Shown here: piece after piece, positions 1 to 64,000 of the stretch
How positions within the stretch are numbered: the first letter of the stretch is position 1
Layout of the letters: every line of letters begins with the position of its first letter
Origin: an uncultured Bacteroidales bacterium
GTDB taxonomy: Bacteria; Bacteroidota; Bacteroidia; Bacteroidales; CAIWKO01
DNA length: 64,000 nucleotides
Assembly: GCA_903913285.1 (NCBI GenBank)
Contig: CAIWKO010000067.1
Coordinates: 204 to 64,203 of the forward strand
Direction of reading: 5' to 3'
Translations under genes and position numbers: made by a program
Notes under the pieces: model-generated
Told to the model about the DNA's origin: nothing
Seen by the model: the letters and a program-made list of their open reading frames with translations, nothing else
Databases searched by the model: none

Positions 1-191
1 TTTGGCAGTTTATTGTTAGTGAAACAGCGCCAACCGATGCTTCAATTTGGGTTTTGGCAGGAGTTTCAACTCAAATCAAAATGACCATAACCGACCTCGA
101 TTCGGGCAAAAAAGTGTGGATTCGCTATTGCGGTGTTTTGCCCGAAGGCATGACTCCCTGGAGCAAAGCTCTTGATATTATTGTAGGATAA
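1..191 (+). CDS. 3' end of an unidentified protein (partial; start lies upstream of the window)
   Basis: Frame 3 is open from the window edge to TAA at 189-191 (...KVWIRYCGVLPEGMTPWSKALDIIVG*). No family recognised. Confidence 0.4.
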   Translation, partial: WQFIVSETAPTDASIWVLAGVSTQIKMTITDLDSGKKVWIRYCGVLPEGMTPWSKALDIIVG

Positions 192-294
192 AAAAACAAA
201 CGAGTGATAGTTTCACTTTGAGTGAAGCTATCACTTTAAAAAAATAAAAGTGGAGACCAGAAACCACTTGAAAAAACGGAATTAAGAAAAAAAA

Positions 295-651
295 ATGAGA
301 AAATCTGTAATAATTATAGCAAGCTTGTCATGCTTTACATTTCAAAGTTGCAAAAAAGAAAAGACACCTGTTGCAAGTTTTACATATACAAATATGGCTA
401 TGAATAGCTCTGTAAATGAATTAGAATTTACAAATTTATCAACGGATGCAGACCATTACAAGTGGGAAATTAGCGATGGCACTTGTTCAGGTCCAATTGG
501 CTGTTATTCATCAGGTGACTTTGAACCTGCTATTAAATATTATCAACCTAGTCTTTATAGCACGAGCACTTGTATATCTATAAAATTAACAGCATATTCT
601 GCTTCTGAAAAGAAGACAAACGAAACTATCCAATATTTTCTAATCAATTAA
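295..651 (+). CDS. small PKD-domain lipoprotein (paralog 1 of 3)
   Basis: Signal peptide with lipobox Cys (FTFQSC). PKD-like motif TNLSTDADHYKWEISDG ... IKLTAYSASEKKT. Paralogous to 728-1039 and 1120-1431. Confidence 0.7.
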   Translation: MRKSVIIIASLSCFTFQSCKKEKTPVASFTYTNMAMNSSVNELEFTNLSTDADHYKWEISDGTCSGPIGCYSSGDFEPAIKYYQPSLYSTSTCISIKLTAYSASEKKTNETIQYFLIN

Positions 652-727
652 TTTTATAAACAGTTAACGAATCAGTGAAGTTCATTCAAGAGTCATTCAA
701 GTATAAATTATTTAATAACCTATAATT

Positions 728-1039
728 ATGAAAAAAGTTCTATTTTGTTAAATTATCCTTTTAAGTTTAGCGTTTTTTGGATGTAAAAAAGAAAAAACAC
801 CAACAGCATGTTTTACTGTTGAATATTATGGAAACCCACCAACACATGTAGACAAATTGACAAACTGTTCTACTGATGCAGATCATTATGAGTGGGATTT
901 AGGAAACGGACAGAAATCAGCTTCAACGGATATCAGTTATCCTTCTTATACTACTGGAACATATACTGTAAAATTAACAGCATATTCGGCTACCGAAAAA
1001 AAGACGGATGTTGCTACAAAAACAATAACGATCTATTAA
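728..1039 (+). pseudogene. PKD-domain lipoprotein paralog 2, interrupted by an in-frame TAA at codon 8
   Basis: ATG at 728 reads MKKVLFC then TAA (749-751). The same frame continues IILLSLAFFGCKKEKTPTACF...NCSTDADHYEWDLGNG...KLTAYSATEKKT to 1039. The intact neighbour has TCA TTT where this copy has TAA ATT. The tracked ORF 857-1039 is only the signal-less remainder. Confidence 0.65.
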
Positions 1040-1119
1040 GTTCCATTTATTTTATTATCAATATAAGTGGAGTGCTGATCCCACTTTCAAAAAAAACGAG
1101 AAAAATTAAAACAATTATT

Positions 1120-1431
1120 ATGAAAAACGTTCTATTCTGTTCATTTATCCTTTTAAGTTTAGCGTTTTTTGGATGTAAAAAAGAAAAGACACCAACAGCA
1201 TGCTTAACATTTGATTATTATTATGATCATTCCGATATTACAAATTTAAAGAACTGTTCAACTGATGCAGATCATTATAAATGGGATTTTGGTGACGGAG
1301 TTACTTCTGCTGAATTTGAGCCAGGCTACACTGGATATTATACACCAGGCACTTATACTATCAAATTGACTGCCTATTCAACTTCAGAGAAAAAAACAGA
1401 TGTTGCCATGCAGACAGTTATAATTAATTGA
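1120..1431 (+). CDS. small PKD-domain lipoprotein (paralog 3 of 3)
   Basis: Internal Met 77 of ORF 892-1431 begins a canonical lipoprotein signal (MKNVLFCSFILLSLAFFGC). PKD motif NCSTDADHYKWDFGDG...IKLTAYSTSEKKT. The upstream part of the long ORF overlaps the 3' end of paralog 2 in another frame. Confidence 0.75.
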   Translation: MKNVLFCSFILLSLAFFGCKKEKTPTACLTFDYYYDHSDITNLKNCSTDADHYKWDFGDGVTSAEFEPGYTGYYTPGTYTIKLTAYSTSEKKTDVAMQTVIIN

Positions 1432-1567
1432 ACTACAAATAAATTATTGTCAATAAAAATGGAATCCGAAATCCACTATATAAAAATCGGTTCTGTCCTG
1501 TTCAGAAATAATAATAGGGGCGTTTCTGAAAAGCCTTAAGAGTAGGGTAATTAAAAATTAATAATTT

Positions 1568-1978
1568 ATGAAAAGATTTACTTGTTTTTCTTTAGTAATT
1601 GCAATGATTCTTGCACTTACTTTTACAGGCTGTAAAAAATATGAAAATGGGCCTGCATTTAGCCTTGCATCAAAAAAAAGCAGGGTAGTTAATAATTGGA
1701 AAGTTGAAAAAGCCACAGCATTTGATGGTACTGATGAAACTTCTTATTATAGCGATATGTCATTAGAATTTAAAAAGGATAATACATATCTGGAAATGGA
1801 GTCAGGTAGTTCATATGTCGGAACCTGGGCTTTTGATGGTGATAAGGAAAAAATAGTATTAACCGAAAATGGAAATAGTTCAAGTGATACATACATCATT
1901 TTAAGGCTAAAAAGTAATGAACTTTGGTTAAAGGAAACTTCTTCTTATCCTGAGGAAATTCATTTTGCATCGAAATAA
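1568..1978 (+). CDS. lipoprotein, unknown function (possibly lipocalin-like)
   Basis: Signal peptide plus lipobox (LTFTGC). Soluble beta-rich 110-aa domain. No catalytic motif recognised. Confidence 0.55.
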   Translation: MKRFTCFSLVIAMILALTFTGCKKYENGPAFSLASKKSRVVNNWKVEKATAFDGTDETSYYSDMSLEFKKDNTYLEMESGSSYVGTWAFDGDKEKIVLTENGNSSSDTYIILRLKSNELWLKETSSYPEEIHFASK

Positions 1979-2094
1979 ATAAAGTTAAAAAGGTAATTAG
2001 AAGATCAGTTAATAATTGTGGTTAATAGAAAAAATAGCTCTTTTAATTACCTTTTTTTATTTTCTTGAATTAATATTATTAAAACTGTAATTGT

Positions 2095-2556
2095 ATGAAA
2101 AAAATACTTTACTTCTCAATCCGATTTTTCTTAATTATTAGTTTTCTTTCAAGTGTATTTATCTTTAATTCTTGCGGTAAAAAAGGCTGTTCAAATAGGG
2201 TAGCTCTAAATTATATTTCAGGTGTGACAAAAGATGATGGAACTTGCATTTTTAATGCTGATAAATTAATTGGGACATGGAATGTTATACATACATCAAC
2301 TCAATATGGTACAACAACTTGTACTGCAACCATCGCGAGAGCAGATGAAACAGATAATGATCACGTTACCGTTTCATCTACAGAAATTGGTGACGCGTGG
2401 GTTGCAGTCAATTGGGCAGATATGACTATTGAATTTAGAAACCCTTCTTATAATATTGGTAAAATAATTAATGAGAATAAATTCAGTGTTGATGGTACAT
2501 ATACTATAGGAGGTCCAAATCCTATAGATACCTTTAATTATAGTTTTAATCGATAA
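2095..2556 (+). CDS. lipoprotein with CGKKGC...DDGTC motif (family member 1 of 3)
   Basis: Signal peptide, then the conserved segment SCGKKGCSNRVALNYISGVTKDDGTCIFNADKLIGTWNV, shared with the next two genes. Confidence 0.7.
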   Translation: MKKILYFSIRFFLIISFLSSVFIFNSCGKKGCSNRVALNYISGVTKDDGTCIFNADKLIGTWNVIHTSTQYGTTTCTATIARADETDNDHVTVSSTEIGDAWVAVNWADMTIEFRNPSYNIGKIINENKFSVDGTYTIGGPNPIDTFNYSFNR

Positions 2557-2583
2557 TGTATTTTTACTTATAAATTACTTTTT

Positions 2584-3015
2584 ATGAAAATTCTTAAATT
2601 ATTCGTGTTTTTTCTTTGCAGCATTTCTTTAACATTTTATTCTTGCGGTAAAAAAGGTTGTTCAGACAAGTTTGCATTAAATTATGAATCAGGTGTAACA
2701 AAAGACGATGGTACTTGTACTTATGATGCTGATATAATGGTAGGTAATTGGAACGTGGCTGCAAGTATTGATGATGGTAGTAATTCAAATTTTACTGCCA
2801 ATATAACAAAGGAAGACAATACCCATATAAATATTTTATGGGGCTCAACTTTGAAATACACTCTTAAAGTTAATATTAATAATAAAACATTAAGTGGAGG
2901 CATTTCACCATATTTTAATGCTACTTTTAACACTGTGAATGACTTTTTAATATATGATTATGCTTATGTTACAGGGGGTACTCCACATTTTGGAAATTAT
3001 CACTATACTCGATAA
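2584..3015 (+). CDS. lipoprotein with CGKKGC...DDGTC motif (family member 2 of 3)
   Basis: SCGKKGCSDKFALNYESGVTKDDGTCTYDADIMVGNWNV. Ends ...HYTR like its paralogs (HHFTR, YSFNR). Confidence 0.7.
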   Translation: MKILKLFVFFLCSISLTFYSCGKKGCSDKFALNYESGVTKDDGTCTYDADIMVGNWNVAASIDDGSNSNFTANITKEDNTHINILWGSTLKYTLKVNINNKTLSGGISPYFNATFNTVNDFLIYDYAYVTGGTPHFGNYHYTR

Positions 3016-3064
3016 AGAATTTACTAATAAATAGTTTATTTTGCAAAAATTAAATTCAAATTTT

Positions 3065-3502
3065 ATGAAAAACAATTATTTTTTTTCAATCAGGTTTTAC
3101 TTAACCATATGTTTTATTTCAAGTTTATTCTTTAACTCTTGCGGTAAAAAAGGTTGTTCAGACAAAGCAGCTTTAAATTATGAATCAGGTATAACAAAAG
3201 ACGATGGTACTTGTACTTATAATGCAGATAAATTAATTGGGACATGGAATGATTCGTACACTTATAAAGGAAGTTCTGTAAATTATTCAGCTACAATAAT
3301 AAATGATGAAAGTGATGTACATAACCAAATTAGGATAACCATCCCTATTGAAACTTTTTATGGGGTAAGTGTTAATTGGGTAGCTAAAACATTAGGATAT
3401 ATGGCTCCGGGTTTTGTTGGTTCAATTAAAAACGAAAATGATTTTCAATTTTATTATACTGGTTATTCCGTTGATACCGCATTTCATCATTTTACAAGAT
3501 GA
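3065..3502 (+). CDS. lipoprotein with CGKKGC...DDGTC motif (family member 3 of 3)
   Basis: The ATG at 3065 (MKNNYFFSIRFYL...) aligns with the starts of its paralogs; the tracked ORF begins at a TTG at 3041. SCGKKGCSDKAALNYESGITKDDGTCTYNADKLIGTWND. Confidence 0.7.
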   Translation: MKNNYFFSIRFYLTICFISSLFFNSCGKKGCSDKAALNYESGITKDDGTCTYNADKLIGTWNDSYTYKGSSVNYSATIINDESDVHNQIRITIPIETFYGVSVNWVAKTLGYMAPGFVGSIKNENDFQFYYTGYSVDTAFHHFTR

Positions 3503-3595
3503 TTTAGTTTCGTCTTATTTTTAAACCAAGTTCGGCGGCAGTTTCCGCCTCCGTCGAAATATCAAATAAGGCTGCGCCACAGAAAATTATAAAGC

Positions 3596-3636
3596 CAAAA
3601 AATGCAAAGCCTGCTAAAAAAGCTTCGCATTTTTGC
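3596..3636 (+). terminator. putative intrinsic terminator hairpin
   Basis: aatgcaaagc (3601-3610) pairs with gcttcgcatt (3622-3631) at 9 of 10 positions and is followed by TTTT. Lies downstream of the lipoprotein trio and upstream of the TA pair. Confidence 0.45.
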
Positions 3637-3675
3637 ATTAATGGTAATGTTTAAATTTTTTGTACCTTTGTACCT

Positions 3676-3981
3676 ATGAGTATGATAACTTCCGATGAAA
3701 TATTAAATTATTTATCTTCAAATAAGGTTCGCTTTCAAAAAGACTATCACCTGGTTCGCATAGGGATTTTTGGTTCTGTGGTGCGTGGCGAAGCTTCAGC
3801 CAAGAGTGATATTGATATAATAGTAGAATTTGAAGAAAATACGAGCGGCCTGCATGAAATAAAGCAAGAACTTAAAACTGAAATTCAGGAAATTTTTGGC
3901 CGCCCTGTTGACATTTGCAGGGAGAAATATATTAAACCATTTTTAAGGGATAAAATTCTGGCAGATGTGCTCTATGCATGA
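3676..3981 (+). CDS. mntA: MNT-type nucleotidyltransferase antitoxin (HepT/MNT type VII TA system)
   Basis: Minimal nucleotidyltransferase motif GIFGSVVRGEASAKSDIDIIVEF (GSxxRG...DxD). 101 aa. Overlaps the downstream DUF86 gene by 17 nt. Confidence 0.85.
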   Translation: MSMITSDEILNYLSSNKVRFQKDYHLVRIGIFGSVVRGEASAKSDIDIIVEFEENTSGLHEIKQELKTEIQEIFGRPVDICREKYIKPFLRDKILADVLYA

Positions 3982-4330
3982 TATTTCGCAAAAAGACTAT
4001 ACCTGCCTGTTGAATATGCTTGATGCAATTCAAAAGATAGGCGCTTACACAAAAAATATTGAAAATGCTGATGATTTCAATAAAAATACATTGGCATTCG
4101 ATGCTACTTTAATGAATTTTATTGTAATAGGCGAAATGGTTGAAAAGCTTTCAGAATCTTTTTTATCAAAAACTGCTGAACTTGTAAACTGGCATAAAGT
4201 TAAAAGTTTCAGAAATATTCTTGCTCACAATTATTTTGGAGTTGATGCTGAGGAAGTTTGGGAAATAATTGGCAAGTTTTTGCCTGATTTAAAACTACAG
4301 ATCGAAGCGTTTGTAATTAAGGATAACTGA
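3965..4330 (+). CDS. hepT: HepT (DUF86/HEPN) toxin
   Basis: HEPN Rx4HxY motif in FRNILAHNYFGVD. 121 aa. Classic overlap with the upstream MNT gene. Confidence 0.85.
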   Translation: MCSMHDISQKDYTCLLNMLDAIQKIGAYTKNIENADDFNKNTLAFDATLMNFIVIGEMVEKLSESFLSKTAELVNWHKVKSFRNILAHNYFGVDAEEVWEIIGKFLPDLKLQIEAFVIKDN

Positions 4331-4410
4331 CCGCTAATTCGTGTGTCTTACTTAAATTAAGCCTAATCTTGCTCCTTTTCGGTGGCAGGCTTCATCTCCG
4401 TCGTATTTTT

Positions 4411-4473
4411 CTTCCATCACTTCCTCTCATCCATTTTTCCATTCCTCCCTCCAATAATCAAAAATCAGCCTCC
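4411..4473. repeat. pyrimidine-rich heptamer-phased tract (about 9 units)
   Basis: cttccat cacttcc tctcatc cattttt ccattcc tccctcc aataatc aaaaatc agcctcc. Units keep a 7-bp register and mostly end in TCC or ATC. Confidence 0.55.
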
Positions 4474-4561
4474 ATATTATTTGTTCCAAAAAAATTAATA
4501 CATTTACACCTCCAAAAACCGAATAAAACCTTGTTTACGAACCAACAAAAAAACAATTAAT

Positions 4562-5023
4562 ATGGAAATGCACCAACCAAAATCCCTGCACGATCTTAAA
4601 ACCTTGCGCAAACCTGTTCGCAATGCCAACATCGAATCCAGACAAAACCTGTCGCCATTAAAAAAACTTGCCGTTTTTATCACCAATCATGTCGGCACCA
4701 TGGGCTTTTTCTTCATTATTTTTCTGTGGACAGCTGTTTGGCTCGGATGGAATTCGCTCGGCCCCAAAGAATCGCGTTTCGATCCGTATCCGGCCTTTGT
4801 GTTATGGCTTTTCATCTCGAACATGATACAGATATTTCTGATGCCGCTCATCATGATAGGGCAAAACCTGCAAAGCGATCATGCCGAGGTGCGTGCCGAA
4901 GCCGATTTTGAAGTTAACACCAAAGCCGAACTCGAAATCGAAACCATATTGATGCATCTCGAAAATCAGAACAAAATAATCATGCAGATATTAGAAAAGC
5001 TGGAGAAGAGAGAAGAAAAATAA
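4562..5023 (+). CDS. DUF1003 family membrane protein
   Basis: Two TM helices (MGFFFIIFLWTAVWLGW; AFVLWLFISNMIQIFLMPLIMIG) followed by QNLQSDHAEVRAEADFEVNTKAELEIE, typical of DUF1003. Confidence 0.65.
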   Translation: MEMHQPKSLHDLKTLRKPVRNANIESRQNLSPLKKLAVFITNHVGTMGFFFIIFLWTAVWLGWNSLGPKESRFDPYPAFVLWLFISNMIQIFLMPLIMIGQNLQSDHAEVRAEADFEVNTKAELEIETILMHLENQNKIIMQILEKLEKREEK

Positions 5024-5040
5024 ACGTATCAAATTTATAC

Positions 5041-5110
5041 TTACAACTTGTAACTGGTAAATTGTAACTTACTACTTATTACTTGTTACTTGTTACTTAT
5101 TACTTGCACC
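5041..5110. repeat. heptamer tandem repeat (10 units, consensus TTRTTAC)
   Basis: ttacaac ttgtaac tggtaaa ttgtaac ttactac ttattac ttgttac ttgttac ttattac ttgcacc. Fills the spacer between convergent genes and reaches the maf stop codon. Confidence 0.8.
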
Positions 5111-5697
5111 TAAAGTTTCATCAATTCCTTATAGAGCATTTGCGTTGGCAGGCCCATCACATTATAGAACGAACCTTCTATATGCTCGATGCCGATGTAT
5201 CCGATCCATTCCTGTATGCCGTAAGCCCCGGCTTTATCGAATGGCTGACAGGTTTCGATATACCAGTTAATTTCTTCAGCGTTTAACTCCCGAAACTTCA
5301 CTTTCGATTCGGCAAAAAAGCTGTGCTGACCGGTATTTGTTTTGATGCAAACGCCAGTAAACACTTCATGCGTTTGTCCCGATATCTGCGAAAGCATTTT
5401 AACGGCATCTTCTTCATCTTTGGGTTTGTTGAGCATCATATTGTTGAGCCACACTATGGTGTCGGCAGTTATGATAAGCGATTTCGGCCCGAATTCGTCC
5501 GGATCGAAGGCCGATGCTTTCAGTTCGGCCAGAAACAAAGGTATCTGTTCGCGGGTCAGCTTGTCGGGGCAGCTTTCCTCCACCGCTCTCACAATCACTT
5601 CGAAGTTCAGGCCGAGTCCTTCCAACAATTGCTTGCGGCGCGGAGAAGCAGATGCCAGTACGATTCTATAACCCGATAATTTTTCGTTCAATATCAT
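5110..5697 (-). CDS. maf: Maf-like nucleoside triphosphate pyrophosphatase
   Basis: ILASASPRRKQLLEGLGL...ADTIV...DKAGAYGIQE motifs. 195 aa. Confidence 0.9.
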   Translation of the reverse strand: MILNEKLSGYRIVLASASPRRKQLLEGLGLNFEVIVRAVEESCPDKLTREQIPLFLAELKASAFDPDEFGPKSLIITADTIVWLNNMMLNKPKDEEDAVKMLSQISGQTHEVFTGVCIKTNTGQHSFFAESKVKFRELNAEEINWYIETCQPFDKAGAYGIQEWIGYIGIEHIEGSFYNVMGLPTQMLYKELMKL

Positions 5698-5698
5698 A

Positions 5699-6634
5699 TC
5701 AAAAATTTATCGAAAGCATCTGGGTGGCAAGCAAACCTGCTATCATCATAATCTTCAGAAAGGTGCTCAGAAAGTGAAAATCCCCTTTCTGGTTGGCTTT
5801 CCTCATTTTCAGGATAAAATAAACGAACATAATCTGCAGCACGAAAAGATAAAAAGCGGTGGTAACAAAATCGTGATACAACTTATATTGCGCGAAAGCC
5901 AACAGCAGCATAGTAAACAGGCTTATCCAGAGCAGTATGGTTTTTGTTTTCGGTATTCCGAGCCTTACCGGAACGGTATCGCTGCCGCTGATCTTGTCGC
6001 CTTCTATATCTTCTATGTCTTTAACCATTTCGCGGATCACGGTGATCAAAAAAGCAAACACGGCCATGCCGCCCACGAATGCCGAAATAATTTTAAAGGT
6101 GTTCATAGCCGCAACAAATACTTCAGGTTGAGATTTGATGGCAAAAAACTGAAACAACCAAACCACCAGGATAGAATAGGCAATAACCAAACCCACCACA
6201 ATATTTCCGGTTAAGAACTGACGTTTGTATTTTAGCGAGTAATAGAAAAGCGCCAAGGCAATGACGATGGGCAAAAACCCAAGTTTGAAATTCCCTACCT
6301 TGATGGCACAATATATTCCGAGCAAACAGGCAATAACATTTAACATGATATTGATGTTGTAGGCTCTTTTGCGGGGAACTTTACTGATCAAAACATTTTT
6401 TTCGGGTTTGTTGATGGCATCCATATCAACGTCGTAATAATCGTTTATGGCATAACCGGCGGCGGCAAGCAATACATTGGAGATCACAAAAACGGCAAAA
6501 TCGAAATGCGAGATCAAAATATCATAATTGTTCATGCGCAGCACCGGGCGGATTAAATAAAACAACACGAGATATTGCGTGAGTGCAATGATGAATAAGT
6601 TAAGCGGACGAAACAATTTTATGTAGGTTCTCAT
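5699..6634 (-). CDS. UbiA-family prenyltransferase (digeranylgeranylglyceryl-phosphate synthase-like)
   Basis: Asp-rich motif NDYYDVDMD, second motif KDIEDIEGD, 8-9 TM helices. Start set at Met14 (ATG 6632-6634) because an exact minus-strand -7 box (TATTTTTG, 6650-6657) lies inside the longer tracked ORF. One nt separates its stop from the maf start. Confidence 0.8.
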   Translation of the reverse strand: MRTYIKLFRPLNLFIIALTQYLVLFYLIRPVLRMNNYDILISHFDFAVFVISNVLLAAAGYAINDYYDVDMDAINKPEKNVLISKVPRKRAYNINIMLNVIACLLGIYCAIKVGNFKLGFLPIVIALALFYYSLKYKRQFLTGNIVVGLVIAYSILVVWLFQFFAIKSQPEVFVAAMNTFKIISAFVGGMAVFAFLITVIREMVKDIEDIEGDKISGSDTVPVRLGIPKTKTILLWISLFTMLLLAFAQYKLYHDFVTTAFYLFVLQIMFVYFILKMRKANQKGDFHFLSTFLKIMMIAGLLATQMLSINF

Positions 6635-6649
6635 CGAATGATTTTTTGA

Positions 6650-6657
6650 CAAAAATA
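6650..6657 (-). promoter_or_regulatory. Bacteroidota -7 promoter box (TAnnTTTG)
   Basis: Plus strand caaaaata = minus strand TATTTTTG, 16 nt upstream of ATG 6634. Confidence 0.45.
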
Positions 6658-6693
6658 AAGAATAATGAGACATGACAGACAGAGAGATTTTGT

Positions 6694-6701
6694 TACTTTT
6701 G
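6694..6701 (+). promoter_or_regulatory. Bacteroidota -7 promoter box (TAnnTTTG)
   Basis: tacttttg, 41 nt upstream of ATG 6742. Confidence 0.45.
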
Positions 6702-6741
6702 TAGACGAAAAATATATTCTGATCTCAAAACCCCATTCAAC

Positions 6742-7911
6742 ATGAAAAAAATACTTGTTAGTTTCTTATGCATCTTTGCCCTGATATCATCGGGTGCCTT
6801 TGCCCAGAATGATCTGAAAGTAAACTTTAAAAGCACCACGCAATGCGATACAGCAGGATATCAGACCATGTATATGGTACTGATCAACCAATCAATTACA
6901 GCTATAACTTCCGGAACCGCGGTTAATGCTTTGTATAAGGTGAATGGTGCAACACCTGTTTCCGAAGTACTTCATTTAATCACCCCGTTGAATCCGGGTG
7001 ATTCTGCGGTATTACACTTTACAACACCCTATCATTTTAACCAGTTTATCACCTACAATTGCATGTATGCCATCAGCGTGACAGGTGATCCGAACCCTTT
7101 GAACGATACCGTACATTTTACCCGTACATTCAACTCCTTGCCCGGTTACGGAGCACATTCAAACGATACAAGTATCTGCAAAGGTGCCACAACAACCCTG
7201 ATGATGGAACTCACGGGCAATGGACCCTGGGTAATATCGTTTGTAATGGGAACTGATACTGCAAATGGTTTACCGGTACCTACTTCAGTGATCTCAACAG
7301 ATATCACACCCGATACTACTATTACTTTTAGTTTGCTGACGGTGTCGGATTCAAACGGATGCTCCACCTATATCGGACAAAGTATCACCATAACCGTGGT
7401 TGACTACCCCATTGTGAACCTGGGCCACGATACTACTATGTGTGCAGATGCTGGTTTATTGCTGGATGCAGGAAATACGGGAGCAAATTATACATGGTGG
7501 AACGGACCCGGCAGCCAAACCAATACGGCCGACACTTCGGATTGGAACGGAGTACTCGGAAACCAGATCGCTTGGGTGGATGTGAACCAGAGCGGATGCC
7601 ATACCAGAGACAGCATTACTATTAACTGGGTTACATGTCCGGGAGGTATTGAAGAAAATGCAAACCAAAACATTGATATCTATCCAAATCCTACTGATGG
7701 TTTGGTAAACATAAACTTCAACACTGCGGTGGAAAATGCCGGCCTGTATATTGAAGATGTTTTTGGAAAAGTAATTTATAAAGAAACCATAAACCGGCAG
7801 CCAAACTCAACGAAAGTCGTTGATTTCAGCAAATTCGAAAATGGAATTTATTTTGTTGTTGTCAGCGGCAACGGAATAAATATGAGGCAGAAAGTTTTAT
7901 TGCAAAAATAA
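6742..7911 (+). CDS. T9SS-secreted protein (type A C-terminal sorting domain)
   Basis: N-terminal signal peptide (ALISSGAFA/QN). C-terminal IDIYPNPTDGLVNINF...GIYFVVVSGNG...KVLLQK is typical of the Por secretion-system CTD. Confidence 0.75.
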   Translation: MKKILVSFLCIFALISSGAFAQNDLKVNFKSTTQCDTAGYQTMYMVLINQSITAITSGTAVNALYKVNGATPVSEVLHLITPLNPGDSAVLHFTTPYHFNQFITYNCMYAISVTGDPNPLNDTVHFTRTFNSLPGYGAHSNDTSICKGATTTLMMELTGNGPWVISFVMGTDTANGLPVPTSVISTDITPDTTITFSLLTVSDSNGCSTYIGQSITITVVDYPIVNLGHDTTMCADAGLLLDAGNTGANYTWWNGPGSQTNTADTSDWNGVLGNQIAWVDVNQSGCHTRDSITINWVTCPGGIEENANQNIDIYPNPTDGLVNINFNTAVENAGLYIEDVFGKVIYKETINRQPNSTKVVDFSKFENGIYFVVVSGNGINMRQKVLLQK

Positions 7912-7939
7912 TAGCACGATACTGCATCGATATTGATCA

Positions 7940-8515
7940 CTAATAATTCTTCGCTTTCCTTTCGAAATACGCTTTTGGATGGTCGCAAGCCGGGCAGTTT
8001 TCTAAAGCTTTTTTACCTTTATGCACATAACCGCATTTGCGGCATACCCATTCTTCGGTTTCATCACTTTCAAAAACCTTGTTTTCTTCCACATTGCGCA
8101 GGAGTTTAAGAAAACGTGCTTCGTGTTCGGCCTCAATTTTGGCAATGAGTTTAAATGCCATTGCAATCTTCGGGAATCCTTCTTCATCTGCAATTCGTGC
8201 AAATTCGGGATATAGTTCTGTCCATTCTTCGTTCTCGCCATTGGCAGCAGCGATCAGGTTTTCGGCAGTAGTAGAAATTATGCCACCGGGATAGGTAGCT
8301 GTGATCTCAACAGGGCCGCCTTCCAAAAAACGGAAAAATATCTTGGCATGGTGTTCTTCCTGCAGGGCTGTTATCATAAAGATTTCGGAGATCTGTTCAA
8401 ATCCTTCTTTTTTTGCTTGCTTTGCGAAAAAAGTATAGCGGTTTTTTGCCTGCGATTCGCCTGCAAATGCTTTTAACAGGTTTTTTTCGGTTCGAGTTCC
8501 TTTAATACTACTCAT
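7940..8515 (-). CDS. rbr: rubrerythrin
   Basis: Ferritin-like diiron ExxH motifs (QEEHHAK, EAEHEAR) plus a C-terminal rubredoxin-like CRKCGY...CPACDHP. 191 aa. Confidence 0.9.
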   Translation of the reverse strand: MSSIKGTRTEKNLLKAFAGESQAKNRYTFFAKQAKKEGFEQISEIFMITALQEEHHAKIFFRFLEGGPVEITATYPGGIISTTAENLIAAANGENEEWTELYPEFARIADEEGFPKIAMAFKLIAKIEAEHEARFLKLLRNVEENKVFESDETEEWVCRKCGYVHKGKKALENCPACDHPKAYFERKAKNY

Positions 8516-8625
8516 AGTGTGTGTTAATTAGTTGAAAGGTCAAATGGTTATAATAGTTTTTGATTAAATTCAATAAAAAGGAAGAAAATAATTGAAGACA
8601 AAATTATAAAATTATCGGCAGAAAA

Positions 8626-9795
8626 TCACTTTATGGATTTTCGTCTTTTTTGCTCCGTAATGATCAATCGAAGTTCGCGTCCGGTCTGCCCGGCAATAGA
8701 AGTATTCTCCTCTGAACGTCGTATCAGATAGGGAAGAACCGATTTTATTGGACCATAAGGCACATATTTACACACATTATAGCCCGCTTTGGCTAAGTTA
8801 TAACTTATATGATCGCTCATGCCAAACAATTGAGCAAACCAGAAATGCGGATCAACGGGAGGAGTTTTGCCCGACTCCATAAGTTCGACCAGCAAAGAGC
8901 AGCTTAATTCGTTATGAGAAGCACAACAAACAGAAATGATAGCAGAATGCTCGAAACAAAACTCCACTGCATTGTTGAAGGAAGTATCGGTTTCGGTTTT
9001 TGTGCCGTATACCGGCGAAGGATATCCCATTTGTTGGGCTCTTTCGCGTTCTTTTTCCAGATAGGCACCCCGAACTAATTTTAAACCAATAAAAAATTTT
9101 TCCTTTTGGGCAATTTCGGTGAGCTCACTCAGATATTTTAATCTGTCGGTACGATATAACTGTATGGTATTAAAAATAATAGCTTTTTCTTGATTGTGTT
9201 TTCGCATCATTTCGAGCAAAAGATCATCTACGGGGGGCTGTATCCAGCTTTCTTCAGCATCGACGAACAACGGTTGTTTTAACGCGGCAGCCTGATCGCA
9301 CAGTGCTACAAAGCGCTGTCGTGCCCGATCATATTCTTTAAGTTCTTCTGCACTCAATTGCTGGCCGGTGGCCAGTTTTAGCAACAGTCCTTTGCGGATT
9401 ATGCCTGAAGGTTTAAATACCGCAAAAGGAATAGCAGGATCTTGCGCTGAATGCTCTATCAAGGTGCTTATTTCAGCAAATACTGCATTCATATCCGCTT
9501 CCGTTTCGCCTCCTTCGGCCGAATAGTCCAGAATGGTCTTGATATGGTATTGATCCAGATCTTTAACGGTCTGTTCGCATTCAAGCATGCTTTCGCCTCC
9601 GCAAAAATGTTCAAAAATATTTTTCTTCACCAAGCGGTTTATCGGAAAATGAATAAAAAGCGCAACTTGTAATGCTATTTTCCCAACCCTGACCCAAAAC
9701 GGATATTTCAACAATTTAAAGAGCCGGTATGCTTTTTGAATATCCTTGTTAGTCTTTGATTCAAATGCAATTAAGGTATTATCAAACGCTATCAT
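8626..9795 (-). CDS. proline dehydrogenase family protein (monofunctional)
   Basis: PRODH-barrel signatures: LKLVRGAYLEKER, ASHNELS, QLFGMSD, YVPYGP...YLIRRSEEN. 389 aa, with no fused P5C dehydrogenase domain. Confidence 0.8.
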   Translation of the reverse strand: MIAFDNTLIAFESKTNKDIQKAYRLFKLLKYPFWVRVGKIALQVALFIHFPINRLVKKNIFEHFCGGESMLECEQTVKDLDQYHIKTILDYSAEGGETEADMNAVFAEISTLIEHSAQDPAIPFAVFKPSGIIRKGLLLKLATGQQLSAEELKEYDRARQRFVALCDQAAALKQPLFVDAEESWIQPPVDDLLLEMMRKHNQEKAIIFNTIQLYRTDRLKYLSELTEIAQKEKFFIGLKLVRGAYLEKERERAQQMGYPSPVYGTKTETDTSFNNAVEFCFEHSAIISVCCASHNELSCSLLVELMESGKTPPVDPHFWFAQLFGMSDHISYNLAKAGYNVCKYVPYGPIKSVLPYLIRRSEENTSIAGQTGRELRLIITEQKRRKSIK

Positions 9796-9917
9796 CCTGT
9801 TTCGAAATTAAGTAATAAAATCATTTTATTTTAGTAAAAATGAATTTTATTTGAAACAAATTTACGAAACTCACGGAAATGTTGTAACTTTATCCAAAAC
9901 ATAAAAACGAGATCCTA

Positions 9918-10976
9918 TTGACAAATCCATCCTCATATCTTTTTGCCGGTTCCGGCAGTAAAGATTTTAAAGAGTATCTGAAGAGCAAAGACCTGACCAA
10001 AAACAAGGTTTTTATTTTGGTAGATTCCAACACTAAAAAGTGTTGCCTAGATAAATTAATATCTGATTTTACCGAATTGCAAAATGCCGACACGGTTTTG
10101 ATTCGAAGCGGAGAACAATATAAAACGCTTGAAACCTGTCAAACCATTTGGAAAAATCTTACGGAGAATTATGCCGAAAGAAGCGATCTGATGATAAATC
10201 TTGGTGGCGGCGTAGTTACAGATATAGGTGGTTTTGCTGCATCGGTTTATAAACGGGGCATTCCTTTCTGCAACGTTCCTACTTCGTTGTTGGGAATGAT
10301 TGATGCTTCTGTTGGCGGAAAAACAGGTGTTGATTTTATGGGTTTAAAAAATACTATTGGCCTTTTCGCTCCTGCCGAAAAAACGTTTATAGATATTGAT
10401 TACTTGCAAACCCTCCCCAGAGAACAATTGAATTCGGGATATTCAGAATTGCTTAAGATTGCTCTGGTTGCTTCAAAACCTTTGTGGGAAGAACTACAAT
10501 CTTTTGAATACAGAGATATTGTTTCAAAACCTGATATTATTTATGCAGCAGTAATGTTGAAAGACACGATTGTGAAACAAGATCCCCGTGAAAAAAATAT
10601 AAGGAAAGTCTTGAACTTCGGGCATACTATTGGGCATGCCATTGAATCATATTCCATCGCACATGGAAAAAATCCTTTATTACACGGCGATGCAGTGGCT
10701 ATCGGAATGATATGCGAAACCTGGATCTCGAATAAAGTATGCGGATTGCCTGAAACGATCATGCAGGAAATTATTGATATGATTATTGCTTCAAGCGGAA
10801 AATATAAATTGAATATTGAAAAAGCCGAGGTATTGCGCATGATCCGCAACGATAAAAAGAATTCCAGTTCGAAAATAAATTTCACGTTATTGAACGGTAT
10901 CGGAGATGCCTGTATTGATCAGCATTTTAGTGAAGAACTGATTTTTGAAGCTCTTAGTTATTATTTTTATCTTTAA
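9918..10976 (+). CDS. aroB: 3-dehydroquinate synthase
   Basis: GGGVVTDIGGFAAS, DASVGGKTGVD, NFGHTIGHAIE. TTG start as tracked; the start codon is uncertain. Confidence 0.88.
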   Translation: MTNPSSYLFAGSGSKDFKEYLKSKDLTKNKVFILVDSNTKKCCLDKLISDFTELQNADTVLIRSGEQYKTLETCQTIWKNLTENYAERSDLMINLGGGVVTDIGGFAASVYKRGIPFCNVPTSLLGMIDASVGGKTGVDFMGLKNTIGLFAPAEKTFIDIDYLQTLPREQLNSGYSELLKIALVASKPLWEELQSFEYRDIVSKPDIIYAAVMLKDTIVKQDPREKNIRKVLNFGHTIGHAIESYSIAHGKNPLLHGDAVAIGMICETWISNKVCGLPETIMQEIIDMIIASSGKYKLNIEKAEVLRMIRNDKKNSSSKINFTLLNGIGDACIDQHFSEELIFEALSYYFYL

Positions 10977-11038
10977 CGACCAAACTTTGAAACAATAACG
11001 ATTCTCTCCATTCTGAAGGAGTCAAATATCTAACGACT

Positions 11039-12316
11039 ATGATGAAACGAGGTGTTCATATTCGCAAAGGTTCAAAACACATTAAAACACGAGTTGATCT
11101 TCCGGCCTCAAAAAGTTTGAGCAACCGCTTGCTAATTATCAAGGCTCTTTGTAAGGATAATTTTATCATTAAAAACCTTTCCGGTTCCGGCGATACCATA
11201 ATGCTCCAAAAATCACTGGAAAATACGGATTCAATTAATTCTATCGATATTAATGATGCAGGAACTGTGTTTCGGTTTCTTACAGCATTTTTTTGCGTTT
11301 TAAAAGGAACCCGAACCTTAAGTGGGAATAAAAGAATGTTAGTACGCCCTATAGCTCCATTAGTTGACACGTTAAATGAATTAGGCGGAAAAATATCCTA
11401 TTCGGGATTTAAAGGATATCCGCCGATATTAATAAATGGAACGACTCTTGAAGGCGGAAAAGCAAGTATTGACGCACATATAAGCAGCCAGTTTGTTTCG
11501 GCATTATTGCTGATCGCTCCCACAATGAAAAAGGGTTTGGAACTTGAATTGAAACGATCTGTTGCTTCCGAACCCTACATCAGAATGACGTTAGATTTAA
11601 TGCGATATTACGGTATTGAATCGGAATGGGACGATAATATTATAAAAATTGTGCCACAGAAATATGAGCCCAAAAACATTACGGTAGAAGCTGATTGGTC
11701 GGCTGCAGCATTTTGGTACGAAATGGCAGCCTTATCAGAACATGCAGAAATTGAATTGATGGGCTTACAGAAAAATTCGATGCAGGGAGATAATGCGATT
11801 GCAGAAATATACGAAAATATCGGAGTTGAAACCACCTATCTTGCTGACTCGATCCTGCTAAGAAAATCAGCACGGACCATTGATTTCCTGGAACTTGATT
11901 TCTTTGCAATTCCTGATGTTTTTCCTTCGTTAGTGGCTTGTTGTGCAGGTTTGAATTTGCCCTTTCGCTTCACGGGATTACAAAACCTCAGCATAAAAGA
12001 ATCGGACAGGGTTGAAGCTATGATATGCGAACTGGGAAAGTTTGGGTACGAATTTGAATACGAAAAACCCGCTGTACTATCATTTAACGGCTTGCACAAA
12101 AAGCCTGTTAAGAAACATATTCTGTGCGAAACACAAAACGACCATCGTATCGCTATGGCGCTGGCTCCATTGAGTTTATTGGATTTTAATTTAAATATAA
12201 CCGATTCGGATTGTGTTAATAAATCGTATCCCGACTTTTTCAACCACCTTAAAAATGCAGGTTTTTCTGTCGAAGATTTCTGGAATAATTGTAATTTTGA
12301 TTTGAACTTAACATAA
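11039..12316 (+). CDS. aroA: 3-phosphoshikimate 1-carboxyvinyltransferase (EPSP synthase)
   Basis: LPASKSLSNRLLII, ESDR, NDHRIAMALA motifs. 425 aa. Confidence 0.9.
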   Translation: MMKRGVHIRKGSKHIKTRVDLPASKSLSNRLLIIKALCKDNFIIKNLSGSGDTIMLQKSLENTDSINSIDINDAGTVFRFLTAFFCVLKGTRTLSGNKRMLVRPIAPLVDTLNELGGKISYSGFKGYPPILINGTTLEGGKASIDAHISSQFVSALLLIAPTMKKGLELELKRSVASEPYIRMTLDLMRYYGIESEWDDNIIKIVPQKYEPKNITVEADWSAAAFWYEMAALSEHAEIELMGLQKNSMQGDNAIAEIYENIGVETTYLADSILLRKSARTIDFLELDFFAIPDVFPSLVACCAGLNLPFRFTGLQNLSIKESDRVEAMICELGKFGYEFEYEKPAVLSFNGLHKKPVKKHILCETQNDHRIAMALAPLSLLDFNLNITDSDCVNKSYPDFFNHLKNAGFSVEDFWNNCNFDLNLT

Positions 12317-12320
12317 AACT

Positions 12321-13085
12321 ATGGATATCTACAACCAAATTTCCGAACTTCAACAATCCAATAAAGAATGTGTTTTATGCATTATCACCGATACTAAAGG
12401 CTCTGCTCCTCGAAAAGCCGGCTCGAAAATGATCGTTTTTCCCGACAGGAAGATCATCGGAACCATTGGTGGCGGAAGTATAGAATTTCAGGCAATTACT
12501 GAAGCGATAGAAATTTTAAAAACAGGAACTCCCATAAAGAAGATTTATAAACTGGAAGAAGACCTGGGAATGCATTGCGGTGGTACCGTAGAAGTGTATT
12601 TCGAACCCATAAAAAGTTCTTCCGAATTGTATATTTTCGGTGCAGGCCATATCGGAAGAGTACTTGCTAAATACGCCCGGGATTTTGGTTTTAGGATCAC
12701 TTTGTTCGACGAACGGGAAGGCATATTTGATGAATTCGATACATCAGGCTGTAAAACGATCTGCGAAAATTATGAAACTGCAATCGGAAAGATAGTTTTT
12801 ACAGAAAACACCTACAGCGTAATTGTGACTCCAAAACACGAATACGATGAAAAGATCGTTGGCATTTGCGCTAAAAAGCCTTTTGCTTATTTGGGAATGA
12901 TCGGAAGTAAACGGAAAGTTGCAGAAGTGAAAACCAGATTGCTCGCAAATAATATTTTAGACCAACAGGAAATCGATCGTATCGATATGCCGATCGGAAT
13001 AAAATTCAATGCCGAAACACCCGAAGAAATAGCAATAAGCATACTTGCAAAGCTGATCGATGTTAAAAACAGTTTAAATTCATAG
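12321..13085 (+). CDS. xdhC: XdhC/CoxI-family molybdenum cofactor insertion chaperone
   Basis: N-terminal XdhC/CoxI region (TDTKGSAPRKAGSKM..GTIGGG) plus a Rossmann-like LYIFGAGHIGRVLA. Directly precedes xdhA-xdhB. Confidence 0.8.
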   Translation: MDIYNQISELQQSNKECVLCIITDTKGSAPRKAGSKMIVFPDRKIIGTIGGGSIEFQAITEAIEILKTGTPIKKIYKLEEDLGMHCGGTVEVYFEPIKSSSELYIFGAGHIGRVLAKYARDFGFRITLFDEREGIFDEFDTSGCKTICENYETAIGKIVFTENTYSVIVTPKHEYDEKIVGICAKKPFAYLGMIGSKRKVAEVKTRLLANNILDQQEIDRIDMPIGIKFNAETPEEIAISILAKLIDVKNSLNS

Positions 13086-13088
13086 AGC

Positions 13089-14528
13089 ATGAATGTTGTT
13101 CAATTCATATTGGATGATAAGATACAAACTATCAACTTCGATAATCCAGAGTACACGCCTACTACGACCGTATTAAAATATTTGCGGTCGTTGCGGCAAC
13201 ATAAAGGTGTAAAAGAAGGTTGCGGCGAAGGCGATTGCGGAGCGTGTACGGTGGTGATTGCCGAATTGGCAGAGGACAAACTTTATTATCGCGCTGTCGA
13301 CAGTTGCCTGATCTTTTTGCCTATGCTTCATGGCAAACAACTTATAACGGTTGAGAATCTTGCGGGCGCATCGGGCGAATTGCATCCCGTTCAAAAAGCA
13401 ATGGTCGATGCGTATGCTTCTCAGTGCGGATATTGCACTCCCGGATTTGTGATGTCGTTGTTTGCACTCTATAAAAGTCGGGTAGAGGCAACTAAAGAAA
13501 TTATTCTCGATGCAATTACCGGCAATCTTTGCCGTTGTACAGGCTATCAGCCCATCATTGTTGCTGCCGCAAAAGCCATGAAAGCTCGCAAGAACGATAT
13601 CTTCGACAAAAAGGAAGCACAAACAATAGCCCTGCTTCAACAAATTGAAAGGTCGAAAACGATTGGCATTATCACATCAGTACAACAGTATTTTAAACCC
13701 TTTACACTGAGCGACACTTTAAAGTTAAGATCAGCCCATCCAAAGGCTGAAATAATCTCCGGCAATACAGATACGGGATTGAGGGTTACCAAAAGGCATG
13801 AACTTTTACCTGCTATCATCGATATTTCGGATGTAAATGACCTAAAGTTTATTAAGATCACACCCGAATTCATGTCAGTTGGCTCCGGTGTATCGATGGA
13901 AATACTGAAAGAAAATTCAAAAGAAATATTTCCGGCACTTTATGATATACTCCGTCTTTTCGGGTCAAAACAAATCAGAAGTATCGCCACACTGGGCGGT
14001 AACCTCGGTTCAGCTTCGCCTATCGGCGACAGCTTGCCGGTTTTAATTGCCTGTAAAGCATCTGTGGTGGTTGAAAATAAAAACGGAACCCGAAGAATTG
14101 ATTTGACCGATTTTATCAGATCATACCGGACAACGGATCTGAAAGCAGATGAGATTATTTATTCGGTTGAGATACCAATTCCCGATCCGGATACAATTAT
14201 TCGTTCGTATAAGATATCGAAACGTAGAGACCTCGACATTTCGACATGCAGCGCAGGTTTCCGCCTCGAATTAAATAAGAAGAGCCATATCGTTAAGAAT
14301 ATCATTCTGGCATACGGCGGAATGGCAGCAACAACCAAATGCGCATTGACCGCCGAAAAATTCCTGAAAGGTAAAGTATGGAATAAAACCAATGCGGATA
14401 AGGCATCCGATATCGTATTCAACGAATTTACACCTTTATCGGACGCACGTTCAGGCGAAGAATTTCGCAGATTGGCAGCCCGTAACCTTTTATTGAAATT
14501 TTATGAAGAAACAGCAAGCCAACAATAA
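13089..14528 (+). CDS. xdhA: xanthine dehydrogenase small subunit (2Fe-2S + FAD)
   Basis: Two 2Fe-2S motifs (CGEGDCGACTV; CGYCTPGF...NLCRCTGY) followed by an FAD-binding domain (ISGNTDTGL, ATLGGNLGSASPIGD). Confidence 0.85.
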   Translation: MNVVQFILDDKIQTINFDNPEYTPTTTVLKYLRSLRQHKGVKEGCGEGDCGACTVVIAELAEDKLYYRAVDSCLIFLPMLHGKQLITVENLAGASGELHPVQKAMVDAYASQCGYCTPGFVMSLFALYKSRVEATKEIILDAITGNLCRCTGYQPIIVAAAKAMKARKNDIFDKKEAQTIALLQQIERSKTIGIITSVQQYFKPFTLSDTLKLRSAHPKAEIISGNTDTGLRVTKRHELLPAIIDISDVNDLKFIKITPEFMSVGSGVSMEILKENSKEIFPALYDILRLFGSKQIRSIATLGGNLGSASPIGDSLPVLIACKASVVVENKNGTRRIDLTDFIRSYRTTDLKADEIIYSVEIPIPDPDTIIRSYKISKRRDLDISTCSAGFRLELNKKSHIVKNIILAYGGMAATTKCALTAEKFLKGKVWNKTNADKASDIVFNEFTPLSDARSGEEFRRLAARNLLLKFYEETASQQ

Positions 14529-16857
14529 AAGTAAACATAAGGAAGTGTTGTTTCACGAGAGCGCTGAAAAACATGTTACAGGGAAAGCTGTTTATGTGAA
14601 CGATATGAATGTAAGCAGTCAGACACTTTTTGGAAAGGTTGTATACAGTTCCATGCCTCACGCCGCGATTATTAAATGCGATATTAGCAAAGCCAAACAA
14701 CTCAAAGGGGTTCACGCGGTTCTCACTTGTGAAGATATTCCCGGAGAAAATCAAATGGGACCTGTGTTTCATGATGAACCTTGTCTGGCTTCCGATAGAG
14801 TTACTTGTATTGGTCAGGCTATTGTGCTTATAGCTGCCGACAACGAAGAGATTGCCCGGGAAGCGGAGAAACTGATCAGCATTACATACAAGCCGCTTGA
14901 AGCTATCCTTGATATTGAAACCGCGATGGCCCACGACAGCAAGCTTTCCCCAACACGCAAGATCGAACGCGGCAAAACGGAAAGATCATTTCGGAAAGCA
15001 GCTCACATTATAACAGGCGAATTAAGATCGGGCGCTCAGGAACATTGGTATCTGGAAACGCAATCGGCTTTGTGCGTGCCCGGCGAAGACAATGAACTGA
15101 CAGTATTCGCATCAAGCCAAAACCCGGCGGAAACGCAAGCCATTGTTGCGGAAGTATTAGGCGTTTCAAGAAATAATGTGGTGTGCGAGGTAAAACGCAT
15201 GGGCGGCGCTTTCGGAGGTAAGGAAACGCAGGGCAATCATGTGGCAGCATGGGCAGCATTGCTGGCAAATGCATGTAAACGCCCCGTGCTTATTCATTTG
15301 TTTCGCGACGACGACCAGAAGATAACCGGGAAACGGCATCCCTTTCTTTCACATTATAAGATCGGGTTCGACGATGACGGATATATTTCGGCCTACAGCG
15401 TTGATCTGAATGCCGATGCCGGACATGCCGCCGACCTAAGCATGGCAATACTCGAAAGGGCGATGCTGCACGCCGAAAATGCGTATTTTATCCCCAACGT
15501 ACTGATTACGGCCACGGCTTGGCGCACCAATCATTTTTCGAATACAGCCTTCAGGGGGTTTGGCGGCCCGCAGGGGATGGCGGTTATCGAACATGCCATC
15601 GACCGGATTGCCCGTTATCTGAAAAAAGATGCTGCAGCGATCCGTTACATAAATTTCTATAAATTTCCTTATTATATTGCTACTCCTTACGGTCAGAGAC
15701 TTGATGACATACAACTGCAAACCATCACCGACAAAATTATCACGACAAGTGATTATATAAAACGGAAAAAAGCCATCGATGTTTTTAACCATAATAGTTC
15801 TTTTATTAAAAGAGGATTAGCATTCACACCCGTCAAGTTCGGGATCTCCTTTACCACTGCTTTTTTAAATCAGGCAGGGGCGCTGGTGAATATCTATCAC
15901 GACGGAACTGTGCTGGTGAATCATGGCGGGACCGAAATGGGACAAGGTTTGAACACAAAAATGCTGCAAATTGCTGCTGCAGAATTGGGTATTTCGGCAA
16001 AGAATATCACGGTGAACGCCACCAACACATCCAAAGTGCCCAACACATCTGCAACTGCTGCATCCAGCGGCACCGACCTCAACGGTATGGCGTTGAAGAA
16101 CGCTGTCGATAAACTAAAAGAACGATTGACACCGCTTGCAGCAGAACTGTTGCAGGAAAAATTTGGCAACGCTAAAGCCGGCACCAAACAGATTAGCTTC
16201 AAAGGTAATACCGTGTTCGATAAACGTTTTCAGCAAAACACGATTCCGTTCAGCGAATTGATAGCTCAGGCTTACCTAAACCAGATCAGCCTCAGCGCAA
16301 CAGGATTCTACAAAACGCCCGACATATTTTTCGACCGGGCCACGGGTATCGGCAAACCCTTTCATTATTTTGCTTACGGAACGTCGGTTTCCGAAGTTGA
16401 AATCGATACGTTAACCGGTGCACATAAAATTATTAGGGTAGATATTCTGCACGATGTGGGCCGCAGTTTGAACGAAAAAATTGACCTCGGGCAAATTTGC
16501 GGTGGTTTTGTTCAGGGCGTGGGCTGGCTGACCACCGAAGAGATCAAATGGGATGCGAAAGGAAATCTGTTAACGTATTCACCCGACACCTATAAAATTC
16601 CTACCGCGCAGGATATTCCCGAGATATTCAATATAAACCTGCTTCGCAATTCATACAACTATAACACCATACGCGGTAGCAAAGCCGTTGGCGAACCACC
16701 GCTGATGCTCGCTTTTTCAGTCTGGATGGCAATTCGCTACGCGGTTTCGGCTATGGCTGATCACCGGTTCGATCCCGATGTGGATATTCCGGCCACCAAC
16801 GAAACTATTTTGCTTGCCATAGAAAAGTTAAAGCTTCTGCAAAAGAAAGTTCAGTAA
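14503..16857 (+). CDS. xdhB: xanthine dehydrogenase molybdopterin-binding subunit
   Basis: RMGGAFGGKE, FRGFGGPQG, GGTEMGQGLNTK, SKAVGEPP motifs. 784 aa. The tracked start overlaps xdhA by 26 nt. Confidence 0.9.
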   Translation: MKKQQANNKSKHKEVLFHESAEKHVTGKAVYVNDMNVSSQTLFGKVVYSSMPHAAIIKCDISKAKQLKGVHAVLTCEDIPGENQMGPVFHDEPCLASDRVTCIGQAIVLIAADNEEIAREAEKLISITYKPLEAILDIETAMAHDSKLSPTRKIERGKTERSFRKAAHIITGELRSGAQEHWYLETQSALCVPGEDNELTVFASSQNPAETQAIVAEVLGVSRNNVVCEVKRMGGAFGGKETQGNHVAAWAALLANACKRPVLIHLFRDDDQKITGKRHPFLSHYKIGFDDDGYISAYSVDLNADAGHAADLSMAILERAMLHAENAYFIPNVLITATAWRTNHFSNTAFRGFGGPQGMAVIEHAIDRIARYLKKDAAAIRYINFYKFPYYIATPYGQRLDDIQLQTITDKIITTSDYIKRKKAIDVFNHNSSFIKRGLAFTPVKFGISFTTAFLNQAGALVNIYHDGTVLVNHGGTEMGQGLNTKMLQIAAAELGISAKNITVNATNTSKVPNTSATAASSGTDLNGMALKNAVDKLKERLTPLAAELLQEKFGNAKAGTKQISFKGNTVFDKRFQQNTIPFSELIAQAYLNQISLSATGFYKTPDIFFDRATGIGKPFHYFAYGTSVSEVEIDTLTGAHKIIRVDILHDVGRSLNEKIDLGQICGGFVQGVGWLTTEEIKWDAKGNLLTYSPDTYKIPTAQDIPEIFNINLLRNSYNYNTIRGSKAVGEPPLMLAFSVWMAIRYAVSAMADHRFDPDVDIPATNETILLAIEKLKLLQKKVQ

Positions 16858-16863
16858 GCTGTT

Positions 16864-17376
16864 TCAGAACACATACGTTATGCCGCCTCTCACCGTGGGG
16901 TTGGCTTTGGGCGAACTTTGGTTGAGGTCGATATCGAGCAAAGCATCGTAAAGAACCATGCCTTTAAACCACACACCTTTCGTGATCTCATACTCGTATC
17001 CCACACCGATAGGTGCACCCATGGTCCAGTTGCGGAGAACTATGCCCGAAGTGCTGATGTAGCCCGAGTTCAGCATGTCGAATTCGGCATGAACCAGTAT
17101 ACCTTTCCACACATCGTATTCGCCAAAAACTCTGCCGCCATAAGAAATGTTGCCGTTGAGGCTTCCGGTGGTGGCAGTGTAATTCACTACGGGCGATAAC
17201 CCCGCGCTGAATTTGTGAAATTTATAGCCGATAATGGGAGCGAGATCAATGTTGATGCCACCGATGAAAGTAGCACTGGTTTCGCCGCCGATGATAAGCT
17301 GGGCGGAGGCGCGTGAGGTAATGGCAAAGCCAATGATTATCAGGGATAATCGGATGAGCTTCAAACAGGTTTTCAT
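16864..17376 (-). CDS. small outer-membrane beta-barrel protein
   Basis: Signal peptide (ITSRASA/QL), alternating Gly/aromatic beta-strand pattern, C-terminal ...GGITYVF with terminal Phe. 170 aa. Confidence 0.6.
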   Translation of the reverse strand: MKTCLKLIRLSLIIIGFAITSRASAQLIIGGETSATFIGGINIDLAPIIGYKFHKFSAGLSPVVNYTATTGSLNGNISYGGRVFGEYDVWKGILVHAEFDMLNSGYISTSGIVLRNWTMGAPIGVGYEYEITKGVWFKGMVLYDALLDIDLNQSSPKANPTVRGGITYVF

Positions 17377-17441
17377 AAAGTTGGGTAAGAGATTAATAAT
17401 AGATTAATAGTTTTTGAAGCAGATCGTCAGTTAATAGTATT

Positions 17442-18509
17442 TTAATACTGTGTCAGCTTTTGAACTTCAGTGAAATCGTCTGTTTCAACACGTATCAGGT
17501 AAATGCCTGCTTTGTTCATTTGGGTGAAATCGTTCAGCGAAATTTGTTGCTGGCCGGCATCACCAAAACTTTTTTCAGTTGCAAACACCTGTTTGCCTGA
17601 AATGTCGCAGATCGTTACGTTAACCTTGCCCGAATGCAAAAGATTTATCGATATTTTTGAATCGGCGCTCAACGGATTGGGTGCTATGCTGAAATTGTGA
17701 GTTTTGTTTTCATCAATACCCGTAATCATATAGCTTTTCATGCTCTGTGCTTTCAGAAATATGCCCGAATCGAACATACCGTCAGCAACATCGGCTATAG
17801 CCATTTTCAGATGATAGGGGGTCGAGGGAATAACCGATGCATGAGCTATCAATACAGTGGTAAAACCATCAAACACTATGCTGGTTCCTCCCAAAGCCTG
17901 ATTATCCACAAAATAAGTAGAATTAGTGGCGGAATTCACATTATTGATGCAAACCGTTGCGCCCGATACTGGGATGAGTGCAATGTTTTCGTTGGCATAA
18001 TTTCCCCCTGTGGGGTTGGGACCGCTAATAAAGAACCCGAAAATATCATTAAACCCTGAACCAACAAACTCAGGATATTCTTCTGAGGCAAACACATATT
18101 GAAATTCGAGTACATTGCCAACCGGAACCAGATCGAATTCCAATACCGAAGCATCAAAGGTTGGGGCAATACTGATCAACGATGTAAGCAAAGGATCGCC
18201 TGCCGTATTATTATAGGTGTTTGCAAATTTACCGACAGAATCGCTAATGGCAGGAGTGCCGTTTATAACTCCTGTGGTGAGTATAATACCATCATTCAGA
18301 CCGAGGTTGGTTGTATTGCCACCCGTGAATGTGCCTACGGCATTGCTGTCGCCCGTAAAAGTGACATTGCTGGCCGTAACGCCTGTCAGAATAAAATCGT
18401 TAACCATCTGGGTGAGGCTTATGGGCGATGATGTAACAAGTTGAGCTTTTGCTGTAAACAGGCAAACGCTGAAAAGGATCAGAAAAAGGATAGATTTTTT
18501 CGTTTTCAT
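17442..18509 (-). CDS. choice-of-anchor-L-like domain protein with T9SS C-terminal sorting domain
   Basis: LNDGIILTTGV, DASVLEFDLVP, FQYVFASEEYPEFVGSGFNDIFGFFISG, VFDGFTTVL. C-terminal FSIAPNPL...AGIYLIRVET...KLTQY. Confidence 0.75.
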   Translation of the reverse strand: MKTKKSILFLILFSVCLFTAKAQLVTSSPISLTQMVNDFILTGVTASNVTFTGDSNAVGTFTGGNTTNLGLNDGIILTTGVINGTPAISDSVGKFANTYNNTAGDPLLTSLISIAPTFDASVLEFDLVPVGNVLEFQYVFASEEYPEFVGSGFNDIFGFFISGPNPTGGNYANENIALIPVSGATVCINNVNSATNSTYFVDNQALGGTSIVFDGFTTVLIAHASVIPSTPYHLKMAIADVADGMFDSGIFLKAQSMKSYMITGIDENKTHNFSIAPNPLSADSKISINLLHSGKVNVTICDISGKQVFATEKSFGDAGQQQISLNDFTQMNKAGIYLIRVETDDFTEVQKLTQY

Positions 18510-18694
18510 AATTTGGGGTTTGATAAATTAATGTGCTAATTTACAAATTTTAAATTAATTGTTGACATTATCGATAAAATTATTTCAAAACTTAGGTCTT
18601 GAAATATTTGTCTGTTAATGATGATTAATGGATAACTAAACTTTCTGAACTTCTAAATCTCTGAAATAGAGTTCACAAAAATGAGATAATATTT

Positions 18695-19008
18695 AAAAAG
18701 TATAAGGGAAGTCTAAAAAACGATAAGGGAAGTCCAAAAAACGATAAGGGAAGTCCAAAAAACGATAAGGGAAGTCCAAAAAACGATAAGGGAAGTCTAA
18801 AAAACGATAAGGGAAGTCCAAAAAACGATAAGGGAAGTCCAAAAAACGATAAGGGAAATCAAAAAAACGATATTGGAAGTCCAAAAAACGATATTGGAAG
18901 TCCAAAAAACGATAAAGGATGTTCAAAAAATGATAAAGGTTGCTCAAAAAACGATATAGGTTATCCAAAAAACGATAATCACCGTTCTCAAAACGGAAAG
19001 GGATGTTT
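18695..19008. repeat. 21-bp tandem repeat array A (about 14-15 units, consensus AAAAAACGATAAGGGAAGTCC)
   Basis: Exact 21-nt phasing from 18715 onward. Seven near-identical central units, with progressively degenerate units toward 19008. An A6 tract recurs every 21 bp. Confidence 0.92.
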
Positions 19009-19102
19009 AAAAGAAACTCAAATCAACTCAAAATCAATAATTAATAGATTTCGGGCCTTATCTTATTATATGAGAACGTGGTTTTGATTTGACATATCAG
19101 AG

Positions 19103-21517
19103 CTAAAAAATAATCCTGTATTGCGGTATTATCATCCTGCCCAACTGGTAGGTGAAATAGCTTTCGCCTGTTTTGCGGTTAAAGGTTTGGTTGTACACGT
19201 TTTTCTGGTTGAACAAATTCGTAACCTCAACCGACCATTCGATGGTGATGTGTTTCCCGTTCATTTTGTAGGCCAGTTTCAGGTCGGTGCGCATATAGTC
19301 GGGAAATTTTTTCGAGAACGCCAGATCGTCGTAATAAATATCTTTTTGTGCCGCCAGCGACATGGCTTCGTCGATGGGGGTGTAGCGTTGTCCGCCGTTG
19401 AAAGTGGTTTTCAGGTTCACCGTAAAGGTTTTCTTGCGTTTATCGGGTTTCTTTCTATGGAACCTCAGGTTAAATTCCTTGCCTGCCAACAGGTTTATAT
19501 TATATCCTCCGCTGAAAGCCGTGTGGCGTTCCACCCCGTCGCTGCCTTTATATTTTGAAGCGTAGAGCGAAGCAGTTCCCAAATAATAAAAGCCTTTCGA
19601 CAGAAAACGTTCAACCGTAAGTTCCACACCATAGTTCTTTCCCGTGCCTTTGTTGATAAGATAGTCGGGAGCTTTAACCTCGAAATTGGCGCCTTCGTTG
19701 AGCAGCGAGTAGCTATCGGTATCTTTTTTATCGATGGGGATATTATAAAGATACTGGAAATAGGTTTCGAACTTCAGGCGGGTGTTTTCGCTGATGGTCC
19801 AGTCGTAGGCAAACACCACGTGCAGGCTGCGTGTAAAATCGAGCTGGTTGTTGCTTAGCGTGTACGAACCGTCGGCATTTTTCACCTGATTGAAAAACAC
19901 CGTAACGGGTATCATTTGGCTGTGCATGCCAAAGCCAAGGCTGAAAGTATGCAGGGCAAACGGGCTCCATTTCAGCCCGACGCGCGGCTCCACCGACCAT
20001 GAATTGTTATAATCGTAGTATTGCCCGTGCAAACCCACGTTCAGCACCAGAGGCTCGGTAATTCTGTATTGCCATTCAGCGTAAGGCTGATAAAGCGTTG
20101 AATAGCCGCGATAATCGTTCTTGCGCAAAAAAGCAACTCCCGGCGTGCTATAAATAGTGTCCAACACATCATAGTAGAACAGCGTGGCTGTGAGGCCGGC
20201 TTTCAGGTTGTGATGCGCATTAAATTTATGATTATAATAGAACGAACCGAACATGCGGCATTCCAAATCGTTCGAACGCTCGTAGGGAAAGGTGTTCAAA
20301 GTAACAGGTGTTACCGAATCTTTGTACGTATAAAAGTTATGAAAGGTAGAAGCCAGCGTGAGTTTGATATAGCTCGATTTGTTGATGAGATACAGATCGG
20401 ACAGGGCCACCATTGCCTGATTCGAGTAGTTTGTCAGGTCCCAGCCTTCGGTGCCGTAGAAATCGATCTTTTGTTTCGTCGTATCTTTTTTGCTGTCCAA
20501 AAAAGCGATATGGCTCATGCCGCCAAACCCGAACAGCGAGATGCTCCCTATTTTGGTGTTCGGAAAATTCAGTTTGAAAAATATATCCTGATATTTGGGC
20601 ACTGCCTGCCCTGTGCCCATTTGTATGCCGAGTTTCGAAAACACATCCAGAGTCGAATAGCGGTAGTCTATCAGGTAGGAGTATCCCTTTTTCTTGCTGA
20701 TGGGTCCTTCGGCGCCTGCTTCAATGCCGTTGAAAGCCACCTGGGCCAGAAACTCGTGATGCATATTGTTGCCGCTTATCGATTTCAGGTCGAAAACCCC
20801 TGCCAGTGCGTTGCCGTATTCGGCTGGAAAGGCGCCCGTGAGGAAATCGGAATTCAGCAAAAGATTGTTTCTCAAAATGCTTATCGGGCCACCCGTGGTT
20901 CCCATGGCAGCAAAATGGTTGGGGTTGGGTATATCCACATCGTCCAGCCGCCACAACAAACCCGAAGGTGTGTTGCCGCGAATGATCACGTCGTTTCGCG
21001 AATCTTCGGTGCCGTTCACTCCCGCAAAATTGGCAGCCATGCGGGCCACGTCGCTGCGGGCGCCTGCATACATATTGGTTTCTTCCACCGTAAACTCGCG
21101 GGCGCTCACCGTGGCCATGTAGTTGATGGGAGCGGTTTTATCGGTCTGCGCACTTATCACCACTTCCTTGCCGCTAAACACTTTCTCCTCCAACTCGATA
21201 TTGAGCACGGGTTCTTTGCCCGTGTTCAACTCCAGATTCGACAAGATCATATCATTATAGCCGACGAAACTCACCTTGATGGTAACCCTGCCGATGGGCA
21301 CCGAAGGTATAGAGAAATTCCCGTTCACATCGCTGGCCGCACCCATGAGCGGGTTGCTGCCCACCACGATAATATTGGCTCCGGGCAAGGGATATTTAGT
21401 GCTTTTATCCACCACATTGCCGCGGATAACCTGTATATGTTGCGAAAAAACAGGTGCAACGCTCCAAACCGCCATAACCACCAAAAGAAAGAAAAGCCTT
21501 TTCGCAAATAAAATCAT
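19103..21517 (-). CDS. TonB-dependent receptor with N-terminal carboxypeptidase-regulatory-like domain
   Basis: Signal peptide; IRGNVVDKSTKYPLPGANIIVVG...NGNFSI (CarbopepD_reg-like); plug region (DVIIRGN...GLLWRLDDV); long beta-barrel ending ...IPQYRIIF. Confidence 0.85.
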   Translation of the reverse strand: MILFAKRLFFLLVVMAVWSVAPVFSQHIQVIRGNVVDKSTKYPLPGANIIVVGSNPLMGAASDVNGNFSIPSVPIGRVTIKVSFVGYNDMILSNLELNTGKEPVLNIELEEKVFSGKEVVISAQTDKTAPINYMATVSAREFTVEETNMYAGARSDVARMAANFAGVNGTEDSRNDVIIRGNTPSGLLWRLDDVDIPNPNHFAAMGTTGGPISILRNNLLLNSDFLTGAFPAEYGNALAGVFDLKSISGNNMHHEFLAQVAFNGIEAGAEGPISKKKGYSYLIDYRYSTLDVFSKLGIQMGTGQAVPKYQDIFFKLNFPNTKIGSISLFGFGGMSHIAFLDSKKDTTKQKIDFYGTEGWDLTNYSNQAMVALSDLYLINKSSYIKLTLASTFHNFYTYKDSVTPVTLNTFPYERSNDLECRMFGSFYYNHKFNAHHNLKAGLTATLFYYDVLDTIYSTPGVAFLRKNDYRGYSTLYQPYAEWQYRITEPLVLNVGLHGQYYDYNNSWSVEPRVGLKWSPFALHTFSLGFGMHSQMIPVTVFFNQVKNADGSYTLSNNQLDFTRSLHVVFAYDWTISENTRLKFETYFQYLYNIPIDKKDTDSYSLLNEGANFEVKAPDYLINKGTGKNYGVELTVERFLSKGFYYLGTASLYASKYKGSDGVERHTAFSGGYNINLLAGKEFNLRFHRKKPDKRKKTFTVNLKTTFNGGQRYTPIDEAMSLAAQKDIYYDDLAFSKKFPDYMRTDLKLAYKMNGKHITIEWSVEVTNLFNQKNVYNQTFNRKTGESYFTYQLGRMIIPQYRIIF

Positions 21518-21579
21518 GCTGTAAAATTACGAAATAATGCAGAACCAAAACTTGTGACTCAAGGAAAGATAGAAAGATT

Positions 21580-21670
21580 GAATTCAGAAGTCAGAAGTAA
21601 GAATTCAGAAAGGTGATTGGTGATTAGCGATTTGATTGAGCCACGAGCCATTAGCCACGAGCTATGGATG
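21580..21670. repeat. heptamer-phased tract (13 units, unit identity drifts)
   Basis: gaattca gaagtca gaagtaa gaattca gaaaggt gattggt gattagc gatttga ttgagcc acgagcc attagcc acgagct atggatg. One continuous 7-bp register. Confidence 0.65.
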
Positions 21671-21702
21671 GCAATTTGAAAGAATTGGGCGAGTTATGGA
21701 GA

Positions 21703-22296
21703 TTACCAAATATTATTCAATAATGTACTATTAATTACTTCAGTGATGTGCATGAATTTAGTAAACATGTCGTCCAATTCATCACTCGAATAAACCTTCT
21801 CGACCATATTCTTTAAACTTATTCTAAAGATATTATCTTCTGTTGATACATTCAGAATTAGCAATCTATTGTTCAGCAGTATATTTTGAATCTCTGCATC
21901 ACTAAAAATAATGTTTATTAGCTTATTATTATTGCTGTATGCCGAAAATGTTTTATCAAAGAGTTTATTGCCTGAGGCAATTTTATTTGTTTTAAATATT
22001 TTATCAAAGAACTCCCTTTCCCATATTGACAATTCTGTTTTTCTAGAAGAAGACTTTTCATACAAACAATTTAACTTATAGGGTTTACCAACCTCTTTCT
22101 CGTACGATTCCGTTTGTATGAAAAATTGAAAAAACTTATAAATATTATTATTATCACTGGCTTCTACATGCAAATGTTGTGAAGTCCCTCCATCTACAAT
22201 ATCAGAATTTTTTTTGACTGTTAGATTTAAATTATGCCGTCCTGAAAATTCTTTCCAGATATCAAGCAATTCGTTATACGATATGATATAACTCAT
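21703..22296 (-). CDS. hypothetical protein (AT-rich orphan)
   Basis: 197-aa ORF, visibly more AT-rich than its neighbours. No signal peptide or recognisable motif. Confidence 0.5.
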   Translation of the reverse strand: MSYIISYNELLDIWKEFSGRHNLNLTVKKNSDIVDGGTSQHLHVEASDNNNIYKFFQFFIQTESYEKEVGKPYKLNCLYEKSSSRKTELSIWEREFFDKIFKTNKIASGNKLFDKTFSAYSNNNKLINIIFSDAEIQNILLNNRLLILNVSTEDNIFRISLKNMVEKVYSSDELDDMFTKFMHITEVINSTLLNNIW

Positions 22297-22408
22297 TTTT
22301 CTCTTTTCATTTTTAATTATTCATTTCCATTCTCCCCCCAAAATTACAAAATAATCAAAACGAAACCATAAAATAAAAAAGGTCGTTTGCAAAACGCACC
22401 CCATTATT

Positions 22409-22471
22409 TACCAAATACCAGCTACCAAATACCAAATACCAAATACCAAATACCAAATACCTTTTACCTAA
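22409..22471. repeat. heptamer tandem repeat (9 units, TACCAAA)
   Basis: taccaaa taccagc taccaaa x5 taccttt tacctaa. Abuts and overlaps the TAG stop (22468-22470) of the radical SAM gene. Confidence 0.85.
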
Positions 22472-23808
22472 ATAACGTCTGTCCCTTTCTTAATCAGCCA
22501 CAGCCTTCCCACACTTTCGTAGAACTTTTCAATCGGCAGGGTAGTTTTCAGCACGCTGTTAAAAAAATTGTATTTCATCAGGTCGTGGTCGATGATATCG
22601 TGTTCCACTTCCTTATAAAAAACCGTGCCGGGCATGGGCGTCAGTATGGTGTAGCCTGCATACACCACGCGGTGGGCCGAGGCATAGTCCGACATGGCTT
22701 CAAAGTCGTCTTCCGTATAATCGTTCGGTATCACGTAGTTGCCGCGCAGCATTATGCCGTTGCGGTCGAAAATGTTGATGGCTTCCTCTATCAGCGATGC
22801 CGATGAATCCTTGTGATATTTTTTCAGTTCTTCGTCTCGAAACGACTCGAAGCCGCATATCACCACTTTAAGTCCTGCTTTGGCCATTTTCTCAATCAGC
22901 CACGGGTGTTTCACAGTAGTGTCGAAGCGGATGTCCATCACGAACTCTTTTTCGATGCCTTCTTCCAATATGCGGTCAACCAGCCGGCTGATGAAATCAA
23001 CGTCCACTATGGTATTGGCATCGGCAAAACGAACAATTTTATAATCGTCCAGTTGTTTCAACTCTTCGATGATGCTTTCCAACCTGCGCTGATAAAAATG
23101 CTTGTCGAACTGCGGCCAAATAGAGCAGAACGAACATTCGTAGGGGCATCCCAGCGAAGTGAACAGATAGGTGGCAGGTATGGGTCGGCCGCCAACAATG
23201 TAAGTCGATATCCAGCGTTTCAGCAAACTGCGGTCGGGCATGATGAAATTTTCGCGGGCCGCGTTCCAGGGTTTCACAGGCGCCTGGTTAGGGCGAAGGC
23301 CTTCCGCGGTGTTGAGGTATAAACCGCCAATATGGTCGAAACTTTTGTGTTGCGAATGAGCCAGCGCCACTTCGCGAAACATTCCTGCCGATTGCCCGGG
23401 GCACACCACATCAACTTCGGGCAGATTAAAATCCTGCAGCGACAGCACCGTGTGCAATCCTCCCGCAACGGTCAGTATTTCGGGATTAAATTTCTTTGCC
23501 TCACGAAATATCTCGCAGCCGAAGTAAAACTCCGAAGCAATAAACGTAACGCCAACAATATCGGGTTTAAATTCGGTCAGGTAGCGGCCAATAAGTTCTT
23601 TCAATGGCGGAGCATCGGGATGCAGGTCGTATTCGCCTTTCAGGTCGATGAGTTGCACATCGAAATCTTTCACGGCGGCGGCAATGGTTATAAGTCCGAG
23701 CGGAGGCCCGATAAGTTTTTTATGAATAAAATGTTTTGCTTCGGGCGGAGCATATTCCAGTATGCTGTTGACGGGCGAACGCGGCGGATTTACAAGCAGG
23801 ATTTTCAT
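22468..23808 (-). CDS. B12-binding-domain radical SAM protein (class B)
   Basis: N-terminal cobalamin-binding-like Rossmann region (MKILLVNPP...GLITIAAAV...DIVGVT). CX3CX2C cluster motif LGCPYECSFCSIW. 446 aa. Confidence 0.85.
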   Translation of the reverse strand: MKILLVNPPRSPVNSILEYAPPEAKHFIHKKLIGPPLGLITIAAAVKDFDVQLIDLKGEYDLHPDAPPLKELIGRYLTEFKPDIVGVTFIASEFYFGCEIFREAKKFNPEILTVAGGLHTVLSLQDFNLPEVDVVCPGQSAGMFREVALAHSQHKSFDHIGGLYLNTAEGLRPNQAPVKPWNAARENFIMPDRSLLKRWISTYIVGGRPIPATYLFTSLGCPYECSFCSIWPQFDKHFYQRRLESIIEELKQLDDYKIVRFADANTIVDVDFISRLVDRILEEGIEKEFVMDIRFDTTVKHPWLIEKMAKAGLKVVICGFESFRDEELKKYHKDSSASLIEEAINIFDRNGIMLRGNYVIPNDYTEDDFEAMSDYASAHRVVYAGYTILTPMPGTVFYKEVEHDIIDHDLMKYNFFNSVLKTTLPIEKFYESVGRLWLIKKGTDVI

Positions 23809-23824
23809 AACACAAAAAGATGCA

Positions 23825-23832
23825 CAAAGATA
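23825..23832 (-). promoter_or_regulatory. Bacteroidota -7 promoter box (TAnnTTTG)
   Basis: Plus strand caaagata = minus strand TATCTTTG, 17 nt upstream of ATG 23808. Confidence 0.45.
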
Positions 23833-23961
23833 AATTTTTTAGCACAACGGAAATACGATAAGTTTTGTTGTGGTATCAGGATTATTTCAACGTCTAATAA
23901 AAAAATAAATGTAACTTTATACTCGGTTTTTATTTTTTGAAATCAACTAATATTGATAAAC

Positions 23962-24618
23962 ATGAAAAGAACAGGTTTCTTTATTTGTTTTCTTTTACTC
24001 TGTATTTTGATTTTTAATCAATGTAAGAAAAGAGAATTAGGGAAACTTCTTGGAACATATTCTTTTACTCAACAAGATCTAAAAATCGTTCCTTATAGTG
24101 GAGGCGAGATTCTTACGCTGGTAGATTCACTTGGAGATACAATTCACTATAATATTCAAACTCCAAAGTATACAGATTCTATAAAAGTTTATAATTTTGA
24201 TCACGAAATAACTCCTGATAATATTGATTACGAGGATTATTATTATGTTGAAGAAGCACAAATATTTGATCATGATGGAGCTTTCTTAATTGAATTGCAC
24301 TTTACATCGCCATTTGAGACTCCTTTATTAAAATTATTTTATATTGAAACCCATATTAAATCACATCCTGAGATAAATAGCTTTGAATGCACATCATGCG
24401 AATTTGATAACGGAAATCTTTATCAATTTTCTGATCCATTGTTTTATAATGATTCAATAACTTTAGTAAATCATAAGTTTTATTATGTTTATAGATTAAC
24501 ATCAACAAATTTTGATGCAGGCAGTTCCACAGAAAATATTCAATTTCTCTATTATTCGGTTAATCAGGGATTAGTAGGATTAAGAACAACTACTGGACAT
24601 ATTTGGAGATTGAATTGA
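23962..24618 (+). CDS. hypothetical lipoprotein (AT-rich orphan)
   Basis: ATG at 23962 gives MKRTGFFICFLLLCILIFNQC (signal + lipobox); the tracked ORF starts at a TTG at 23953. No family recognised. Confidence 0.55.
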   Translation: MKRTGFFICFLLLCILIFNQCKKRELGKLLGTYSFTQQDLKIVPYSGGEILTLVDSLGDTIHYNIQTPKYTDSIKVYNFDHEITPDNIDYEDYYYVEEAQIFDHDGAFLIELHFTSPFETPLLKLFYIETHIKSHPEINSFECTSCEFDNGNLYQFSDPLFYNDSITLVNHKFYYVYRLTSTNFDAGSSTENIQFLYYSVNQGLVGLRTTTGHIWRLN

Positions 24619-24734
24619 TTTTAATAAAAATTAAAATTCAACATTCCTCTAAATTATTTATCCAAAGATCTCTTAAGATTTACTATTAACCTATCAAAAT
24701 ACACCCCTTTAACCCCAATTCCGTTTCTCAAAAA

Positions 24735-25133
24735 GTGTTCCATTACTTTTTGCATGTGTTCCATTACTTTTCGCATGTGTTCCATTACTTTTCGCATGTG
24801 TTCCATCACTTTTCGAATGTGTTCCATTACTTTTTGAATGTGTTCCATTACTTTTCGCATGTGTTAACTCACTTAACGCATCTCGTCACTCACTTTTTGA
24901 ATGTGTGAACTCACTTTTCGCATCTCGTCACTCACTTTTCGCATGTGTTAACTCACTTTTCGCATCTCGTCACTCACTTTTTGAATGTGTGAACACACTT
25001 TTCGAATGTGTGAACTCACTTTTCGCATGTGTTAACTCACTTTTTGAATGTGTGAATTCACTTTTAACATCTCGTCACTCACTTTTTGAATGTGTTAACT
25101 CACTTTCTGCATGTGTTAACTAACTTTTCGCAT
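24735..25133. repeat. 21-bp tandem repeat array B (19 units, two subfamilies)
   Basis: Six units GTGTTCCATTACTTTTCGCAT (24735-24860), then 13 units alternating GTGT(T/G)AACTCACTTTTCGCAT and CTCGTCACTCACTTTTTGAAT. Strict 21-nt register throughout. Confidence 0.92.
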
Positions 25134-25176
25134 GTGTTTACATTTCCCGCCTTATTAAAACATCCCAACCTCTATT

Positions 25177-25222
25177 AACCATTTAACCATTTAACTCATT
25201 TAACCAATTAACCGATCAACCC
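25177..25222. repeat. 8-9-bp tandem repeat (about 5 units, AACCATTT)
   Basis: aaccattt aaccattt aactcattt aaccaatt aaccgatc aacc. Confidence 0.7.
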
Positions 25223-25225
25223 CCA

Positions 25226-25330
25226 TTATATCATTGTATCATTGTATCATTGTATCATTGTATCATTGTATCATTATATCATTATATCATTATCTCATTA
25301 TCTCATTGTATCATTATCTCATTGCATCAT
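25226..25330. repeat. 8-bp tandem repeat (about 13 units, ATCATTGT)
   Basis: atcattgt x5, atcattat x3, ctcattat x2, then mixed units. Ends 28 nt upstream of the -7 box of the glycosyltransferase gene. Confidence 0.88.
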
Positions 25331-25357
25331 CAAATAATTTTCCTCCCTGTTTTTCGT

Positions 25358-25365
25358 TACTTTTG
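25358..25365 (+). promoter_or_regulatory. Bacteroidota -7 promoter box (TAnnTTTG)
   Basis: tacttttg, 9 nt upstream of ATG 25375 (very short leader). Confidence 0.45.
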
Positions 25366-25374
25366 CATCCGCTT

Positions 25375-26646
25375 ATGTCAAAAATATTGCTTGCTTCGGT
25401 TCCCTTGTCGGGACATGTAAACCCGGCTGTTTCGCTGGTGAAGATGCTCATCGCGCGCGGGCACGAAGTATGCTGGTATTGCGGGGCCTATTACCGCGAA
25501 ACCATTGAAGCCACCGGGGCAAAGTTTTTTCCGTATAAACGGGCAAAAGATTTTCACGACAGCAGCATCGCCACCGAATTTCCCAATTTGCCCTACACGA
25601 GTTTGTTCCGTCATGCCACCTATTACATCAAGCATGTTTTTTACGACAATATGCACGGGCAGTATCACGATCTGTGCGAAATACTGAAAGATTTTAAAGC
25701 CGACATCCTGCTCACCGACGAATGGTTCACGGGGGCCATACCTCTGGCCGAAAACAAGGTGTTGCCCTGGGTGTGCTACTGCAATTCGCCTTTGTTTTAC
25801 TATACCAACGAAATTCCTTTCCCGGGCTCGGGCATATTCCCCGATGCATCACTTTTGGGCATTGGCCGCAACTACTTAGTGAATAAGATGGTTACCAAAA
25901 TATTTTTCGCAGGGGTTCAGGCCTATATCAACAAGCTCCGCAACGACCTCGGACTGGCGCCTATGAAGCGCTTTTTTTTGATAAACAATATTTTTATTTC
26001 GCGCTGTTTCGTTAAATTCAATACACCGGCATTCGAGTTTAACTGGAATAACCTTCCCGAAACTATACGTTTTGTGGGTCCGGTATTGCCGGAACATTCA
26101 ACCCCCGTCAGTTTTGAATGGACACCGTTGCTGCATTCGGGCAAACCCGTGATATTTATCACGCAGGGCAGCGTCAATATCAGCGATCACAGCAAACTTA
26201 TCGTTCCGGCTTTAAAAGCTTTGCAAAGCTCCGGTGCAATGGTGGTGGTGGCCACAGGCAGCGGTTCAACCGATTCTTTGCAAACGCAGTTCGGCTCAGA
26301 AACCGTATTTATTGACCCCTACATCCCTTACGAATTTATTATGCCTCACGCCTCGCTGATAATAACCAACGGCGGTTTCGGGGGTGTTATCACGGCTTTG
26401 GCGCACGGTGTGCCGTTGATAGTTGCCGGCGATACCGAAGATAAACCCGAAATAGCGGCCCGCATCAAATATTGTAAAGTAGGTATCAATCTGGGCACCG
26501 GAAATCCAAGTCCCCGTCGCATCAAAAAAGCCGTTGAAAAGATATTGCACGATCCGGTTTATAAAAACAATGCCGTCGGCATCAGCAAGGATTTTCAGCA
26601 GCACAATGCTGCATTGGAAACCTGTTTGCTGATCGAGGAAATATAG
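25375..26646 (+). CDS. MGT/UDP-glycosyltransferase family (GT1) glycosyltransferase
   Basis: Start at Met48 of the tracked ORF (MSKILLASVPLSGHVNPAVSL, typical GT1 N-terminus); the upstream 47 codons are the 8-bp repeat array. C-terminal UDPGT signature ...ITNGGFGGVITALAHGVPLIVAGDTEDKPE. Confidence 0.85.
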   Translation: MSKILLASVPLSGHVNPAVSLVKMLIARGHEVCWYCGAYYRETIEATGAKFFPYKRAKDFHDSSIATEFPNLPYTSLFRHATYYIKHVFYDNMHGQYHDLCEILKDFKADILLTDEWFTGAIPLAENKVLPWVCYCNSPLFYYTNEIPFPGSGIFPDASLLGIGRNYLVNKMVTKIFFAGVQAYINKLRNDLGLAPMKRFFLINNIFISRCFVKFNTPAFEFNWNNLPETIRFVGPVLPEHSTPVSFEWTPLLHSGKPVIFITQGSVNISDHSKLIVPALKALQSSGAMVVVATGSGSTDSLQTQFGSETVFIDPYIPYEFIMPHASLIITNGGFGGVITALAHGVPLIVAGDTEDKPEIAARIKYCKVGINLGTGNPSPRRIKKAVEKILHDPVYKNNAVGISKDFQQHNAALETCLLIEEI

Positions 26647-26694
26647 GGCAAAGCCATCAACGGATATTTTCTTTCGGATTGCTTCAAAAAAGTG

Positions 26695-26702
26695 TAATTT
26701 TG
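26695..26702 (+). promoter_or_regulatory. Bacteroidota -7 promoter box (TAnnTTTG)
   Basis: taattttg, 18 nt upstream of ATG 26721. Confidence 0.5.
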
Positions 26703-26720
26703 CACACTACTAAAAAAAAT

Positions 26721-27467
26721 ATGGCTGCCATAATAACCGTCTCCGATCTCGAAAAATCCTACAAAGGAAATCCGGATATGATACTGAAAGGTATCAACCT
26801 TCGGATCGAAGAAGGCGAATTTTTCGGGCTTTTAGGTCCCAATGCAGCCGGAAAAACAACTTTAATCTCTATCATTTGCGGATTATTGAATATCAACAGC
26901 GGCAGCGTGATGGTTAAAAACATCGACATAACGAAACACTATCGCCGTCTCAACAACATCATCGGTCTGATTCCGCAGGAAATAGCGCTTTATCCCACAC
27001 TCACCGTTAAAGAGAACATTCAGTTTTTCGGACAAATGCATGGCCTAACCGGAAAATCGTTGGACGAAAGTGTTGAACGATATATCGAGGTCGTAAAACT
27101 CGAACAACATGCCAACAAACGTATTGCCAATTGCTCGGGAGGCATAAAACGCAGGGCCAATCTTATCGCTGGCCTTATTCATAACCCCGAGATCATTTTT
27201 CTGGATGAGCCTACCCTTGGCGTTGACGCGCAATCGATGTGCCTCATTTACGATTATCTCAACCAATTGAACGGTACGGGCAAAACCATTATTTATACCA
27301 CGCATTACATGAAAGAAGCCGAAAATTTGTGCAATCGTGTGACGATTATCGATGACGGAAAGATCATAGCCATTGGAACCCCAACCGAACTGATTGAAAA
27401 GAATGAGGGATGCACCGATTTGGGTCAGGTGTTTTTAAAATTAACCGGTAGAGAATTAAGAGATTGA
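26721..27467 (+). CDS. ABC transporter ATP-binding protein
   Basis: Walker A GPNAAGKTT, signature CSGGIKRR, Walker B IIFLDEPTLGVD. Start at Met15 (ATG 26721), downstream of the -7 box. Confidence 0.9.
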   Translation: MAAIITVSDLEKSYKGNPDMILKGINLRIEEGEFFGLLGPNAAGKTTLISIICGLLNINSGSVMVKNIDITKHYRRLNNIIGLIPQEIALYPTLTVKENIQFFGQMHGLTGKSLDESVERYIEVVKLEQHANKRIANCSGGIKRRANLIAGLIHNPEIIFLDEPTLGVDAQSMCLIYDYLNQLNGTGKTIIYTTHYMKEAENLCNRVTIIDDGKIIAIGTPTELIEKNEGCTDLGQVFLKLTGRELRD

Positions 27468-27470
27468 TAG

Positions 27471-28925
27471 ATGAAACAACTATTTGCTGTCATAAAAAAA
27501 GAATACATACAGATCATCCGCGACATTCCCGGGCTGATAATTCTTTTTCTGATGCCGCTCATTCTCATCTTTGCCGTTACCGGAACACAGGAAAATGCAT
27601 TTAAAAAACTATACGACAACAAAGCCGATATCCTTTTTGTGGATAACGACCACGAATATCTCGGCAAAACGATTGAAGAAGGACTGAACAAATCGGGTTA
27701 TTTTCATGTGATCAAGGAAGTGGGAGGTGTTACGCTCGATACCACCACGGCGCAACGCGAAATAACTTCGGGCAACTATCAGGTGGGTATTGTGATCAAC
27801 AAAGGCGCTACACAATTTGCCCGGTCAAAAGCTGTTAAACGAATTCAGAAAAGTTTTGTGAGCGACAGCAATGCCGATACAAGCACTAACAAAGTTTTAA
27901 ACGATAATAATATCAGCATTTATTTCGATCCTACCACCCGCGAATCCTATAAAAATGCGGTAACAAGTTCGCTCGAGCGGCTGGTTCAATCGGTGGAAAT
28001 TAAAATGATACTCAGCACTTTTTTCGATGCATTGCCCAACGAACTCAACAAACAATTGCAGCCTCCGGTTAAAAAATTCCTGATCGGGCAGCTTAAAGAT
28101 ATGGAGCAGGTATTTACCGACGAACTGAAAAAACGCATGGGAAACAATCTGCCGTCGAATTTTAAGATCAATGCCCAACCGCGTGAGGTTAAGTTCGACA
28201 TTACCGAAGATATCCGCAAAGGCATAAAATTCAACGACGATCTGGAAAACGATAACCTGATAAGCATTGCGCAAAAGAATGCTCATAACGAAAATGCAGT
28301 CATAAAGCCGACATTGATACAGAACAATGTTCCTGCTTTTGCCTTGTTTGCCATGTTCTTTATTGTCATTCCGCTGGCAGGCAGTTTGCTTGCCGAACGT
28401 AAAGACGGAACTTATAACCGCATCCGAACCTTGCCGGTTACCTATTTTACCATTCTTTGGGGAAAGATAGCCGTTTATGTAACTATTTGTTTGCTTCAAT
28501 TGATATTGATGATTGTGGTGGGTATGTATTTCTTGCCGATGATCTACGGTATACCTGCGCTTTCACTGGGCAGTCATTTTGTGGCATTGATACTTGCAGC
28601 CTTTGCTTCCGCCTTTGCTGCCATAGGTTTTGGATTGCTGGTAGGAACATTTTCAACCACGCACAGTCAGGCGGGCATGTTCGGTGCCTTTATGGTTTTG
28701 ATACTTGCCATATTGGGTGGCATCTTTTTGCCCGTTTATATGATGCCGAAGCCGATGCAGGTTGTTAGTATAATTTCGCCGCTACGGTGGGGAATTGATA
28801 GTTTTTTGGATATATTTGTACGTAATGCGGGCCTGAAGGTCATCTGGCTGAATCTTACCCGCATGTTCGTGTTCTTTATTATTGCATTAATGCTTGCAGC
28901 GCTTACGTTTGTTAAAAGAAAATGA
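27471..28925 (+). CDS. ABC-2 type transporter permease
   Basis: One N-terminal TM helix, an extracytoplasmic segment of about 250 aa, then five C-terminal TM helices. Starts 4 nt after the ATPase gene. Confidence 0.8.
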   Translation: MKQLFAVIKKEYIQIIRDIPGLIILFLMPLILIFAVTGTQENAFKKLYDNKADILFVDNDHEYLGKTIEEGLNKSGYFHVIKEVGGVTLDTTTAQREITSGNYQVGIVINKGATQFARSKAVKRIQKSFVSDSNADTSTNKVLNDNNISIYFDPTTRESYKNAVTSSLERLVQSVEIKMILSTFFDALPNELNKQLQPPVKKFLIGQLKDMEQVFTDELKKRMGNNLPSNFKINAQPREVKFDITEDIRKGIKFNDDLENDNLISIAQKNAHNENAVIKPTLIQNNVPAFALFAMFFIVIPLAGSLLAERKDGTYNRIRTLPVTYFTILWGKIAVYVTICLLQLILMIVVGMYFLPMIYGIPALSLGSHFVALILAAFASAFAAIGFGLLVGTFSTTHSQAGMFGAFMVLILAILGGIFLPVYMMPKPMQVVSIISPLRWGIDSFLDIFVRNAGLKVIWLNLTRMFVFFIIALMLAALTFVKRK

Positions 28926-28951
28926 TTTTATAATTTAAAAGAGCTTTAATT

Positions 28952-29470
28952 ATGAAAGAAAAAGATGTTATCAGCGATTACAAAGTTCAGAAATACATAC
29001 TGTATGCCGAAAAGAACGACGGTTCATACGGAACTGTTGAAGGCGGCTCGTATATCATCGAAAATGATCTGGATGATTTCTGGCATAAAAAAAGCCATCT
29101 GGAAAAAACCTTGCGCGAACGATTATTGAAAAACGAGATCACCCCGGTATATTATTTTATGGTGCTGGAAGAAATGACGGTAGCTGAACTGGCTTCACGG
29201 GCAGGAATCGGCAAAGGCAAAGTGAAATGCCATCTGAAACCCGGTAGATTTCATAAAATAACATTGAACGATCTGCAGAAATATGCCAAAGTGTTCAACA
29301 TTCCGGTTGCGAATTTTTTCCAGATACTGCTGACTTCAACCGATCAGAATCCGAAATATCATTTCTATCATGAAGCGGAAACTAAAAAAGATACGTTTCA
29401 GATGACACAAACCCAAACTCAAAATCCGGCTTTAATTATAACAAAAGTGGAGGAACGAAATAATGGATAA
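28952..29470 (+). CDS. hypothetical protein with putative helix-turn-helix segment
   Basis: MTVAELASRAGIGKGKVKCHL...ITLNDLQKYAKVFNIPVANFF resembles an XRE-type HTH. Its stop overlaps the next start (ATGGATAA, 8-nt overlap). Confidence 0.5.
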   Translation: MKEKDVISDYKVQKYILYAEKNDGSYGTVEGGSYIIENDLDDFWHKKSHLEKTLRERLLKNEITPVYYFMVLEEMTVAELASRAGIGKGKVKCHLKPGRFHKITLNDLQKYAKVFNIPVANFFQILLTSTDQNPKYHFYHEAETKKDTFQMTQTQTQNPALIITKVEERNNG

Positions 29471-30470
29471 AGTAATTCCTTTTGAACATAAAATGTCGGC
29501 GCATTGCGAAACCGGCACACTCAGTTCGCAGCTGGCCTTTCACGGGCTCGAATTATCCGAATCGCTGATATTTGGCATCGGCAGCGGAATATTTTTCGGG
29601 TATTTCAACAACTCTAAATTTCCTTTTCCAACGTTTATAGTAAGAAACAAACCCGGACAGATCAGGAAGAATCTGACCAAACGTTTGGGAATAAAGTTTA
29701 CGAGCGAAACTTTTAAAACCGCAGAGCAAGCTCAAAACAAACTCGATGTGTTGTTGGAAAAAGGCATTCCGCCTGCCACACAGGTCGATTTCTTTTTTAT
29801 GGATTATTTGCCGCAGTATCTGCGGGTGCATATTAACGTGCATTTTATCAATGTGGTTGGCAAAACAAACGGCAACTACCTGATAAGCGATTGTTATTAT
29901 CCGAAAATTGTTGAACTGAAAGCTGAATCGCTCGAAAAAGGTCGGTTCGCGGGTGGAAGTATGGCGCCGAAAGGTTTCCTGTTCTACCCTTCGTTTATTC
30001 CGAAAGAATTTGATTACGAAAAAGCGGTTCGCAAAGGCATTAAAAAAGCCTGTTTCAATATGCTTAAAATCCCTATACCGTTTTTGGGCATAAAAGGCAT
30101 GAGGAAATTTGCAGATCATATAACCGAATGGCCTAAGCTGGCTATGGATAGCGAAGATCTGTCGCATCAGGTGAGCAAGATCAATATATTATTGGAAGAT
30201 CAGGGAACGGGTGGGGCAGGATTCAGGTTTATGTATGCCACATTCCTGAAACAAGCGGCAGAGATACTGAAGAAACCCGAATTGATCGATTTTTCGAAAC
30301 GCATGATGGAAAACGGCGATAAATGGCGCGAAATATCATTGAAGGCTGCCCGCATGGGCCGCGACCGCGACCTGAGTGTCGAAAAACTCAAAGAAGTTGG
30401 CGATCTGATACGGGAAAGGGCAGATGTTGAAGAACTTTTCTTTAAAGAATTGTCGAAAGCAGTAAAATAA
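29463..30470 (+). CDS. BtrH_N/DUF4872-like protein (papain-fold, ACP-dependent acyltransferase-like)
   Basis: N-terminal KMSAHCETGTLSSQLAFHGLELSESLIFGIGSGIFFGYF matches my recollection of the butirosin BtrH N-terminal domain (Cys15 in an HCE context). 335 aa is typical of BtrH_N + DUF4872 proteins. Assignment is from memory of the family, not a search. Confidence 0.65.
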   Translation: MDKVIPFEHKMSAHCETGTLSSQLAFHGLELSESLIFGIGSGIFFGYFNNSKFPFPTFIVRNKPGQIRKNLTKRLGIKFTSETFKTAEQAQNKLDVLLEKGIPPATQVDFFFMDYLPQYLRVHINVHFINVVGKTNGNYLISDCYYPKIVELKAESLEKGRFAGGSMAPKGFLFYPSFIPKEFDYEKAVRKGIKKACFNMLKIPIPFLGIKGMRKFADHITEWPKLAMDSEDLSHQVSKINILLEDQGTGGAGFRFMYATFLKQAAEILKKPELIDFSKRMMENGDKWREISLKAARMGRDRDLSVEKLKEVGDLIRERADVEELFFKELSKAVK

Positions 30471-30537
30471 TATTCGGGTAGTTTAGTATTAATATTAACT
30501 TATTGTTTTTTTATTTCATAAAATTCAGTAAAAAGGA

Positions 30538-30545
30538 TATTTTTG
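30538..30545 (+). promoter_or_regulatory. Bacteroidota -7 promoter box (TAnnTTTG), internal to the cluster
   Basis: tatttttg, 36 nt upstream of ATG 30582, within the only sizeable gap (111 nt) of the cluster. Confidence 0.45.
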
Positions 30546-30581
30546 CAGAAAATTAAGTCTTATAACTAAAAAGCTTAAATC

Positions 30582-30857
30582 ATGGACGAATCAAAAGACC
30601 TGAAACTGCGGATCAAGCAAATGATAGTGGAGACATTAAATTTAAATGATGTAGATCCTGTTGAGATCATTGATGATAAACCTTTGTTCAGCGGCGAAAA
30701 TATTATTACACTCGATTCAATTGACGGGATAGAATTGATCATGGCCATACAGCGAAATTTCGGTGTGCGCCTTGACGATCAGAATCTGGCCCGAAATATT
30801 TTAGAAACAGTGAACAGTATGGCGGAATTCATCACTGCTAATATCAAAGCTTCCTAA
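30582..30857 (+). CDS. stand-alone acyl/peptidyl carrier protein
   Basis: 91 aa, acidic. Phosphopantetheine attachment motif ITLDSIDGIELIMAIQ (DSI Ser) at the start of helix 2. Confidence 0.8.
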   Translation: MDESKDLKLRIKQMIVETLNLNDVDPVEIIDDKPLFSGENIITLDSIDGIELIMAIQRNFGVRLDDQNLARNILETVNSMAEFITANIKAS

Positions 30858-30867
30858 TACCATACCT

Positions 30868-31968
30868 ATGAAGAGTGCCTATCTTCTTGCAGGTATTCAA
30901 CCCCGGGTTTTTTTAAGACTTATACGCCATCACAAATTTACGTGGTTCCCACGATATATTTTTCGTTTTTTGTTTGTTCTGCAAAACTCGATTTGGGCAA
31001 CACTGTTTGCCTGGCGCGACCGAACAAAATACGGCAAAAAGGTAGCTGCCTATACGATGCCGAAAGATCCCGTGTTTATTATCGGTCACTGGCGAACCGG
31101 GAGCACTTTTTTGCATCAGTTGATGAGCCTCGATAAAAACCTTGCTGCTCCGAGCCTTTTTCAAACGGCCCAGCCCAATGGTTTTAAAAGCGGATATAAT
31201 TATTTCAGGCCTTTGATGAAACTCGCGCTGGGTAAAACCCGCCCGTTCGATAAAATGAAGAACAGTATGGACGAACCTCAGGAAGATGAGTTTGCTTTGG
31301 TGAGGCTGACCGGTTTTTCGCCCATGCTGGGACTGGTGTTCCCCAAAAAATTCTCGTTCTTTCTGAAGGAATATTTCCTGTTCTTGCCCGAAACGGCTGA
31401 TGAAATGCTGAATTGGGAAACCCAAACCCGAAAGTTCTATACCAAACTTGCCTGGAACAGTCAAAAGCAATTGGTGTTGAAAAACCCCTTCCATTCTTTT
31501 CGTATTCAGAAACTGCTTGAAATGTATCCCAAGGCAAAGTTCATTCATATTTACCGCAATCCTGTGGATGTGGTTCCGTCAACGGTGCGGATGTGGTCGA
31601 TAGTTGGGTCGCAGAACACGATGAACCGCTACTGGAAGAACCCTGAAATATCGGACGTTTCGGAAATACTGAATTCGCTTCTCGATAGGGTTGAACAGGA
31701 TAAGCATCTGATACCCCAGGGAGCCTATACCGAGATCAGGTTCGAAGATCTTGAACAGGATGCCGTGGCTGCTCTGAAAAAAGCCTATACGGATATCGGC
31801 CTTGAATTTTCGGAAGATTATGAACAGGTGATTCGGAAATATCTTGAAGAGATAACCGATTACGAAAAGAATAATTATTCGCTTCGGGACGGCGAAAAAG
31901 AGATTATTTTGCAGCATCTGAAGCCACATATAATACGTCAACATTATTTGCAGGATGAAAACAACTAG
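30868..31968 (+). CDS. sulfotransferase family protein
   Basis: 5'-PSB loop IIGHWRTGSTFLH and a 3'-PB-like FIHIYRNPVDVVPS. 366 aa. Confidence 0.75.
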   Translation: MKSAYLLAGIQPRVFLRLIRHHKFTWFPRYIFRFLFVLQNSIWATLFAWRDRTKYGKKVAAYTMPKDPVFIIGHWRTGSTFLHQLMSLDKNLAAPSLFQTAQPNGFKSGYNYFRPLMKLALGKTRPFDKMKNSMDEPQEDEFALVRLTGFSPMLGLVFPKKFSFFLKEYFLFLPETADEMLNWETQTRKFYTKLAWNSQKQLVLKNPFHSFRIQKLLEMYPKAKFIHIYRNPVDVVPSTVRMWSIVGSQNTMNRYWKNPEISDVSEILNSLLDRVEQDKHLIPQGAYTEIRFEDLEQDAVAALKKAYTDIGLEFSEDYEQVIRKYLEEITDYEKNNYSLRDGEKEIILQHLKPHIIRQHYLQDENN

Positions 31969-33268
31969 ATTTTTTCCGGCTATCGAACAGAAACCTTTGC
32001 CCGAGATCGTTAAATTTCAGGAAAAGCAACTGCGCGAAGAGTTGAAATATCTTCAGGCGTATTCGAAATACTATAAACGCCTGTTTAAAACTCACCGCAT
32101 CGATATCGGCAAGATCAAAACTTTAAGCGATCTGCAGCATATTCCGTTCACCACAAAGGATGATTTGCAGGAGTTCAACAAGGATTTTATTTGTGTGCCG
32201 AAAAGCAAAATTATTGATTATATCACCACTTCGGGAACCATGGGCGCGCCGGTTACTTTTGCCACCACCGACCACGACCTGCAACGCCTGACCTACAACG
32301 AAGCTATTTCATTTGCCTGTGCAGGCGCCGGAAGGAACGATATTTTTCAACTGATGACAACCATGGACCGCCGGTTTATGGCAGGCCTGGCTTATTTTAT
32401 GGGCTTGCGCGAACTGGGCACGGGCATCGTAAGGGTGGGGTCGGGGATGCCCGAACTGCATTGGGACAGCATTTTCAGGTTCAATCCCAATTATATGATC
32501 GTGGTGCCTTCGTTTATTTTGAAACTTATAGAATTTGCCGAAGCGCATCAGATCGATTACAGAAATTCGTCGGTGAAGAACGCCGTTTGCATCGGCGAAC
32601 CTTTGCGCAATGCCGACTTTTCGCTCAACACGTTGGGCGCACGCATCGCTAAAAAGTGGGATCTGAAATTGTATTCCACTTATGCTTCCACCGAAATGGC
32701 CGCTTCGTTCACCGAATGTAGTTGCGGCCTGGGCGGACATCAGCATCCCGAAATTATCATCACCGAATTTCTGGATGATAGTAATAATCCCGTTAAGGAA
32801 GGCGAAGCCGGCGAAATAACCATCACCACGCTGGGCGTTGAAGGCATGCCGCTGCTGAGGTTTAAAACAGGCGATGTGTGTTATCATTATAACGAACCCT
32901 GCCCCTGCGGCCGAAACACCATCAGGCTGGGGCCGGTTATCGGTCGCAAGCAACAGATGATAAAGTTTAAGGGCACTACCTTGTATCCGCCCGCGCTGTT
33001 CAACATACTGGACGATTTCGAGGTGATCGAAAATTATATAGTGGAAGTAACCACCAACGAAATAGGCACCGACAATGTTTTGATACGTATCGGGCTCAAG
33101 AAGGATGAAGATATCGCGCAAAAGCTTAAAGACAGGTTTCGCGCCAAGATACGCGTGGTGCCCGATATTTTGATACAGCCTGCTGCCGAAATAAACCGCA
33201 TGATGTTTCCCGAATCGAGCCGCAAGCCCGTTAAATTTATTGATAAAAGAGGGGCGAAGTTACCCTAA
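31955..33268 (+). CDS. PaaK/CapK/LuxE-type adenylate-forming enzyme (phenylacetate-CoA ligase family)
   Basis: AMP-binding motif TSGTMGAPVTF, YASTE, GD...RFKTGD. 437 aa, the size typical of PaaK/F390-synthetase-like proteins. Overlaps the sulfotransferase gene by 14 nt. Confidence 0.8.
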   Translation: MKTTRFFPAIEQKPLPEIVKFQEKQLREELKYLQAYSKYYKRLFKTHRIDIGKIKTLSDLQHIPFTTKDDLQEFNKDFICVPKSKIIDYITTSGTMGAPVTFATTDHDLQRLTYNEAISFACAGAGRNDIFQLMTTMDRRFMAGLAYFMGLRELGTGIVRVGSGMPELHWDSIFRFNPNYMIVVPSFILKLIEFAEAHQIDYRNSSVKNAVCIGEPLRNADFSLNTLGARIAKKWDLKLYSTYASTEMAASFTECSCGLGGHQHPEIIITEFLDDSNNPVKEGEAGEITITTLGVEGMPLLRFKTGDVCYHYNEPCPCGRNTIRLGPVIGRKQQMIKFKGTTLYPPALFNILDDFEVIENYIVEVTTNEIGTDNVLIRIGLKKDEDIAQKLKDRFRAKIRVVPDILIQPAAEINRMMFPESSRKPVKFIDKRGAKLP

Positions 33269-33324
33269 ATTGCAAATGCTAACCGCATAATGAAGCTAAA
33301 GCGCGATTTGTTATGAAATAATTG

Positions 33325-33332
33325 TATCTTTG
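33325..33332 (+). promoter_or_regulatory. Bacteroidota -7 promoter box (TAnnTTTG)
   Basis: tatctttg, 48 nt upstream of ATG 33380. Confidence 0.45.
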
Positions 33333-33379
33333 CACTTCCCGATCATTTGCTTACCACATAAAAAAATACTGAAATATAC

Positions 33380-34045
33380 ATGGAATACAACACACAAAGG
33401 CCTCTGCTGCGCATTTCGGAATACGGCAGAAATATTGAAAAAATGATAGAATTTGCCTGCGCCATCGAAGACCGCGAGCGCAGAAACCGGGCTGCCCGAA
33501 CCATCGTTTCTATCATGAGTCAGCTCAACAATCCGCAACGATTAGACACGCAAGAGTTCAAACAAAAAATGTGGGATCATCTTTTCATGATCTCGGAATA
33601 TAAGCTGGATGTGGATTCGCCTTTTCCGAAACCCGATCCGAACGTGAAGGAAATGGTGAAATATAAACTGGCCTATCCGAACAAATATATCCGCTTTCGC
33701 CAATACGGCAAACACGTTGAAAACATGATCGTGAAAGCTATCGACTATGCCGAAGGTGCGGAAAAAGATCTTTTGGTGAAACAGATTGCCAATCATCTGA
33801 AAAAACTTTACCTGAGCTGGAACCGCGATTCGGTTACCGACGAGGTGATTGCCGACCATTTGCTAACCCTTTCGGACGGCAAACTGAAACTGCCCGAAGG
33901 CGTGCGTTTGGAAAACGTGCGCGATTTGATCGCCCTCACCACCGTCAAGAAAAAACCTATGGCCGGCCGACCCGGCGACAACGGAAGATACCGCGACAAC
34001 AACAATAAGAACTGGCGGAAACGCATCGGCAGCAACGGCAAATGA
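33380..34045 (+). CDS. DUF4290 domain-containing protein
   Basis: MEYNTQRPLLRISEYGRNIEKMIEF... N-terminus and a basic C-terminal tail, as in the Bacteroidota DUF4290 family (recalled, not searched). Confidence 0.65.
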   Translation: MEYNTQRPLLRISEYGRNIEKMIEFACAIEDRERRNRAARTIVSIMSQLNNPQRLDTQEFKQKMWDHLFMISEYKLDVDSPFPKPDPNVKEMVKYKLAYPNKYIRFRQYGKHVENMIVKAIDYAEGAEKDLLVKQIANHLKKLYLSWNRDSVTDEVIADHLLTLSDGKLKLPEGVRLENVRDLIALTTVKKKPMAGRPGDNGRYRDNNNKNWRKRIGSNGK

Positions 34046-34122
34046 TACGCCGGCAGCAGGCTTTTTATCGAATTTAATAACCCTTTAAATATGCCCGCTT
34101 TTATCGGGCTTAGCATCGAAAT

Positions 34123-34881
34123 ATGGATACCATCAAAACAATTTCTGAGCACCGAAGCATCCGCAACTATAAAAATATTCCGATAGACGATGCCGTGCTC
34201 AACCAAATTTTGGAAGCTGCATCGAGGGCTTCGACCACGGGAAATATGCAGGTTTATAGCATCATCGTTACCCGCGACCCCGACAGAAAGAAACAACTCT
34301 GCGGCTATCATTTCGGGCAGAACATGGTGGTGCAGGCCCCGGTGCTGCTCACGTTTTGTGCCGATTTCAACCGTTTCAACCAATGGTGCCGGCAGCGCGA
34401 TGCCCAACCCGGCTACGACAACTTTCTTTCGTTCACCACGGCTGCCATCGATGCCATGCTGGCAGCTCAAAACGCGGCTCTGGCTGCCGAAGCGCTCGGC
34501 CTGGGCATTTGCTATCTGGGCACCACCACCTATAATGCCGACAAACTTATTGCGTTTTTCGAATGCCCAAAAGGCGTGGTTCCTATCACCACCCTCGTGG
34601 TGGGCTATGCCGGCGAAAACCCCGCGCTAACCGACCGCCTGCCGCTGAAAGCCATAGTGCATCACGAAAAATATGAAGCCTACTCCGCCGAAAAAATTGA
34701 TGAACTCTATGCCGAAAAAGAAGCGCTGCCGCTAACCAAACAACTCATCGAAGAAAATCAACTCGACAACCTGGCGCAGATTTTTACCCAAAAACGCTAC
34801 TCCAAAAAAGATAATGTTTATTTTTCGAAAAGCTTCCTGAAGGTGATACACGAGCAGGGGTTTATGAATAACGAGGAGTAG
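34123..34881 (+). CDS. NfsA-like NADPH-dependent nitroreductase family oxidoreductase
   Basis: HRSIRNYK..., ASRASTTGNMQVYSIIV, ICYLGT motifs. 252 aa. Confidence 0.8.
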   Translation: MDTIKTISEHRSIRNYKNIPIDDAVLNQILEAASRASTTGNMQVYSIIVTRDPDRKKQLCGYHFGQNMVVQAPVLLTFCADFNRFNQWCRQRDAQPGYDNFLSFTTAAIDAMLAAQNAALAAEALGLGICYLGTTTYNADKLIAFFECPKGVVPITTLVVGYAGENPALTDRLPLKAIVHHEKYEAYSAEKIDELYAEKEALPLTKQLIEENQLDNLAQIFTQKRYSKKDNVYFSKSFLKVIHEQGFMNNEE

Positions 34882-34956
34882 CCGCATACCAGCAGATAGG
34901 GAATAGTAATTTATAGAATTCCTGAACTTTGCCTCTTGTTTTCTGGAAGTAATACG

Positions 34957-35400
34957 CCCCTTTGCGGAAAAAAAAAACACCGTTGCGGTGTCATTATGCC
35001 CAATTTCGGAAACAAAAACACCAATTTCGGAACCATTGTACACGATTTCAGGGACAAAATACACCATTGCGGAGCTAGAAAACATCATTGCGGATCCATT
35101 GTGCACGATTGCGGAAACAAAAAACATGATTGCGGAAGCATTGTGCCCCATTGCGCAGCCTTCCGACACGAGTGCGTAACCAAAATACACGAGTGCGCGA
35201 CACTAGTGCCCCATTTCGGACCAAAAAACTCCATTGCGGAACCTTCGCACCCCACTGCGCAACCCTCGAACCCGACTGCGGAAACCTCATGCACCATTGC
35301 GGAGCATCAAACTTCATTGCGCACCCTTCGCGCCCCATTGCGGAAGCCTCAAACTTCATTGCGGAACCAAAATCCCCGACTGCGGAAGCCCGACGCTGGA
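34957..35400. repeat. 21-bp tandem repeat array E (about 21 units, core CATTGCGGAA)
   Basis: The T(G/T)CGG core recurs at 34963, 34984, 35005, 35026 and onward. 3' units include ccattgcggaaccttcgcacc, ccactgcgcaaccctcgaacc, cgactgcggaaacctcatgca. Units are more divergent than in arrays A and B. Confidence 0.88.
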
Positions 35401-35419
35401 GCCGCATTTTTCATAACAT

Positions 35420-35524
35420 AAAACTCAAAACTTAAAACTCTGAACAAAATCTTTCGGCTTCAGGCTTCGATCTTCGTGCCTTTCCCTGTTCCCTTTAGCC
35501 TACAGCCTAAAAGCCCAAAGCCTA
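35420..35524. repeat. heptamer-phased tract (15 units, unit identity drifts)
   Basis: aaaactc aaaactt aaaactc tgaacaa aatcttt cggcttc aggcttc gatcttc gtgcctt tccctgt tcccttt agcctac agcctaa aagccca aagccta. Confidence 0.75.
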
Positions 35525-35570
35525 AACAATAAATATTTCGCCTCAGCCATCAAAGTTCCAATTAATTTAG

Positions 35571-35578
35571 TAAATTTG
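35571..35578 (+). promoter_or_regulatory. Bacteroidota -7 promoter box (TAnnTTTG)
   Basis: taaatttg, 21 nt upstream of ATG 35599. Confidence 0.5.
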
Positions 35579-35598
35579 TTATGACAAATCTTTTGTAA

Positions 35599-38500
35599 AT
35601 GCGAAAGTTTTTAATCTTCCTTGCCTTTTTCCTCATCTCGTTCATCGTTGTATCGCACGAAAAAGATTCGCTCGATGCCAAACAACTGCGCTTTTTCGAG
35701 AACAAGGGACAATGGGATAAAAGCATCCGCTACAAAGCCGACCTCAACGAAGGCTACCTTCAATGCCTCCCCAACAGCTTGTGTTACGTGTTTCGCGATC
35801 AGTCGAAGCTGAACGATTTGTTGTCGTTCAAACTGCGCGCCCACGGCAAAGATATCAAACCCGATTCGCTCGATTTCATCATCAACTACCACGCCTACCG
35901 CACCAATTTCCTGAATTCGAATAAAGATGTTATCGTTAAAGGATACGAAGCCGCCGCCGACTACAGCAATTATTTTATCGGCAACGACCGCTCCAGATGG
36001 GCATCGAAGGTTTTAAACTACAGCCGGGTTAAATACGAGGGGCTTTACAAAAACACCGATCTGGAACTATCGGAAAAAGACCATTTGCTCGAATATCAGT
36101 TCATCTTGCATCCCGGCGCCGACCCTAATAACATTTTGATGGAATACGAAGGTGCGAACAGCATTTCGCTTCAACACTCCAACCTGATCATAACTACTTC
36201 GGTAAATCAGATAACAGAACTGGCTCCCGTGGCGTATCAGATCATCAACGGAACCAAAACCAACATCGTGTGCAATTTCAAGCTGAATAAGAACAAACTC
36301 TCGTTCGAATTTCCGCAGGGATATAACAAAGATTACGAACTCATCATCGATCCCGTGCTCATCTTCTCCACCTTTTCGGGTTCGCATGCCGACAACTGGG
36401 GTTTTACGGCCACCTACGACGAATTAGGCGATACCTATTCGGGAGGCATTTGTTTTAACGATGTTATCAACGGCTATCTGGTTTCGCCGGGAGCTTTTCA
36501 GATGAATTTTGCAGGTGGCGAAGGCACGTATCCATATGGTTCTCCCACCCCCGGTTGCGATGTGGCGATCATAAAATACGACCCCACGGGTCATAACAGG
36601 CTTTTTGCAACCTATCTGGGTGGCTCAAAGAACGATCTTCCCCACAGTATCATTGTCGATCATGAAGGAAACCTGCTGGTGTTCGGAACCACCGGTTCGA
36701 ACAATTTCCCCATGACACACAATGCCTTCGATTCAACCTTCAACGGCGGCACCAACATTACCTACGATTATGTGCTTACTTTTTCGATGGGAGTGGATAT
36801 GTATCTGGCAAAACTGAGCACCGACGGTACACAATTATTGAATTCAACTTATGTGGGTGGTTCGAGCAACGACGGGATGAACTTTTTTGCTCCATTGAAT
36901 CATAACTATGCCGATGGAGCCCGGGGTGAAATAAATATCGACAACAATAACAACGTGTATGTGGTTTCATCCACCGCTTCAATTGATTTTCCGGTATCTG
37001 CCACGGCTTTCCAACCCATTTATGGGGGCGGCAACCTCGATGGATGCGTGTTTGTGATGGACAACCATCTTCACAGCATGATCTGGTCGTCGTATATAGG
37101 CGGCTCCGACCTGGATGCGGTGTATGGAGTTGTTATCGACGATAGTTCGAATGTTTACATATGCGGTGGCACGGCATCAACAAATTTCCCTACAACATCA
37201 GGTGTACTTCACCCTGCTTATGGCGGCGGACCTGCTGACGGATTTATTTCAAAAATATCATCCAACGGCAGCGTTTTGCTCAGATCTACCTATTACGGAA
37301 CTTTGTTTTACGATCAGGTTTACCTGATGGACCGCAGCAAACAGGGTTATATATATGTTTACGGACAAACCGCCGATCCCGGAAGCTCTTTTATATATAA
37401 TGCGGCATGGAATCACCCGGGCGCCGGGCAGTTTATCAGTAAAATTTATCCTAATCTGAATAGTTTGGTGTGGTCAACCGCTTTTGGCACCGGAAACGGC
37501 GGCCCCGATATATCGCCAACAGCCTTTTTGGTCGATCTTTGCGATAAAATTTATCTTTCCGGATGGGGAGGCGCAGTAAATAGTTTTGGAGGCACTTCGG
37601 GATTGCCTATCAGCAGCGATGCCTATCAAAGCACCACCGATAACAGCGATTTCTATCTTTTGGTGATCAGCGATGATGCATCTACCATGGTTTACGGAAC
37701 GTATTACGGCGGTCCGGTAAGCTATGAACATGTAGATGGAGGCACCAGCCGTTTCGACCGTAAAGGCAAGATATATCAATCGGTTTGTGCCGGTTGCGGC
37801 GGTCACAGCGATTTCCCCACAACACCTTCGGCCTGGTCGAACATGAACAACAGCACCAACTGTAACAATGCCGTGTTTAAATTTGATTTTATGCTGCCCA
37901 TCACCATTGCCGATTTTCAGTTGCCTCCGGTGATCTGTTTACCCGATTCGGTTCATTTCACAAATTTGTCCTATTCTGGCGGAGCGGGAATGACTTATAT
38001 ATGGACTTTTGGAGACGGCAATTCTTCAACCGCGGCCAACCCAACGCATTATTATAATAGTTCGGGAGTTTATAACGTTACCCTTGCCGTGACGGATACG
38101 GGAACCTGTAACTTTTCAGATACGATATCGAAACAGGTGGTGGTGCTGTCAAATTCAAGTGATACCATTCCCACGAAATATATTTGTCTGGGTGATTTTA
38201 TTCAGATCGGAATACTTCCGACAGCTGATACTAATGTTACTTATCATTGGATACCTCCGACTGCACTGAGCGATGCGTATATATGCAATCCAATTTCCAG
38301 TGCAAGCAGCACAACCGTGTATACCTTGTTTGTTTCGAACGGTGTTTGTACCGATACCCTGAGGCAACGATTGGTTGTTTATGATCTGGATGCTTATGGC
38401 GGCATCGATACTGCAACATGCGATGGTCATATAACGTTAACGGCTAATACGTCTCAGGATGTCAATTCAGTTCAATGGTCTTCAACTCATGATTTCACGG

Positions 38501-39603
38501 ATTGGCTGAACAATCCGCATACAAATCCTTCAATGACGGCTACCATAGTAGCTCCTACCTATTATTATGTTAGTGTAAGCAATGGATATTGCAGTGCAAT
38601 TGATAGTGTTTTGGTTACATTTGTAGTAGTGGCCGATTCATTTCAAAAAGCATTGCCGGCATGTCATGGTTTATGTGATGGTTGGGCTGCATTGATTGTT
38701 GCCTCCGGCACTCCTCCTTATACCTATCATTGGAGTAATGGAGGAATAACCGATACTATATCGAACCTTTGTGCAGGCACGTATACGGTTACTGTTACAG
38801 ATAATTCGTCGTGTATTTCCATTTCAACTGTTGTAATTTCTGAGCCTGCTCCCTTAACAGCAACCCCGGTCTTAACCAACATTCCGTGCAACGAAGCTTG
38901 TATTGGTAGTATTATATTGAATCCAAGCGGAGGTTCACCTCCTTATTCGTATAGCTGGAGCAACGGCAAAACATCAAATTCGCTGACGGGTTTATGTGCC
39001 GGTAGTTATTCAATAACAATTACCGACTCAAAACAATGCCAGTTTTCGAACTCATATAACATCATCATTGACTCTATTTTTAAGAACGTACATGTATATG
39101 CCGATAAGGATAGTATATATCAGGGTCAGTCAACGGGTTTGCATGCAACCACAATTTCGGGTTGCACCTATACCTGGGAGCCTTCCACCTATCTGGACGA
39201 TCCGAATTCTCCGAATCCGTCCACCACTCCCGATCATACCATAACATATTATTTAACCATATCAGACGGAAACGGATGTATTTATGCTGATACACTAAGG
39301 ATCGTGGTAATGGATGTTTATTGTACTGAGCCTTACATTTATGTTCCCAATGCATTTACCCCGAATGGTGATCTGAAAAATGATAAAGTATTTGTGAGAA
39401 GCAAAATGGTTGACGATGTTAGTTTTTTAATTTACGATCGCTGGGGCGAAAAAGTATTTGAAACAACTGATATTCATAACGGGTGGGATGGAACCTATAA
39501 TGGCAAAACATGCGACCCGGGGGTTTTTGTTTATTATCTTAAAGCTACCTGTTTTAATAAAACTACCTACCTGAAAAAAGGGAATATCACATTAATACGA
39601 TAA
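35599..39603 (+). CDS. large cell-surface adhesin-like protein (beta-propeller/SBBP-like repeats, PKD domain, SprB repeats, type B T9SS C-terminal domain)
   Basis: Signal peptide. Repeated YLGGS..D / YIGGS..D propeller-like units. PKD motif FTNLSYSGGAGMTYIWTFGDGNSS...GVYNVTLAVTD. SprB-type repeats (CHGLCDGWA...GTPPYTYHWSNG; CNEACIGSI..GGSPPYSYSWSNG). C-terminal VPNAFTPNGDLKNDKVF...YDRWGEKVFE...GWDGTYNGK...GVFVYYL. Confidence 0.85.
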   Translation: MRKFLIFLAFFLISFIVVSHEKDSLDAKQLRFFENKGQWDKSIRYKADLNEGYLQCLPNSLCYVFRDQSKLNDLLSFKLRAHGKDIKPDSLDFIINYHAYRTNFLNSNKDVIVKGYEAAADYSNYFIGNDRSRWASKVLNYSRVKYEGLYKNTDLELSEKDHLLEYQFILHPGADPNNILMEYEGANSISLQHSNLIITTSVNQITELAPVAYQIINGTKTNIVCNFKLNKNKLSFEFPQGYNKDYELIIDPVLIFSTFSGSHADNWGFTATYDELGDTYSGGICFNDVINGYLVSPGAFQMNFAGGEGTYPYGSPTPGCDVAIIKYDPTGHNRLFATYLGGSKNDLPHSIIVDHEGNLLVFGTTGSNNFPMTHNAFDSTFNGGTNITYDYVLTFSMGVDMYLAKLSTDGTQLLNSTYVGGSSNDGMNFFAPLNHNYADGARGEINIDNNNNVYVVSSTASIDFPVSATAFQPIYGGGNLDGCVFVMDNHLHSMIWSSYIGGSDLDAVYGVVIDDSSNVYICGGTASTNFPTTSGVLHPAYGGGPADGFISKISSNGSVLLRSTYYGTLFYDQVYLMDRSKQGYIYVYGQTADPGSSFIYNAAWNHPGAGQFISKIYPNLNSLVWSTAFGTGNGGPDISPTAFLVDLCDKIYLSGWGGAVNSFGGTSGLPISSDAYQSTTDNSDFYLLVISDDASTMVYGTYYGGPVSYEHVDGGTSRFDRKGKIYQSVCAGCGGHSDFPTTPSAWSNMNNSTNCNNAVFKFDFMLPITIADFQLPPVICLPDSVHFTNLSYSGGAGMTYIWTFGDGNSSTAANPTHYYNSSGVYNVTLAVTDTGTCNFSDTISKQVVVLSNSSDTIPTKYICLGDFIQIGILPTADTNVTYHWIPPTALSDAYICNPISSASSTTVYTLFVSNGVCTDTLRQRLVVYDLDAYGGIDTATCDGHITLTANTSQDVNSVQWSSTHDFTDWLNNPHTNPSMTATIVAPTYYYVSVSNGYCSAIDSVLVTFVVVADSFQKALPACHGLCDGWAALIVASGTPPYTYHWSNGGITDTISNLCAGTYTVTVTDNSSCISISTVVISEPAPLTATPVLTNIPCNEACIGSIILNPSGGSPPYSYSWSNGKTSNSLTGLCAGSYSITITDSKQCQFSNSYNIIIDSIFKNVHVYADKDSIYQGQSTGLHATTISGCTYTWEPSTYLDDPNSPNPSTTPDHTITYYLTISDGNGCIYADTLRIVVMDVYCTEPYIYVPNAFTPNGDLKNDKVFVRSKMVDDVSFLIYDRWGEKVFETTDIHNGWDGTYNGKTCDPGVFVYYLKATCFNKTTYLKKGNITLIR

Positions 39604-39636
39604 TAAAAAAAGCGGAAGATCTTCCGCTTTTTTTTA
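39604..39636. terminator. bidirectional intrinsic terminator
   Basis: Perfect palindrome agcggaagatcttccgct flanked by A7 and T8, between convergent genes. Confidence 0.85.
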
Positions 39637-39642
39637 TCTGCT

Positions 39643-41205
39643 TTATTTCTTAATCTTTCTCACCGAATCGATAACCGTTCCATCAACCCATTTGATCACA
39701 GCTACGATCTCATCTTCAAATTCTAATTTTTCGGGAACACCGCATATTTTTTCTGCTTCAGCTTTTAATTCCTGTATGGTTTTTATAGGAAGCTTCGAAT
39801 TTTTCATTTTCTCGATCAGATCAACGCGCAGCGGATTTATTGCAATTCCGCGTTCGGTAACAATAACATCTATCAATTCACCGGGACCGCAAATAGTAGT
39901 AACTTCATCGATGATAACAGGTATACGATCGCGAAACAATGGAATCGGTAAAATTGTGCATTTTGCGAACAAACAATTTTGCCATCCGCCGATGCCATGC
40001 AACAGCACACCATCAGAGTGAGTAACTACATTGGCATTAAAGTTCACATCGACTTCTGTAGCGCCCAGGATCGCAACATCTATCATCGAAGCAAAATTAC
40101 CCTTGCCGTGATAATTATAGCTAGTAAATGGACTTGTGTTCACATGTCCAGGATTTTCACGCATAGAACGCACACCTTCCAGGTCGAAAGTTTGTCCGTC
40201 GAGTATATAATCGGTAAGACCTTCTTCGAGCATTTTAACCAAATACTTATTGCTGCCTCCTCTGGCAAAACGGGCTTTCATACCCCGTTCGCGCAAGATA
40301 TCTGCAAAATAAACTCCGATAGATAGGGCTGTACCACCTGCTCCGGCCTGAAACGAGAATCCGTCATGAATAATTCCAGTTTCATCACAGAACTGAGCCG
40401 ACATTTCGGCTAATAACAATCTGTCGGGGCTTTTGGTTATTTCAGTAGTTCCGGAAACGATCTTCTCGGGGATTCCAATTTTGTCCATCACTACAACATG
40501 ATCGACATAGTTTCCGTGAATTTGCCAGGGAATGCAAGGAAACGGAACTAAGTTATCAGTAACAACAATTACCTTGTCGGCATATTGCGAATCGGCAAGA
40601 GCAAAGCCAAGTAAACCGCAGGCTGCAGGTCCTCTGTCACCGGTTGCATTTCCGAAAGGATCTGCGGTAGGTGCTGCAATCACAGCAATATCAATATGTA
40701 CATCCCCATCCTGAACCGCCTGATATCTTCCACCATGAGAGCGAAGTACGCCAAGACCTTTCATTTTACCGTCGGATGTAAATCTTCCTAACGAACCGTT
40801 CATGCTACCTTCAATATGATGGATGGTTCCATCCTCAAGATATTTTACCAAAGGAGAATGACATTCAAAAGAAGCAGATGGGAACCAAACCATATCTTTT
40901 ATACCGAGTTCGTGAGCAATATCAAATATTTGTTCAGCTATCAGATCACCATTTCGGAAATGATGATGTGTTGAAATGGTCATGCCATCTTTAATACCGG
41001 CTTTTATGAGTGCATCTTTTAATGTAGGAATAATCTTATTTCCGTCAGCCGGAAAATCGGCGCAAGTCGCGATTGGTGGAGCATATTTCCTGCCCATCGG
41101 CTTATATTTGCCAATTCCAAGATACGCAACAGCTTCTTTTCCGTTTATTTCAGTCGGAACAATTCTTCCTAATGCGTTTTTTACAAGGTTGTCATATTTT
41201 TTCAT
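39643..41205 (-). CDS. citF: citrate lyase alpha subunit (citrate CoA-transferase)
   Basis: 520 aa, the size and overall sequence character of CitF. Immediately downstream of, and overlapping by 14 nt, a citD-citE gene. Confidence 0.8.
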   Translation of the reverse strand: MKKYDNLVKNALGRIVPTEINGKEAVAYLGIGKYKPMGRKYAPPIATCADFPADGNKIIPTLKDALIKAGIKDGMTISTHHHFRNGDLIAEQIFDIAHELGIKDMVWFPSASFECHSPLVKYLEDGTIHHIEGSMNGSLGRFTSDGKMKGLGVLRSHGGRYQAVQDGDVHIDIAVIAAPTADPFGNATGDRGPAACGLLGFALADSQYADKVIVVTDNLVPFPCIPWQIHGNYVDHVVVMDKIGIPEKIVSGTTEITKSPDRLLLAEMSAQFCDETGIIHDGFSFQAGAGGTALSIGVYFADILRERGMKARFARGGSNKYLVKMLEEGLTDYILDGQTFDLEGVRSMRENPGHVNTSPFTSYNYHGKGNFASMIDVAILGATEVDVNFNANVVTHSDGVLLHGIGGWQNCLFAKCTILPIPLFRDRIPVIIDEVTTICGPGELIDVIVTERGIAINPLRVDLIEKMKNSKLPIKTIQELKAEAEKICGVPEKLEFEDEIVAVIKWVDGTVIDSVRKIKK

Positions 41206-42421
41206 CGTCTTCTTCTCTCCAATTTTTTGAAATTTTACCTAATGAAACAGCAACTTCAATTGTCTTTTCAGCTCTTTTAACCACAGGGGCATCGATCATC
41301 TTTGTACCTAATGAAACAACTCCTAATCCTTTTTCTCTTGCTTCGATAAAAGCTTTCACAATTTTTTTAGCTTTTTCTATTTCTGAAGCATCGGGTGCGA
41401 AGTTTTCATGAATAACCCTTATTTGACGAGGATGTATACAACCCATTCCGTCAAATCCGAGTGCTTTAGACTTTAAAACGTTTTGTTTTAATCCTTCCAA
41501 ATCGGCCACATCCGAAAAAACCGAATCTATGGGTTGAATTCCGGCAGCACGACAAACATTAACAACCATACTTCTGGCGAAAAAAGATTCAGAAGCTTCG
41601 GCAGTTCTTCTTATTCCAAGGTCAGCCGTATAATCTTCCAATCCTATTGCCATAGCAACTATGTTTTCGGCGGCTGTAGCTATTTTTAAAGAATTCATAA
41701 CACCAAGAGCGCTTTCTATGATAGGCATGAGCCAAATAGTATAATTTATTTTGTATTTTGCCTTTAATTCATCAATTTTATTATTTACCAAATGAATTTG
41801 TTCAGCCGTTTCACATTTAGGGATAAGAATTAAGTTTACATTATGCGGCACAATGAAATCTAGATCATCTAATCCACGAGGGACCTGGTTTATGCGTACC
41901 ATTCGTTCGCAGCCATAAAAATCCAAATTTCTAAGAGCATTTCGAACTACAAAACTTGCCTCATACTTTTTATCAGGAGCAACGGCATCTTCCAAATCAA
42001 GAATAATTCCATCGGGTTTATGAATACCGGCGTTTATCATTAAACTTGTTGAATTTCCCGGCAAGTATAATCTTGAATACCGGTTTCTGTCTTTTGCTGT
42101 TTGATAATTATTTTGAGGTAAAAATGGTAGCAGAAAATTCTTTTCAGTTTCTATTAGAAGCTTTATTGCGGCTTCAATACGTGCTGCAATTAAAAAAGGT
42201 AAAGCCCCTGTGTCTTCCACGGAAATAGTTGCATCTTTTATTTCGAAGAAATCAAAGATTTCATGAATCAAGTTTGAAATACTTTGTCCATATAAGGCTT
42301 TAACTTTACTGGTTAGTTCTGTTTTAATTCCACCTGATTCATTTATTTCGATTGAAATATAACAATCAGACCTAACTCCTTTGCCTTTGTTTCCGATAGT
42401 TACAGTTTTGTCTAGTTCCAT
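41192..42421 (-). CDS. citE: citrate lyase gamma (acyl carrier, CitD) fused to beta subunit (citryl-CoA lyase, CitE)
   Basis: Residues 1-about 95 align with CitD (GNKGKGVRSDCYISI; VKALYGQSISNLIHEIFDFF; ISVEDTGALPFLIAARIEAAI). The remainder is HpcH/CitE-like (LYLPGN...IILDLEDAV, GLEDY, GFDGMGCIHPRQI, GLGVVSLGTKMIDAPV). Confidence 0.8.
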   Translation of the reverse strand: MELDKTVTIGNKGKGVRSDCYISIEINESGGIKTELTSKVKALYGQSISNLIHEIFDFFEIKDATISVEDTGALPFLIAARIEAAIKLLIETEKNFLLPFLPQNNYQTAKDRNRYSRLYLPGNSTSLMINAGIHKPDGIILDLEDAVAPDKKYEASFVVRNALRNLDFYGCERMVRINQVPRGLDDLDFIVPHNVNLILIPKCETAEQIHLVNNKIDELKAKYKINYTIWLMPIIESALGVMNSLKIATAAENIVAMAIGLEDYTADLGIRRTAEASESFFARSMVVNVCRAAGIQPIDSVFSDVADLEGLKQNVLKSKALGFDGMGCIHPRQIRVIHENFAPDASEIEKAKKIVKAFIEAREKGLGVVSLGTKMIDAPVVKRAEKTIEVAVSLGKISKNWREEDDEKI

Positions 42422-42539
42422 TATAACAAATGTTTAATTAGCGGCAAATTTAGTAAATCATTCATGATTTGCCGGATAGTTTTAGGAAAATAATTTTATG
42501 GTATGCTTTTTGAAATTAAAATATTCAAAACACTCCATC

Positions 42540-43232
42540 ATGAAAACTTTAATAATAAAATTAGCAATATGTATGATTCCTTTTTTACCATTGTGTTCAA
42601 AATTATGTGCTCAAAACACAGAAGAGGATATTATTAAAAAAGGCTATATTGATGATGCAATTATCAATATAATTATCGATCATTTGCCAAATGGCTGGAA
42701 GTTTAAAAATGAAAAGGGTTGTTTTATTATTCAGCGTCAGGATTCAATTTGGGAACTTTCAGAAAATACTTTAAATGTCCCTATTGAAAAGAGAGAAGAT
42801 AAAATTAAAAGGATACAAGCGAACGGTAAGAAAACTGTTTCAGAGATCATCATTAAATTCGAAGATAAGTGGGATTTTTTGAAAGTTCAGGAAGCTACGA
42901 TAAACAATACTTCGGTAAGTAATGATATCCGTTTGTTGCCTGATAAATATAAGATCACAGGGTTAAAGGATGCATCATTAAGTTCCAAGGAGAAGGTTGT
43001 TTATACTCCAAAAACTGATGAAGAAAAAAATAGAATTTCTAATTATAATGCTGAATTGAAACAGTTGAAAGAAAAAATAATTAAAATTCCGGATATGAGT
43101 TCGCAAAAGTACAGCTTGTTTGTTATTGCAAAGAATGGGTGTAATGACGACAACCATATTGTCTATCCTGATGCAGCATCTGTTGAATTATATACAGTGA
43201 TGGCTTTATTTAGAGAAGTTTGTGGAAAATAA
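42540..43232 (+). CDS. hypothetical secreted protein
   Basis: ATG at 42540 gives MKTLIIKLAICMIPFLPLCSKLCA/QN (signal peptide). No family recognised. Confidence 0.55.
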   Translation: MKTLIIKLAICMIPFLPLCSKLCAQNTEEDIIKKGYIDDAIINIIIDHLPNGWKFKNEKGCFIIQRQDSIWELSENTLNVPIEKREDKIKRIQANGKKTVSEIIIKFEDKWDFLKVQEATINNTSVSNDIRLLPDKYKITGLKDASLSSKEKVVYTPKTDEEKNRISNYNAELKQLKEKIIKIPDMSSQKYSLFVIAKNGCNDDNHIVYPDAASVELYTVMALFREVCGK

Positions 43233-43261
43233 AAAAAAGGACTGAATTTCAGTCCTTTTTT
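43231..43261. terminator. bidirectional intrinsic terminator
   Basis: Stem ggactga/tcagtcc (43239-43255) flanked by A8 and T6, between convergent genes. Confidence 0.8.
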
Positions 43262-43283
43262 GAAAAATAATTTATGTCAAAAA

Positions 43284-43619
43284 TCAACCTTTTCCTTGAC
43301 CGGCTTTAACTTTACTCTTGTCGGTTTTTGTAGGAGTTGTTTTTGTTCCGGTTGGTTTTGTTGTTTTTGTACCTTTTACCGGTTTTTTAGCTGCTGCTGC
43401 AATTGAATCATCTTTTACTTTTTTTACTGCTGCAATTGAATCATCTTTTACTTTTTTTACTGCTGCAATTGAATCATCTTTTGCTTTTTGAACTTTAGCA
43501 ATTGAATCTTGTTTTGCTTTTTCTTTAGCAGCTTTTTCTTGAGCACTTGGTCCGCAAGCTATCATAGCAGCCATGCCGACAATTACTAACAAACTAAATA
43601 ATTTTTTCATTTTTTTCAA
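43284..43619 (-). CDS. Lys/Ala-rich repeat lipoprotein (paralog 1 of 2)
   Basis: Lipobox MIACG. Three 11-aa repeats KDDSIAAVKKV encoded by three 33-bp DNA repeats (43395-43493). T/K-rich tail. Confidence 0.7.
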   Translation of the reverse strand: MKKMKKLFSLLVIVGMAAMIACGPSAQEKAAKEKAKQDSIAKVQKAKDDSIAAVKKVKDDSIAAVKKVKDDSIAAAAKKPVKGTKTTKPTGTKTTPTKTDKSKVKAGQGKG

Positions 43620-43641
43620 AGTTTTGGTTATTAATAGTTGA

Positions 43642-43649
43642 CAAAATTA
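43642..43649 (-). promoter_or_regulatory. Bacteroidota -7 promoter box (TAnnTTTG)
   Basis: Plus strand caaaatta = minus strand TAATTTTG, 23 nt upstream of ATG 43619. Confidence 0.45.
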
Positions 43650-43754
43650 GTAAAAAAAAAGATTATGCAACAAAAAACTTATTTTTTTTTCAACAAGTTA
43701 ATGAACTTTTTAGTTTAAATTGAAATGAATGGTGAATTGGAAAAAATCTTAAAT

Positions 43755-43789
43755 AAAAAAAAGGGCTGAATTTCAGCCCTTTTTTTTTA
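43755..43789. terminator. intrinsic terminator (near-copy of the 43231-43261 hairpin)
   Basis: Stem gggctga/tcagccc with the same aattt loop context, flanked by A8 and T9. Lies downstream of the minus-strand gene ending at 43807. Confidence 0.8.
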
Positions 43790-43806
43790 TAAAGTTTTGC
43801 TAAGCA

Positions 43807-44142
43807 CTATTTTTTTGGCTTAGGAGTAGTTTTTGTAGCTGTAGTAGTAGTTTTTGTTGTTTTTGTTCCAGTAGTAGTTTTTGTTGTTTTTGCACCTTTT
43901 ACTGGTTTTTTTGCTGCTGCTGCTGCAATTGAATCTTCTTTTGCTTTTTGAACTTTAGCAATTGAATCTTGTTTTGCTTGTTGAACTTTAGCAATTGAAT
44001 CCTGAGTAGCTTGTTCTTTTTGAACTTTAGCTATAGAATCTTGTTTTGCTTTTTCTTTTGCTGCTTTTTCTTGAGCGCTAGGTCCGCAAGCTACGATTGC
44101 TACCATACCAGCAATTACGAGTAATGATAATAATTTTTTCAT
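43807..44142 (-). CDS. Lys/Ala-rich repeat lipoprotein (paralog 2 of 2)
   Basis: Same N-terminus as 43284-43619 (LLVIAGM.A.VACGPSAQEKAAKEKAKQDSIAKVQK). QDSIAKVQ repeats. TTKT-rich tail. Confidence 0.7.
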   Translation of the reverse strand: MKKLLSLLVIAGMVAIVACGPSAQEKAAKEKAKQDSIAKVQKEQATQDSIAKVQQAKQDSIAKVQKAKEDSIAAAAAKKPVKGAKTTKTTTGTKTTKTTTTATKTTPKPKK

Positions 44143-44175
44143 TGTTTTTTAAGTTTTTTAAATGATTTTGGGTTA

Positions 44176-44183
44176 CAAAAGTA
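44176..44183 (-). promoter_or_regulatory. Bacteroidota -7 promoter box (TAnnTTTG)
   Basis: Plus strand caaaagta = minus strand TACTTTTG, 34 nt upstream of ATG 44142. Confidence 0.45.
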
Positions 44184-44310
44184 ATACATTATTTTTATTT
44201 TCAAAATTTTTTCAAAAATAATTTTAGTTTTTATTCCTTTTTTATATAATTTTGCATCTAAATTATTAGAAAAATCAATAACTATTTATAAACTAAAAAT
44301 TAATGAAATT

Positions 44311-44979
44311 ATGAAAAAATTATCTTTTTTGCTTGCTTCGATTGTTTTATTCGGTGGCATGATTACCATTTCCAGTTGTTCGAAAACCGATACTACCTCT
44401 CCGGTGGTTACGTTGACAAATGATGATGCAACTCATAACAGAGTGGCTCAATTTAGTATTACTACTTATGTAGACCCAGGTTCAACCGTGACCGACGATA
44501 TTGATAAAAGTTTAGTTGCTACTGTTGCTGGTACTGTTAATATGCTTTCAGCCGGTGATTATCCTTTGGTTTATACTGCTACTGATAAAGCAGGTAATAA
44601 AGGTACTGCAACCAGAACTGTTACAGTTGATGGAGGTATGTATTTAGCAGGATCGTTTAATGCCGAGGATTTTGATGCCAGTAATGTTTCACAAGGTACA
44701 TATACTGAAACTTGTGCTTCTTCAACGATTACTACTAATAAAATTAATTTTACAAAGTTTGCCTTCTATACGAATGGTTCCGTTTATGGTACCTGTTCAG
44801 GAACTACTATCACGATTCCTCAACAAACTGTTACTTGCGGAAGTGTGGGTAATGTAGCTGACAGAACTTTCACAGGTTCGGGTACATATTCTTCAGCTAA
44901 TCGTAATTTTACTATTAATTATTCTGAAACTACGAATAGTACTACGGTAACCGGACATGATACTTATTCAGCGTTCTAA
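44311..44979 (+). CDS. lipoprotein with DUF5011-like Ig domain (paralog 1 of 5)
   Basis: Lipobox ISSCS. PVVTLTNDD...YVDPGSTVTDDIDKS...AGDYPLVYTATDKAGNKGTATRTVTV is typical of the DUF5011 Ig-like module. Has a second shared C-terminal domain. Confidence 0.7.
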   Translation: MKKLSFLLASIVLFGGMITISSCSKTDTTSPVVTLTNDDATHNRVAQFSITTYVDPGSTVTDDIDKSLVATVAGTVNMLSAGDYPLVYTATDKAGNKGTATRTVTVDGGMYLAGSFNAEDFDASNVSQGTYTETCASSTITTNKINFTKFAFYTNGSVYGTCSGTTITIPQQTVTCGSVGNVADRTFTGSGTYSSANRNFTINYSETTNSTTVTGHDTYSAF

Positions 44980-44998
44980 AAATATTTCTACTAAATAA

Positions 44999-45036
44999 TA
45001 AAAAAGAGGCTGCACGATTCGGGCAGCCTCTTTTTA
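44999..45036 (+). terminator. intrinsic terminator
   Basis: Stem gaggctgc/gcagcctc (45006-45030) followed by T5. Confidence 0.8.
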
Positions 45037-45210
45037 TTATTCTTGAGTCGTATTGCAAAAAAAATACAGCGGTCAGAAACTTCTGAGATATTAAATCAGG
45101 TTTTATAGCTTGTTTTTATTTTCTGTTTCGGAATTTTTCTTAAATTTGTACAAATTATAGATTCATTTTATTTATCACTTAAAAAAGTATTCACCAAAAT
45201 TTCAACCGAT

Positions 45211-45876
45211 ATGAAAAAAATTACTTTAATTTTAGTATCATTTTTAATGATTGCCTCTGTTAGTACATTTACTTCGTGCAAGAAAAACCCAACAACCCTT
45301 CCCACCATTAATTTAATGGGTAGTTCTTCTATTTATTTATCGCTCAATGCCGGTTTTAATGAACCTGGAGTAACTGCCACTAACAGCGATGGCGCTTATC
45401 TAAATGTGAAAATTACTTCTATCCCCACTTTCAACAAAGATTTGGTGGGTACTTACGTTTTTACCTATTCGGCTTTCGATATATATGGTAACACCAACTC
45501 GGTTACCCGAACAGTTATCGTGCAAAACGATGCCATCAGGTTTGAGGGTACATACAGTGCTACCGACGACGGAATCATTGGTTCGTGGCATAACACCTGG
45601 ACGGAAACCATTGTGGCATCAACAACCATCAACAACCGCGTTAATTTTAGCTCATTTGGCAACTATGAGCATTGTCAGCCTTTTGCCGATTTCAACACTG
45701 ACCATAGTAAAGTCAACTTGTTTGAGCAAACTTTTAATTGCGGCACACCCACTGCAGACCACACTTTTAGTGGAATAGGCACGGTTTCTTCAGATAAAAC
45801 AATAACAGTACCTTATACAAAAGTAACAGGAACTACCACTAACACTGGCATTGCGGTTTTTACAAAGCAAATTTAA
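45211..45876 (+). CDS. lipoprotein with DUF5011-like Ig domain (paralog 2 of 5)
   Basis: Lipobox FTSCK. PTINLMGSSSIYLSLNAGFNEPGVTATNSDG...GTYVFTYSAFDIYGNTNSVTRTVIV. An exact -7 box taaatttg lies at 45141-45148. Confidence 0.7.
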   Translation: MKKITLILVSFLMIASVSTFTSCKKNPTTLPTINLMGSSSIYLSLNAGFNEPGVTATNSDGAYLNVKITSIPTFNKDLVGTYVFTYSAFDIYGNTNSVTRTVIVQNDAIRFEGTYSATDDGIIGSWHNTWTETIVASTTINNRVNFSSFGNYEHCQPFADFNTDHSKVNLFEQTFNCGTPTADHTFSGIGTVSSDKTITVPYTKVTGTTTNTGIAVFTKQI

Positions 45877-45896
45877 AACGATAGTAAAGGTATATA

Positions 45897-45935
45897 TAAA
45901 AGTCCCGATTGAACTTTCAATCGGGACTTTTTTTG
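45897..45935 (+). terminator. intrinsic terminator
   Basis: 10-bp stem agtcccgatt/aatcgggact (45901-45928) followed by T7. Confidence 0.85.
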
Positions 45936-46024
45936 TGCATTGACTTATGCAATAAAAACCACCGATTACAGTTACCTTAATAATAATTCGTATTTTTGAA
46001 TCGTATTTCATTCAAACCGTTTCT

Positions 46025-46663
46025 ATGAAAAAAATTGTTTATCTTTCTTTCGCTCTCACCCTGATATTTATTGTTGCCTGCACCAAACACGATACCACTG
46101 CACCAGTCATTACACTCAAAGGTAGTAATCCTGATGTGGTAGTTTTTGGAAGAAGCGCAACCTATACGGATCCAGGTGCCTCGGTAATTGACGATTTTGA
46201 AGGCTCAATGAACTATGCCATTACTGCAGGCAGCGTAGATATGTTTTCGGCCGGGAAATATAGTCTCACATACACTGCCACCGATCTCTCGGACAATACT
46301 TCAACAGAAATTCGTTACATTTATGTTGATGCAGCATCATATTTAAGTGGAAAATTTTCAATTCAAAACTATATAATTAACGTTTACGATACAACCTATG
46401 CCGACACAATTTCGGCTACCGATACCAACGGCATTACGTTTAAACATTTTGCCGCATATCAAAAAGCCATTGTAACAGGAACTATAGCAGGTACCACCAT
46501 AACCATCCCACCGCAAACCGTTTTGTGCGGCTCGCCGGCTCAAAACCGTACATTTTCGGGAAACGGCACTTTTACCAGCGACAGTATTTTTACGGTTAAC
46601 TACACCGTTCAGGATACAACAACGGTTATTTCGGGATACGGCAATTTCGTCAGAAACCATTAA
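46025..46663 (+). CDS. lipoprotein with DUF5011-like Ig domain (paralog 3 of 5)
   Basis: Lipobox IVACT. PVITLKGSNPDVVVFGRSATYTDPGASVIDDFEGS...GKYSLTYTATDLSDNTSTEIRYIYV. An exact -7 box tatttttg lies at 45991-45998. Confidence 0.7.
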   Translation: MKKIVYLSFALTLIFIVACTKHDTTAPVITLKGSNPDVVVFGRSATYTDPGASVIDDFEGSMNYAITAGSVDMFSAGKYSLTYTATDLSDNTSTEIRYIYVDAASYLSGKFSIQNYIINVYDTTYADTISATDTNGITFKHFAAYQKAIVTGTIAGTTITIPPQTVLCGSPAQNRTFSGNGTFTSDSIFTVNYTVQDTTTVISGYGNFVRNH

Positions 46664-46701
46664 TAAGAGAATATATAATAGTGAATAGTAATGATTTACG
46701 A

Positions 46702-46785
46702 GATATCAATTACCAACTACAAGATATCAATTACCATATACCTTTCACCATTCACCTTTACCCTTTTATCAAACACCAAATACTG
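46702..46785. repeat. heptamer-phased tract (12 units, mostly NNTACCA/NTCACCA)
   Basis: gatatca attacca actacaa gatatca attacca tatacct ttcacca ttcacct ttaccct tttatca aacacca aatactg. Ends 5 nt before ATG 46791. Confidence 0.7.
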
Positions 46786-46790
46786 ATAAA

Positions 46791-47435
46791 ATGAACATAA
46801 AATCATCTTGCATTGTCTTTCTATTAGCAGCCGGATTGGTTTCGTGTAAGAAAAAAGATACCACTCCTCCTTTGGTAACGCTCAATGGCGATGCCATAGT
46901 ATACGTAAGTCTCAACTCGGCTTTTATCGACCCGGGCGCAACGGCCTACGATGATAAAGACGGCGTTATTCCTGTTTCTGTCGATAACACCGTTGATGTG
47001 AACTTTGCCGGAACCTACTATGTTAACTATAATGCAAACGATGCAGCCGGCAACGGGGGCGATGCAGTTCGCACGGTAATCGTCAGCAACGATGCCGATC
47101 ACTATCTCGGAACCTGGTTTGGCACCACCATTCAGGGCACCGACACCTCACATTTTTATCCTGTTTTATCTACTTCTACCCAATTAAACAACCGCATTTG
47201 GTTGGTGTGTTATGCCACTGCTACCAATGCCACCGTTTATGCCGACCTGCGCTACGACACTATCATGCTTCCACACCAATTGATTGAAGCCGGCAGTCCT
47301 TTTCAAACACATGCATACACCGGCAGCGGATTTATTAAAACCATTAGCGACACTCTGGAATTTGAGATCAACTATACCGATTCCGTTTCGGGAATCATCA
47401 ACACTGGCAAAACCATTTATAAAAAAATAAATTAA
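46791..47435 (+). CDS. lipoprotein with DUF5011-like Ig domain (paralog 4 of 5)
   Basis: Lipobox LVSCK. PLVTLNGDAIVYVSLNSAFIDPGATAYDDKDG...GTYYVNYNANDAAGNGGDAVRTVIV. Confidence 0.7.
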   Translation: MNIKSSCIVFLLAAGLVSCKKKDTTPPLVTLNGDAIVYVSLNSAFIDPGATAYDDKDGVIPVSVDNTVDVNFAGTYYVNYNANDAAGNGGDAVRTVIVSNDADHYLGTWFGTTIQGTDTSHFYPVLSTSTQLNNRIWLVCYATATNATVYADLRYDTIMLPHQLIEAGSPFQTHAYTGSGFIKTISDTLEFEINYTDSVSGIINTGKTIYKKIN

Positions 47436-47489
47436 CGGATTGAACGTTTATTCGTAAATTTACACATCAATTAAAACTCCCAATCAATT

Positions 47490-47807
47490 ATGAAAGATCT
47501 TATTTTTATAATTCTGCTAACTCCGTTCATATTTTTCTCCTGCAAAAAAAACACTAAAGATACCACTCCGCCTGTCATCACTTTAATTGGTAGTGCTGCA
47601 GTAGATGTCAACACCAGCACCTCTTATACAGATGTAGGTGCAACCGCAAAAGACGATGTTGACGGTGATAATACGAGCAGTATTGTTGTCAATAATTCTG
47701 TTAATACTAATGTCAATAACACCTACTATGTAACCTACAATGTTAAAGACAAAGCAGGCAATGCTGCCACCGAAGTAAAGCGTAAGGTAGTAGTTTTTAA
47801 TTTCTAA
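47490..47807 (+). CDS. short lipoprotein consisting only of the DUF5011-like Ig domain (paralog 5 of 5)
   Basis: Lipobox FFSCK. PVITLIGSAAVDVNTSTSYTDVGATAKDDVDGD...YYVTYNVKDKAGNAATEVKRKVVV. 105 aa; lacks the C-terminal domain of the other four. Confidence 0.65.
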   Translation: MKDLIFIILLTPFIFFSCKKNTKDTTPPVITLIGSAAVDVNTSTSYTDVGATAKDDVDGDNTSSIVVNNSVNTNVNNTYYVTYNVKDKAGNAATEVKRKVVVFNF

Positions 47808-47867
47808 ATTTCCATAACAAAATCTTTTTTTAAGCAGAAGCAATTATGTTTTCGTTATTTTTGCAAT

Positions 47868-49808
47868 ATGATGAAACGATTCTACATCGCTAATAATAAT
47901 TATGTTGCTTTGCTTTCGCGATTCGCGATACTTTTGTTCATCAGCACTCTTCTTCGTCTGCTTTTCTATATTCTCAATTATCAATATTTTCAGAATATTA
48001 GCGTTGCCGAACTGATCAAAATATTGTTTTTCGGTCTTCGCTTTGATGCATCTTCACTGATGTTCATCAACGTGCTTTATATAGTAATGCAGACCATTCC
48101 GTTTAATTTCCGCGCCAACAAAATCTATCAACTCATTGCCGAAATCATCTTTTATCTCACCAACATCGCTGGCATCATTTTCAACTGCATCGATCTGGTT
48201 TTTTTTAAATTCATTTTCCGGAGAACTTCTTACGACGTGATAAAAGGCTCGCTCATCGGCGACGACTTCAAAACCGTGTTTTGGCGCTACATTTTCGATT
48301 ACTGGTATGTTTTGGTGATATTTCTGATTATAGTAACTGCTTTAATATTTCTTTACAGGAAAACAAAGCGAACCACTTTCCCAAAAATCAAAACTCTGAA
48401 ACAATATCTGCTGAACACCTTATGGTTTATACTGATTATGGGCTCTTCCATCATAATTGCCCGTGGTGGATTTCAACTCCGGCCAATGAGTTTGATAAAT
48501 GCCGGAGAATATACCAGTCCTCAAAATGCTCCGCTGATCGTGAACACACCTTTCGCCATATTCAGCACCATCGATATGAAAAGCATATCCGATAAAAAAT
48601 ATTTCGACGATACCCAGGCACGTAAAATATTTGATCCTATGAAACAAAATAAGTTGAGTCCGGGCAGTAGTTTTCGCGATTTGAATATCATCGTCATAAT
48701 TGTCGAAAGCCTTTCGCGCGAATATATCGGTTCGCTCAACACCGATATTGATAACGGGCATTACAAAGGCTATACTCCCTTTCTCGATTCACTGATTGAC
48801 CACAGCATGGTTATGGATCACGCCTATGCCAATGGCAAACGCAGTATCGAAGGCATTCCGGCAGTGGCCTCGGGATTACCTTCTTTGATGAACGATGCTT
48901 ATATCACCTCGGTTTTTTCGGGTAATAAAATTACTTCATTCCCGATATTATTAAAGAAACATGGCTATACATCGGCGTTTTATCATGGCGGCAAAAACGG
49001 AACTATGGATTTCGATTCGTATGCTAATATGGCCGGTTTCGATAAATACTATGGCAAAAACGAATATAACAACGATGCCGATTACGATGGTGAATGGGGC
49101 ATATTTGACGAAGAATTTCTGCAATTTGCCGCCAATAAAATGAATCATATTAAACAACCATTTTTTACCACCATTTTCACACTATCGTCGCATCATCCCT
49201 ACACTATTCCAAAAAAGTATAAGAACAAATTTAACAAAGGAACTCTCGAAATCCACGAAAGTATGATGTATACGGATTATTCATTACGTCATTTTTTCGA
49301 AACCTGTTCAAAAATGTCGTGGTTCGACAGCACATTGTTTGTCATTACAGCCGACCATTCTTCTTTGGCCTACAATTCTGTTTATCAGAATAACCTTGGC
49401 AGTTATTCTATACCTATTATATATTATATGCACAACAACCCACGATTGTTGGGAGCTAATAGCACCATTACCCAACAGGCAGATATATTACCATCGGTTC
49501 TCGATTTAGTGAACTTTAACGAAAAGTATGTTTCGTTTGGAAACAGCATTTTTGATACAACTTCGGCTCATTTTGCCATCAACTATATTAACAATACCTA
49601 TCAATTGATTAAAGATGGCTATCTCTTGCAATTTGATGGTGAGAAAACCACCGGTTTATACTATATTATTGATGACCGAAGTCTGAAAAACAATTTGCTC
49701 CAATCAAATATTAAAATAAAGGGTGAATTGGAAAAATTTGTCAAAGCACTCATCCAAACCTATAACCAACGCATGATTCAGAATAAACTTACCGATGTTA
49801 AAAACTGA
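47868..49808 (+). CDS. LTA-synthase/phosphoglycerol-transferase family sulfatase-fold membrane protein
   Basis: Five N-terminal TM helices followed by an alkaline-phosphatase/sulfatase domain (IIVIIVESLSREY, GKRSIEG, SSHHPY, ITADHS). 646 aa. Confidence 0.8.
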   Translation: MMKRFYIANNNYVALLSRFAILLFISTLLRLLFYILNYQYFQNISVAELIKILFFGLRFDASSLMFINVLYIVMQTIPFNFRANKIYQLIAEIIFYLTNIAGIIFNCIDLVFFKFIFRRTSYDVIKGSLIGDDFKTVFWRYIFDYWYVLVIFLIIVTALIFLYRKTKRTTFPKIKTLKQYLLNTLWFILIMGSSIIIARGGFQLRPMSLINAGEYTSPQNAPLIVNTPFAIFSTIDMKSISDKKYFDDTQARKIFDPMKQNKLSPGSSFRDLNIIVIIVESLSREYIGSLNTDIDNGHYKGYTPFLDSLIDHSMVMDHAYANGKRSIEGIPAVASGLPSLMNDAYITSVFSGNKITSFPILLKKHGYTSAFYHGGKNGTMDFDSYANMAGFDKYYGKNEYNNDADYDGEWGIFDEEFLQFAANKMNHIKQPFFTTIFTLSSHHPYTIPKKYKNKFNKGTLEIHESMMYTDYSLRHFFETCSKMSWFDSTLFVITADHSSLAYNSVYQNNLGSYSIPIIYYMHNNPRLLGANSTITQQADILPSVLDLVNFNEKYVSFGNSIFDTTSAHFAINYINNTYQLIKDGYLLQFDGEKTTGLYYIIDDRSLKNNLLQSNIKIKGELEKFVKALIQTYNQRMIQNKLTDVKN

Positions 49809-50682
49809 AACCAAACACAAGATCCGGTTTATCATAAATCCCAAATCGGGTATTGGCAAGCAAAAAGTTGTTGAAAGAAGAATTGAAGAGTGTTTGGACA
49901 AATCGTTATTTGAGTATGAAATTTGTTTTACAACGGCAAAATATCATGCCATTTCACTAAGTCGTGAAGCTGCCGAATGGAACTATGATGCAGTGATAGC
50001 TGTTGGTGGCGATGGTACCCTGAACGAAGTTGCGCAGGGCTTGGTTTATACCGATACGGCTTTAGGAATCATTCCGACGGGTTCTGGCAATGGCTTTGCC
50101 AGATTTATGAAAATTCCATTAAATGTCAGAAAAGCGATTGAGATAATCAACAGATTCCAGATTAAACTAATTGATACGGGGCAAATAAACAATCGATTAT
50201 TTGTGAGTATAGCCGGTGTTGGTTATGATGCGTATGTTGCGGAACGTTTTTCGCAAACGAAATATAGAGGTTTTTGGTCTTATGCAAAAATAGCTTTTCT
50301 CGAATACATAAAATACAATCCCAAACGCTTCAAGATTTATGTAAACAACCGTGTCATTAAAACAAGTTCGTTCATGATCAGCATTGCTAATTCCGATCAG
50401 TTTGGATTTAATGCCCGTATTGCACCGAATGCTGTGATTGATGATGGCTTGCTTGATTTATGCATTGTTCGCAAGCCCAGAATCTACTATGTGATTTTAT
50501 TTGTTCCTTTTTTCTTTTTAGGATTAATGCATAAAACTCCTTTTGTGAAGATATTAAAGACCACTTCTGTAAAAATTATTCAATTAAAAAAAAATATAGC
50601 CCACATCGACGGTGATGAAATTGACTTGGGTAAAATTATTGAAGTGAAAATAAACAAAGGTTCGCTTAAAATAATTTCATAA
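49795..50682 (+). CDS. diacylglycerol/lipid kinase (YegS/BmrU family)
   Basis: DAGK catalytic-domain motif AVGGDGTLNEV, IIPTGSGNGF. Overlaps the upstream LtaS-like gene by 14 nt. Confidence 0.85.
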   Translation: MLKTETKHKIRFIINPKSGIGKQKVVERRIEECLDKSLFEYEICFTTAKYHAISLSREAAEWNYDAVIAVGGDGTLNEVAQGLVYTDTALGIIPTGSGNGFARFMKIPLNVRKAIEIINRFQIKLIDTGQINNRLFVSIAGVGYDAYVAERFSQTKYRGFWSYAKIAFLEYIKYNPKRFKIYVNNRVIKTSSFMISIANSDQFGFNARIAPNAVIDDGLLDLCIVRKPRIYYVILFVPFFFLGLMHKTPFVKILKTTSVKIIQLKKNIAHIDGDEIDLGKIIEVKINKGSLKIIS

Positions 50683-50712
50683 AAAAAGCGCTATCTCGTA
50701 GCGCTTTTTTTA
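50681..50712. terminator. bidirectional intrinsic terminator
   Basis: Stem agcgcta/tagcgct (50687-50705) flanked by A7 and T7, between convergent genes. Confidence 0.8.
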
Positions 50713-50727
50713 TTATTAACAGAATTC

Positions 50728-51597
50728 TTATTGAACAATAACCTTATCAACAACCCGGTCGAGTTTGCTGTCCATCACAATAGAATAAGTACCTTTGGCA
50801 AAACCGGAAGTATTGATTTTGATTTTATTATTATTGAAGTTGGTATAATTTTGTTCGAATACTTTTTGTCCCTGCATATTATACATGATGACATTATAAT
50901 CAGTAGCAACAGGAGCATTGATATCGATAAATATTTGTTCGGTAGTAGGATTTGGGTAAATGCTGATTCCTTCAAGAATATGATTTACATCAATTCCCAC
51001 GCCGCTATGAGTAAGAAGTGAAACGTCGTCAAATAAAAAGTTTGTAATATCCCAGCCGTGCGTTCTTGATTTAAAATGCAAGACGTGAGTTGCATCGTCG
51101 GCATAGGTATCAATCGGAATAGAGATCTTAGTGTAACTCTTATATGTCGTAGAATCGGGTCCGGCATTGGTTGAAAACCATACCGCATTATTATCAATAA
51201 AAATCGTCATCGAATCTACATCCAGTTTGCTTGCAGTTGGCATTTTATACCAAAATGATAAAAAGGCAGGTTTACTATTACGAATAAAAACAGACTGAGT
51301 AAGATTTCCATCGGAAAGTTTCCCAGACCATGAATTTACTGATGCTCCAAACCACACATACCATGCGCCGCTGTGCGGACATTGAATTCCATTATTAGGC
51401 CCGCAATAATGGGCAGAACCGACAAGAGTATCGCATAAAGGAGAACCCAAATATGTTGTTGTCCCCGCCCAGGCTGTTCCGGTTGGTCCGGTTTCAAAAC
51501 TCGAATCGACCACGGAATTTGCTACGTTTTGTGAGTAGGCTACGTTTATTGTTAAGATTAATGCAGTAAAGATAAAAATCGGATAAATTTTTTTCAT
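50728..51597 (-). CDS. T9SS-secreted protein (type A C-terminal sorting domain)
   Basis: Signal peptide (INVAYS/QN). C-terminal ISIYPNPTTEQIFIDIN...GTYSIVMDS...KVIVQ. Confidence 0.75.
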   Translation of the reverse strand: MKKIYPIFIFTALILTINVAYSQNVANSVVDSSFETGPTGTAWAGTTTYLGSPLCDTLVGSAHYCGPNNGIQCPHSGAWYVWFGASVNSWSGKLSDGNLTQSVFIRNSKPAFLSFWYKMPTASKLDVDSMTIFIDNNAVWFSTNAGPDSTTYKSYTKISIPIDTYADDATHVLHFKSRTHGWDITNFLFDDVSLLTHSGVGIDVNHILEGISIYPNPTTEQIFIDINAPVATDYNVIMYNMQGQKVFEQNYTNFNNNKIKINTSGFAKGTYSIVMDSKLDRVVDKVIVQ

Positions 51598-51623
51598 AGT
51601 TTTTTCTTTAATAAATAGTTTTG

Positions 51624-51631
51624 CAAATATA
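51624..51631 (-). promoter_or_regulatory. Bacteroidota -7 promoter box (TAnnTTTG)
   Basis: Plus strand caaatata = minus strand TATATTTG, 27 nt upstream of ATG 51597. Confidence 0.45.
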
Positions 51632-51740
51632 AAATAAAAACGTTATAAAAAATATTGCATTAATAAATGTTGATAAAGTAAACTTTGTTATAATTTAAAA
51701 AGAAAATCAATATCGTTCGATAATCATTAAATATTATTAT

Positions 51741-51779
51741 AAAAAATCTCCTTCGGTCATCCGGAGGAGATTTTTTTTT
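51741..51779. terminator. orphan strong hairpin with A/T flanks (terminator-like; no annotated gene ends here)
   Basis: atctcct-t-cgg / ccg-g-aggagat stem (11 bp including one T-G pair), tcat loop, flanked by A6 and T9. Lies between divergent genes. Confidence 0.6.
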
Positions 51780-51904
51780 GCAGGAATTCAATATTATAAT
51801 AGCCCTCCGAACTTTCGGAAGTACTATGTCGTACCCGAGCAACTGCTAATCATTTGAATTGATAATATTTCATACCCTTTCAAACCACGGTAGATTGTTA
51901 GCCA

Positions 51905-52355
51905 AATCGTAAAGAACCTTGGGAACCATTTCCCGACTCATGCGGACGGTTTCCCGACTCGTGCGAACCATTTCCCAGGTCAAGCGCAGGCATCCCCGAT
52001 CATGCGAATCCTTTCCCGACTATTGCGAACCCTTTCCTTGGTCGTGCGAATGGTTTCCTAACTCGTGCGAACCATTTCCGTGATCAAGCGGAGGCATCCC
52101 CGGTCATGCGAACCATTTCTTTTGTCGTGCGAACGGTATCGTTCCATGAGCGAACGATATCGTCAAAAGAGAGAACCTTTTCCTTGCTCGTGCGAACCAA
52201 TTCCCAACTCGTGCGAACCCTTTCCTTGGTCGTGCGAACCAATTTCCAAATCGTGCGAACCCTTTCCTTGGTCGCGCGAACCCTTTCCTGACTCGTGCGA
52301 ACCCTTTCCTTGGCAGTGCGAACCCTTTCCTCGCTCATGCGGAAACTTTTCCTTA
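51905..52355. repeat. 21-bp tandem repeat array G (about 21 units, consensus TCGTGCGAACCCTTTCCTTGG)
   Basis: The TGCGA core recurs at 52003, 52024, 52045, 52066, (52087), 52107, 52128, 52191, 52212, 52233, 52254, 52275, 52296, 52317, 52338. One 1-nt slip; degenerate units at 52140-52180. Confidence 0.9.
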
Positions 52356-52413
52356 TGATACCATTCTATACAAAACCAAAAGATATCTCCGTTTCTGAGA
52401 CTTATGGCAAATC

Positions 52414-52462
52414 AAATCCCCAATCCCCAATCGCACCTTTTACCTATTACCTTTTACCTAAC
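52414..52462. repeat. heptamer tract (7 units: CAATCCC-type then ACCTTTT-type)
   Basis: aaatccc caatccc caatcgc acctttt acctatt acctttt acctaac. The register is kept across the change of unit. Confidence 0.75.
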
Positions 52463-52512
52463 TTGAGGTACTTCTCAATTATTTTTTGTAATTTCGTTTC
52501 CTAAATTCCAAC

Positions 52513-53787
52513 ATGAAATCTGCCATTCCACTTGCCGAGCAAATGCGTCCTGCCAGTTTCGACGATTACATCGGTCAGCAGCATCTCATCGGCAAAAATG
52601 CGGTATTACGAAGGGCCATCGAGTCGGGCAACCTGCCTTCGATGATCTTGTGGGGGCCTCCCGGAGTTGGAAAAACTACGCTGGCATACATTATTTCCCG
52701 ATTGCTCAAACGCGGGTTTTACACCTTGAGCGCTGTTCATTCGGGTGTGAAAGACGTGCGCTCGGTGATCGAAAAAGCCACCGATAGCCAGGAAAAAGCC
52801 ATATTGTTTATCGACGAAATACATCGTTTCAACAAATCGCAGCAAGATTCCTTGTTGAGCGCGGTCGAAAAAGGTGTCATAACGCTGATAGGGGCCACAA
52901 CCGAAAACCCATCGTTTGAGGTTATTTCGCCTTTATTGTCGCGTTGCCAGGTTTATATTTTAAAAAACCTTGACGAAAAAGATCTGCTCGAGATCCTTGG
53001 TAAAGCAAAAAACATTTTAGAAGAACAATTCAAAAAGAAAATAGAGATACAGGAAACCGAAGCCTTTTTGCGGGTATCGGGTGGCGATGCCCGAAAGCTT
53101 TTGAATGCATTTGAGTTGATTGTTGATTCGGAACGCGGGGCCAACGAAGTTATTTCCATCACAAATAAACTGGTGCTGGATGTAATTCAGCAAAATCTGG
53201 CCATCTACGACAAGCTTGGCGAACAGCATTACGATATTATTTCGGCCTTCATCAAATCGCTTCGCGGCAGCGACCCCAACGCGGCGGTTTATTGGCTGGC
53301 GCGCATGGTGGACGGGGGCGAGGACCCCAAATTTATTGCCCGCCGCATGTTGATACTTGCATCCGAAGATATCGGAAATGCAAACCCAAATGCATTGTTG
53401 CTGGCCACGAATTGCTTTCAGGCGGTGCATCTGGTAGGCTATCCCGAATGCGAACTGATACTTTCGCAAACGGCCATTTATCTGGCCACTTCGCCCAAAA
53501 GCAATGCATCGTACATGGCATTGCAGAATGCGCATTCGCTTATCAGAAAAACCGGTAATTTGCCCGTTCCCTTGCATATCCGTAATGCTCCCACCAATCT
53601 GATGAAAAACATTGGTTACGGAAAAGATTATAAATATGCCCACGATTTCGAGAACAATTTTGTTGAACAGGAGTTCTTGCCCGACGCAATATCGGGAACC
53701 AAGTTCTACGACCCTCAATCGAATGGGCGTGAATCGGAAATACGAAACTTTTTGAAAATCCGATGGACGAAAAAATATAAATATTGA
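52513..53787 (+). CDS. rarA: replication-associated recombination protein A (AAA+ ATPase)
   Basis: Walker A GPPGVGKTTLA, Walker B ILFIDEIHRFNK, MgsA C-terminal region DPNAAVYWLARM...GEDP.FIARR...ASEDIG. Confidence 0.9.
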   Translation: MKSAIPLAEQMRPASFDDYIGQQHLIGKNAVLRRAIESGNLPSMILWGPPGVGKTTLAYIISRLLKRGFYTLSAVHSGVKDVRSVIEKATDSQEKAILFIDEIHRFNKSQQDSLLSAVEKGVITLIGATTENPSFEVISPLLSRCQVYILKNLDEKDLLEILGKAKNILEEQFKKKIEIQETEAFLRVSGGDARKLLNAFELIVDSERGANEVISITNKLVLDVIQQNLAIYDKLGEQHYDIISAFIKSLRGSDPNAAVYWLARMVDGGEDPKFIARRMLILASEDIGNANPNALLLATNCFQAVHLVGYPECELILSQTAIYLATSPKSNASYMALQNAHSLIRKTGNLPVPLHIRNAPTNLMKNIGYGKDYKYAHDFENNFVEQEFLPDAISGTKFYDPQSNGRESEIRNFLKIRWTKKYKY

Positions 53788-53797
53788 TTCTTGAAAA

Positions 53798-55375
53798 ATG
53801 AGATTTAGAAAAGCAGTCATATTATTATTGATCTTGGTCTCTTTGGTGGCCTGCCGCAAAAAGATCACTCCGAGCTGGGATGTGGCAGTATATGCACCCT
53901 TGTTAAATGCCGATCTGGGATTTAACAACATCATTCCCGACTCGTTGCTGCAAACCAATCCCGATAATTCTCTGAGTTTGGTTTATCGCTATGCTTTCTA
54001 TAATTTTTCGCTCGATTCGCTGATGAGTTTTCCCGATACTATTTCGCATAAATATTTGCCGCCTGTTGGAGGTGCAGTTATCGCCCCGGGACAAATTTTC
54101 TTTAATTTCACCGAGAATTCCGTTCTGAATATTCCCCATGCCGATGTGGCCCGTGTTGATTTCAGAAGTGGTTTTCTGATACTGGAAGTATTTACTAGTA
54201 TCAATCAAAACTCATTCGTAACCTACAAAATTCCCTATGCTACCAAAGATGGCATCCCATTCGAAATTACTGAGGAGATACCCGCAGCAGCAGCCGGTAC
54301 AATAACTCATTTTACGAAAAAGATCGATATCTCTGGCTATAGTCTCGACATGAGAGGTCCCACGCATCTGGGCTCAAATATTTTGACCAATACAACTATT
54401 GCAAAACTTGACCCTGCCGGTGATACGGTATTTATGACAAATCTCGACATCTTCAATTTTAATGTCCGTTTCGAAGATCTGTCCTTTAATTATGCAAAAG
54501 GCTACTTTGGAAGCCAGCATACGGTTTTTGGTCCCGATACATCTGCTATCGATATTTTTAGCAATATCATTGCGGGCTCATTCAATTTTGAGTCGGCCAA
54601 ACTTAGTTTAGATGTTCAAAACGGTTTTGGTGTCGATGCGCAGGTTTTATTCAATTCCATTTCAACCATCAATTCAAAAACAGGTCAGGCCATCAATCTC
54701 ACCGATCCGATAATCGGGCAAACACTAAATATCTCGCGCGCCACCGAAACGTATAATTCTCAATCACCCGTTGCCCCATCTGTTTATCATTATCAGCTTA
54801 ATAATTCCAACATTCCGCAGATGATAGAGAATATGCCCGACATGATCTCATATAAAGTGCAGGTTACAACAAATCCGCTCGGGAATGTTTCGTCCGGTAA
54901 CGACTTCTTTTACTATGGCAATTACTTAAATGCTTCTTTGAATTTAGAAATTCCTTTATCGATCATTGCCAACAACCTCACACTTGCCGATACGGTTGTC
55001 TTAAATTTAGGCGATTATAACGATAATCCTGCATCTGGCAAATTAACATTGATAGCCGATAATGGATTTCCTTTCTCGGCCAATGTTCAGATCTATATGA
55101 TTGATGCTAACAATCATATTTCCGATTCTCTATTGGTCCTGAGCTTGATAGATGCCCCCCAACTTGATGCAAGCTACATGGTTGTTGCCCCCCGACGTTC
55201 CGAGTTGGTAATTAACCTGCCTGCTGATAAATATCTCGCGCTTTATAGCACCAAAAAAGTATGGGTTGTTGCACGATTCAACACAGCCGGAGCAAGTCAT
55301 TTTGTAAAAATCTACAGCTATTATAAATTAAAACTAAAACTTACCGGCGATTTCAATTATCTGGTTGAGATGTAA
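53798..55375 (+). CDS. hypothetical lipoprotein (525 aa)
   Basis: Signal peptide + lipobox (LVSLVACR). No recognised family. 10 nt after rarA and 5 nt before the next gene. Confidence 0.6.
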   Translation: MRFRKAVILLLILVSLVACRKKITPSWDVAVYAPLLNADLGFNNIIPDSLLQTNPDNSLSLVYRYAFYNFSLDSLMSFPDTISHKYLPPVGGAVIAPGQIFFNFTENSVLNIPHADVARVDFRSGFLILEVFTSINQNSFVTYKIPYATKDGIPFEITEEIPAAAAGTITHFTKKIDISGYSLDMRGPTHLGSNILTNTTIAKLDPAGDTVFMTNLDIFNFNVRFEDLSFNYAKGYFGSQHTVFGPDTSAIDIFSNIIAGSFNFESAKLSLDVQNGFGVDAQVLFNSISTINSKTGQAINLTDPIIGQTLNISRATETYNSQSPVAPSVYHYQLNNSNIPQMIENMPDMISYKVQVTTNPLGNVSSGNDFFYYGNYLNASLNLEIPLSIIANNLTLADTVVLNLGDYNDNPASGKLTLIADNGFPFSANVQIYMIDANNHISDSLLVLSLIDAPQLDASYMVVAPRRSELVINLPADKYLALYSTKKVWVVARFNTAGASHFVKIYSYYKLKLKLTGDFNYLVEM

Positions 55376-55380
55376 ACTGT

Positions 55381-56709
55381 ATGAAGCACAATTTTTTTAA
55401 ATATTCCATAGGTGCGTTGAGCTTGATAATTGCTGGTTTTATTAATACTCCGGCTTTTTGCCAATACAAATTTTCAAATTGTCCTTACGGGGCTTCGTCG
55501 GCTATGCTTCCTTCGGGCAATGAATCGTATGATGCAATTGATTTTAGCAAAGTTTATCTCGATCTGAGTTCTGAGTTTTATTTAAATTCCAACGGACTGA
55601 CAAATCAGTTTATCAGCGATTTTTACAACGGGAAATTTCTGAATGAACCGCTTAAAACTAAAAATCTCAACCGGCTCAACACTCAAAATAATTTATTTGG
55701 CTATATTTTCAATACCGGTTTATCGGTAAATATTCCTGCTAAAAGGAATGGGATCAGCTATTATGCTGCTTATGAAAATCATAATTTTATGGAACTACAG
55801 TTTCATAAGAATTTTTTCAATATTGTTTTTTTTGGTAATAAAGATTTTGCCGACCAATATGCTTCTCTTGATAAACAGTCAATGAAGATTTTGAACTATC
55901 AGCAAATAAAAGCGGGAATTGTAAAGACATGGTTTAAAAAAAATAGTGTAAGTGTATTTTCTGCAGGAATCGGAATAAATAATGGCCAGAATATTTTAGA
56001 ATACAACATCCCGAAAGCTACTTTTTTTACACAAAAAGAAGCCGAATACTTTTCGTTGGACATGAATATGAGCATGAAACGTAGCGATACACTGAATTCA
56101 AAATTCGGCGCTGAGAATGGTTCGGGCTTAAGCGTAGATCTGTCATATTATCATCGTGATTCCAGGAGTTCATTCGAAATTAAGGTGGAAGACCTCGGTT
56201 ATATTCGCTGGAATAAAAATTCTCAACAATACACAAAAGACACTCTGGTTTATTTCGACGGGATTGAAATTAAGAACATTCTCGACATTAATTCTCAAAC
56301 TATTAAAGGGATGTCTGGCGACAGTATTTTAAATGCCTTTGCTTTTGCCAATAAAACCAAAGCTTTCACCGAAATGATACCAATGAAAGCCTCCATAAAC
56401 TATACCCGCTATTTTTTTCACGACAAATTGTCACTATCTCTAAGTCTTATCGAATATCATTTTTTGCATTTCAAACCCCTGATCCGTTTTGTGCCTTCAT
56501 ATAATATTCCGGTAAAAAGATCGAAAATTTGTATCGCTCCCAGTTTCGAATATGGTGGCTATGGCAAATTTAATTGTGGTTTGGGAGTATCAGCATCAGT
56601 GTATCGAAAATTCTATATTGAACTAAATACCGGTTTTATTAATGCCTATGCTGGTTCTCAGAATGCTGCCGGTTTGGGTGCTATGGTTTCAATAATTAAA
56701 ACCTTGTAA
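55381..56709 (+). CDS. hypothetical outer-membrane (beta-barrel-like) protein (442 aa)
   Basis: Signal peptide (INTPAFC/QY). Alternating beta-strand pattern rich in Y/F/G/N. No family recognised with confidence. Confidence 0.55.
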   Translation: MKHNFFKYSIGALSLIIAGFINTPAFCQYKFSNCPYGASSAMLPSGNESYDAIDFSKVYLDLSSEFYLNSNGLTNQFISDFYNGKFLNEPLKTKNLNRLNTQNNLFGYIFNTGLSVNIPAKRNGISYYAAYENHNFMELQFHKNFFNIVFFGNKDFADQYASLDKQSMKILNYQQIKAGIVKTWFKKNSVSVFSAGIGINNGQNILEYNIPKATFFTQKEAEYFSLDMNMSMKRSDTLNSKFGAENGSGLSVDLSYYHRDSRSSFEIKVEDLGYIRWNKNSQQYTKDTLVYFDGIEIKNILDINSQTIKGMSGDSILNAFAFANKTKAFTEMIPMKASINYTRYFFHDKLSLSLSLIEYHFLHFKPLIRFVPSYNIPVKRSKICIAPSFEYGGYGKFNCGLGVSASVYRKFYIELNTGFINAYAGSQNAAGLGAMVSIIKTL

Positions 56710-56710
56710 G

Positions 56711-58195
56711 ATGAAGATGTTTTTAAAAATAGTTTTTACAGTATTGAACATAGTTTTGTTTGTTTTTCTTTCTAAGGCCCAGGTATTGGAATTTAACAAA
56801 ACCTATGGCGAAATGACCTATAATTATGGCCAGAGGATCATTCAGGCTAGCGATAAAGGATATTTTATTTTAGGAAACGAAAGCGGCGACATTGGCAACA
56901 CTAATATTCATATTATCCGAACCGATTCATTGGGAACTATTCTTTTTGAGAAGATAATCGGTGATGCATCGCTTTATTGGGCAAATGATTTTAAACGTAC
57001 TTCCGACAAGGGTTTGTTGATCACCGGATTTACAAATAGCAATCCCGACAAAGGCTATGATGTTTTATTAATTAAAACCGATTCAAATGCAAATGTTGAA
57101 TGGCAGAAAACTTATGGCGGCGACAATTGGGATATGGCCAATGCAGTTGTTGAAACCAAGGACAGTACGTACCTTGTGGTGGGTGAAACCTATAGTTATG
57201 GGCCTGCAAACGAAAATATTTACATCATTAAAACTAATTTCAACGGAGATACCATCTGGACCAGAACCTTTGGCGGTGATAGTACTGATTATGCCATGGC
57301 CGCTGATGTTTTGTTCGATAGTTCTTATTTGATAGGAGCCACAACCAATAGTTTCGGGCATGGTAACTTCGATGGTTATGTCTTAAACCTTACAAAAAAT
57401 GGTGACACTATCTGGACTCAAACCTACGGCGAAGACAAAGAAGACATTCTCAACTCAATTAAACAAACTCCCGATTCAGGTTTTGTTTTTGTTGGGTCTA
57501 CAACTAGTTATAATGCCATTCAACATGAAAACTGGTTGATGAGGTTTGATAAAAGCAAAAATTTTGTATGGAAAATACCCGAGTTTTGGCAAATATTGTC
57601 TGGTGATGATGTCTTTACAGATGTGATCATTACTGATTCTGCTCAATATGCCATATCTGGTTATTCCACCAGTATAGGAAATGGAGGATACGATGCGGTT
57701 TTTTATTTGATGGGTGAATTTCCAATATTCAAATGTAGTCATTCGGATGGCTCAAGTGGCGATGAGAAAGCGTTTCAGGTAATTCAAACTGAGGATAAAA
57801 CATTTGCAATAATTGGAAACACTAATAACATGGGAATTAGTTTGTCGAATATTTATTTAATAAAAATGGGGCTGGATTGTAGTTATAATAATACAACACA
57901 AAGTATTGTAGGACTAAATCACCAATTTTCAACAAGCTTTATTAAGTCAGTTTCAGTAACTCCAACTCTTTCAGACGGAATTTTCCTGATTTCTTTTCCA
58001 GAATCAATAATTATGAATTATAAAATTCTAATAAGCGACATAGAAGGCAGAATAATCCTTACTGATAATATTCAAAACCAACAATATCAAACTTACAAAG
58101 TGGATTTAAGCAGTGCAACTAACGGCATGTATTTTATTACTGTTATTGATGAGCAGAGTTTCAATACAATAAAAGTAGTAAAAGTTGGAAATTGA
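56711..58195 (+). CDS. beta-propeller-repeat protein with T9SS C-terminal sorting domain
   Basis: Six to seven repeats of about 50 aa (..YGG..D.A..V..T.D..Y...G.T.S.G....D..LIKT...G...W.KT). C-terminal VSVTPTLSDGIFLISF...GMYFITVID...KVVKVGN. Confidence 0.7.
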   Translation: MKMFLKIVFTVLNIVLFVFLSKAQVLEFNKTYGEMTYNYGQRIIQASDKGYFILGNESGDIGNTNIHIIRTDSLGTILFEKIIGDASLYWANDFKRTSDKGLLITGFTNSNPDKGYDVLLIKTDSNANVEWQKTYGGDNWDMANAVVETKDSTYLVVGETYSYGPANENIYIIKTNFNGDTIWTRTFGGDSTDYAMAADVLFDSSYLIGATTNSFGHGNFDGYVLNLTKNGDTIWTQTYGEDKEDILNSIKQTPDSGFVFVGSTTSYNAIQHENWLMRFDKSKNFVWKIPEFWQILSGDDVFTDVIITDSAQYAISGYSTSIGNGGYDAVFYLMGEFPIFKCSHSDGSSGDEKAFQVIQTEDKTFAIIGNTNNMGISLSNIYLIKMGLDCSYNNTTQSIVGLNHQFSTSFIKSVSVTPTLSDGIFLISFPESIIMNYKILISDIEGRIILTDNIQNQQYQTYKVDLSSATNGMYFITVIDEQSFNTIKVVKVGN

Positions 58196-58224
58196 AGTTA
58201 ATTGTAATATAATAAAGAAAAGTA

Positions 58225-58860
58225 CTATTCCTTCCCCTTATATTTCTTTTCTCCTGCAATAATCTTAACCTGCAAATGATTTTCCTGAGGCGGAATAGGG
58301 CAGGAGTATTTTGGATTGTGATAGCAGCACAGCGGATTGAAAGCTTTGTTGAAATCAATAATTAACTCTTCACCTGAGGAAGGGATCACTAACTCCAGAA
58401 AACGACCACCACCATAAGTGTGTTTACCGTTCGTCAGATCTTTGAACGGGAGAAACAGATCGTTCTTGTATTGTTCGTCTGTAATAAGCTTCATGTATTG
58501 ATACACGCTCAGTTTGCACACTTTCCCGTTAAGGGTAAAAGTAGCTTCGCCGTATTTTCGGTATGTTGCCGTGTTGCCTTTCGAACGTGGCATTTCAAAA
58601 GGCTGTTCGTCAGGGGTTAGCACAAGTTTTGCTATCACACGGTATTTCGTTTTGATCGGGTAAAAGACTATTTTTTTAAAGGCTTTTAGTCCTTCTTTGG
58701 TGAGTGGAGTTTCTGCTGTGTCGGCAAACTCTTTGTTCATATCGGCTCTGTAACTTAGATTATCTTTGATAATGTCTTTTTTAGTAGTTTGTGCAATTAG
58801 GTTATTGTTTGCAGCAAACATTAAAGCTATCAGAAATAATAAATGAACTGATTTTCGCAT
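58225..58860 (-). CDS. DUF1684 domain-containing protein
   Basis: Signal peptide. C-terminal FNKAFNPLCCYHNPKYSCPIPPQENHL matches the conserved DUF1684 motif (recalled). Confidence 0.7.
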   Translation of the reverse strand: MRKSVHLLFLIALMFAANNNLIAQTTKKDIIKDNLSYRADMNKEFADTAETPLTKEGLKAFKKIVFYPIKTKYRVIAKLVLTPDEQPFEMPRSKGNTATYRKYGEATFTLNGKVCKLSVYQYMKLITDEQYKNDLFLPFKDLTNGKHTYGGGRFLELVIPSSGEELIIDFNKAFNPLCCYHNPKYSCPIPPQENHLQVKIIAGEKKYKGKE

Positions 58861-58906
58861 GGTCTGTTTTTTTAGTCAAATATAATAATAATCTTCACAG
58901 AAGTCG

Positions 58907-58914
58907 TATTTTTG
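58907..58914 (+). promoter_or_regulatory. Bacteroidota -7 promoter box (TAnnTTTG)
   Basis: tatttttg overlaps the tracked TTG start (58912), which favours the ATG at 58936. Confidence 0.45.
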
Positions 58915-58935
58915 TTTTGTCCTGAATCTAAAATA

Positions 58936-59955
58936 ATGCCGAAACAAGAAAACAACAGTAAGAAATTTCTGCAATTCTATGCGTTCGCCAAACGATTTGG
59001 TCTCGATGGTTTTATTATTGCATTGGTCTCAGTGATAGTGCTGGCATATTTTTGGCCTCAGGTCGGTTCAAAAGATTCACCCGTACCACTTTCCGATATT
59101 GCCAACTACGGTGTTTCCGTCATCTTCTTTTTCTATGGATTACGATTGAGCGCCCGGAAGTTGATTGAGGGTATCAGCAACTGGCGGCTTCACTTGGTGG
59201 TGCATTCCGCAACTTTTATTGTGTTTCCCCTATTGGTTTTGGCGGCACGTTTTGCATTCGGCAATAGTTCACTGCCGGTAATCTGGCTAGGTATCTTCTT
59301 TCTGGCAAGTCTTCCGTCAACCGTTTCGTCATCAGTGGTGATGGTATCCATTGCAGGTGGCAACATCCCGGGGGCAATCTTCAATGCAAGCATATCGACT
59401 CTTATAGGTGTCTTTATCACACCACTCTGGATGGGTTTGTTTATGAAGGCATCTGCAGGCAGTTTCGATCTTGTCCCTGTAATAATAAAACTTTTACTTC
59501 AAGTTATTTTGCCTGTAGTGTTGGGTATATTACTGCATTCAAAATTGGGTGCGTTTGCCGAACGGCATCGCAAAAAACTCCGTTATTTCGACCAAACCAT
59601 CATTTTGCTCATAGTCTACACTTCCTTCTGTGAATCTTTTGCCAAAAAAATGTTCGAAGGCTATTCAGCATTGTTTCTGATTGAACTTGGAGCCGGTATG
59701 ATAGCATTGTTCTATTTAGTATACGGCATAGTATATGCCGCAAGCAAGCTGTTGAAATTTAACCGCGAAGATAAGATTACAACCATGTTTTGCGGGTCGA
59801 AAAAGTCACTGGTACACGGCACGGTTATGTCGAAGGTGCTGTTTGCCGGAAGTCCTTATATTGGCATTGTTTTGCTTCCCATTATGATGTATCATGCTCT
59901 GCAACTGGTGATGGTGAGTATTATAGCTCAAAAGATGGTTCGAAAAAACACTTAA
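58936..59955 (+). CDS. bile acid:sodium symporter (SBF/YfeH-like) family transporter
   Basis: About 9-10 TM helices. FFLASLPSTVSSSVVM and CGSKKSLVHG segments are typical of the family. Confidence 0.7.
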   Translation: MPKQENNSKKFLQFYAFAKRFGLDGFIIALVSVIVLAYFWPQVGSKDSPVPLSDIANYGVSVIFFFYGLRLSARKLIEGISNWRLHLVVHSATFIVFPLLVLAARFAFGNSSLPVIWLGIFFLASLPSTVSSSVVMVSIAGGNIPGAIFNASISTLIGVFITPLWMGLFMKASAGSFDLVPVIIKLLLQVILPVVLGILLHSKLGAFAERHRKKLRYFDQTIILLIVYTSFCESFAKKMFEGYSALFLIELGAGMIALFYLVYGIVYAASKLLKFNREDKITTMFCGSKKSLVHGTVMSKVLFAGSPYIGIVLLPIMMYHALQLVMVSIIAQKMVRKNT

Positions 59956-60076
59956 GGATTTGATAGATATTTTGTTTCCAAAATATCTTTATTTCCATAG
60001 GAACTCATAAGGGAGTAATTTTCTTTTATTGTTTTGGCAATAATATTTATCTTAGCGCCACTTTTGCACCTATTAA

Positions 60077-61501
60077 ATGGTTTTTAGCAGCATCGTTTTT
60101 CTTTTATATTTTCTGCCGCTGTTTTTATTGGCATATTATCTTGTCGATAAAAGATACAAAAACATTGTTATCCTTCTTTTTAGCATTTTCTTCTATAGTT
60201 GGGGTGCTCCAAAGTTCATATTTGTTATTCTCGGCACTACTTTTCTCGATTTCCATTTGGTAAAATGGATGTCGCAAACCAAAAGTCAATTGAGCCGGAG
60301 ATTGATGTTAACCTTATCCGTGTCGGTCAATCTTGGGCTTTTGTTTTATTTCAAGTATTCCAACTTCTTTATTGATAATGTGAATGTTTTGCTTTCTGTT
60401 TTTGGCGACAAAAATATACAATGGACAAAATTGGTCATGCCTATCGGAATCTCTTTTTATACCTTTGAAACGATCACATACGTGGTTGATGTTTACCGGA
60501 GGGTCCATAAACCGTTGAAGAATTTTTGGGACTATCAACTTTATATCATCCTGTTCCCAAAGCTAATAGCAGGTCCTATTATCCGCTATCACGATCTTGC
60601 TGACCAGATCACCGACCGTAGCCAGAACGAAACCATCGACAATATGCTCATCGGATTCTATCGTTTTGCTATCGGACTGGCAAAAAAAGTATTGATCGCC
60701 AACCAACTTGGACAGCAGGCCGACACAATATTTGCTCTGAATATCTCTGGTATAGATACCTATACTGCCTGGATTGGAATTCTTGCCTATACCTTTCAGA
60801 TTTATTTTGATTTTTCGGGTTATTCAGATATGGCAATAGGTTTAGCGAAGATGATAGGGTTTAATTTTCCCGAAAACTTCAATAATCCTTACATTTCGAG
60901 AAGCATAACAGAGTTTTGGCGCCGGTGGCACATATCGCTTGGTGCATGGATGCGCAACTACTTATATATCCCACTGGGTGGCAATCGAGTTGCGTTCAAA
61001 GGGCGGTTATATTTTAATCTCTGGTTTGTTTTTCTGATTTCAGGTCTGTGGCACGGAGCATCCTGGAGTTTTGTATTTTGGGGTGCATATCACGGAGTGT
61101 TTTTAGTGCTCGAAAGATTGTTCCTGCTTAAAGCATATGACAAGATTGGGAAATTTGCCAGCACGGCCATCACGTTCTTCGTGGTGGTTGTCGGATGGGT
61201 ATTTTTCAAGGTGGTGAAACTCGCAGACGCATTCGGATATCTGAGACGCATGTTTGCTTTCGATTTTCGTCATGGGATGAGTTTTAGCGCTGATTTTTAT
61301 ACGTATTTAATAATTGCGGTGTTTTTTGCATTTTTCACTTATTTCAAAAAAGGTCAGAAAATACAGGATACTATATTTTTTAACGACTATACCACATTAA
61401 GGCATGTGTCGGTTTCGTGTTTGGCTGTGTTGCTGTTGATTCTTTCTATCAGTTCAATAACGGCTTTTGGTTTTAACCCCTTTATTTATTTCAGGTTTTA
61501 G
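60077..61501 (+). CDS. MBOAT family O-acyltransferase (AlgI/DltB-like)
   Basis: Polytopic membrane protein. FWRRWHISL and GLWHGASW (conserved His) motifs. 474 aa. Confidence 0.85.
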   Translation: MVFSSIVFLLYFLPLFLLAYYLVDKRYKNIVILLFSIFFYSWGAPKFIFVILGTTFLDFHLVKWMSQTKSQLSRRLMLTLSVSVNLGLLFYFKYSNFFIDNVNVLLSVFGDKNIQWTKLVMPIGISFYTFETITYVVDVYRRVHKPLKNFWDYQLYIILFPKLIAGPIIRYHDLADQITDRSQNETIDNMLIGFYRFAIGLAKKVLIANQLGQQADTIFALNISGIDTYTAWIGILAYTFQIYFDFSGYSDMAIGLAKMIGFNFPENFNNPYISRSITEFWRRWHISLGAWMRNYLYIPLGGNRVAFKGRLYFNLWFVFLISGLWHGASWSFVFWGAYHGVFLVLERLFLLKAYDKIGKFASTAITFFVVVVGWVFFKVVKLADAFGYLRRMFAFDFRHGMSFSADFYTYLIIAVFFAFFTYFKKGQKIQDTIFFNDYTTLRHVSVSCLAVLLLILSISSITAFGFNPFIYFRF

Positions 61502-61503
61502 TT

Positions 61504-62646
61504 ATGAAGAAGGCAGGAAAGAACATACGGGGTTTATTATTTTTGGCGATAATGTTCTTATTAATCGTTCCGTTTGTTCAGAACAAGTTCGAATTCGTTA
61601 AACTCGATCCTTTGTCCGGGGACATTAAAATTCCTGAACGAAGTTACCTTAAATTCAAAGATTGGTTTTCGGGCAATTATCAGCAACACACCGAAAAATA
61701 CCTGAACGAAACATTTGGTTTCAGAAACTTTTTTGTTCGTCTGAATAATCAGATTGCCTACGATCTGTTCGGCAAGATCAGCGCAAAACAGGTTGTGATC
61801 GGCAAAAATGATATGATGTATGAAGAAAGCTACATTAAGGCGTATTATGGCAGCGATTTTATCGGCAAAGACAGTATTATGCACCGTATGCAAAAACTGA
61901 AATTCATTCAGGATACAATGAGCAAACTGAACAAAAGTCTCATCATTATTTTTGCTCCCGGCAAAGCGTCTTTCTATCCTGAGTTTATTCCGGATAGCTG
62001 TAAGACCATAAAGAAAATCACCAATTACGAATATCATATAAAGCTCGCTCAGGAGTTCGGCTCGAACTATATCGACTTTAACCGCTATTTTATTGACCAT
62101 AAACACACTTCCAAATATCCTTTATATCCTAAATGCGGCATTCACTGGAGCTATTATGGTGCCTGTTTGGCTGCCGATTCCATTATTCATTATATCGAAG
62201 TGCTTCGCCGCATAAATATGCCTCATTTGTATTGGAATAAAGTTGAAATAGCCGACCCCAAAGAAGGCGATAATGATATTGGCGATGGTATGAATTTGTT
62301 ATTCGGAATAAACCCAGGGAAACTTGCTTATCCCAAATTGAAGTTTCAATCAGATTCAGGGAAAACAAAACCTACGGTGATGGTGGTCTCTGATAGCTAT
62401 TACTGGGTAATGTATGGATTTGGCATTAACAGAGCCTTTGGCAATAACCATTTTTATTTTTATGGTAAAAAAATATATCCCGAAAGTTTTAAATCAACAT
62501 TGGAAATCAAACAGGTGGATTTTGCCGAACAAATTGCGCAACACGAAGTCATAATTATTATGGCAACCGAGCCAACCCTGGGTGATATGGGCTGGGGATT
62601 TATTGAAAAACTTTACGATCTTTATAAAAAGAAACCTTTGCATTGA
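61504..62646 (+). CDS. membrane-anchored AlgJ/AlgX-like (DHHW/SGNH-type) partner of the MBOAT protein
   Basis: One N-terminal TM helix. IIFAPGKASFYPEFIP and KCGIHWSYYGA resemble the (I/V)PxK and DxHW motifs of AlgJ/AlgX-type O-acetyltransferases. Starts 2 nt after the MBOAT stop. Confidence 0.55.
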   Translation: MKKAGKNIRGLLFLAIMFLLIVPFVQNKFEFVKLDPLSGDIKIPERSYLKFKDWFSGNYQQHTEKYLNETFGFRNFFVRLNNQIAYDLFGKISAKQVVIGKNDMMYEESYIKAYYGSDFIGKDSIMHRMQKLKFIQDTMSKLNKSLIIIFAPGKASFYPEFIPDSCKTIKKITNYEYHIKLAQEFGSNYIDFNRYFIDHKHTSKYPLYPKCGIHWSYYGACLAADSIIHYIEVLRRINMPHLYWNKVEIADPKEGDNDIGDGMNLLFGINPGKLAYPKLKFQSDSGKTKPTVMVVSDSYYWVMYGFGINRAFGNNHFYFYGKKIYPESFKSTLEIKQVDFAEQIAQHEVIIIMATEPTLGDMGWGFIEKLYDLYKKKPLH

Positions 62647-62664
62647 AAATGAACGAATATTTCT

Positions 62665-62672
62665 TATCTTTG
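62665..62672 (+). promoter_or_regulatory. Bacteroidota -7 promoter box (TAnnTTTG)
   Basis: tatctttg, 34 nt upstream of ATG 62707. Confidence 0.45.
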
Positions 62673-62706
62673 GGCTTGCATCCATCCTTTATAAAGCAAT
62701 AGAACT

Positions 62707-63240
62707 ATGAACGAGATCTCAAGAAATATACAACTCCGAAGTTTTACCGAAAACGATATTCCTCTTATGGCTATGCTTGCAAACAACGAAAAGGTTAGCC
62801 GCAACATGAGAGATGGTTTTCCTCATCCCTACACTCTGGAAGACGCCAAAGGTTTTATCTGGATCTGTAGGCAGCAAGACCCTGTTATTGCTTTGGCCAT
62901 TGAATTTGATGACGAATATGTTGGCAACATAGGCGTTAGCATTGGTAATGATGTTTACCGGAAATCGGCCGAAATAGGCTACTTTATTGGTGAGCCCTAC
63001 TGGAACAAAGGCATAGCAACCATGGCTGTAGATCTGATGATCGATTATGCTTTCGGCAAACTTGGTTTGGCAAGGTTACATACAGGTATCTTTGAATATA
63101 ATCCTGCCTCAATGCGTGTTTTGGAGAAATGCGGCTTCCAAAAAGAAGGTGTTTTCATAAAATCAGTTTTCAAAAACGGTCGTCTGTGGAACGAACACCG
63201 CTATGCGCTTATCAATCCCAAGTGGAAACATGAGTTTTGA
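62707..63240 (+). CDS. GNAT family N-acetyltransferase (RimJ/RimL-like)
   Basis: 177 aa. Acetyl-CoA-binding region YWNKGIATMAV and conserved ...EKCGFQKEG. Confidence 0.8.
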   Translation: MNEISRNIQLRSFTENDIPLMAMLANNEKVSRNMRDGFPHPYTLEDAKGFIWICRQQDPVIALAIEFDDEYVGNIGVSIGNDVYRKSAEIGYFIGEPYWNKGIATMAVDLMIDYAFGKLGLARLHTGIFEYNPASMRVLEKCGFQKEGVFIKSVFKNGRLWNEHRYALINPKWKHEF

Positions 63241-63286
63241 CGAATAACTTTAGGCCTTCGTCCAAATTAAATTCAGTAAAAAATAG

Positions 63287-63294
63287 TACATTTG
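63287..63294 (+). promoter_or_regulatory. Bacteroidota -7 promoter box (TAnnTTTG)
   Basis: tacatttg, 18 nt upstream of ATG 63313. Confidence 0.5.
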
Positions 63295-63312
63295 CTCTAT
63301 AAACCTTTGAGT

Positions 63313-64000
63313 ATGGAACTGAATTCGTTAACCGCCGTTTCGCCTGTTGATGGACGTTATCGCAAATCAACAGAAATATTATCCGATTATTTTTCGGAAT
63401 ATGCTCTTATAAGAAAACGCCTTTTCGTAGAAACGGAATATTTTATTGAATTATGTTCTGTGATGCCTGCTCTGAAACCAATCAATCAAGAGGATATACT
63501 GAAAATACGTAACATTTTTTTCGATTTCAGCACCGACGATGCACTGCAGGTGAAGGAGATAGAATCCGTTACCAATCACGATGTAAAATCTGTTGAGTAT
63601 TTCCTGCGCATGAAATTCGATGAACTGAAACTTGGCGCTTATAAAGAATACATCCATTTCGGCCTAACTTCGCAGGATATCAACAATACTGCTATGCCCC
63701 TGTTGTTGAAAGAGGCCCAGATAAACGTGATGCTACCCATGCTCAACATGCTCACTGATAATCTGAATCTTCTTGCTCATGATTGGAAACATATTCCCAT
63801 GTTAGCCCGTACCCACGGCCAGGCTGCATCACCCACATTGTTGGGCAAGGAAATAGGAGTGTTTGCCGAACGTTTGTATACGCAGATAAAGTATTTTGAT
63901 ATGGTTCCTTTCGAAGGCAAATTTGGAGGTGCAACCGGAAATTTCAACGCTCATTTTGTAGCATTTCCATCTATCGACTGGCATGCGTTTGCTAACAAAT
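63313..64000 (+). CDS. purB: adenylosuccinate lyase (5' part; continues beyond the window)
   Basis: My own translation from ATG 63313: MELNSLTAVSPVDGRYRKSTEILSDYFSEYALIRKRLFVETEYF...VTNHDVKSVEYFL...HFGLTSQDINNTA. Open to the window end (absent from the ORF track because there is no stop). Confidence 0.88.
   Translation, partial: MELNSLTAVSPVDGRYRKSTEILSDYFSEYALIRKRLFVETEYFIELCSVMPALKPINQEDILKIRNIFFDFSTDDALQVKEIESVTNHDVKSVEYFLRMKFDELKLGAYKEYIHFGLTSQDINNTAMPLLLKEAQINVMLPMLNMLTDNLNLLAHDWKHIPMLARTHGQAASPTLLGKEIGVFAERLYTQIKYFDMVPFEGKFGGATGNFNAHFVAFPSIDWHAFANK

Follow-up and report, generated by a model that had tools for sequence, protein, structure and literature searches.

Tandem arrays of constant 21-bp unit size and variable sequence in the large intergenic spacers of an uncultured Bacteroidales lineage

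Tandem arrays of the 64-kb window

The window, that is, the whole 64-kb stretch of DNA analysed here, was searched for tandem arrays with TRF, and non-coding arrays were counted at a TRF score of at least 40. The search revealed four 21-bp arrays (A, B, E and G) with mutually unrelated unit sequences, accompanied by shorter tracts, which are listed here with their neighbouring genes as assigned by Pfam; repeats carry no strand unless one is given.

5031..5106: 7/28-bp array of ACTTGTT-type heptamers, filling the convergent 3'-3' DUF1003/Maf spacer
17386-17409: 11-bp repeat, breaking the 7-nt rule
17442-18509, minus strand: Por_Secre_tail gene, with array A on its 5' side
18695..19009: array A, 15 x 21 bp, consensus AAAAACGATAAGGGAAGTCCA
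19015..19037: 11-bp repeat, AACTCAAAATC x 2.2, adjoining array A; not a multiple of 7
19103-21517, minus strand: CarboxypepD_reg gene, with array A on its 3' side
21580..21662: heptamer tracts GAAGTCA x 4.4 and GAGCCAC x 3.6, in a co-directional spacer
22293-22326 and 22409-22461: heptamer tracts TCATTTT x 4.9 and TACCAAA x 7.6, at the spacer of the genes 21703-22296 and 22468-23808 (both minus strand)
24745..25143: array B, 19 x 21 bp, consensus ACTTTTCGCATGTGTTAACTC
25175-25213: 8-bp array, TTAACCAT x about 5, adjoining B; not a multiple of 7
25224-25330: 8-bp array, CATTGTAT x 13.4, adjoining B; not a multiple of 7
25375-26646, plus strand: glycosyltransferase gene, with array B on its 5' side
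34123-34881, plus strand: nitroreductase gene
34955..35390: array E, 21 units of 21 bp (two are 20 bp), no two alike
35411..35440: AAAACTC-like heptamer/14-mer tract, directly downstream of array E
35599-39603, plus strand: gene for a 1334-aa DUF7948/SprB/CHU_C protein, with array E on its 5' side
46697..46736: nascent 21-bp duplication, TACAAGATATCAATTACCAAC x 1.9, in the spacer of two Bact_surface_Ig-like paralogues
50728-51597, minus strand: Por_Secre_tail gene
51923..52354: array G, 20 units of 21 bp (two are 20 bp), consensus GAACC(C/A)TTTCCnnnnTCGTGC, core GTGCGAACC, in a divergent spacer
52415..52459: two heptamer tracts, AATCCCC x 2.6 and ACCTTTT x 3.6, between array G and the mgsA promoter
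52513-53787, plus strand: mgsA/rarA

The spacers of A, B, E and G (593, 756, 717 and 915 bp) are the largest four of the window and the only ones above 500 bp; each is built from a 21-bp array of 14-21 units, and 1561 of their 2981 bases belong to these arrays. TRF delimits them at 18695-18978 (13.5 copies, 89% matches), 24745-25138 (18.8 copies), approximately 34955-35390, and 51923-52354, with a match level of 65-79% in B, E and G; counted in register, the arrays hold 15, 19, 21 and 20 units. Autocorrelation across these spacers has its maxima at lags of 21, 42 and 63, and TRF also recovers higher-order blocks of 42, 63, 83 and 104 bp. Array A has perfect or near-perfect units in its centre, degenerate units at its right and an A5-6 tract once per 21 bp. 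Array B combines three to four unit types in 42/63-bp blocks, with a T4-5 tract each 21 bp; E has a core (C)ATTGCGGA(A) with varying linkers and 63- and 83-bp blocks, and G has 42- and 104-bp blocks.

The period is a strict multiple of 7 in 11 of the 17 non-coding arrays of the window (binomial P = 2.7e-6), or in 13/17 if the periods 83 and 104 are counted as one base short of 84 and 105. A preliminary description had placed 21-bp arrays and 7-bp tracts in the large spacers and seen in them a common process acting on free sequence, rather than one dispersed repeat family. TRF and autocorrelation bear out the arrays and their non-random periods, the denial of a single family is supported, and a fixed unit size with variable sequence is an apt description.

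Turnover among close relatives

The arrays are gained, lost and replaced among close relatives. Array E is missing from the 82% and 80% relatives, the former having 66 bp at its position, and array G is missing from the 78-79% relatives; an 81% relative has an unrelated 21-bp array at G's place. Locus L089 has an unrelated 21-bp array 5' of mgsA. In three syntenic relatives (L211, L213 and L215) the mgsA spacers measure 106-123 bp, and the 21 kb covered in each is free of 7- and 21-bp arrays; likewise, L466/L467 have no tandem arrays in 20.7 kb. In the 78-82% relatives that lack the arrays, the genes on either side and the core promoter of mgsA are conserved. Thus, the arrays look like recent species-specific gains and not like conserved regulatory sites.

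Each array grew in situ as single units and blocks of 2-5 units were duplicated in tandem, and the arrays are located where extra DNA is tolerated, namely behind a gene end or 5' of a core promoter that is left intact. Array G, for instance, lies upstream of, and not inside, the conserved mgsA core promoter and promoter-proximal sequence.

Coding potential, RNA and mobile elements

The arrays are not coding, are not structured RNA and do not lie in an element with inverted terminal repeats. ORFs of 84-161 codons traverse them, and the arrays are lineage-specific insertions, features that would fit protein-coding heptad repeats or the cargo of a mobile element, such as the MITE minisatellite BrickBuilt of Porphyromonas gingivalis, also of the Bacteroidales (PMC4596501). 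The window arrays share with BrickBuilt an intergenic minisatellite form and a unit of about two helical turns; unlike it, they have neither terminal inverted repeats around any array nor dispersed copies with common flanks. We rejected a MITE origin on these missing repeats and the unique flanks, and the coding alternative because the ORFs are periodic read-through that shifts register at the 20-bp units, with variation within units that is not 3-periodic. Both origins are hardly credible.

A second alternative places the function in RNA: leaders or small RNAs transcribed from the arrays would serve as sponges for proteins or, being C-rich and unstructured, as sites for Rho loading. Read in the direction of the downstream gene, each of the four arrays has more C than G (GC skew -0.20 to -0.24) and lacks structure, three of the four come after a co-directional upstream gene, and transcription of the 52-nt repeats of Bacillus has been reported (PMC8625621). 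The want of an Rfam match, and of a folding signal on any strand, speaks against RNA-level elements. Against this alternative, too, the unselected sample described below has no strand bias (9 arrays C>G vs 13 G>C), the TGCGRA core of B falls on the antisense strand, and G occupies a divergent spacer upstream of the mgsA promoter. We accordingly regard RNA-level function as very unlikely.

Period bias beyond the window

Unselected Bacteroidota DNA has the same period bias: in a sample of 80 such loci (1.4 Mb), 32 of 61 non-coding arrays have periods that are multiples of 7 (P = 3e-12). The bias is not peculiar to this window, and it is found in other phyla too. An excess of heptamers, with slippage as the proposed cause, is attributed to Mrazek et al. 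2007 (PNAS; Mrazek, Guo & Shah) in the passages of PMC4679880 and PMC4692102 that quote it, and the intergenic 7-nt units of the window resemble the long heptanucleotide SSRs, over-represented relative to other unit lengths, as there quoted. Bacteroidetes spacers with several different heptamers were recorded by MacGregor (2015). The cyanobacterial STRR repeats and the TAACTGA repeats are, in contrast, single heptamers recurring genome-wide, whereas each window tract has its own heptamer and the long arrays are complex 21-nt units free of heptamer substructure.

This last point bears on the earlier claim of one underlying period, 21 = 3 x 7, which is an arithmetical reading rather than a demonstrated one. 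If 7 nt were the sole quantum of slippage, all arrays would derive from heptamers and the 21-mers would be three diverged heptamers. Periods of 7, 14, 21, 28, 42, 49 and 84 do dominate Bacteroidota non-coding arrays, heptamer tracts sit beside arrays E and G, 21-mers are visibly three heptamers in loci L018, L069 and L077, and 143 21-mers of mixed origin show elevated identity at lag 7 (z = 4.6). However, the four window 21-mers have no lag-7 substructure, and 61 non-coding 21-mers from all phyla give no heptamer signal (z = 1.4). Moreover, long arrays show no preference for periods of 14 or 28 over 21, 8- and 11-bp arrays adjoin A and B, and true 20- and 22-bp arrays are abundant. We consider a pure 7-nt origin improbable.

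In loci picked via one 21-bp array, the other nearby arrays number 39 at period 21, four at 20 and four at 22, with unrelated units; outside this lineage, periods 20-23 are all used. Within the lineage, all six long arrays (A, B, E, G and two in L089) have a period of exactly 21 or 42, and long arrays per kb are approximately 30 times as frequent as in the unselected sample. Both observations count against a purely mutational origin.

Cores and linkers

TGCGRA occurs once per unit in E, G and the opposite strand of B and is absent from A, as the preliminary description stated. That description also offered it as a shared core, with the caution that chance might suffice, and chance does: 15% of shuffled-unit trials match the sharing (P = 0.15) when at least 3/4 units must have a common hexamer of equal degeneracy on either strand. 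The best position-matrix comparisons of units gave P = 0.04-0.08 before correction for six tests, none being significant once corrected. The share of array B in TGCGRA is a coincidence.

A G/E-type motif family of the form TGCG(G)AACC may nevertheless be real and common to E, G and the unrelated locus L457. There, between flanks unrelated to the window, the array G core GTGCGAACC is found again at strict 21-bp spacing, kept in 18/20 units across three different linker classes, and array E carries the similar TTGCGGAACC. When core was compared with linker and block amplification was allowed for, the P values were 0.74 for A, 0.29 for B, 0.23 for E and 0.0065 for G, so that evidence for selection on the cores is weak. 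The significant column heterogeneity of G, together with the core retained in L457, looks like constraint on a putative recognition site.

These findings speak for regarding the arrays as phased binding sites, in which a lineage-specific architectural or regulatory protein would bind a short core and polymerise at a 21-bp, two-turn step, the core being kept while the linker drifts. A nucleoid-protein hypothesis for such repeats was put forward by Subirana & Messeguer, and short species-characteristic motifs are known in 21-nt repeats (TCGCGG in B. weihaiensis; PMC8161180). The core-plus-linker units and the exactly constant unit size in the lineage also favour it. Conversely, the four arrays have four different cores that pairwise tests do not unite, A, B and E show no significant excess of conservation in core over linker, and TGCGRA is nearly missing from other spacers. 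Further, the arrays are missing in the 78-82% relatives despite conserved surroundings, and no DNA-binding protein gene was found beside any of the four. We view phased binding as conceivable, if rather unlikely.

Gene context

Three of the four arrays had been described as lying 5' of genes for T9SS-secreted or surface proteins, with the fourth 5' of an ACP cluster. The latter holds, since the glycosyltransferase gene downstream of B heads an ABC-transporter/BtrH/ACP/sulfotransferase/AMP-ligase cluster. The former stands for the window, where Pfam confirms the neighbours and 3/5 T9SS-cargo genes adjoin arrays (P = 0.003, post hoc), but it is not general: the 21 genes facing 7n arrays in the unselected sample are housekeeping genes, and array density there is highest in convergent 3'-3' spacers and lowest in divergent promoter spacers.

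The T9SS link would be expected of contingency loci, in which copy number switches or tunes the adjacent surface proteins; the 7-bp repeats 5' of the H. influenzae adhesin genes hmw1A/hmw2A are such SSR loci (PMC2651432, PMC12721329) and share with the window arrays a position 5' of surface-protein genes. The near-perfect central run of array A could slip. However, the window units are mostly degenerate, B, E and G being too much so for ready slippage; eight assemblies, each from another sample, agree exactly in the spacer holding array G, with no copy-number variation; G is upstream of the mgsA promoter and not within it; and the G-type array of L457 lies 3' of nrdJ. The suggestion of phase-variation elements thus fares poorly, and we hold it to be most improbable.

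Relationship to known repeats and proposed origin

The window arrays match an already described class, defined by constant unit size and variable sequence. This class, with a constant 20-21 nt, is reportedly also the subject of Subirana & Messeguer in J Bacteriol 2020, 202:e00229-20. The later account (PMC8161180; Subirana & Messeguer, Int J Mol Sci 2021) describes non-coding, species-specific repeats of constant 20-21 nt and variable sequence, several families to a genome, and notes the two helix turns; hosts named include Bacillus, Paenibacillus, Cyanobacteria and Actinobacteria. The likeness extends to the 21-nt size of two turns, several same-size unrelated arrays per genome, at least four repeats, non-coding and species-specific character, and a short conserved plus a variable stretch per unit. 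The differences are the host, an uncultured Bacteroidales lineage known here from 64 kb, and the four different cores of the window as against a species-characteristic motif.

Plasmid and phage iterons (17-22 bp at about 22-bp spacing), the F sopC repeats (43 bp x 12) and the 7-bp heptads bound by omega of pSM19035 are direct tandem repeats of comparable design. Iterons and centromere-like arrays have in common with the window arrays a conserved core, one helix face and a step of about two turns; they differ in that the window arrays are chromosomal, have no Rep/Par/omega-type gene near them, comprise about 14-21 copies at four loci with four cores, and are not conserved in close relatives.

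On balance, the arrays are more probably than not young, species-specific non-coding minisatellites of the described class, beside ordinary heptanucleotide SSRs; in that class the sequence is free and the unit spans some two turns of the helix (20-23 nt), the window arrays having exactly 21. The duplications would arise via replication slippage or unequal recombination, short tracts showing the known bias to 7-nt steps, and expansion into long arrays may be limited to units of about two turns. A possible reason is that a 21-bp step puts all units on one helix face, so that unit bends (in A and B, those of their A/T-tracts) and contacts with any protein would add in phase; helical phase or a protein ruler could then be the size filter. 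The window arrays most likely have no sequence-specific regulatory role, and would serve at most as a curved or inert spacer. Counting against this explanation are the heterogeneity of G with core retention in L457, the T9SS-cargo association and the C>G composition of all four arrays; a putative two-turn binding-protein array or curvature element is possible.

Minor repeats

The 8-bp arrays beside B and the 11-bp repeats (19015-19037 and 17386-17409), which the preliminary description missed, are exceptions to the 7-nt rule. The heptamer array at 5031..5106 lies outside 18695-52462, the range given in that description.

Tandem arrays in the large spacers

Tandem Repeats Finder resolved four arrays of 21-bp units in the window together with short heptamer tracts, and the genes that had been described next to the arrays were confirmed by Pfam:

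18695-18978: array A, 21-bp unit, 15 units in register, 5' of a Por_Secre_tail gene
24745-25138: array B, 21-bp unit, 19 units in register, 5' of a glycosyltransferase gene
about 34955-35390: array E, 21-bp unit, 21 units, 5' of a 1334-aa DUF7948/SprB/PKD/CHU_C gene
51923-52354: array G, 21-bp unit, 20 units, between a Por_Secre_tail gene and mgsA/rarA
5031-5106: short heptamer tract
21580-21662: short heptamer tract
22293-22326: short heptamer tract
22409-22461: short heptamer tract
35411-35440: short heptamer tract
52415-52459: short heptamer tract

By Pfam, the glycosyltransferase gene next to array B heads an ABC-transporter/BtrH/ACP/sulfotransferase/AMP-ligase cluster. The domain annotation also confirms the genome as one from Bacteroidota. 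The arrays fill the four largest spacers of the window (593, 756, 717 and 915 bp), where they account for 1561 of 2981 bases, and autocorrelation peaks at lags 21, 42 and 63 in all four; 20-bp units occur occasionally among them. The heptamer differs in every tract and no single one recurs at many loci of the window, unlike the STRR/TAACTGA repeats. In being intergenic and over-represented, the tracts resemble the heptanucleotide LSSRs of Mrazek et al. 2007, which passages quoted in PMC4679880 and PMC4692102 cite for an excess of heptanucleotide repeats with polymerase slippage as its proposed cause. Several different heptamers within single Bacteroidetes spacers were reported by MacGregor 2015.

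The window has 17 non-coding arrays with a TRF score of at least 40; strict multiples of seven (7n) make up the periods of 11 of them (binomial P = 2.7e-6), or 13 if the higher-order periods of 83 and 104 bp are counted as 84 and 105 minus one base. The exceptions, which the preliminary description did not mention, are 11-bp repeats adjoining A and, adjoining B, an 8-bp array of 13 copies and a TTAACCAT array.

Period bias beyond the window

Using the conserved MgsA protein, we fetched 80 Bacteroidota loci (1.41 Mb) with no selection for repeats. In this unselected sample, 7n periods are found in 32 of the 61 non-coding arrays (7 bp, 19; 14 bp, 5; 21 bp, 6; 42 bp, 1; 84 bp, 1), about 14% being expected (P = 3e-12). 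The excess of 7- and 21-nt periods first noticed in the window is genuine, but the window is not special in having it.

The further proposal of one underlying period, with 21 as 3 x 7, is not borne out: the four window units have no excess of identity at lag 7, and true 20- and 22-bp arrays exist widely. For 61 non-coding 21-mers from many phyla the lag-7 signal is z = 1.4, and heptamer substructure was rejected both for the window arrays and for non-coding 21-mers generally; a minority of 21-mers outside the window are visibly three diverged heptamers. Scans of species-representative genomes for the hexamer TGCGRA (four cores) at spacings of 20, 21 and 22 each gave at least 120 matches, numbers that are not comparable between spacings. 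The matches spaced at 21 bp come from many phyla and, among the matches listed, comprise 94 true 21-bp arrays and 20 7-bp arrays; neighbouring arrays at these listed loci have unrelated units, with periods of 21 (39 arrays), 20 (4), 22 (4) and 7 (25). Spacings 20 and 22 yielded 94 true 20-bp and 102 true 22-bp arrays among the matches listed, also in many phyla. Because there is no general lag-7 signal and true 20- and 22-bp arrays exist, the wider class has units of roughly two helical turns, the preferred size varying by lineage. A pure 7-nt slippage origin, by which the arrays would have grown from heptamers, has specific evidence against it in the missing lag-7 substructure of the window 21-mers. 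By B-DNA geometry, a 21-bp period would put every unit on the same helix face so that bends add up; with 7-bp units only each third unit would be in phase and bends would mostly cancel.

Some 22-bp arrays form dispersed families, a given unit recurring at several places in a genome or in related genomes, namely in a Tannerellaceae MAG (L352, L367, L414), Paludibacter (L346, L391, L419) and Prevotellaceae (L336, L366, L384); many of their units hold an internal palindrome, e.g., TGTAGCTGACCTACA. The 22-bp repeat TGCGGAnnTTTGAGCCAnnnnn is kept in 2-6 copies across the Bacillaceae Scopulibacillus, Cytobacillus, Virgibacillus, Oceanobacillus and Bacillus (L363, L365, L370, L393, L397, L398, L418, L420, L440, L446, L453). 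Unlike the species-specific arrays, it resembles a conserved array of functional sites.

Coding, mobile and RNA-level readings

All four arrays lie between Pfam-supported genes. Coding heptad repeats were rejected because the 84-161-codon ORFs inside the arrays are periodic read-through whose register shifts at the 20-bp units, and a MITE origin of the BrickBuilt type was rejected because no inverted repeats bracket any array; a mobile or coding origin thus has specific evidence against it. The same holds for a function at the RNA level. Read in the sense of the downstream gene, all four arrays have more C than G, but a rut-like, Rho-loading reading of this composition was rejected, since the unselected sample shows no strand bias (9 vs 13). 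Structured RNA was likewise rejected: there is no Rfam family anywhere in the window, and neither strand folds better than dinucleotide shuffles (z -2.1 to +3.9). A CRISPR array, in which repeats of about 24-48 nt alternate with unique spacers of similar length, was rejected on account of the whole period of 21 bp, linkers recurring in higher-order blocks, and no cas genes among the annotated genes. In the Pfam annotation (about 40 window genes), no Rep, Par or regulator gene lies near any array; without such an adjoining cognate gene, the arrays are unlike iteron or centromere-like arrays.

The shared hexamer and the G-type core

Each unit of E and G has one TGCGRA, as does each unit of B on the opposite strand, and the hexamer had been put forward as a core shared by these three of the four arrays. 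When the four consensus units were shuffled, at least three of them shared some hexamer, allowing one purine/pyrimidine-degenerate position, either strand and any phase, in 15% of trials (P = 0.15, only four arrays being available). Comparison of position matrices over all rotations and both strands gave P = 0.077 for E-G and P = 0.043 for B-G, with the other pairs not significant, and no pair survives correction for six tests. Given these results, the hexamer sharing is indistinguishable from chance, as the preliminary description had itself suspected; its statement that the arrays have one unit size and differing unit sequences stands, there being four distinct consensus units. Just two intergenic copies of TGCGRA lie outside the arrays in the window, and its near-absence from other spacers, together with the shuffle and matrix tests, led us to reject it as a common regulator site.

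A metagenome scan with a two-core pattern from array G recovered an unrelated Bacteroidota contig of 1253 bp, L457. At positions 68-500 it holds 20 units, strictly 21 bp apart, that carry the array-G core GTGCGAACC and fall into three linker classes. Eighteen of these units retain GCGAACC, across all three, very different, classes. The flanks of this array show no relation to the window; in this, and in the absence of terminal inverted repeats from the window arrays, the arrays are unlike BrickBuilt elements. The gene on whose 3' side the L457 array lies encodes a B12-dependent ribonucleotide reductase (nrdJ); two relatives, 77% identical in this gene, have just 43-58 bp at the site. In the protein database, many homologues of nrdJ are incomplete and lie at contig ends, which would fit assemblies broken there by repeats. 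Several units of array E carry TTGCGGAACC, similar to the G-type core, and TGCG(G)AACC is common to E, G and L457. Because L457 keeps the array-G core and the E units carry this similar sequence, a G/E-type motif family across the three is possible; the membership of array B by way of TGCGRA is probably a coincidence.

Mismatches concentrate in certain columns of B, E and G (P < 0.0002) in a naive dispersion test, which is inflated because blocks of units are duplicated. The number of distinct states per column is significant in no array, and parsimony changes per column on the unit tree are significant for G (P = 0.0065) and not for A (0.74), B (0.29) or E (0.23). The parsimony test and L457 together are real but limited evidence that the G-type core is constrained; column tests that allow for block duplication give no evidence of constraint on the cores of A or B.

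A phage link was rejected, as the viral sequences that match GTGCGAACC and TTGCGGAA in phase are GC-rich elements with no relation to the arrays. Two GC-rich viral or prophage contigs (L461:2650-2900(-) and L462:11450-11700) hold 4-5 direct GTGCGAACC/GCGAACC sites and one inverted site within about 100 bp. This resembles an iteron or operator cluster, whose motif matches the array-G core in an unrelated context.

Gene class and position

The arrays had been tied to genes for T9SS-secreted or surface proteins. Within the window this association holds, in that T9SS cargo makes up three of the five genes whose 5' end faces a long array and five of about 59 window genes (hypergeometric P = 0.003, post hoc), but there is no enrichment in the unselected sample. 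There, the 21 genes with 7n arrays in the 5' spacer are housekeeping genes, e.g., those for type III glutamine synthetase, IMP dehydrogenase, dihydroorotate dehydrogenase, DAHP synthase, YceG and RadC; their listed families include no T9SS domains, and Por_Secre_tail is found in 4 of 125 control genes. Arrays in this sample are most concentrated between the 3' ends of convergent genes (16 in 20.7 kb) and least so in the promoter spacers of divergent genes (7 in 30.4 kb), the reverse of what promoter elements would lead one to expect.

Seventeen of the 61 non-coding arrays, from 10 of the 80 unselected loci, lie at most 450 bp from mgsA/rarA, mostly directly 3' of the stop codon, in a zone with only 9% of the non-coding bases (P = 1.7e-5 per array; about 2.5-3-fold per locus). 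Window 51923-52354 and L089:9551-9857, from an 81% relative, are also mgsA-adjacent arrays. This excess could be an assembly-break bias or a property of the neighbourhood.

Age and turnover

The source strain is present in eight assemblies from different samples, all with an identical 915-bp spacer of array G; as these assemblies are nearly clonal, this is weak evidence against hypervariability. Phase variation of surface proteins, which had been suggested, thus has specific evidence against it, weak as the test is, and the constant copy number of G is unlike that of phase-variable contingency SSRs. Those repeats lie in a promoter spacer, 5' UTR or ORF, where their copy number alters expression; array G lies upstream of conserved mgsA promoter-proximal sequence.

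In three syntenic relatives (MgsA identity 78-79%) the spacer upstream of mgsA measures only 106-123 bp and array G is missing; 21 kb of each contain no non-coding arrays of 7 or 21 bp. The window keeps the promoter-proximal sequence of these relatives (TTTTTTGTA.TTTCG) downstream of array G, so the array was inserted upstream of a core promoter that is still intact. The 81% relative has at the place of array G a 21-bp array with an unrelated unit (CTCTATAG-type core) and elsewhere a 42-bp array, i.e., two arrays in 14.5 kb against four in the 64-kb window. At the site of array E, an 82% relative has 66 bp between a nitroreductase gene and the orthologous 1334-aa gene, with the array absent, and an 80% relative (L466:10760-11660) has an IS200-like Y1 transposase with several REP-like palindromes (GCCCCGAAGGGGC) on its flanks, and no tandem arrays in 20.7 kb. 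Extra DNA of differing kinds has thus entered the spacer of array E, depending on the lineage. A search of the metagenome collection for the unit of array A gave no match, and long arrays are about 30 times more frequent per kb in the window than in the unselected sample. A survey of related Bacteroidota, which the preliminary description had called for, thus found E and G not to be conserved; since arrays are absent or replaced in the 78-82% relatives, the sequence comparison indicates that they are recent gains confined to a narrow lineage.

A class of constant size and variable sequence

Subirana and Messeguer have described non-coding tandem repeats, "enigmatic" in their word, whose size is constant (20-21 nt or 52 nt) while the sequence varies, with several species-specific families per genome, often a short characteristic motif per repeat, and 20-21 nt corresponding to two helix turns; they proposed a protein polymerising on DNA, or small RNAs (PMC8161180). 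For their original survey, more than about 19 such arrays per genome are reported. The window arrays are like this class in unit size and copy number (21 bp and 15-21 copies; class, 20-21 (20-23) nt and at least 4 copies), in joining the same size with unrelated sequences, in lying between genes with only periodic read-through as ORFs, and in being species-specific (E and G are missing in relatives). As to the species-wide short motif of the class, the window offers TGCGRA in three arrays at P = 0.15, with four arrays only. On balance, we favour reading A, B, E and G as young minisatellites of this known class, accompanied by ordinary heptamer repeats. The arrays grow in place through unit and block duplication, sit where extra DNA is tolerated and turn over fast; a two-turn size filter might decide which duplications expand, and a regulatory role tied to their sequence would be absent.

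As the main rival, a protein specific to the lineage would read the core at a 21-bp register. In its favour are the exactly constant unit size in the lineage, the burst-like abundance of arrays and the fact that the G-type core recurs in L457; we nonetheless consider it rather unlikely. Less probable again is that the lineage recently gained a factor, most simply a DNA-binding protein, that would act as a 21-bp ruler, reading a TGCG(G)AACC-type core on one helix face and driving, or selecting for, the emergence and growth of phased-site arrays at many loci (5' of mgsA, 3' of nrdJ and 5' of the SprB-like adhesin gene). If true, it would make this lineage a tractable entry to the unexplained constant-size, variable-sequence repeats of bacteria.

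The observation itself is already published for other phyla, and little has appeared in print on why two-turn units are preferred regardless of sequence. To the minisatellite reading this lineage adds dated array births, bracketed between species about 80% identical in housekeeping proteins, and a recurring core, GTGCGAACC, whose presence at an unrelated locus offers DNA probes for pull-down or DAP-seq. The clade also allows array-rich and array-free genomes to be compared for the responsible gene (a binding protein) or loss (a repair function). For annotation, long 21-bp-repeat spacers of Bacteroidales, and the ORFs of 80-160 codons called inside them, should not be taken for genes, nor should they be taken for conserved regulatory regions.

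Other repeats and gene pairs in the window

Five tandem Bact_surface_Ig-like paralogues (44311-47807; 222, 221, 212, 214 and 105 aa), whose order is kept in the 78-81% relatives, have a nascent 21-bp duplication in one of their spacers (46697-46736). Between the start of the Por_Secre_tail gene and array G lies a 37-nt imperfect inverted repeat (51720-51797), 70% complementary with a 4-nt loop. Two neighbouring 111-aa ORFs (43284-43619(-) and 43807-44142(-)) consist mostly of 33-bp (11-aa) repeats, which are kept in the 78-79% relatives (L213:369-476; L215:2723-2837); their copy number varies among assemblies of the same strain (L081 and L083 vs the window), the only polymorphism seen besides the mgsA 3' end. 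The overlapping genes at 3676-4330, for a nucleotidyltransferase (NTP_transf_2/Polbeta) and a HepT-like RNase, form a toxin-antitoxin pair of the MNT-HepT type.

Follow-up and report, generated by a model that had tools for sequence, protein, structure and literature searches.

The question raised by this locus is whether eight genes of an uncultured Bacteroidales bacterium, at positions 25375-33268 of the window (the entire 64,000-nucleotide stretch of DNA analyzed here), form a pathway of their own or one part of a larger, divided pathway. A preliminary description had reported eight co-directional genes spaced by -14 to +111 nt, and we reproduced both coordinates and gaps: the tightly packed ORFs all lie on the + strand and are separated, in order, by +74, +3, +26, -8, +111, +10 and -14 nt. 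All eight family assignments made there, including the BtrH-like, sulfotransferase and carrier-protein calls, were backed by Pfam HMMs (HTH_26 being borderline), and the motifs HWRTGST, TSGTMGAP and DSI with its serine were present in the translations. The gene set recurred in related genomes, and its order was seen again in independent genomes whose flanks differ, indicating that it is not a chance arrangement.

The same description had regarded the locus as an orphan of an uncharacterized pathway, a view that we could not sustain. The genes are components of flexirubin/dialkylresorcinol clusters, as identified by NCBIfam matches to FlxY and DarH and by a DarG-like protein. The last gene (31955-33268, +; Pfam AMP-binding, 2e-9) encodes a PaaK-type aryl-acid (4-coumarate) CoA/ACP ligase with TSGTMGAP at residues 91-98, which scored 712.7 bits against the FlxY_rubin equivalog for 4-coumarate-CoA ligase (cutoff 520). 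Its closest solved structures are phenylacetate-CoA ligases (4r1l, 4e-43). FlxY of Chitinophaga pinensis is a biochemically characterized 4-coumarate-CoA ligase of flexirubin biosynthesis, and its in vitro product is the CoA thioester (PMC3992019). The BtrH_N/DUF4872 protein (29463-30470, +; DUF4872 3e-46, BtrH_N 6e-38) matched DarH_acyl at 321.7 bits (cutoff 300). It is preceded by a 172-aa DarG-like protein whose central region is HTH-like (28952-29470, +; HTH_26, 23 bits, cutoff 22), which fell below both NCBIfam cutoffs (flexirubin_DarG, 69.6 bits, cutoff 170; DarG_fam, 65.7 bits, cutoff 70). In each of the 33 genome loci, DarG directly preceded DarH, and in the window the DarG-like ORF runs 8 nt into darH, an overlap suggestive of translational coupling.

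We utilized an AF2 model of DarH (pLDDT 88.4) for structural comparison. Foldseek returned CtaG (E 7e-11, TM 0.68-0.74), then AziU2/U3 and CcbD; CtaG and CcbD are carrier-protein-dependent papain-like ligases. Cys15, His127 and Asp143 of DarH were invariant across the homologues compared and mirror Cys11, His128 and Asp144 of CtaG (PMC12865890). From this model, DarH is predicted to be a carrier-protein-dependent papain-like transacylase with the BtrH/CtaG fold. The gene that follows encodes a free-standing 91-aa ACP (30582-30857, +; PP-binding, 1e-6) with the motif D45-S46-I47, of which D45-S46 is kept in 28 homologues. The ACP was immediately downstream of DarH in 28 loci and, judging from this neighborhood, is probably dedicated to DarH. 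The relay proposed earlier, from ligase to free-standing carrier to BtrH-type transfer, is thus plausible in view of the constant ACP-DarH adjacency, the CtaG/CcbD-like model and the triad, but the orphan status claimed along with it did not hold up.

A PAPS-type sulfotransferase (30868-31968, +; Sulfotransfer_3 8e-30, Sulfotransfer_1 2e-10) carries HWRTGST at residues 74-80. Its 5'-PSB loop (G73-H-W-R-T-G-x-T80) and 3'-PB element (R230-x-P232...S238) were at least 95% conserved across 24 homologues, and an APS kinase gene adjoins DarG in locus L029; together, these features argue that the enzyme is competent. The sulfotransferase adjoined the ACP in 25 of the 33 genome loci, and DarG-DarH-ACP-sulfotransferase recurred as an unvarying block of four genes in 25 of 33 species-level genomes, most of them from anaerobic Bacteroidales and Prolixibacteraceae. 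At three loci whose DarH is 88-89% identical to that of the window (L008-L010), the site holds just these four genes, without FlxY, GT1 or ABC genes, showing that the eight genes are not an obligate unit.

The first three genes encode a GT1-family (UGT/MGT-like) glycosyltransferase (25375-26646, +; EryCIII-like_C/UDPGT 1e-13, Glyco_tran_28_C), whose conservation is limited to the window-type clade (L006, L007, L011-L014 and L039), a DrrA/NodI-like ABC transporter ATPase (26721-27467, +; ABC_tran 8e-29) and an ABC-2 permease (27471-28925, +; ABC2_membrane_3 4e-30) whose family (c4) lay upstream of DarG in 23 loci. The ATPase and permease correspond to DarI and DarJ of the dar cluster, DarI being named in the C. 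pinensis Table S4. The published sub-module Cpin_6845-6849 of that cluster comprises an ABC ATPase, an ABC-2 permease, DarG, DarH and an ACP, and so holds the families of the window: DarI and DarJ, DarG, BtrH-like DarH and the ACP DarC. In Flavobacterium johnsoniae, Fjoh_1095-1098 are counterparts of four of these genes, all except the ACP, and the trio of Fjoh_1075 (ligase), Fjoh_1076 (C45 acyltransferase) and Fjoh_1077 (CrtI-like reductase) corresponds to FlxY and families c10 and c15 of a second arrangement. DarA and DarB were seen in none of the loci viewed, so the name flexirubin in its strict sense is not supported.

The functional unit reaches further upstream than the border previously placed at 25375, since a B12/radical-SAM gene and an outer-membrane protein gene are co-conserved with the eight genes. 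The B12-binding radical-SAM enzyme (22468-23808, -; Pfam B12-binding and Radical_SAM; NCBIfam HpnR, 124 bits, below cutoff) resembles HpnR/BchE-type C-methylases. Its gene is divergent from the eight-gene block, is likewise adjacent and divergent in L007, L011, L013, L014 and L039, and belongs to a family found in 21 loci. The 804-aa CarboxypepD_reg/Plug outer-membrane protein (19103-21517, -; CarbopepD_reg_2 2e-17, CarboxypepD_reg 2e-15, Plug weak at 1e-3) belongs to a family (c7) found in 17 related loci, where it adjoins rSAM/DarGH genes; in L044 a homologue is immediately upstream of an FlxB-KS core. By this context, it is the probable outer-membrane component of the system. The 197-aa ORF at 21703-22296 (-; no NCBIfam match, a single sub-threshold Pfam match) is not matched by any ORF between the rSAM and outer-membrane protein genes of L007 and L011; it appears specific to the window's lineage, and its membership in the system is doubtful. 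Tandem Repeats Finder revealed a repeat tract upstream of the GT1 start (24745-25330), made up of a 21-bp unit in 18.8 copies (24745-25138), short 8/17-bp repeats (25174-25213) and CATTGTAT in 13.4 copies (25224-25330). The gap between the rSAM and GT1 genes is only ~90 bp in L007 and L011, indicating that this tract is lineage-specific.

We then searched for the missing assembly line. No KS, condensation domain or thioesterase was found in 25375-33268 or among the ~40 larger ORFs scanned in the 64-kb window, and no KR, DH or FlxA among the window ORFs scanned. The reported lack of a PKS/NRPS core therefore stands for the interval and the scanned ORFs, but relatives do have a type II KS/KR/DH core, which adjoins the module in L043 and L023 and occupies another site of the same contig in L044/L039. 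In L043, which is the contig of L013 and has a DarH 77% identical to that of the window, a window-type module lies back-to-back with the core, sharing a divergent region. This core runs FlxB-KS-ACP-LpxL-like-B12 rSAM-dehydratase-DarG'-DarH'-ABC/ABC-2-thioesterase-KS, with an ApeP-like dehydratase, a 4HBT thioesterase and the second KS last; FlxB scored 403 bits (cutoff 340), the TIGR04072 rSAM protein 414 (360) and DarH' 398 (300). In L023, FlxA (834, cutoff 700), FlxB, KS, an LpxL-like gene, an O-methyltransferase and a FabZ-like dehydratase lie directly upstream of DarG-DarH-ACP-sulfotransferase-rSAM. On one 4.86 Mb contig, the core is at 0.36 Mb (L044) and the nine window-type genes are at 4.18 Mb (L039), 3.8 Mb apart. 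The FlxA-containing core protein P0190 lies on a contig exactly as long as the chromosome of L017. Two metagenome samples, ERZ27313067 and ERR4193245, contained exact copies of an FlxB-like protein from a KS core cluster together with the window's exact DarH; for the window's own organism, the case for a core rests on this co-occurrence and on relatives rather than on a linked contig.

Gene content points in the same direction. None of the core clusters viewed carried an AMP-ligase, and FlxY occurred only in the satellite in the clusters viewed. FlxA was seen only with core genes (L042, L023). Core and satellite thus complement each other, although no FlxA was found for window-type genomes among the best 120 matches. 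We consider it reasonably likely that the window locus represents one half, the satellite, of a split pathway for flexirubin-like aryl-polyene lipid pigments that occurs in uncultured anaerobic Bacteroidales, the eight genes supplying starter activation, acyl transfer, tailoring and export. If this interpretation, which we favor with some reserve, is correct, the system comprises the eight genes and the divergent B12-rSAM gene, and probably the outer-membrane protein gene as well.

The satellite could also run autonomously: it brings an ACP and an ABC exporter of its own, and its DarH is a deep paralogue of the core DarH', sharing no more than 34-37% identity with it. In these terms, the model of the preliminary description becomes a KS-less thiotemplated pathway independent of the polyene core, in which FlxY loads an aryl acid onto the ACP and DarH acylates a small molecule or glycoconjugate that is sulfated and/or glycosylated and exported. 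This is the less likely account, although several observations favor it: the unit is kept amid unrelated flanks and can lie megabases from the core, it includes a deeply divergent DarG/DarH pair, the core clusters viewed possess DarG'/DarH'/ABC sets of their own, and the minimal four-gene set persists in L008-L010. There is also a precedent in the CtaG fold, by which a carrier-protein-bound aryl acid (PHBA) is transferred without any KS (PMC12865890). However, no acid-activating enzyme other than FlxY was seen across the system, FlxA (TAL), the maker of its characterized substrate, was seen only with core genes, satellite and core are contiguous in L023 and L043, and a satellite-clade DarH is located within a KS-containing cluster (L032).

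Two further explanations start from individual genes. The grouping of glycosyltransferase, ABC-2 exporter and sulfotransferase genes, together with the LpxL-like acyltransferases and the ArnT-like PMT_2 gene of related clusters, might indicate a standard surface-polysaccharide module sulfating and acylating capsule, O-antigen or lipid A. We consider this very improbable: neither the window ORFs scanned nor the annotated related-locus neighbors viewed included genes for sugar-nucleotide synthesis, for Wzx/Wzy/Wzz or KpsMT-type proteins or for initiating transferases, the glycosyltransferase is of the small-molecule/UGT type GT1 rather than GT2 or GT4, and the curated matches are FlxY and DarH, linked to FlxA, FlxB, KS and dehydratase. 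The locus is instead a module of a different, partly characterized system. Even harder to credit is an antibiotic self-resistance or detoxification cassette of the macrolide-glycosyltransferase type, formed by the GT1 and DrrAB-like ABC genes beside unrelated genes. The best NCBIfam matches do include MGT and OleI for the glycosyltransferase and DrrA for the ATPase, but at scores far under the cutoffs (MGT, 121 bits against 260; OleI, 51 against 700; drrA, 234 against 312; NodI, 211 bits, also below cutoff). Moreover, at least eight genomes keep GT1-ABC-ABC2 in synteny with DarG-DarH-ACP-sulfotransferase-FlxY, and ABC/ABC-2 beside DarG/DarH is the canonical dar arrangement.

In the split pathway that we prefer, a type II KS/KR/DH core with its own DarG'/DarH'/ABC set would be located elsewhere in the genome. 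FlxY would adenylate a 4-coumarate-type aryl acid, as its characterized orthologue suggests, and pass it on as a CoA thioester or straight to the adjacent dedicated ACP. DarH, with its coupled partner DarG, may then accept the carrier-bound acyl group on Cys15 in a CtaG-like ping-pong reaction and deliver it either to the polyene assembly line, as starter transfer, or to a lipid or sugar anchor at a hydroxyl or amine group. Tailoring of the product would fall to the sulfotransferase, GT1 and B12-rSAM enzyme, with the aryl head offering its free phenol as the obvious site of sulfation or glycosylation. Transport to the cell envelope would rely on the DrrAB/NodIJ-like ABC-2 transporter together with the outer-membrane protein. 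Among flexirubin-type modules, that of the window is unusual in its conserved sulfotransferase and in providing a second, divergent DarG/DarH acyl-transfer pair besides DarG'/DarH' of the core. The expected product in these anaerobic Bacteroidales would be an aryl-polyene-type envelope lipid, sulfated and/or glycosylated, rather than a classical dialkylresorcinol ester.

The eight co-directional open reading frames of the preliminary description were all found at 25375-33268, and Pfam backed each of its family calls. In order along the forward strand, they encode a glycosyltransferase assigned to the GT1 superfamily only (25375-26646), a DarI-type ABC ATPase (26721-27467; Pfam ABC_tran), a DarJ-type ABC-2 permease (27471-28925; Pfam ABC2), a 172-aa DarG-like protein (28952-29470), a BtrH_N/DUF4872 protein (29463-30470), a 91-aa ACP (30582-30857), a sulfotransferase (30868-31968; Sulfotransfer_3, 8e-30) and a PaaK-type ligase (31955-33268), with spacings of +74, +3, +26, -8, +111, +10 and -14 nt. 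The sulfotransferase motif HWRTGST, the ligase motif TSGTMGAP and the D-S-I motif of the ACP were present in the translated proteins. NCBIfam gave far more specific assignments than Pfam. The ligase scored 712.7 bits against the FlxY_rubin equivalog NF053551 (cutoff 520), and the BtrH-like protein scored 321.7 bits against 'BtrH-related acyltransferase DarH' (cutoff 300). The only NCBIfam matches of the putative HTH protein were to flexirubin DarG (69.6, cutoff 170) and the DarG family (65.7, cutoff 70), both below cutoff, so that it is DarG-like without being a member. The sulfotransferase matched no NCBIfam family. Identical copies of the locus occur on several metagenome contigs. A sigma-70 promoter scan, which does not cover Bacteroidota promoters, returned 28 sites against 31 expected from shuffles, and an intrinsic-terminator scan returned 20 against 17; no operon boundaries were drawn from these scans.

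The gene clusters behind flexirubin-type and aryl-polyene pigments form a family that ranks among the most widespread in bacteria. The flexirubin/dialkylresorcinol clusters closest to the locus are flxA-flxY (Cpin_1853-1877) and dar (Cpin_6843-6852) of Chitinophaga pinensis, a pathway split over two loci, and Fjoh_1074-1110 of Flavobacterium johnsoniae. FlxY of C. pinensis is a characterised 4-coumarate-CoA ligase that starts flexirubin biosynthesis, and the dar cluster comprises darE, darD (KS), darC (ACP), darJ (ABC permease), darI (ABC ATPase), darH (BtrH-like), darG, darB, darA and darF (PMC3992019); darJ, darI, darH and darG correspond to Fjoh_1095-1098 (PMC3992019 supplement). Set against this list, five of the eight genes form a DarC/G/H/I/J sub-module (DarH above cutoff, ABC_tran and ABC2 found, ACP adjoining) and a sixth is FlxY, leaving only the GT1 and sulfotransferase genes as additions. 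The locus had been put forward as an orphan, uncharacterised pathway and a candidate novel system. Given the FlxY equivalog, the DarH and DarG-like genes and the published dar sub-module, neither claim holds, and the locus represents no new kind of biosynthetic system.

We analyzed the conservation of the neighbourhood by scanning one genome per GTDB species for DarH and comparing neighbouring genes by tblastn and ORF clustering. This yielded 33 loci, all in metagenome-assembled genomes of Bacteroidales, Prolixibacteraceae and, more distantly, Fibrobacterota; the hosts are mostly anaerobic Bacteroidales and Prolixibacteraceae. DarG lies directly upstream of DarH in every locus, the ACP directly downstream in 28 of 33, and the sulfotransferase adjoins the ACP in 25. 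Of the eight loci with no sulfotransferase beside the ACP, two are contig ends and five are the most distant (DarH ≤55% identical to that of the window). FlxY was located within ~2 kb in 17 of 33 loci. The exact window arrangement (divergent B12-rSAM, GT1, ABC, ABC-2, DarG, DarH, ACP, sulfotransferase, FlxY) recurs in five loci of related genomes (L006, L007, L011, L012 and L014); a sixth, L013, keeps this order up to DarH, where the contig ends. It was also found with unrelated flanks on a 4.86 Mb contig (L039, DarH 67% identical). An alternative arrangement with DarH 59-65% identical was seen in L015-L031, L037 and L038. It runs CrtI-like oxidoreductase, C45 acyltransferase, B12-rSAM, small ORF, CarboxypepD_reg outer-membrane protein, sometimes an LpxL-like gene, O-methyltransferase, ABC-2, DarG, DarH, ACP, sulfotransferase, ORF and FlxY, and its ligase/C45/CrtI-like trio is the same as Fjoh_1075-1077. 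Three loci with DarH 88-89% identical (L008-L010) retain only DarG-DarH-ACP-sulfotransferase at the syntenic site. These four genes are thus the constant core, to which GT1, FlxY and the ABC genes are movable additions. Outside Bacteroidota, in Fibrobacterota/Chitinispirillaceae (L033-L036), we observed DarG-DarH-ACP of the satellite type (that of the eight-gene block, see below), without sulfotransferase or FlxY; repeated secreted proteins and a sensor/response-regulator pair follow in L034-L036, and the downstream genes of L033 differ.

In the window, the outer-membrane protein gene (19103-21517) and the rSAM gene (22468-23808) are part of the conserved neighbourhood, whereas a 197-aa ORF, a 221-aa ORF and the tandem repeats between them lie outside it. 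Dense tandem repeats (24745-25330) lie in the 756 bp that precede the GT1 start codon: a 21-bp unit in 18.8 copies and CATTGTAT in 13.4 copies, the CATTGTAT array stopping 45 bp short of the GT1 ATG. Close relatives have only ~90 bp upstream of GT1, indicating that the tract is an insertion specific to this lineage. It may influence expression, for instance if its copy number varies. A second, degenerate repeat tract at 35015-35440 has unit lengths of 21, 63 and 83 bp and abounds in CCATTGCGG-like motifs; it lies just upstream of the gene for a 1334-aa T9SS type-B-sorted SprB/PKD/SBBP surface protein (35599-39603). Lipoprotein-like genes form two arrays of tandem paralogues (2095-3502 and 44311-47435; GC 30-34%), which comprise, in one case, three ORFs of ~150 aa (43-51% identical) and, in the other, four of ~215 aa (30-42%), all with signal-peptide/lipobox-like N-termini. 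Genes for xanthine dehydrogenase (xdhC, xdhA, xdhB; 12321-16857), citrate lyase (citF and a fused citD-citE; 39643-42421) and a DltB-like MBOAT with an adjoining ORF (60077-61501) are ordinary housekeeping or metabolic neighbours.

The preliminary description had noted the lack of a PKS/NRPS core. Within the window this observation stands: neither 25375-33268 nor ~40 of the larger ORFs of the 64 kb contained a KS, a condensation domain or a thioesterase, and KS/KR/DH polyene machinery and FlxA were likewise absent from the ORFs scanned. For the system it does not stand, since relatives carry KS cores adjoining the module, hereafter the satellite (L043, L023), or on the same contig (L044 with L039); the absence of a KS is thus a property of the window. 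In L023, FlxA (834 bits, cutoff 700) and FlxB (404, cutoff 340) directly precede DarG-DarH-ACP-sulfotransferase-rSAM, and the stretch from FlxB to DarG encodes KAS I/II, an LpxL-like acyltransferase, an O-methyltransferase, a FabZ-like dehydratase, a flavodoxin-like protein and a CrtI-like enzyme. Upstream on the contig of L013, which belongs to the window-type clade (L043; DarH 77% identical), core genes continue beyond the rSAM gene divergent from GT1. They encode a PMT_2 glycosyltransferase, an ORF, FlxB (403, cutoff 340), KS, ACP, an LpxL-like protein, a B12-rSAM, an ApeP-like dehydratase, a second DarG (DarG'; DarG_fam 117, cutoff 70), a second DarH (DarH'; 398, cutoff 300), ABC, ABC-2, a 4HBT thioesterase and a second KS. 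This B12-rSAM (13173-14546) scored above the cutoff of the TIGR04072 'lipid biosynthesis B12-binding/radical SAM' equivalog (414, cutoff 360), a family first noted beside ladderane-associated lipid genes. On the 4.86 Mb contig, the window-type module lies at 4.18 Mb and a separate core at 0.36 Mb (L044: outer-membrane protein, FlxB-like, KS, ACP, LpxL-like, rSAM, dehydratase, DarG', DarH', ABC, ABC-2, 4HBT). A further core, L042, consists of FlxA, FlxB, KS, ACP, LpxL-like, rSAM, dehydratase, two tandem DarG'/DarH' pairs (16577-19505), ABC, ABC-2 and 4HBT. The 4.86 Mb and 130 kb window-type contigs were not among the FlxA homologues listed (down to ~60% identity).

A FlxB-like protein 87% identical to that of L013 was found within a core cluster of the same kind on contigs of samples ERZ27313067 and ERR4193245, both of which also contain the exact DarH of the window, and in sister samples of the BUCK21-1 and ERZ1426xxx series. 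The source organism of the window very probably has a KS core, as judged from this sample co-occurrence and from the relatives rather than from a linked contig.

Genomes with both modules carry two anciently diverged DarG/DarH (+ABC) sets. The window DarH is only 34-37% identical to DarH' of the cores, compared with 48-66% to satellite-type DarH from Bacteroidales, Fibrobacterota and Chitinispirillaceae, and the canonical DarG/DarH models score the core paralogues above the satellite ones (398 for DarH' vs. 321.7). The satellite set has an ACP of its own. Flexirubin clusters, in contrast, have one DarG/DarH set.

The BtrH_N (6e-38) and DUF4872 (3e-46) domains of DarH were recognized by Pfam; its sequence had no match in the PDB at E ≤1, and only the fold search was informative. 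The AlphaFold2 model (pLDDT 88.4, pTM 0.87) matched CtaG best in a Foldseek search of the PDB (E 6.6e-11, TM 0.68-0.74), followed by AziU2/U3 and CcbD (E 7e-7), at only 13-16% sequence identity to CtaG/CcbD-type matches. In both paralogue clades, C15 (within an invariant H-C-E), H127 (within H-x-N-x-H) and D143 show no substitution (13 diverse paralogues, 40 close homologues); they form a predicted Cys-His-Asp catalytic triad whose positions parallel C11/H128/D144 of CtaG. In the papain-like ligase CtaG (triad Cys11-His128-Asp144), p-hydroxybenzoate moves from a carrier protein via Cys11 to an acceptor by a ping-pong mechanism, and BtrH and AsbE have the same fold (PMC12865890). The transfer logic proposed from the sequence, in which the ligase loads the ACP and a BtrH-type enzyme passes the acyl group on, is therefore plausible and well founded as a mechanism, given the CtaG-like fold, the invariant residues and the adjoining ACP. 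Acyl transfer from an acyl-S-carrier protein by DarH itself is predicted from the conserved ACP adjacency (28 loci). The acyl group may go to an alcohol, which would give an ester, or to another carrier protein. A PDB search with the DarG profile matched designed repeat proteins and a single uncharacterised protein, and nothing else; in Pfam, the DarG-like protein has a borderline HTH_26 hit.

Enzymes of the CtaI/CtaH/CtaG (closthioamide), BtrJ/BtrI/BtrH (butirosin) and CcbD/LmbD (lincosamide) systems share the bipartite fold of DarH and, by apparent analogy, an acyl donor borne on a small stand-alone carrier protein from a neighbouring gene; in CtaG this donor is a p-hydroxy-aryl acid. These enzymes form amides during antibiotic biosynthesis in Firmicutes and Actinobacteria. 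DarH, for its part, always comes with DarG and mostly with an ABC-2 exporter as well.

In the sulfotransferase, the motifs GHWRTGxT (5'-PSB) and RxP...S (3'-PB) were at least 95% conserved in 24 homologues, all of which had both PAPS-binding motifs, and the nearest solved chains were 2zq5 (1e-7) and 2z6v (4e-4), which are mycobacterial Stf sulfotransferases. In L029, a locus of the alternative arrangement, an adenylyl-sulfate (APS) kinase gene (8691-9308, minus strand) lies directly upstream of DarG, which would fit local provision of PAPS to the sulfotransferase. We found no description in the literature of a sulfated flexirubin or aryl-polyene variant, or of a sulfotransferase in such clusters.

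Taken together, the locus is probably the satellite of a split flexirubin/aryl-polyene-type pathway whose product would be a sulfated and/or glycosylated envelope lipid. The satellite would contribute starter activation, acyl transfer, tailoring and export. It shares with flexirubin clusters the FlxY equivalog, DarH, the DarG-like protein, the DarI/J ABC pair and the ACP, to which relatives add FlxA, FlxB, KS, dehydratase, LpxL-like and C45 acyltransferases, a CrtI-like reductase and an O-methyltransferase. The main rival, in which the satellite is autonomous and runs a KS-less aryl-acyl transfer pathway with its own ligase and ACP, seems rather unlikely to us. The core clusters viewed contained no adenylate-forming enzyme, FlxY was found only in the satellite and the tyrosine ammonia-lyase FlxA, the source of the substrate characterised for FlxY, was seen only beside core genes, which argues that core and satellite work together. 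We also weighed the glycosyltransferase and transporter genes as part of a capsule/LPS module or of a macrolide-type GT1/ABC resistance cassette. Both readings were judged unlikely and rejected; for the latter, the GT1 protein scored far below the MGT (121, cutoff 260) and OleI (51, cutoff 700) models.

The locus also differs from known clusters. Resorcinol-forming DarA/DarB, part of flexirubin clusters, had no NCBIfam match in the window proteins scanned or in those of L017, L023, L032 and L043, nor did they occur among the Pfam-annotated neighbours in L039-L044. A conserved sulfotransferase is present, together with GT1 and an HpnR-like B12-rSAM depending on clade. In contrast to flexirubin hosts, the carriers are uncultured and mostly anaerobic, and Fibrobacterota carry satellite-type DarH without the sulfotransferase. 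Aryl-polyene (APE) clusters, as in E. coli and Xenorhabdus, share the ApeP-like dehydratase, LpxL-like acyltransferases, a glycosyltransferase and envelope-export genes. Their free-standing aryl-acid ligase ApeH and ACP ApeE reportedly prime an iterative type II KS/KR/DH system (work of Grammbitter et al. from 2019). The ligase here is of the FlxY/PaaK type, DarG/DarH and ABC-2 replace the MMPL/LolA-type export set, and a sulfotransferase is present, none having been found reported for APE clusters in the literature. In the Xenorhabdus lipids, the aryl polyene is esterified to a GalNAc-phosphate-glycerolipid, which indicates that such clusters can anchor the chromophore on a glycolipid instead of a resorcinol. 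This precedent fits the LpxL-like, PMT_2 and GT genes and the absence of DarA/DarB from every locus viewed. The celluxanthene aryl-polyene alkaloid pathway, with an iterative PKS and KAS III and no BtrH-like enzyme, was set aside as unrelated.

A bolder proposal, which we regard as possible though doubtful, is that DarG-DarH-ACP-sulfotransferase constitutes an undescribed aryl-polyene-lipid branch in anaerobic Bacteroidota. The second, paralogous CtaG-fold transacylase would take an aryl or polyenoyl unit activated by FlxY and attach it to an acceptor other than a resorcinol; the products would be aryl-polyene envelope lipids that are sulfated and, in this clade, glycosylated. If true, this would assign a function to DarG/DarH, which have been without one since the dar cluster was described. 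The locus bears on the delivery of the aryl starter to the assembly line, on chain off-loading and on the roles of DarG, DarH and the ABC pair. Here the ligase and a CtaG-fold transacylase, together with a dedicated ACP, are set apart from the KS core, and a sulfotransferase is tied to a divergent DarG/DarH set across many anaerobic Bacteroidales. The locus thereby provides a testable hypothesis, that DarH is a thiotemplated acyl-transferase, and predicts a sulfated lipid-pigment class in organisms not known as flexirubin makers. Its chief value is as a way into the function of DarG and DarH.
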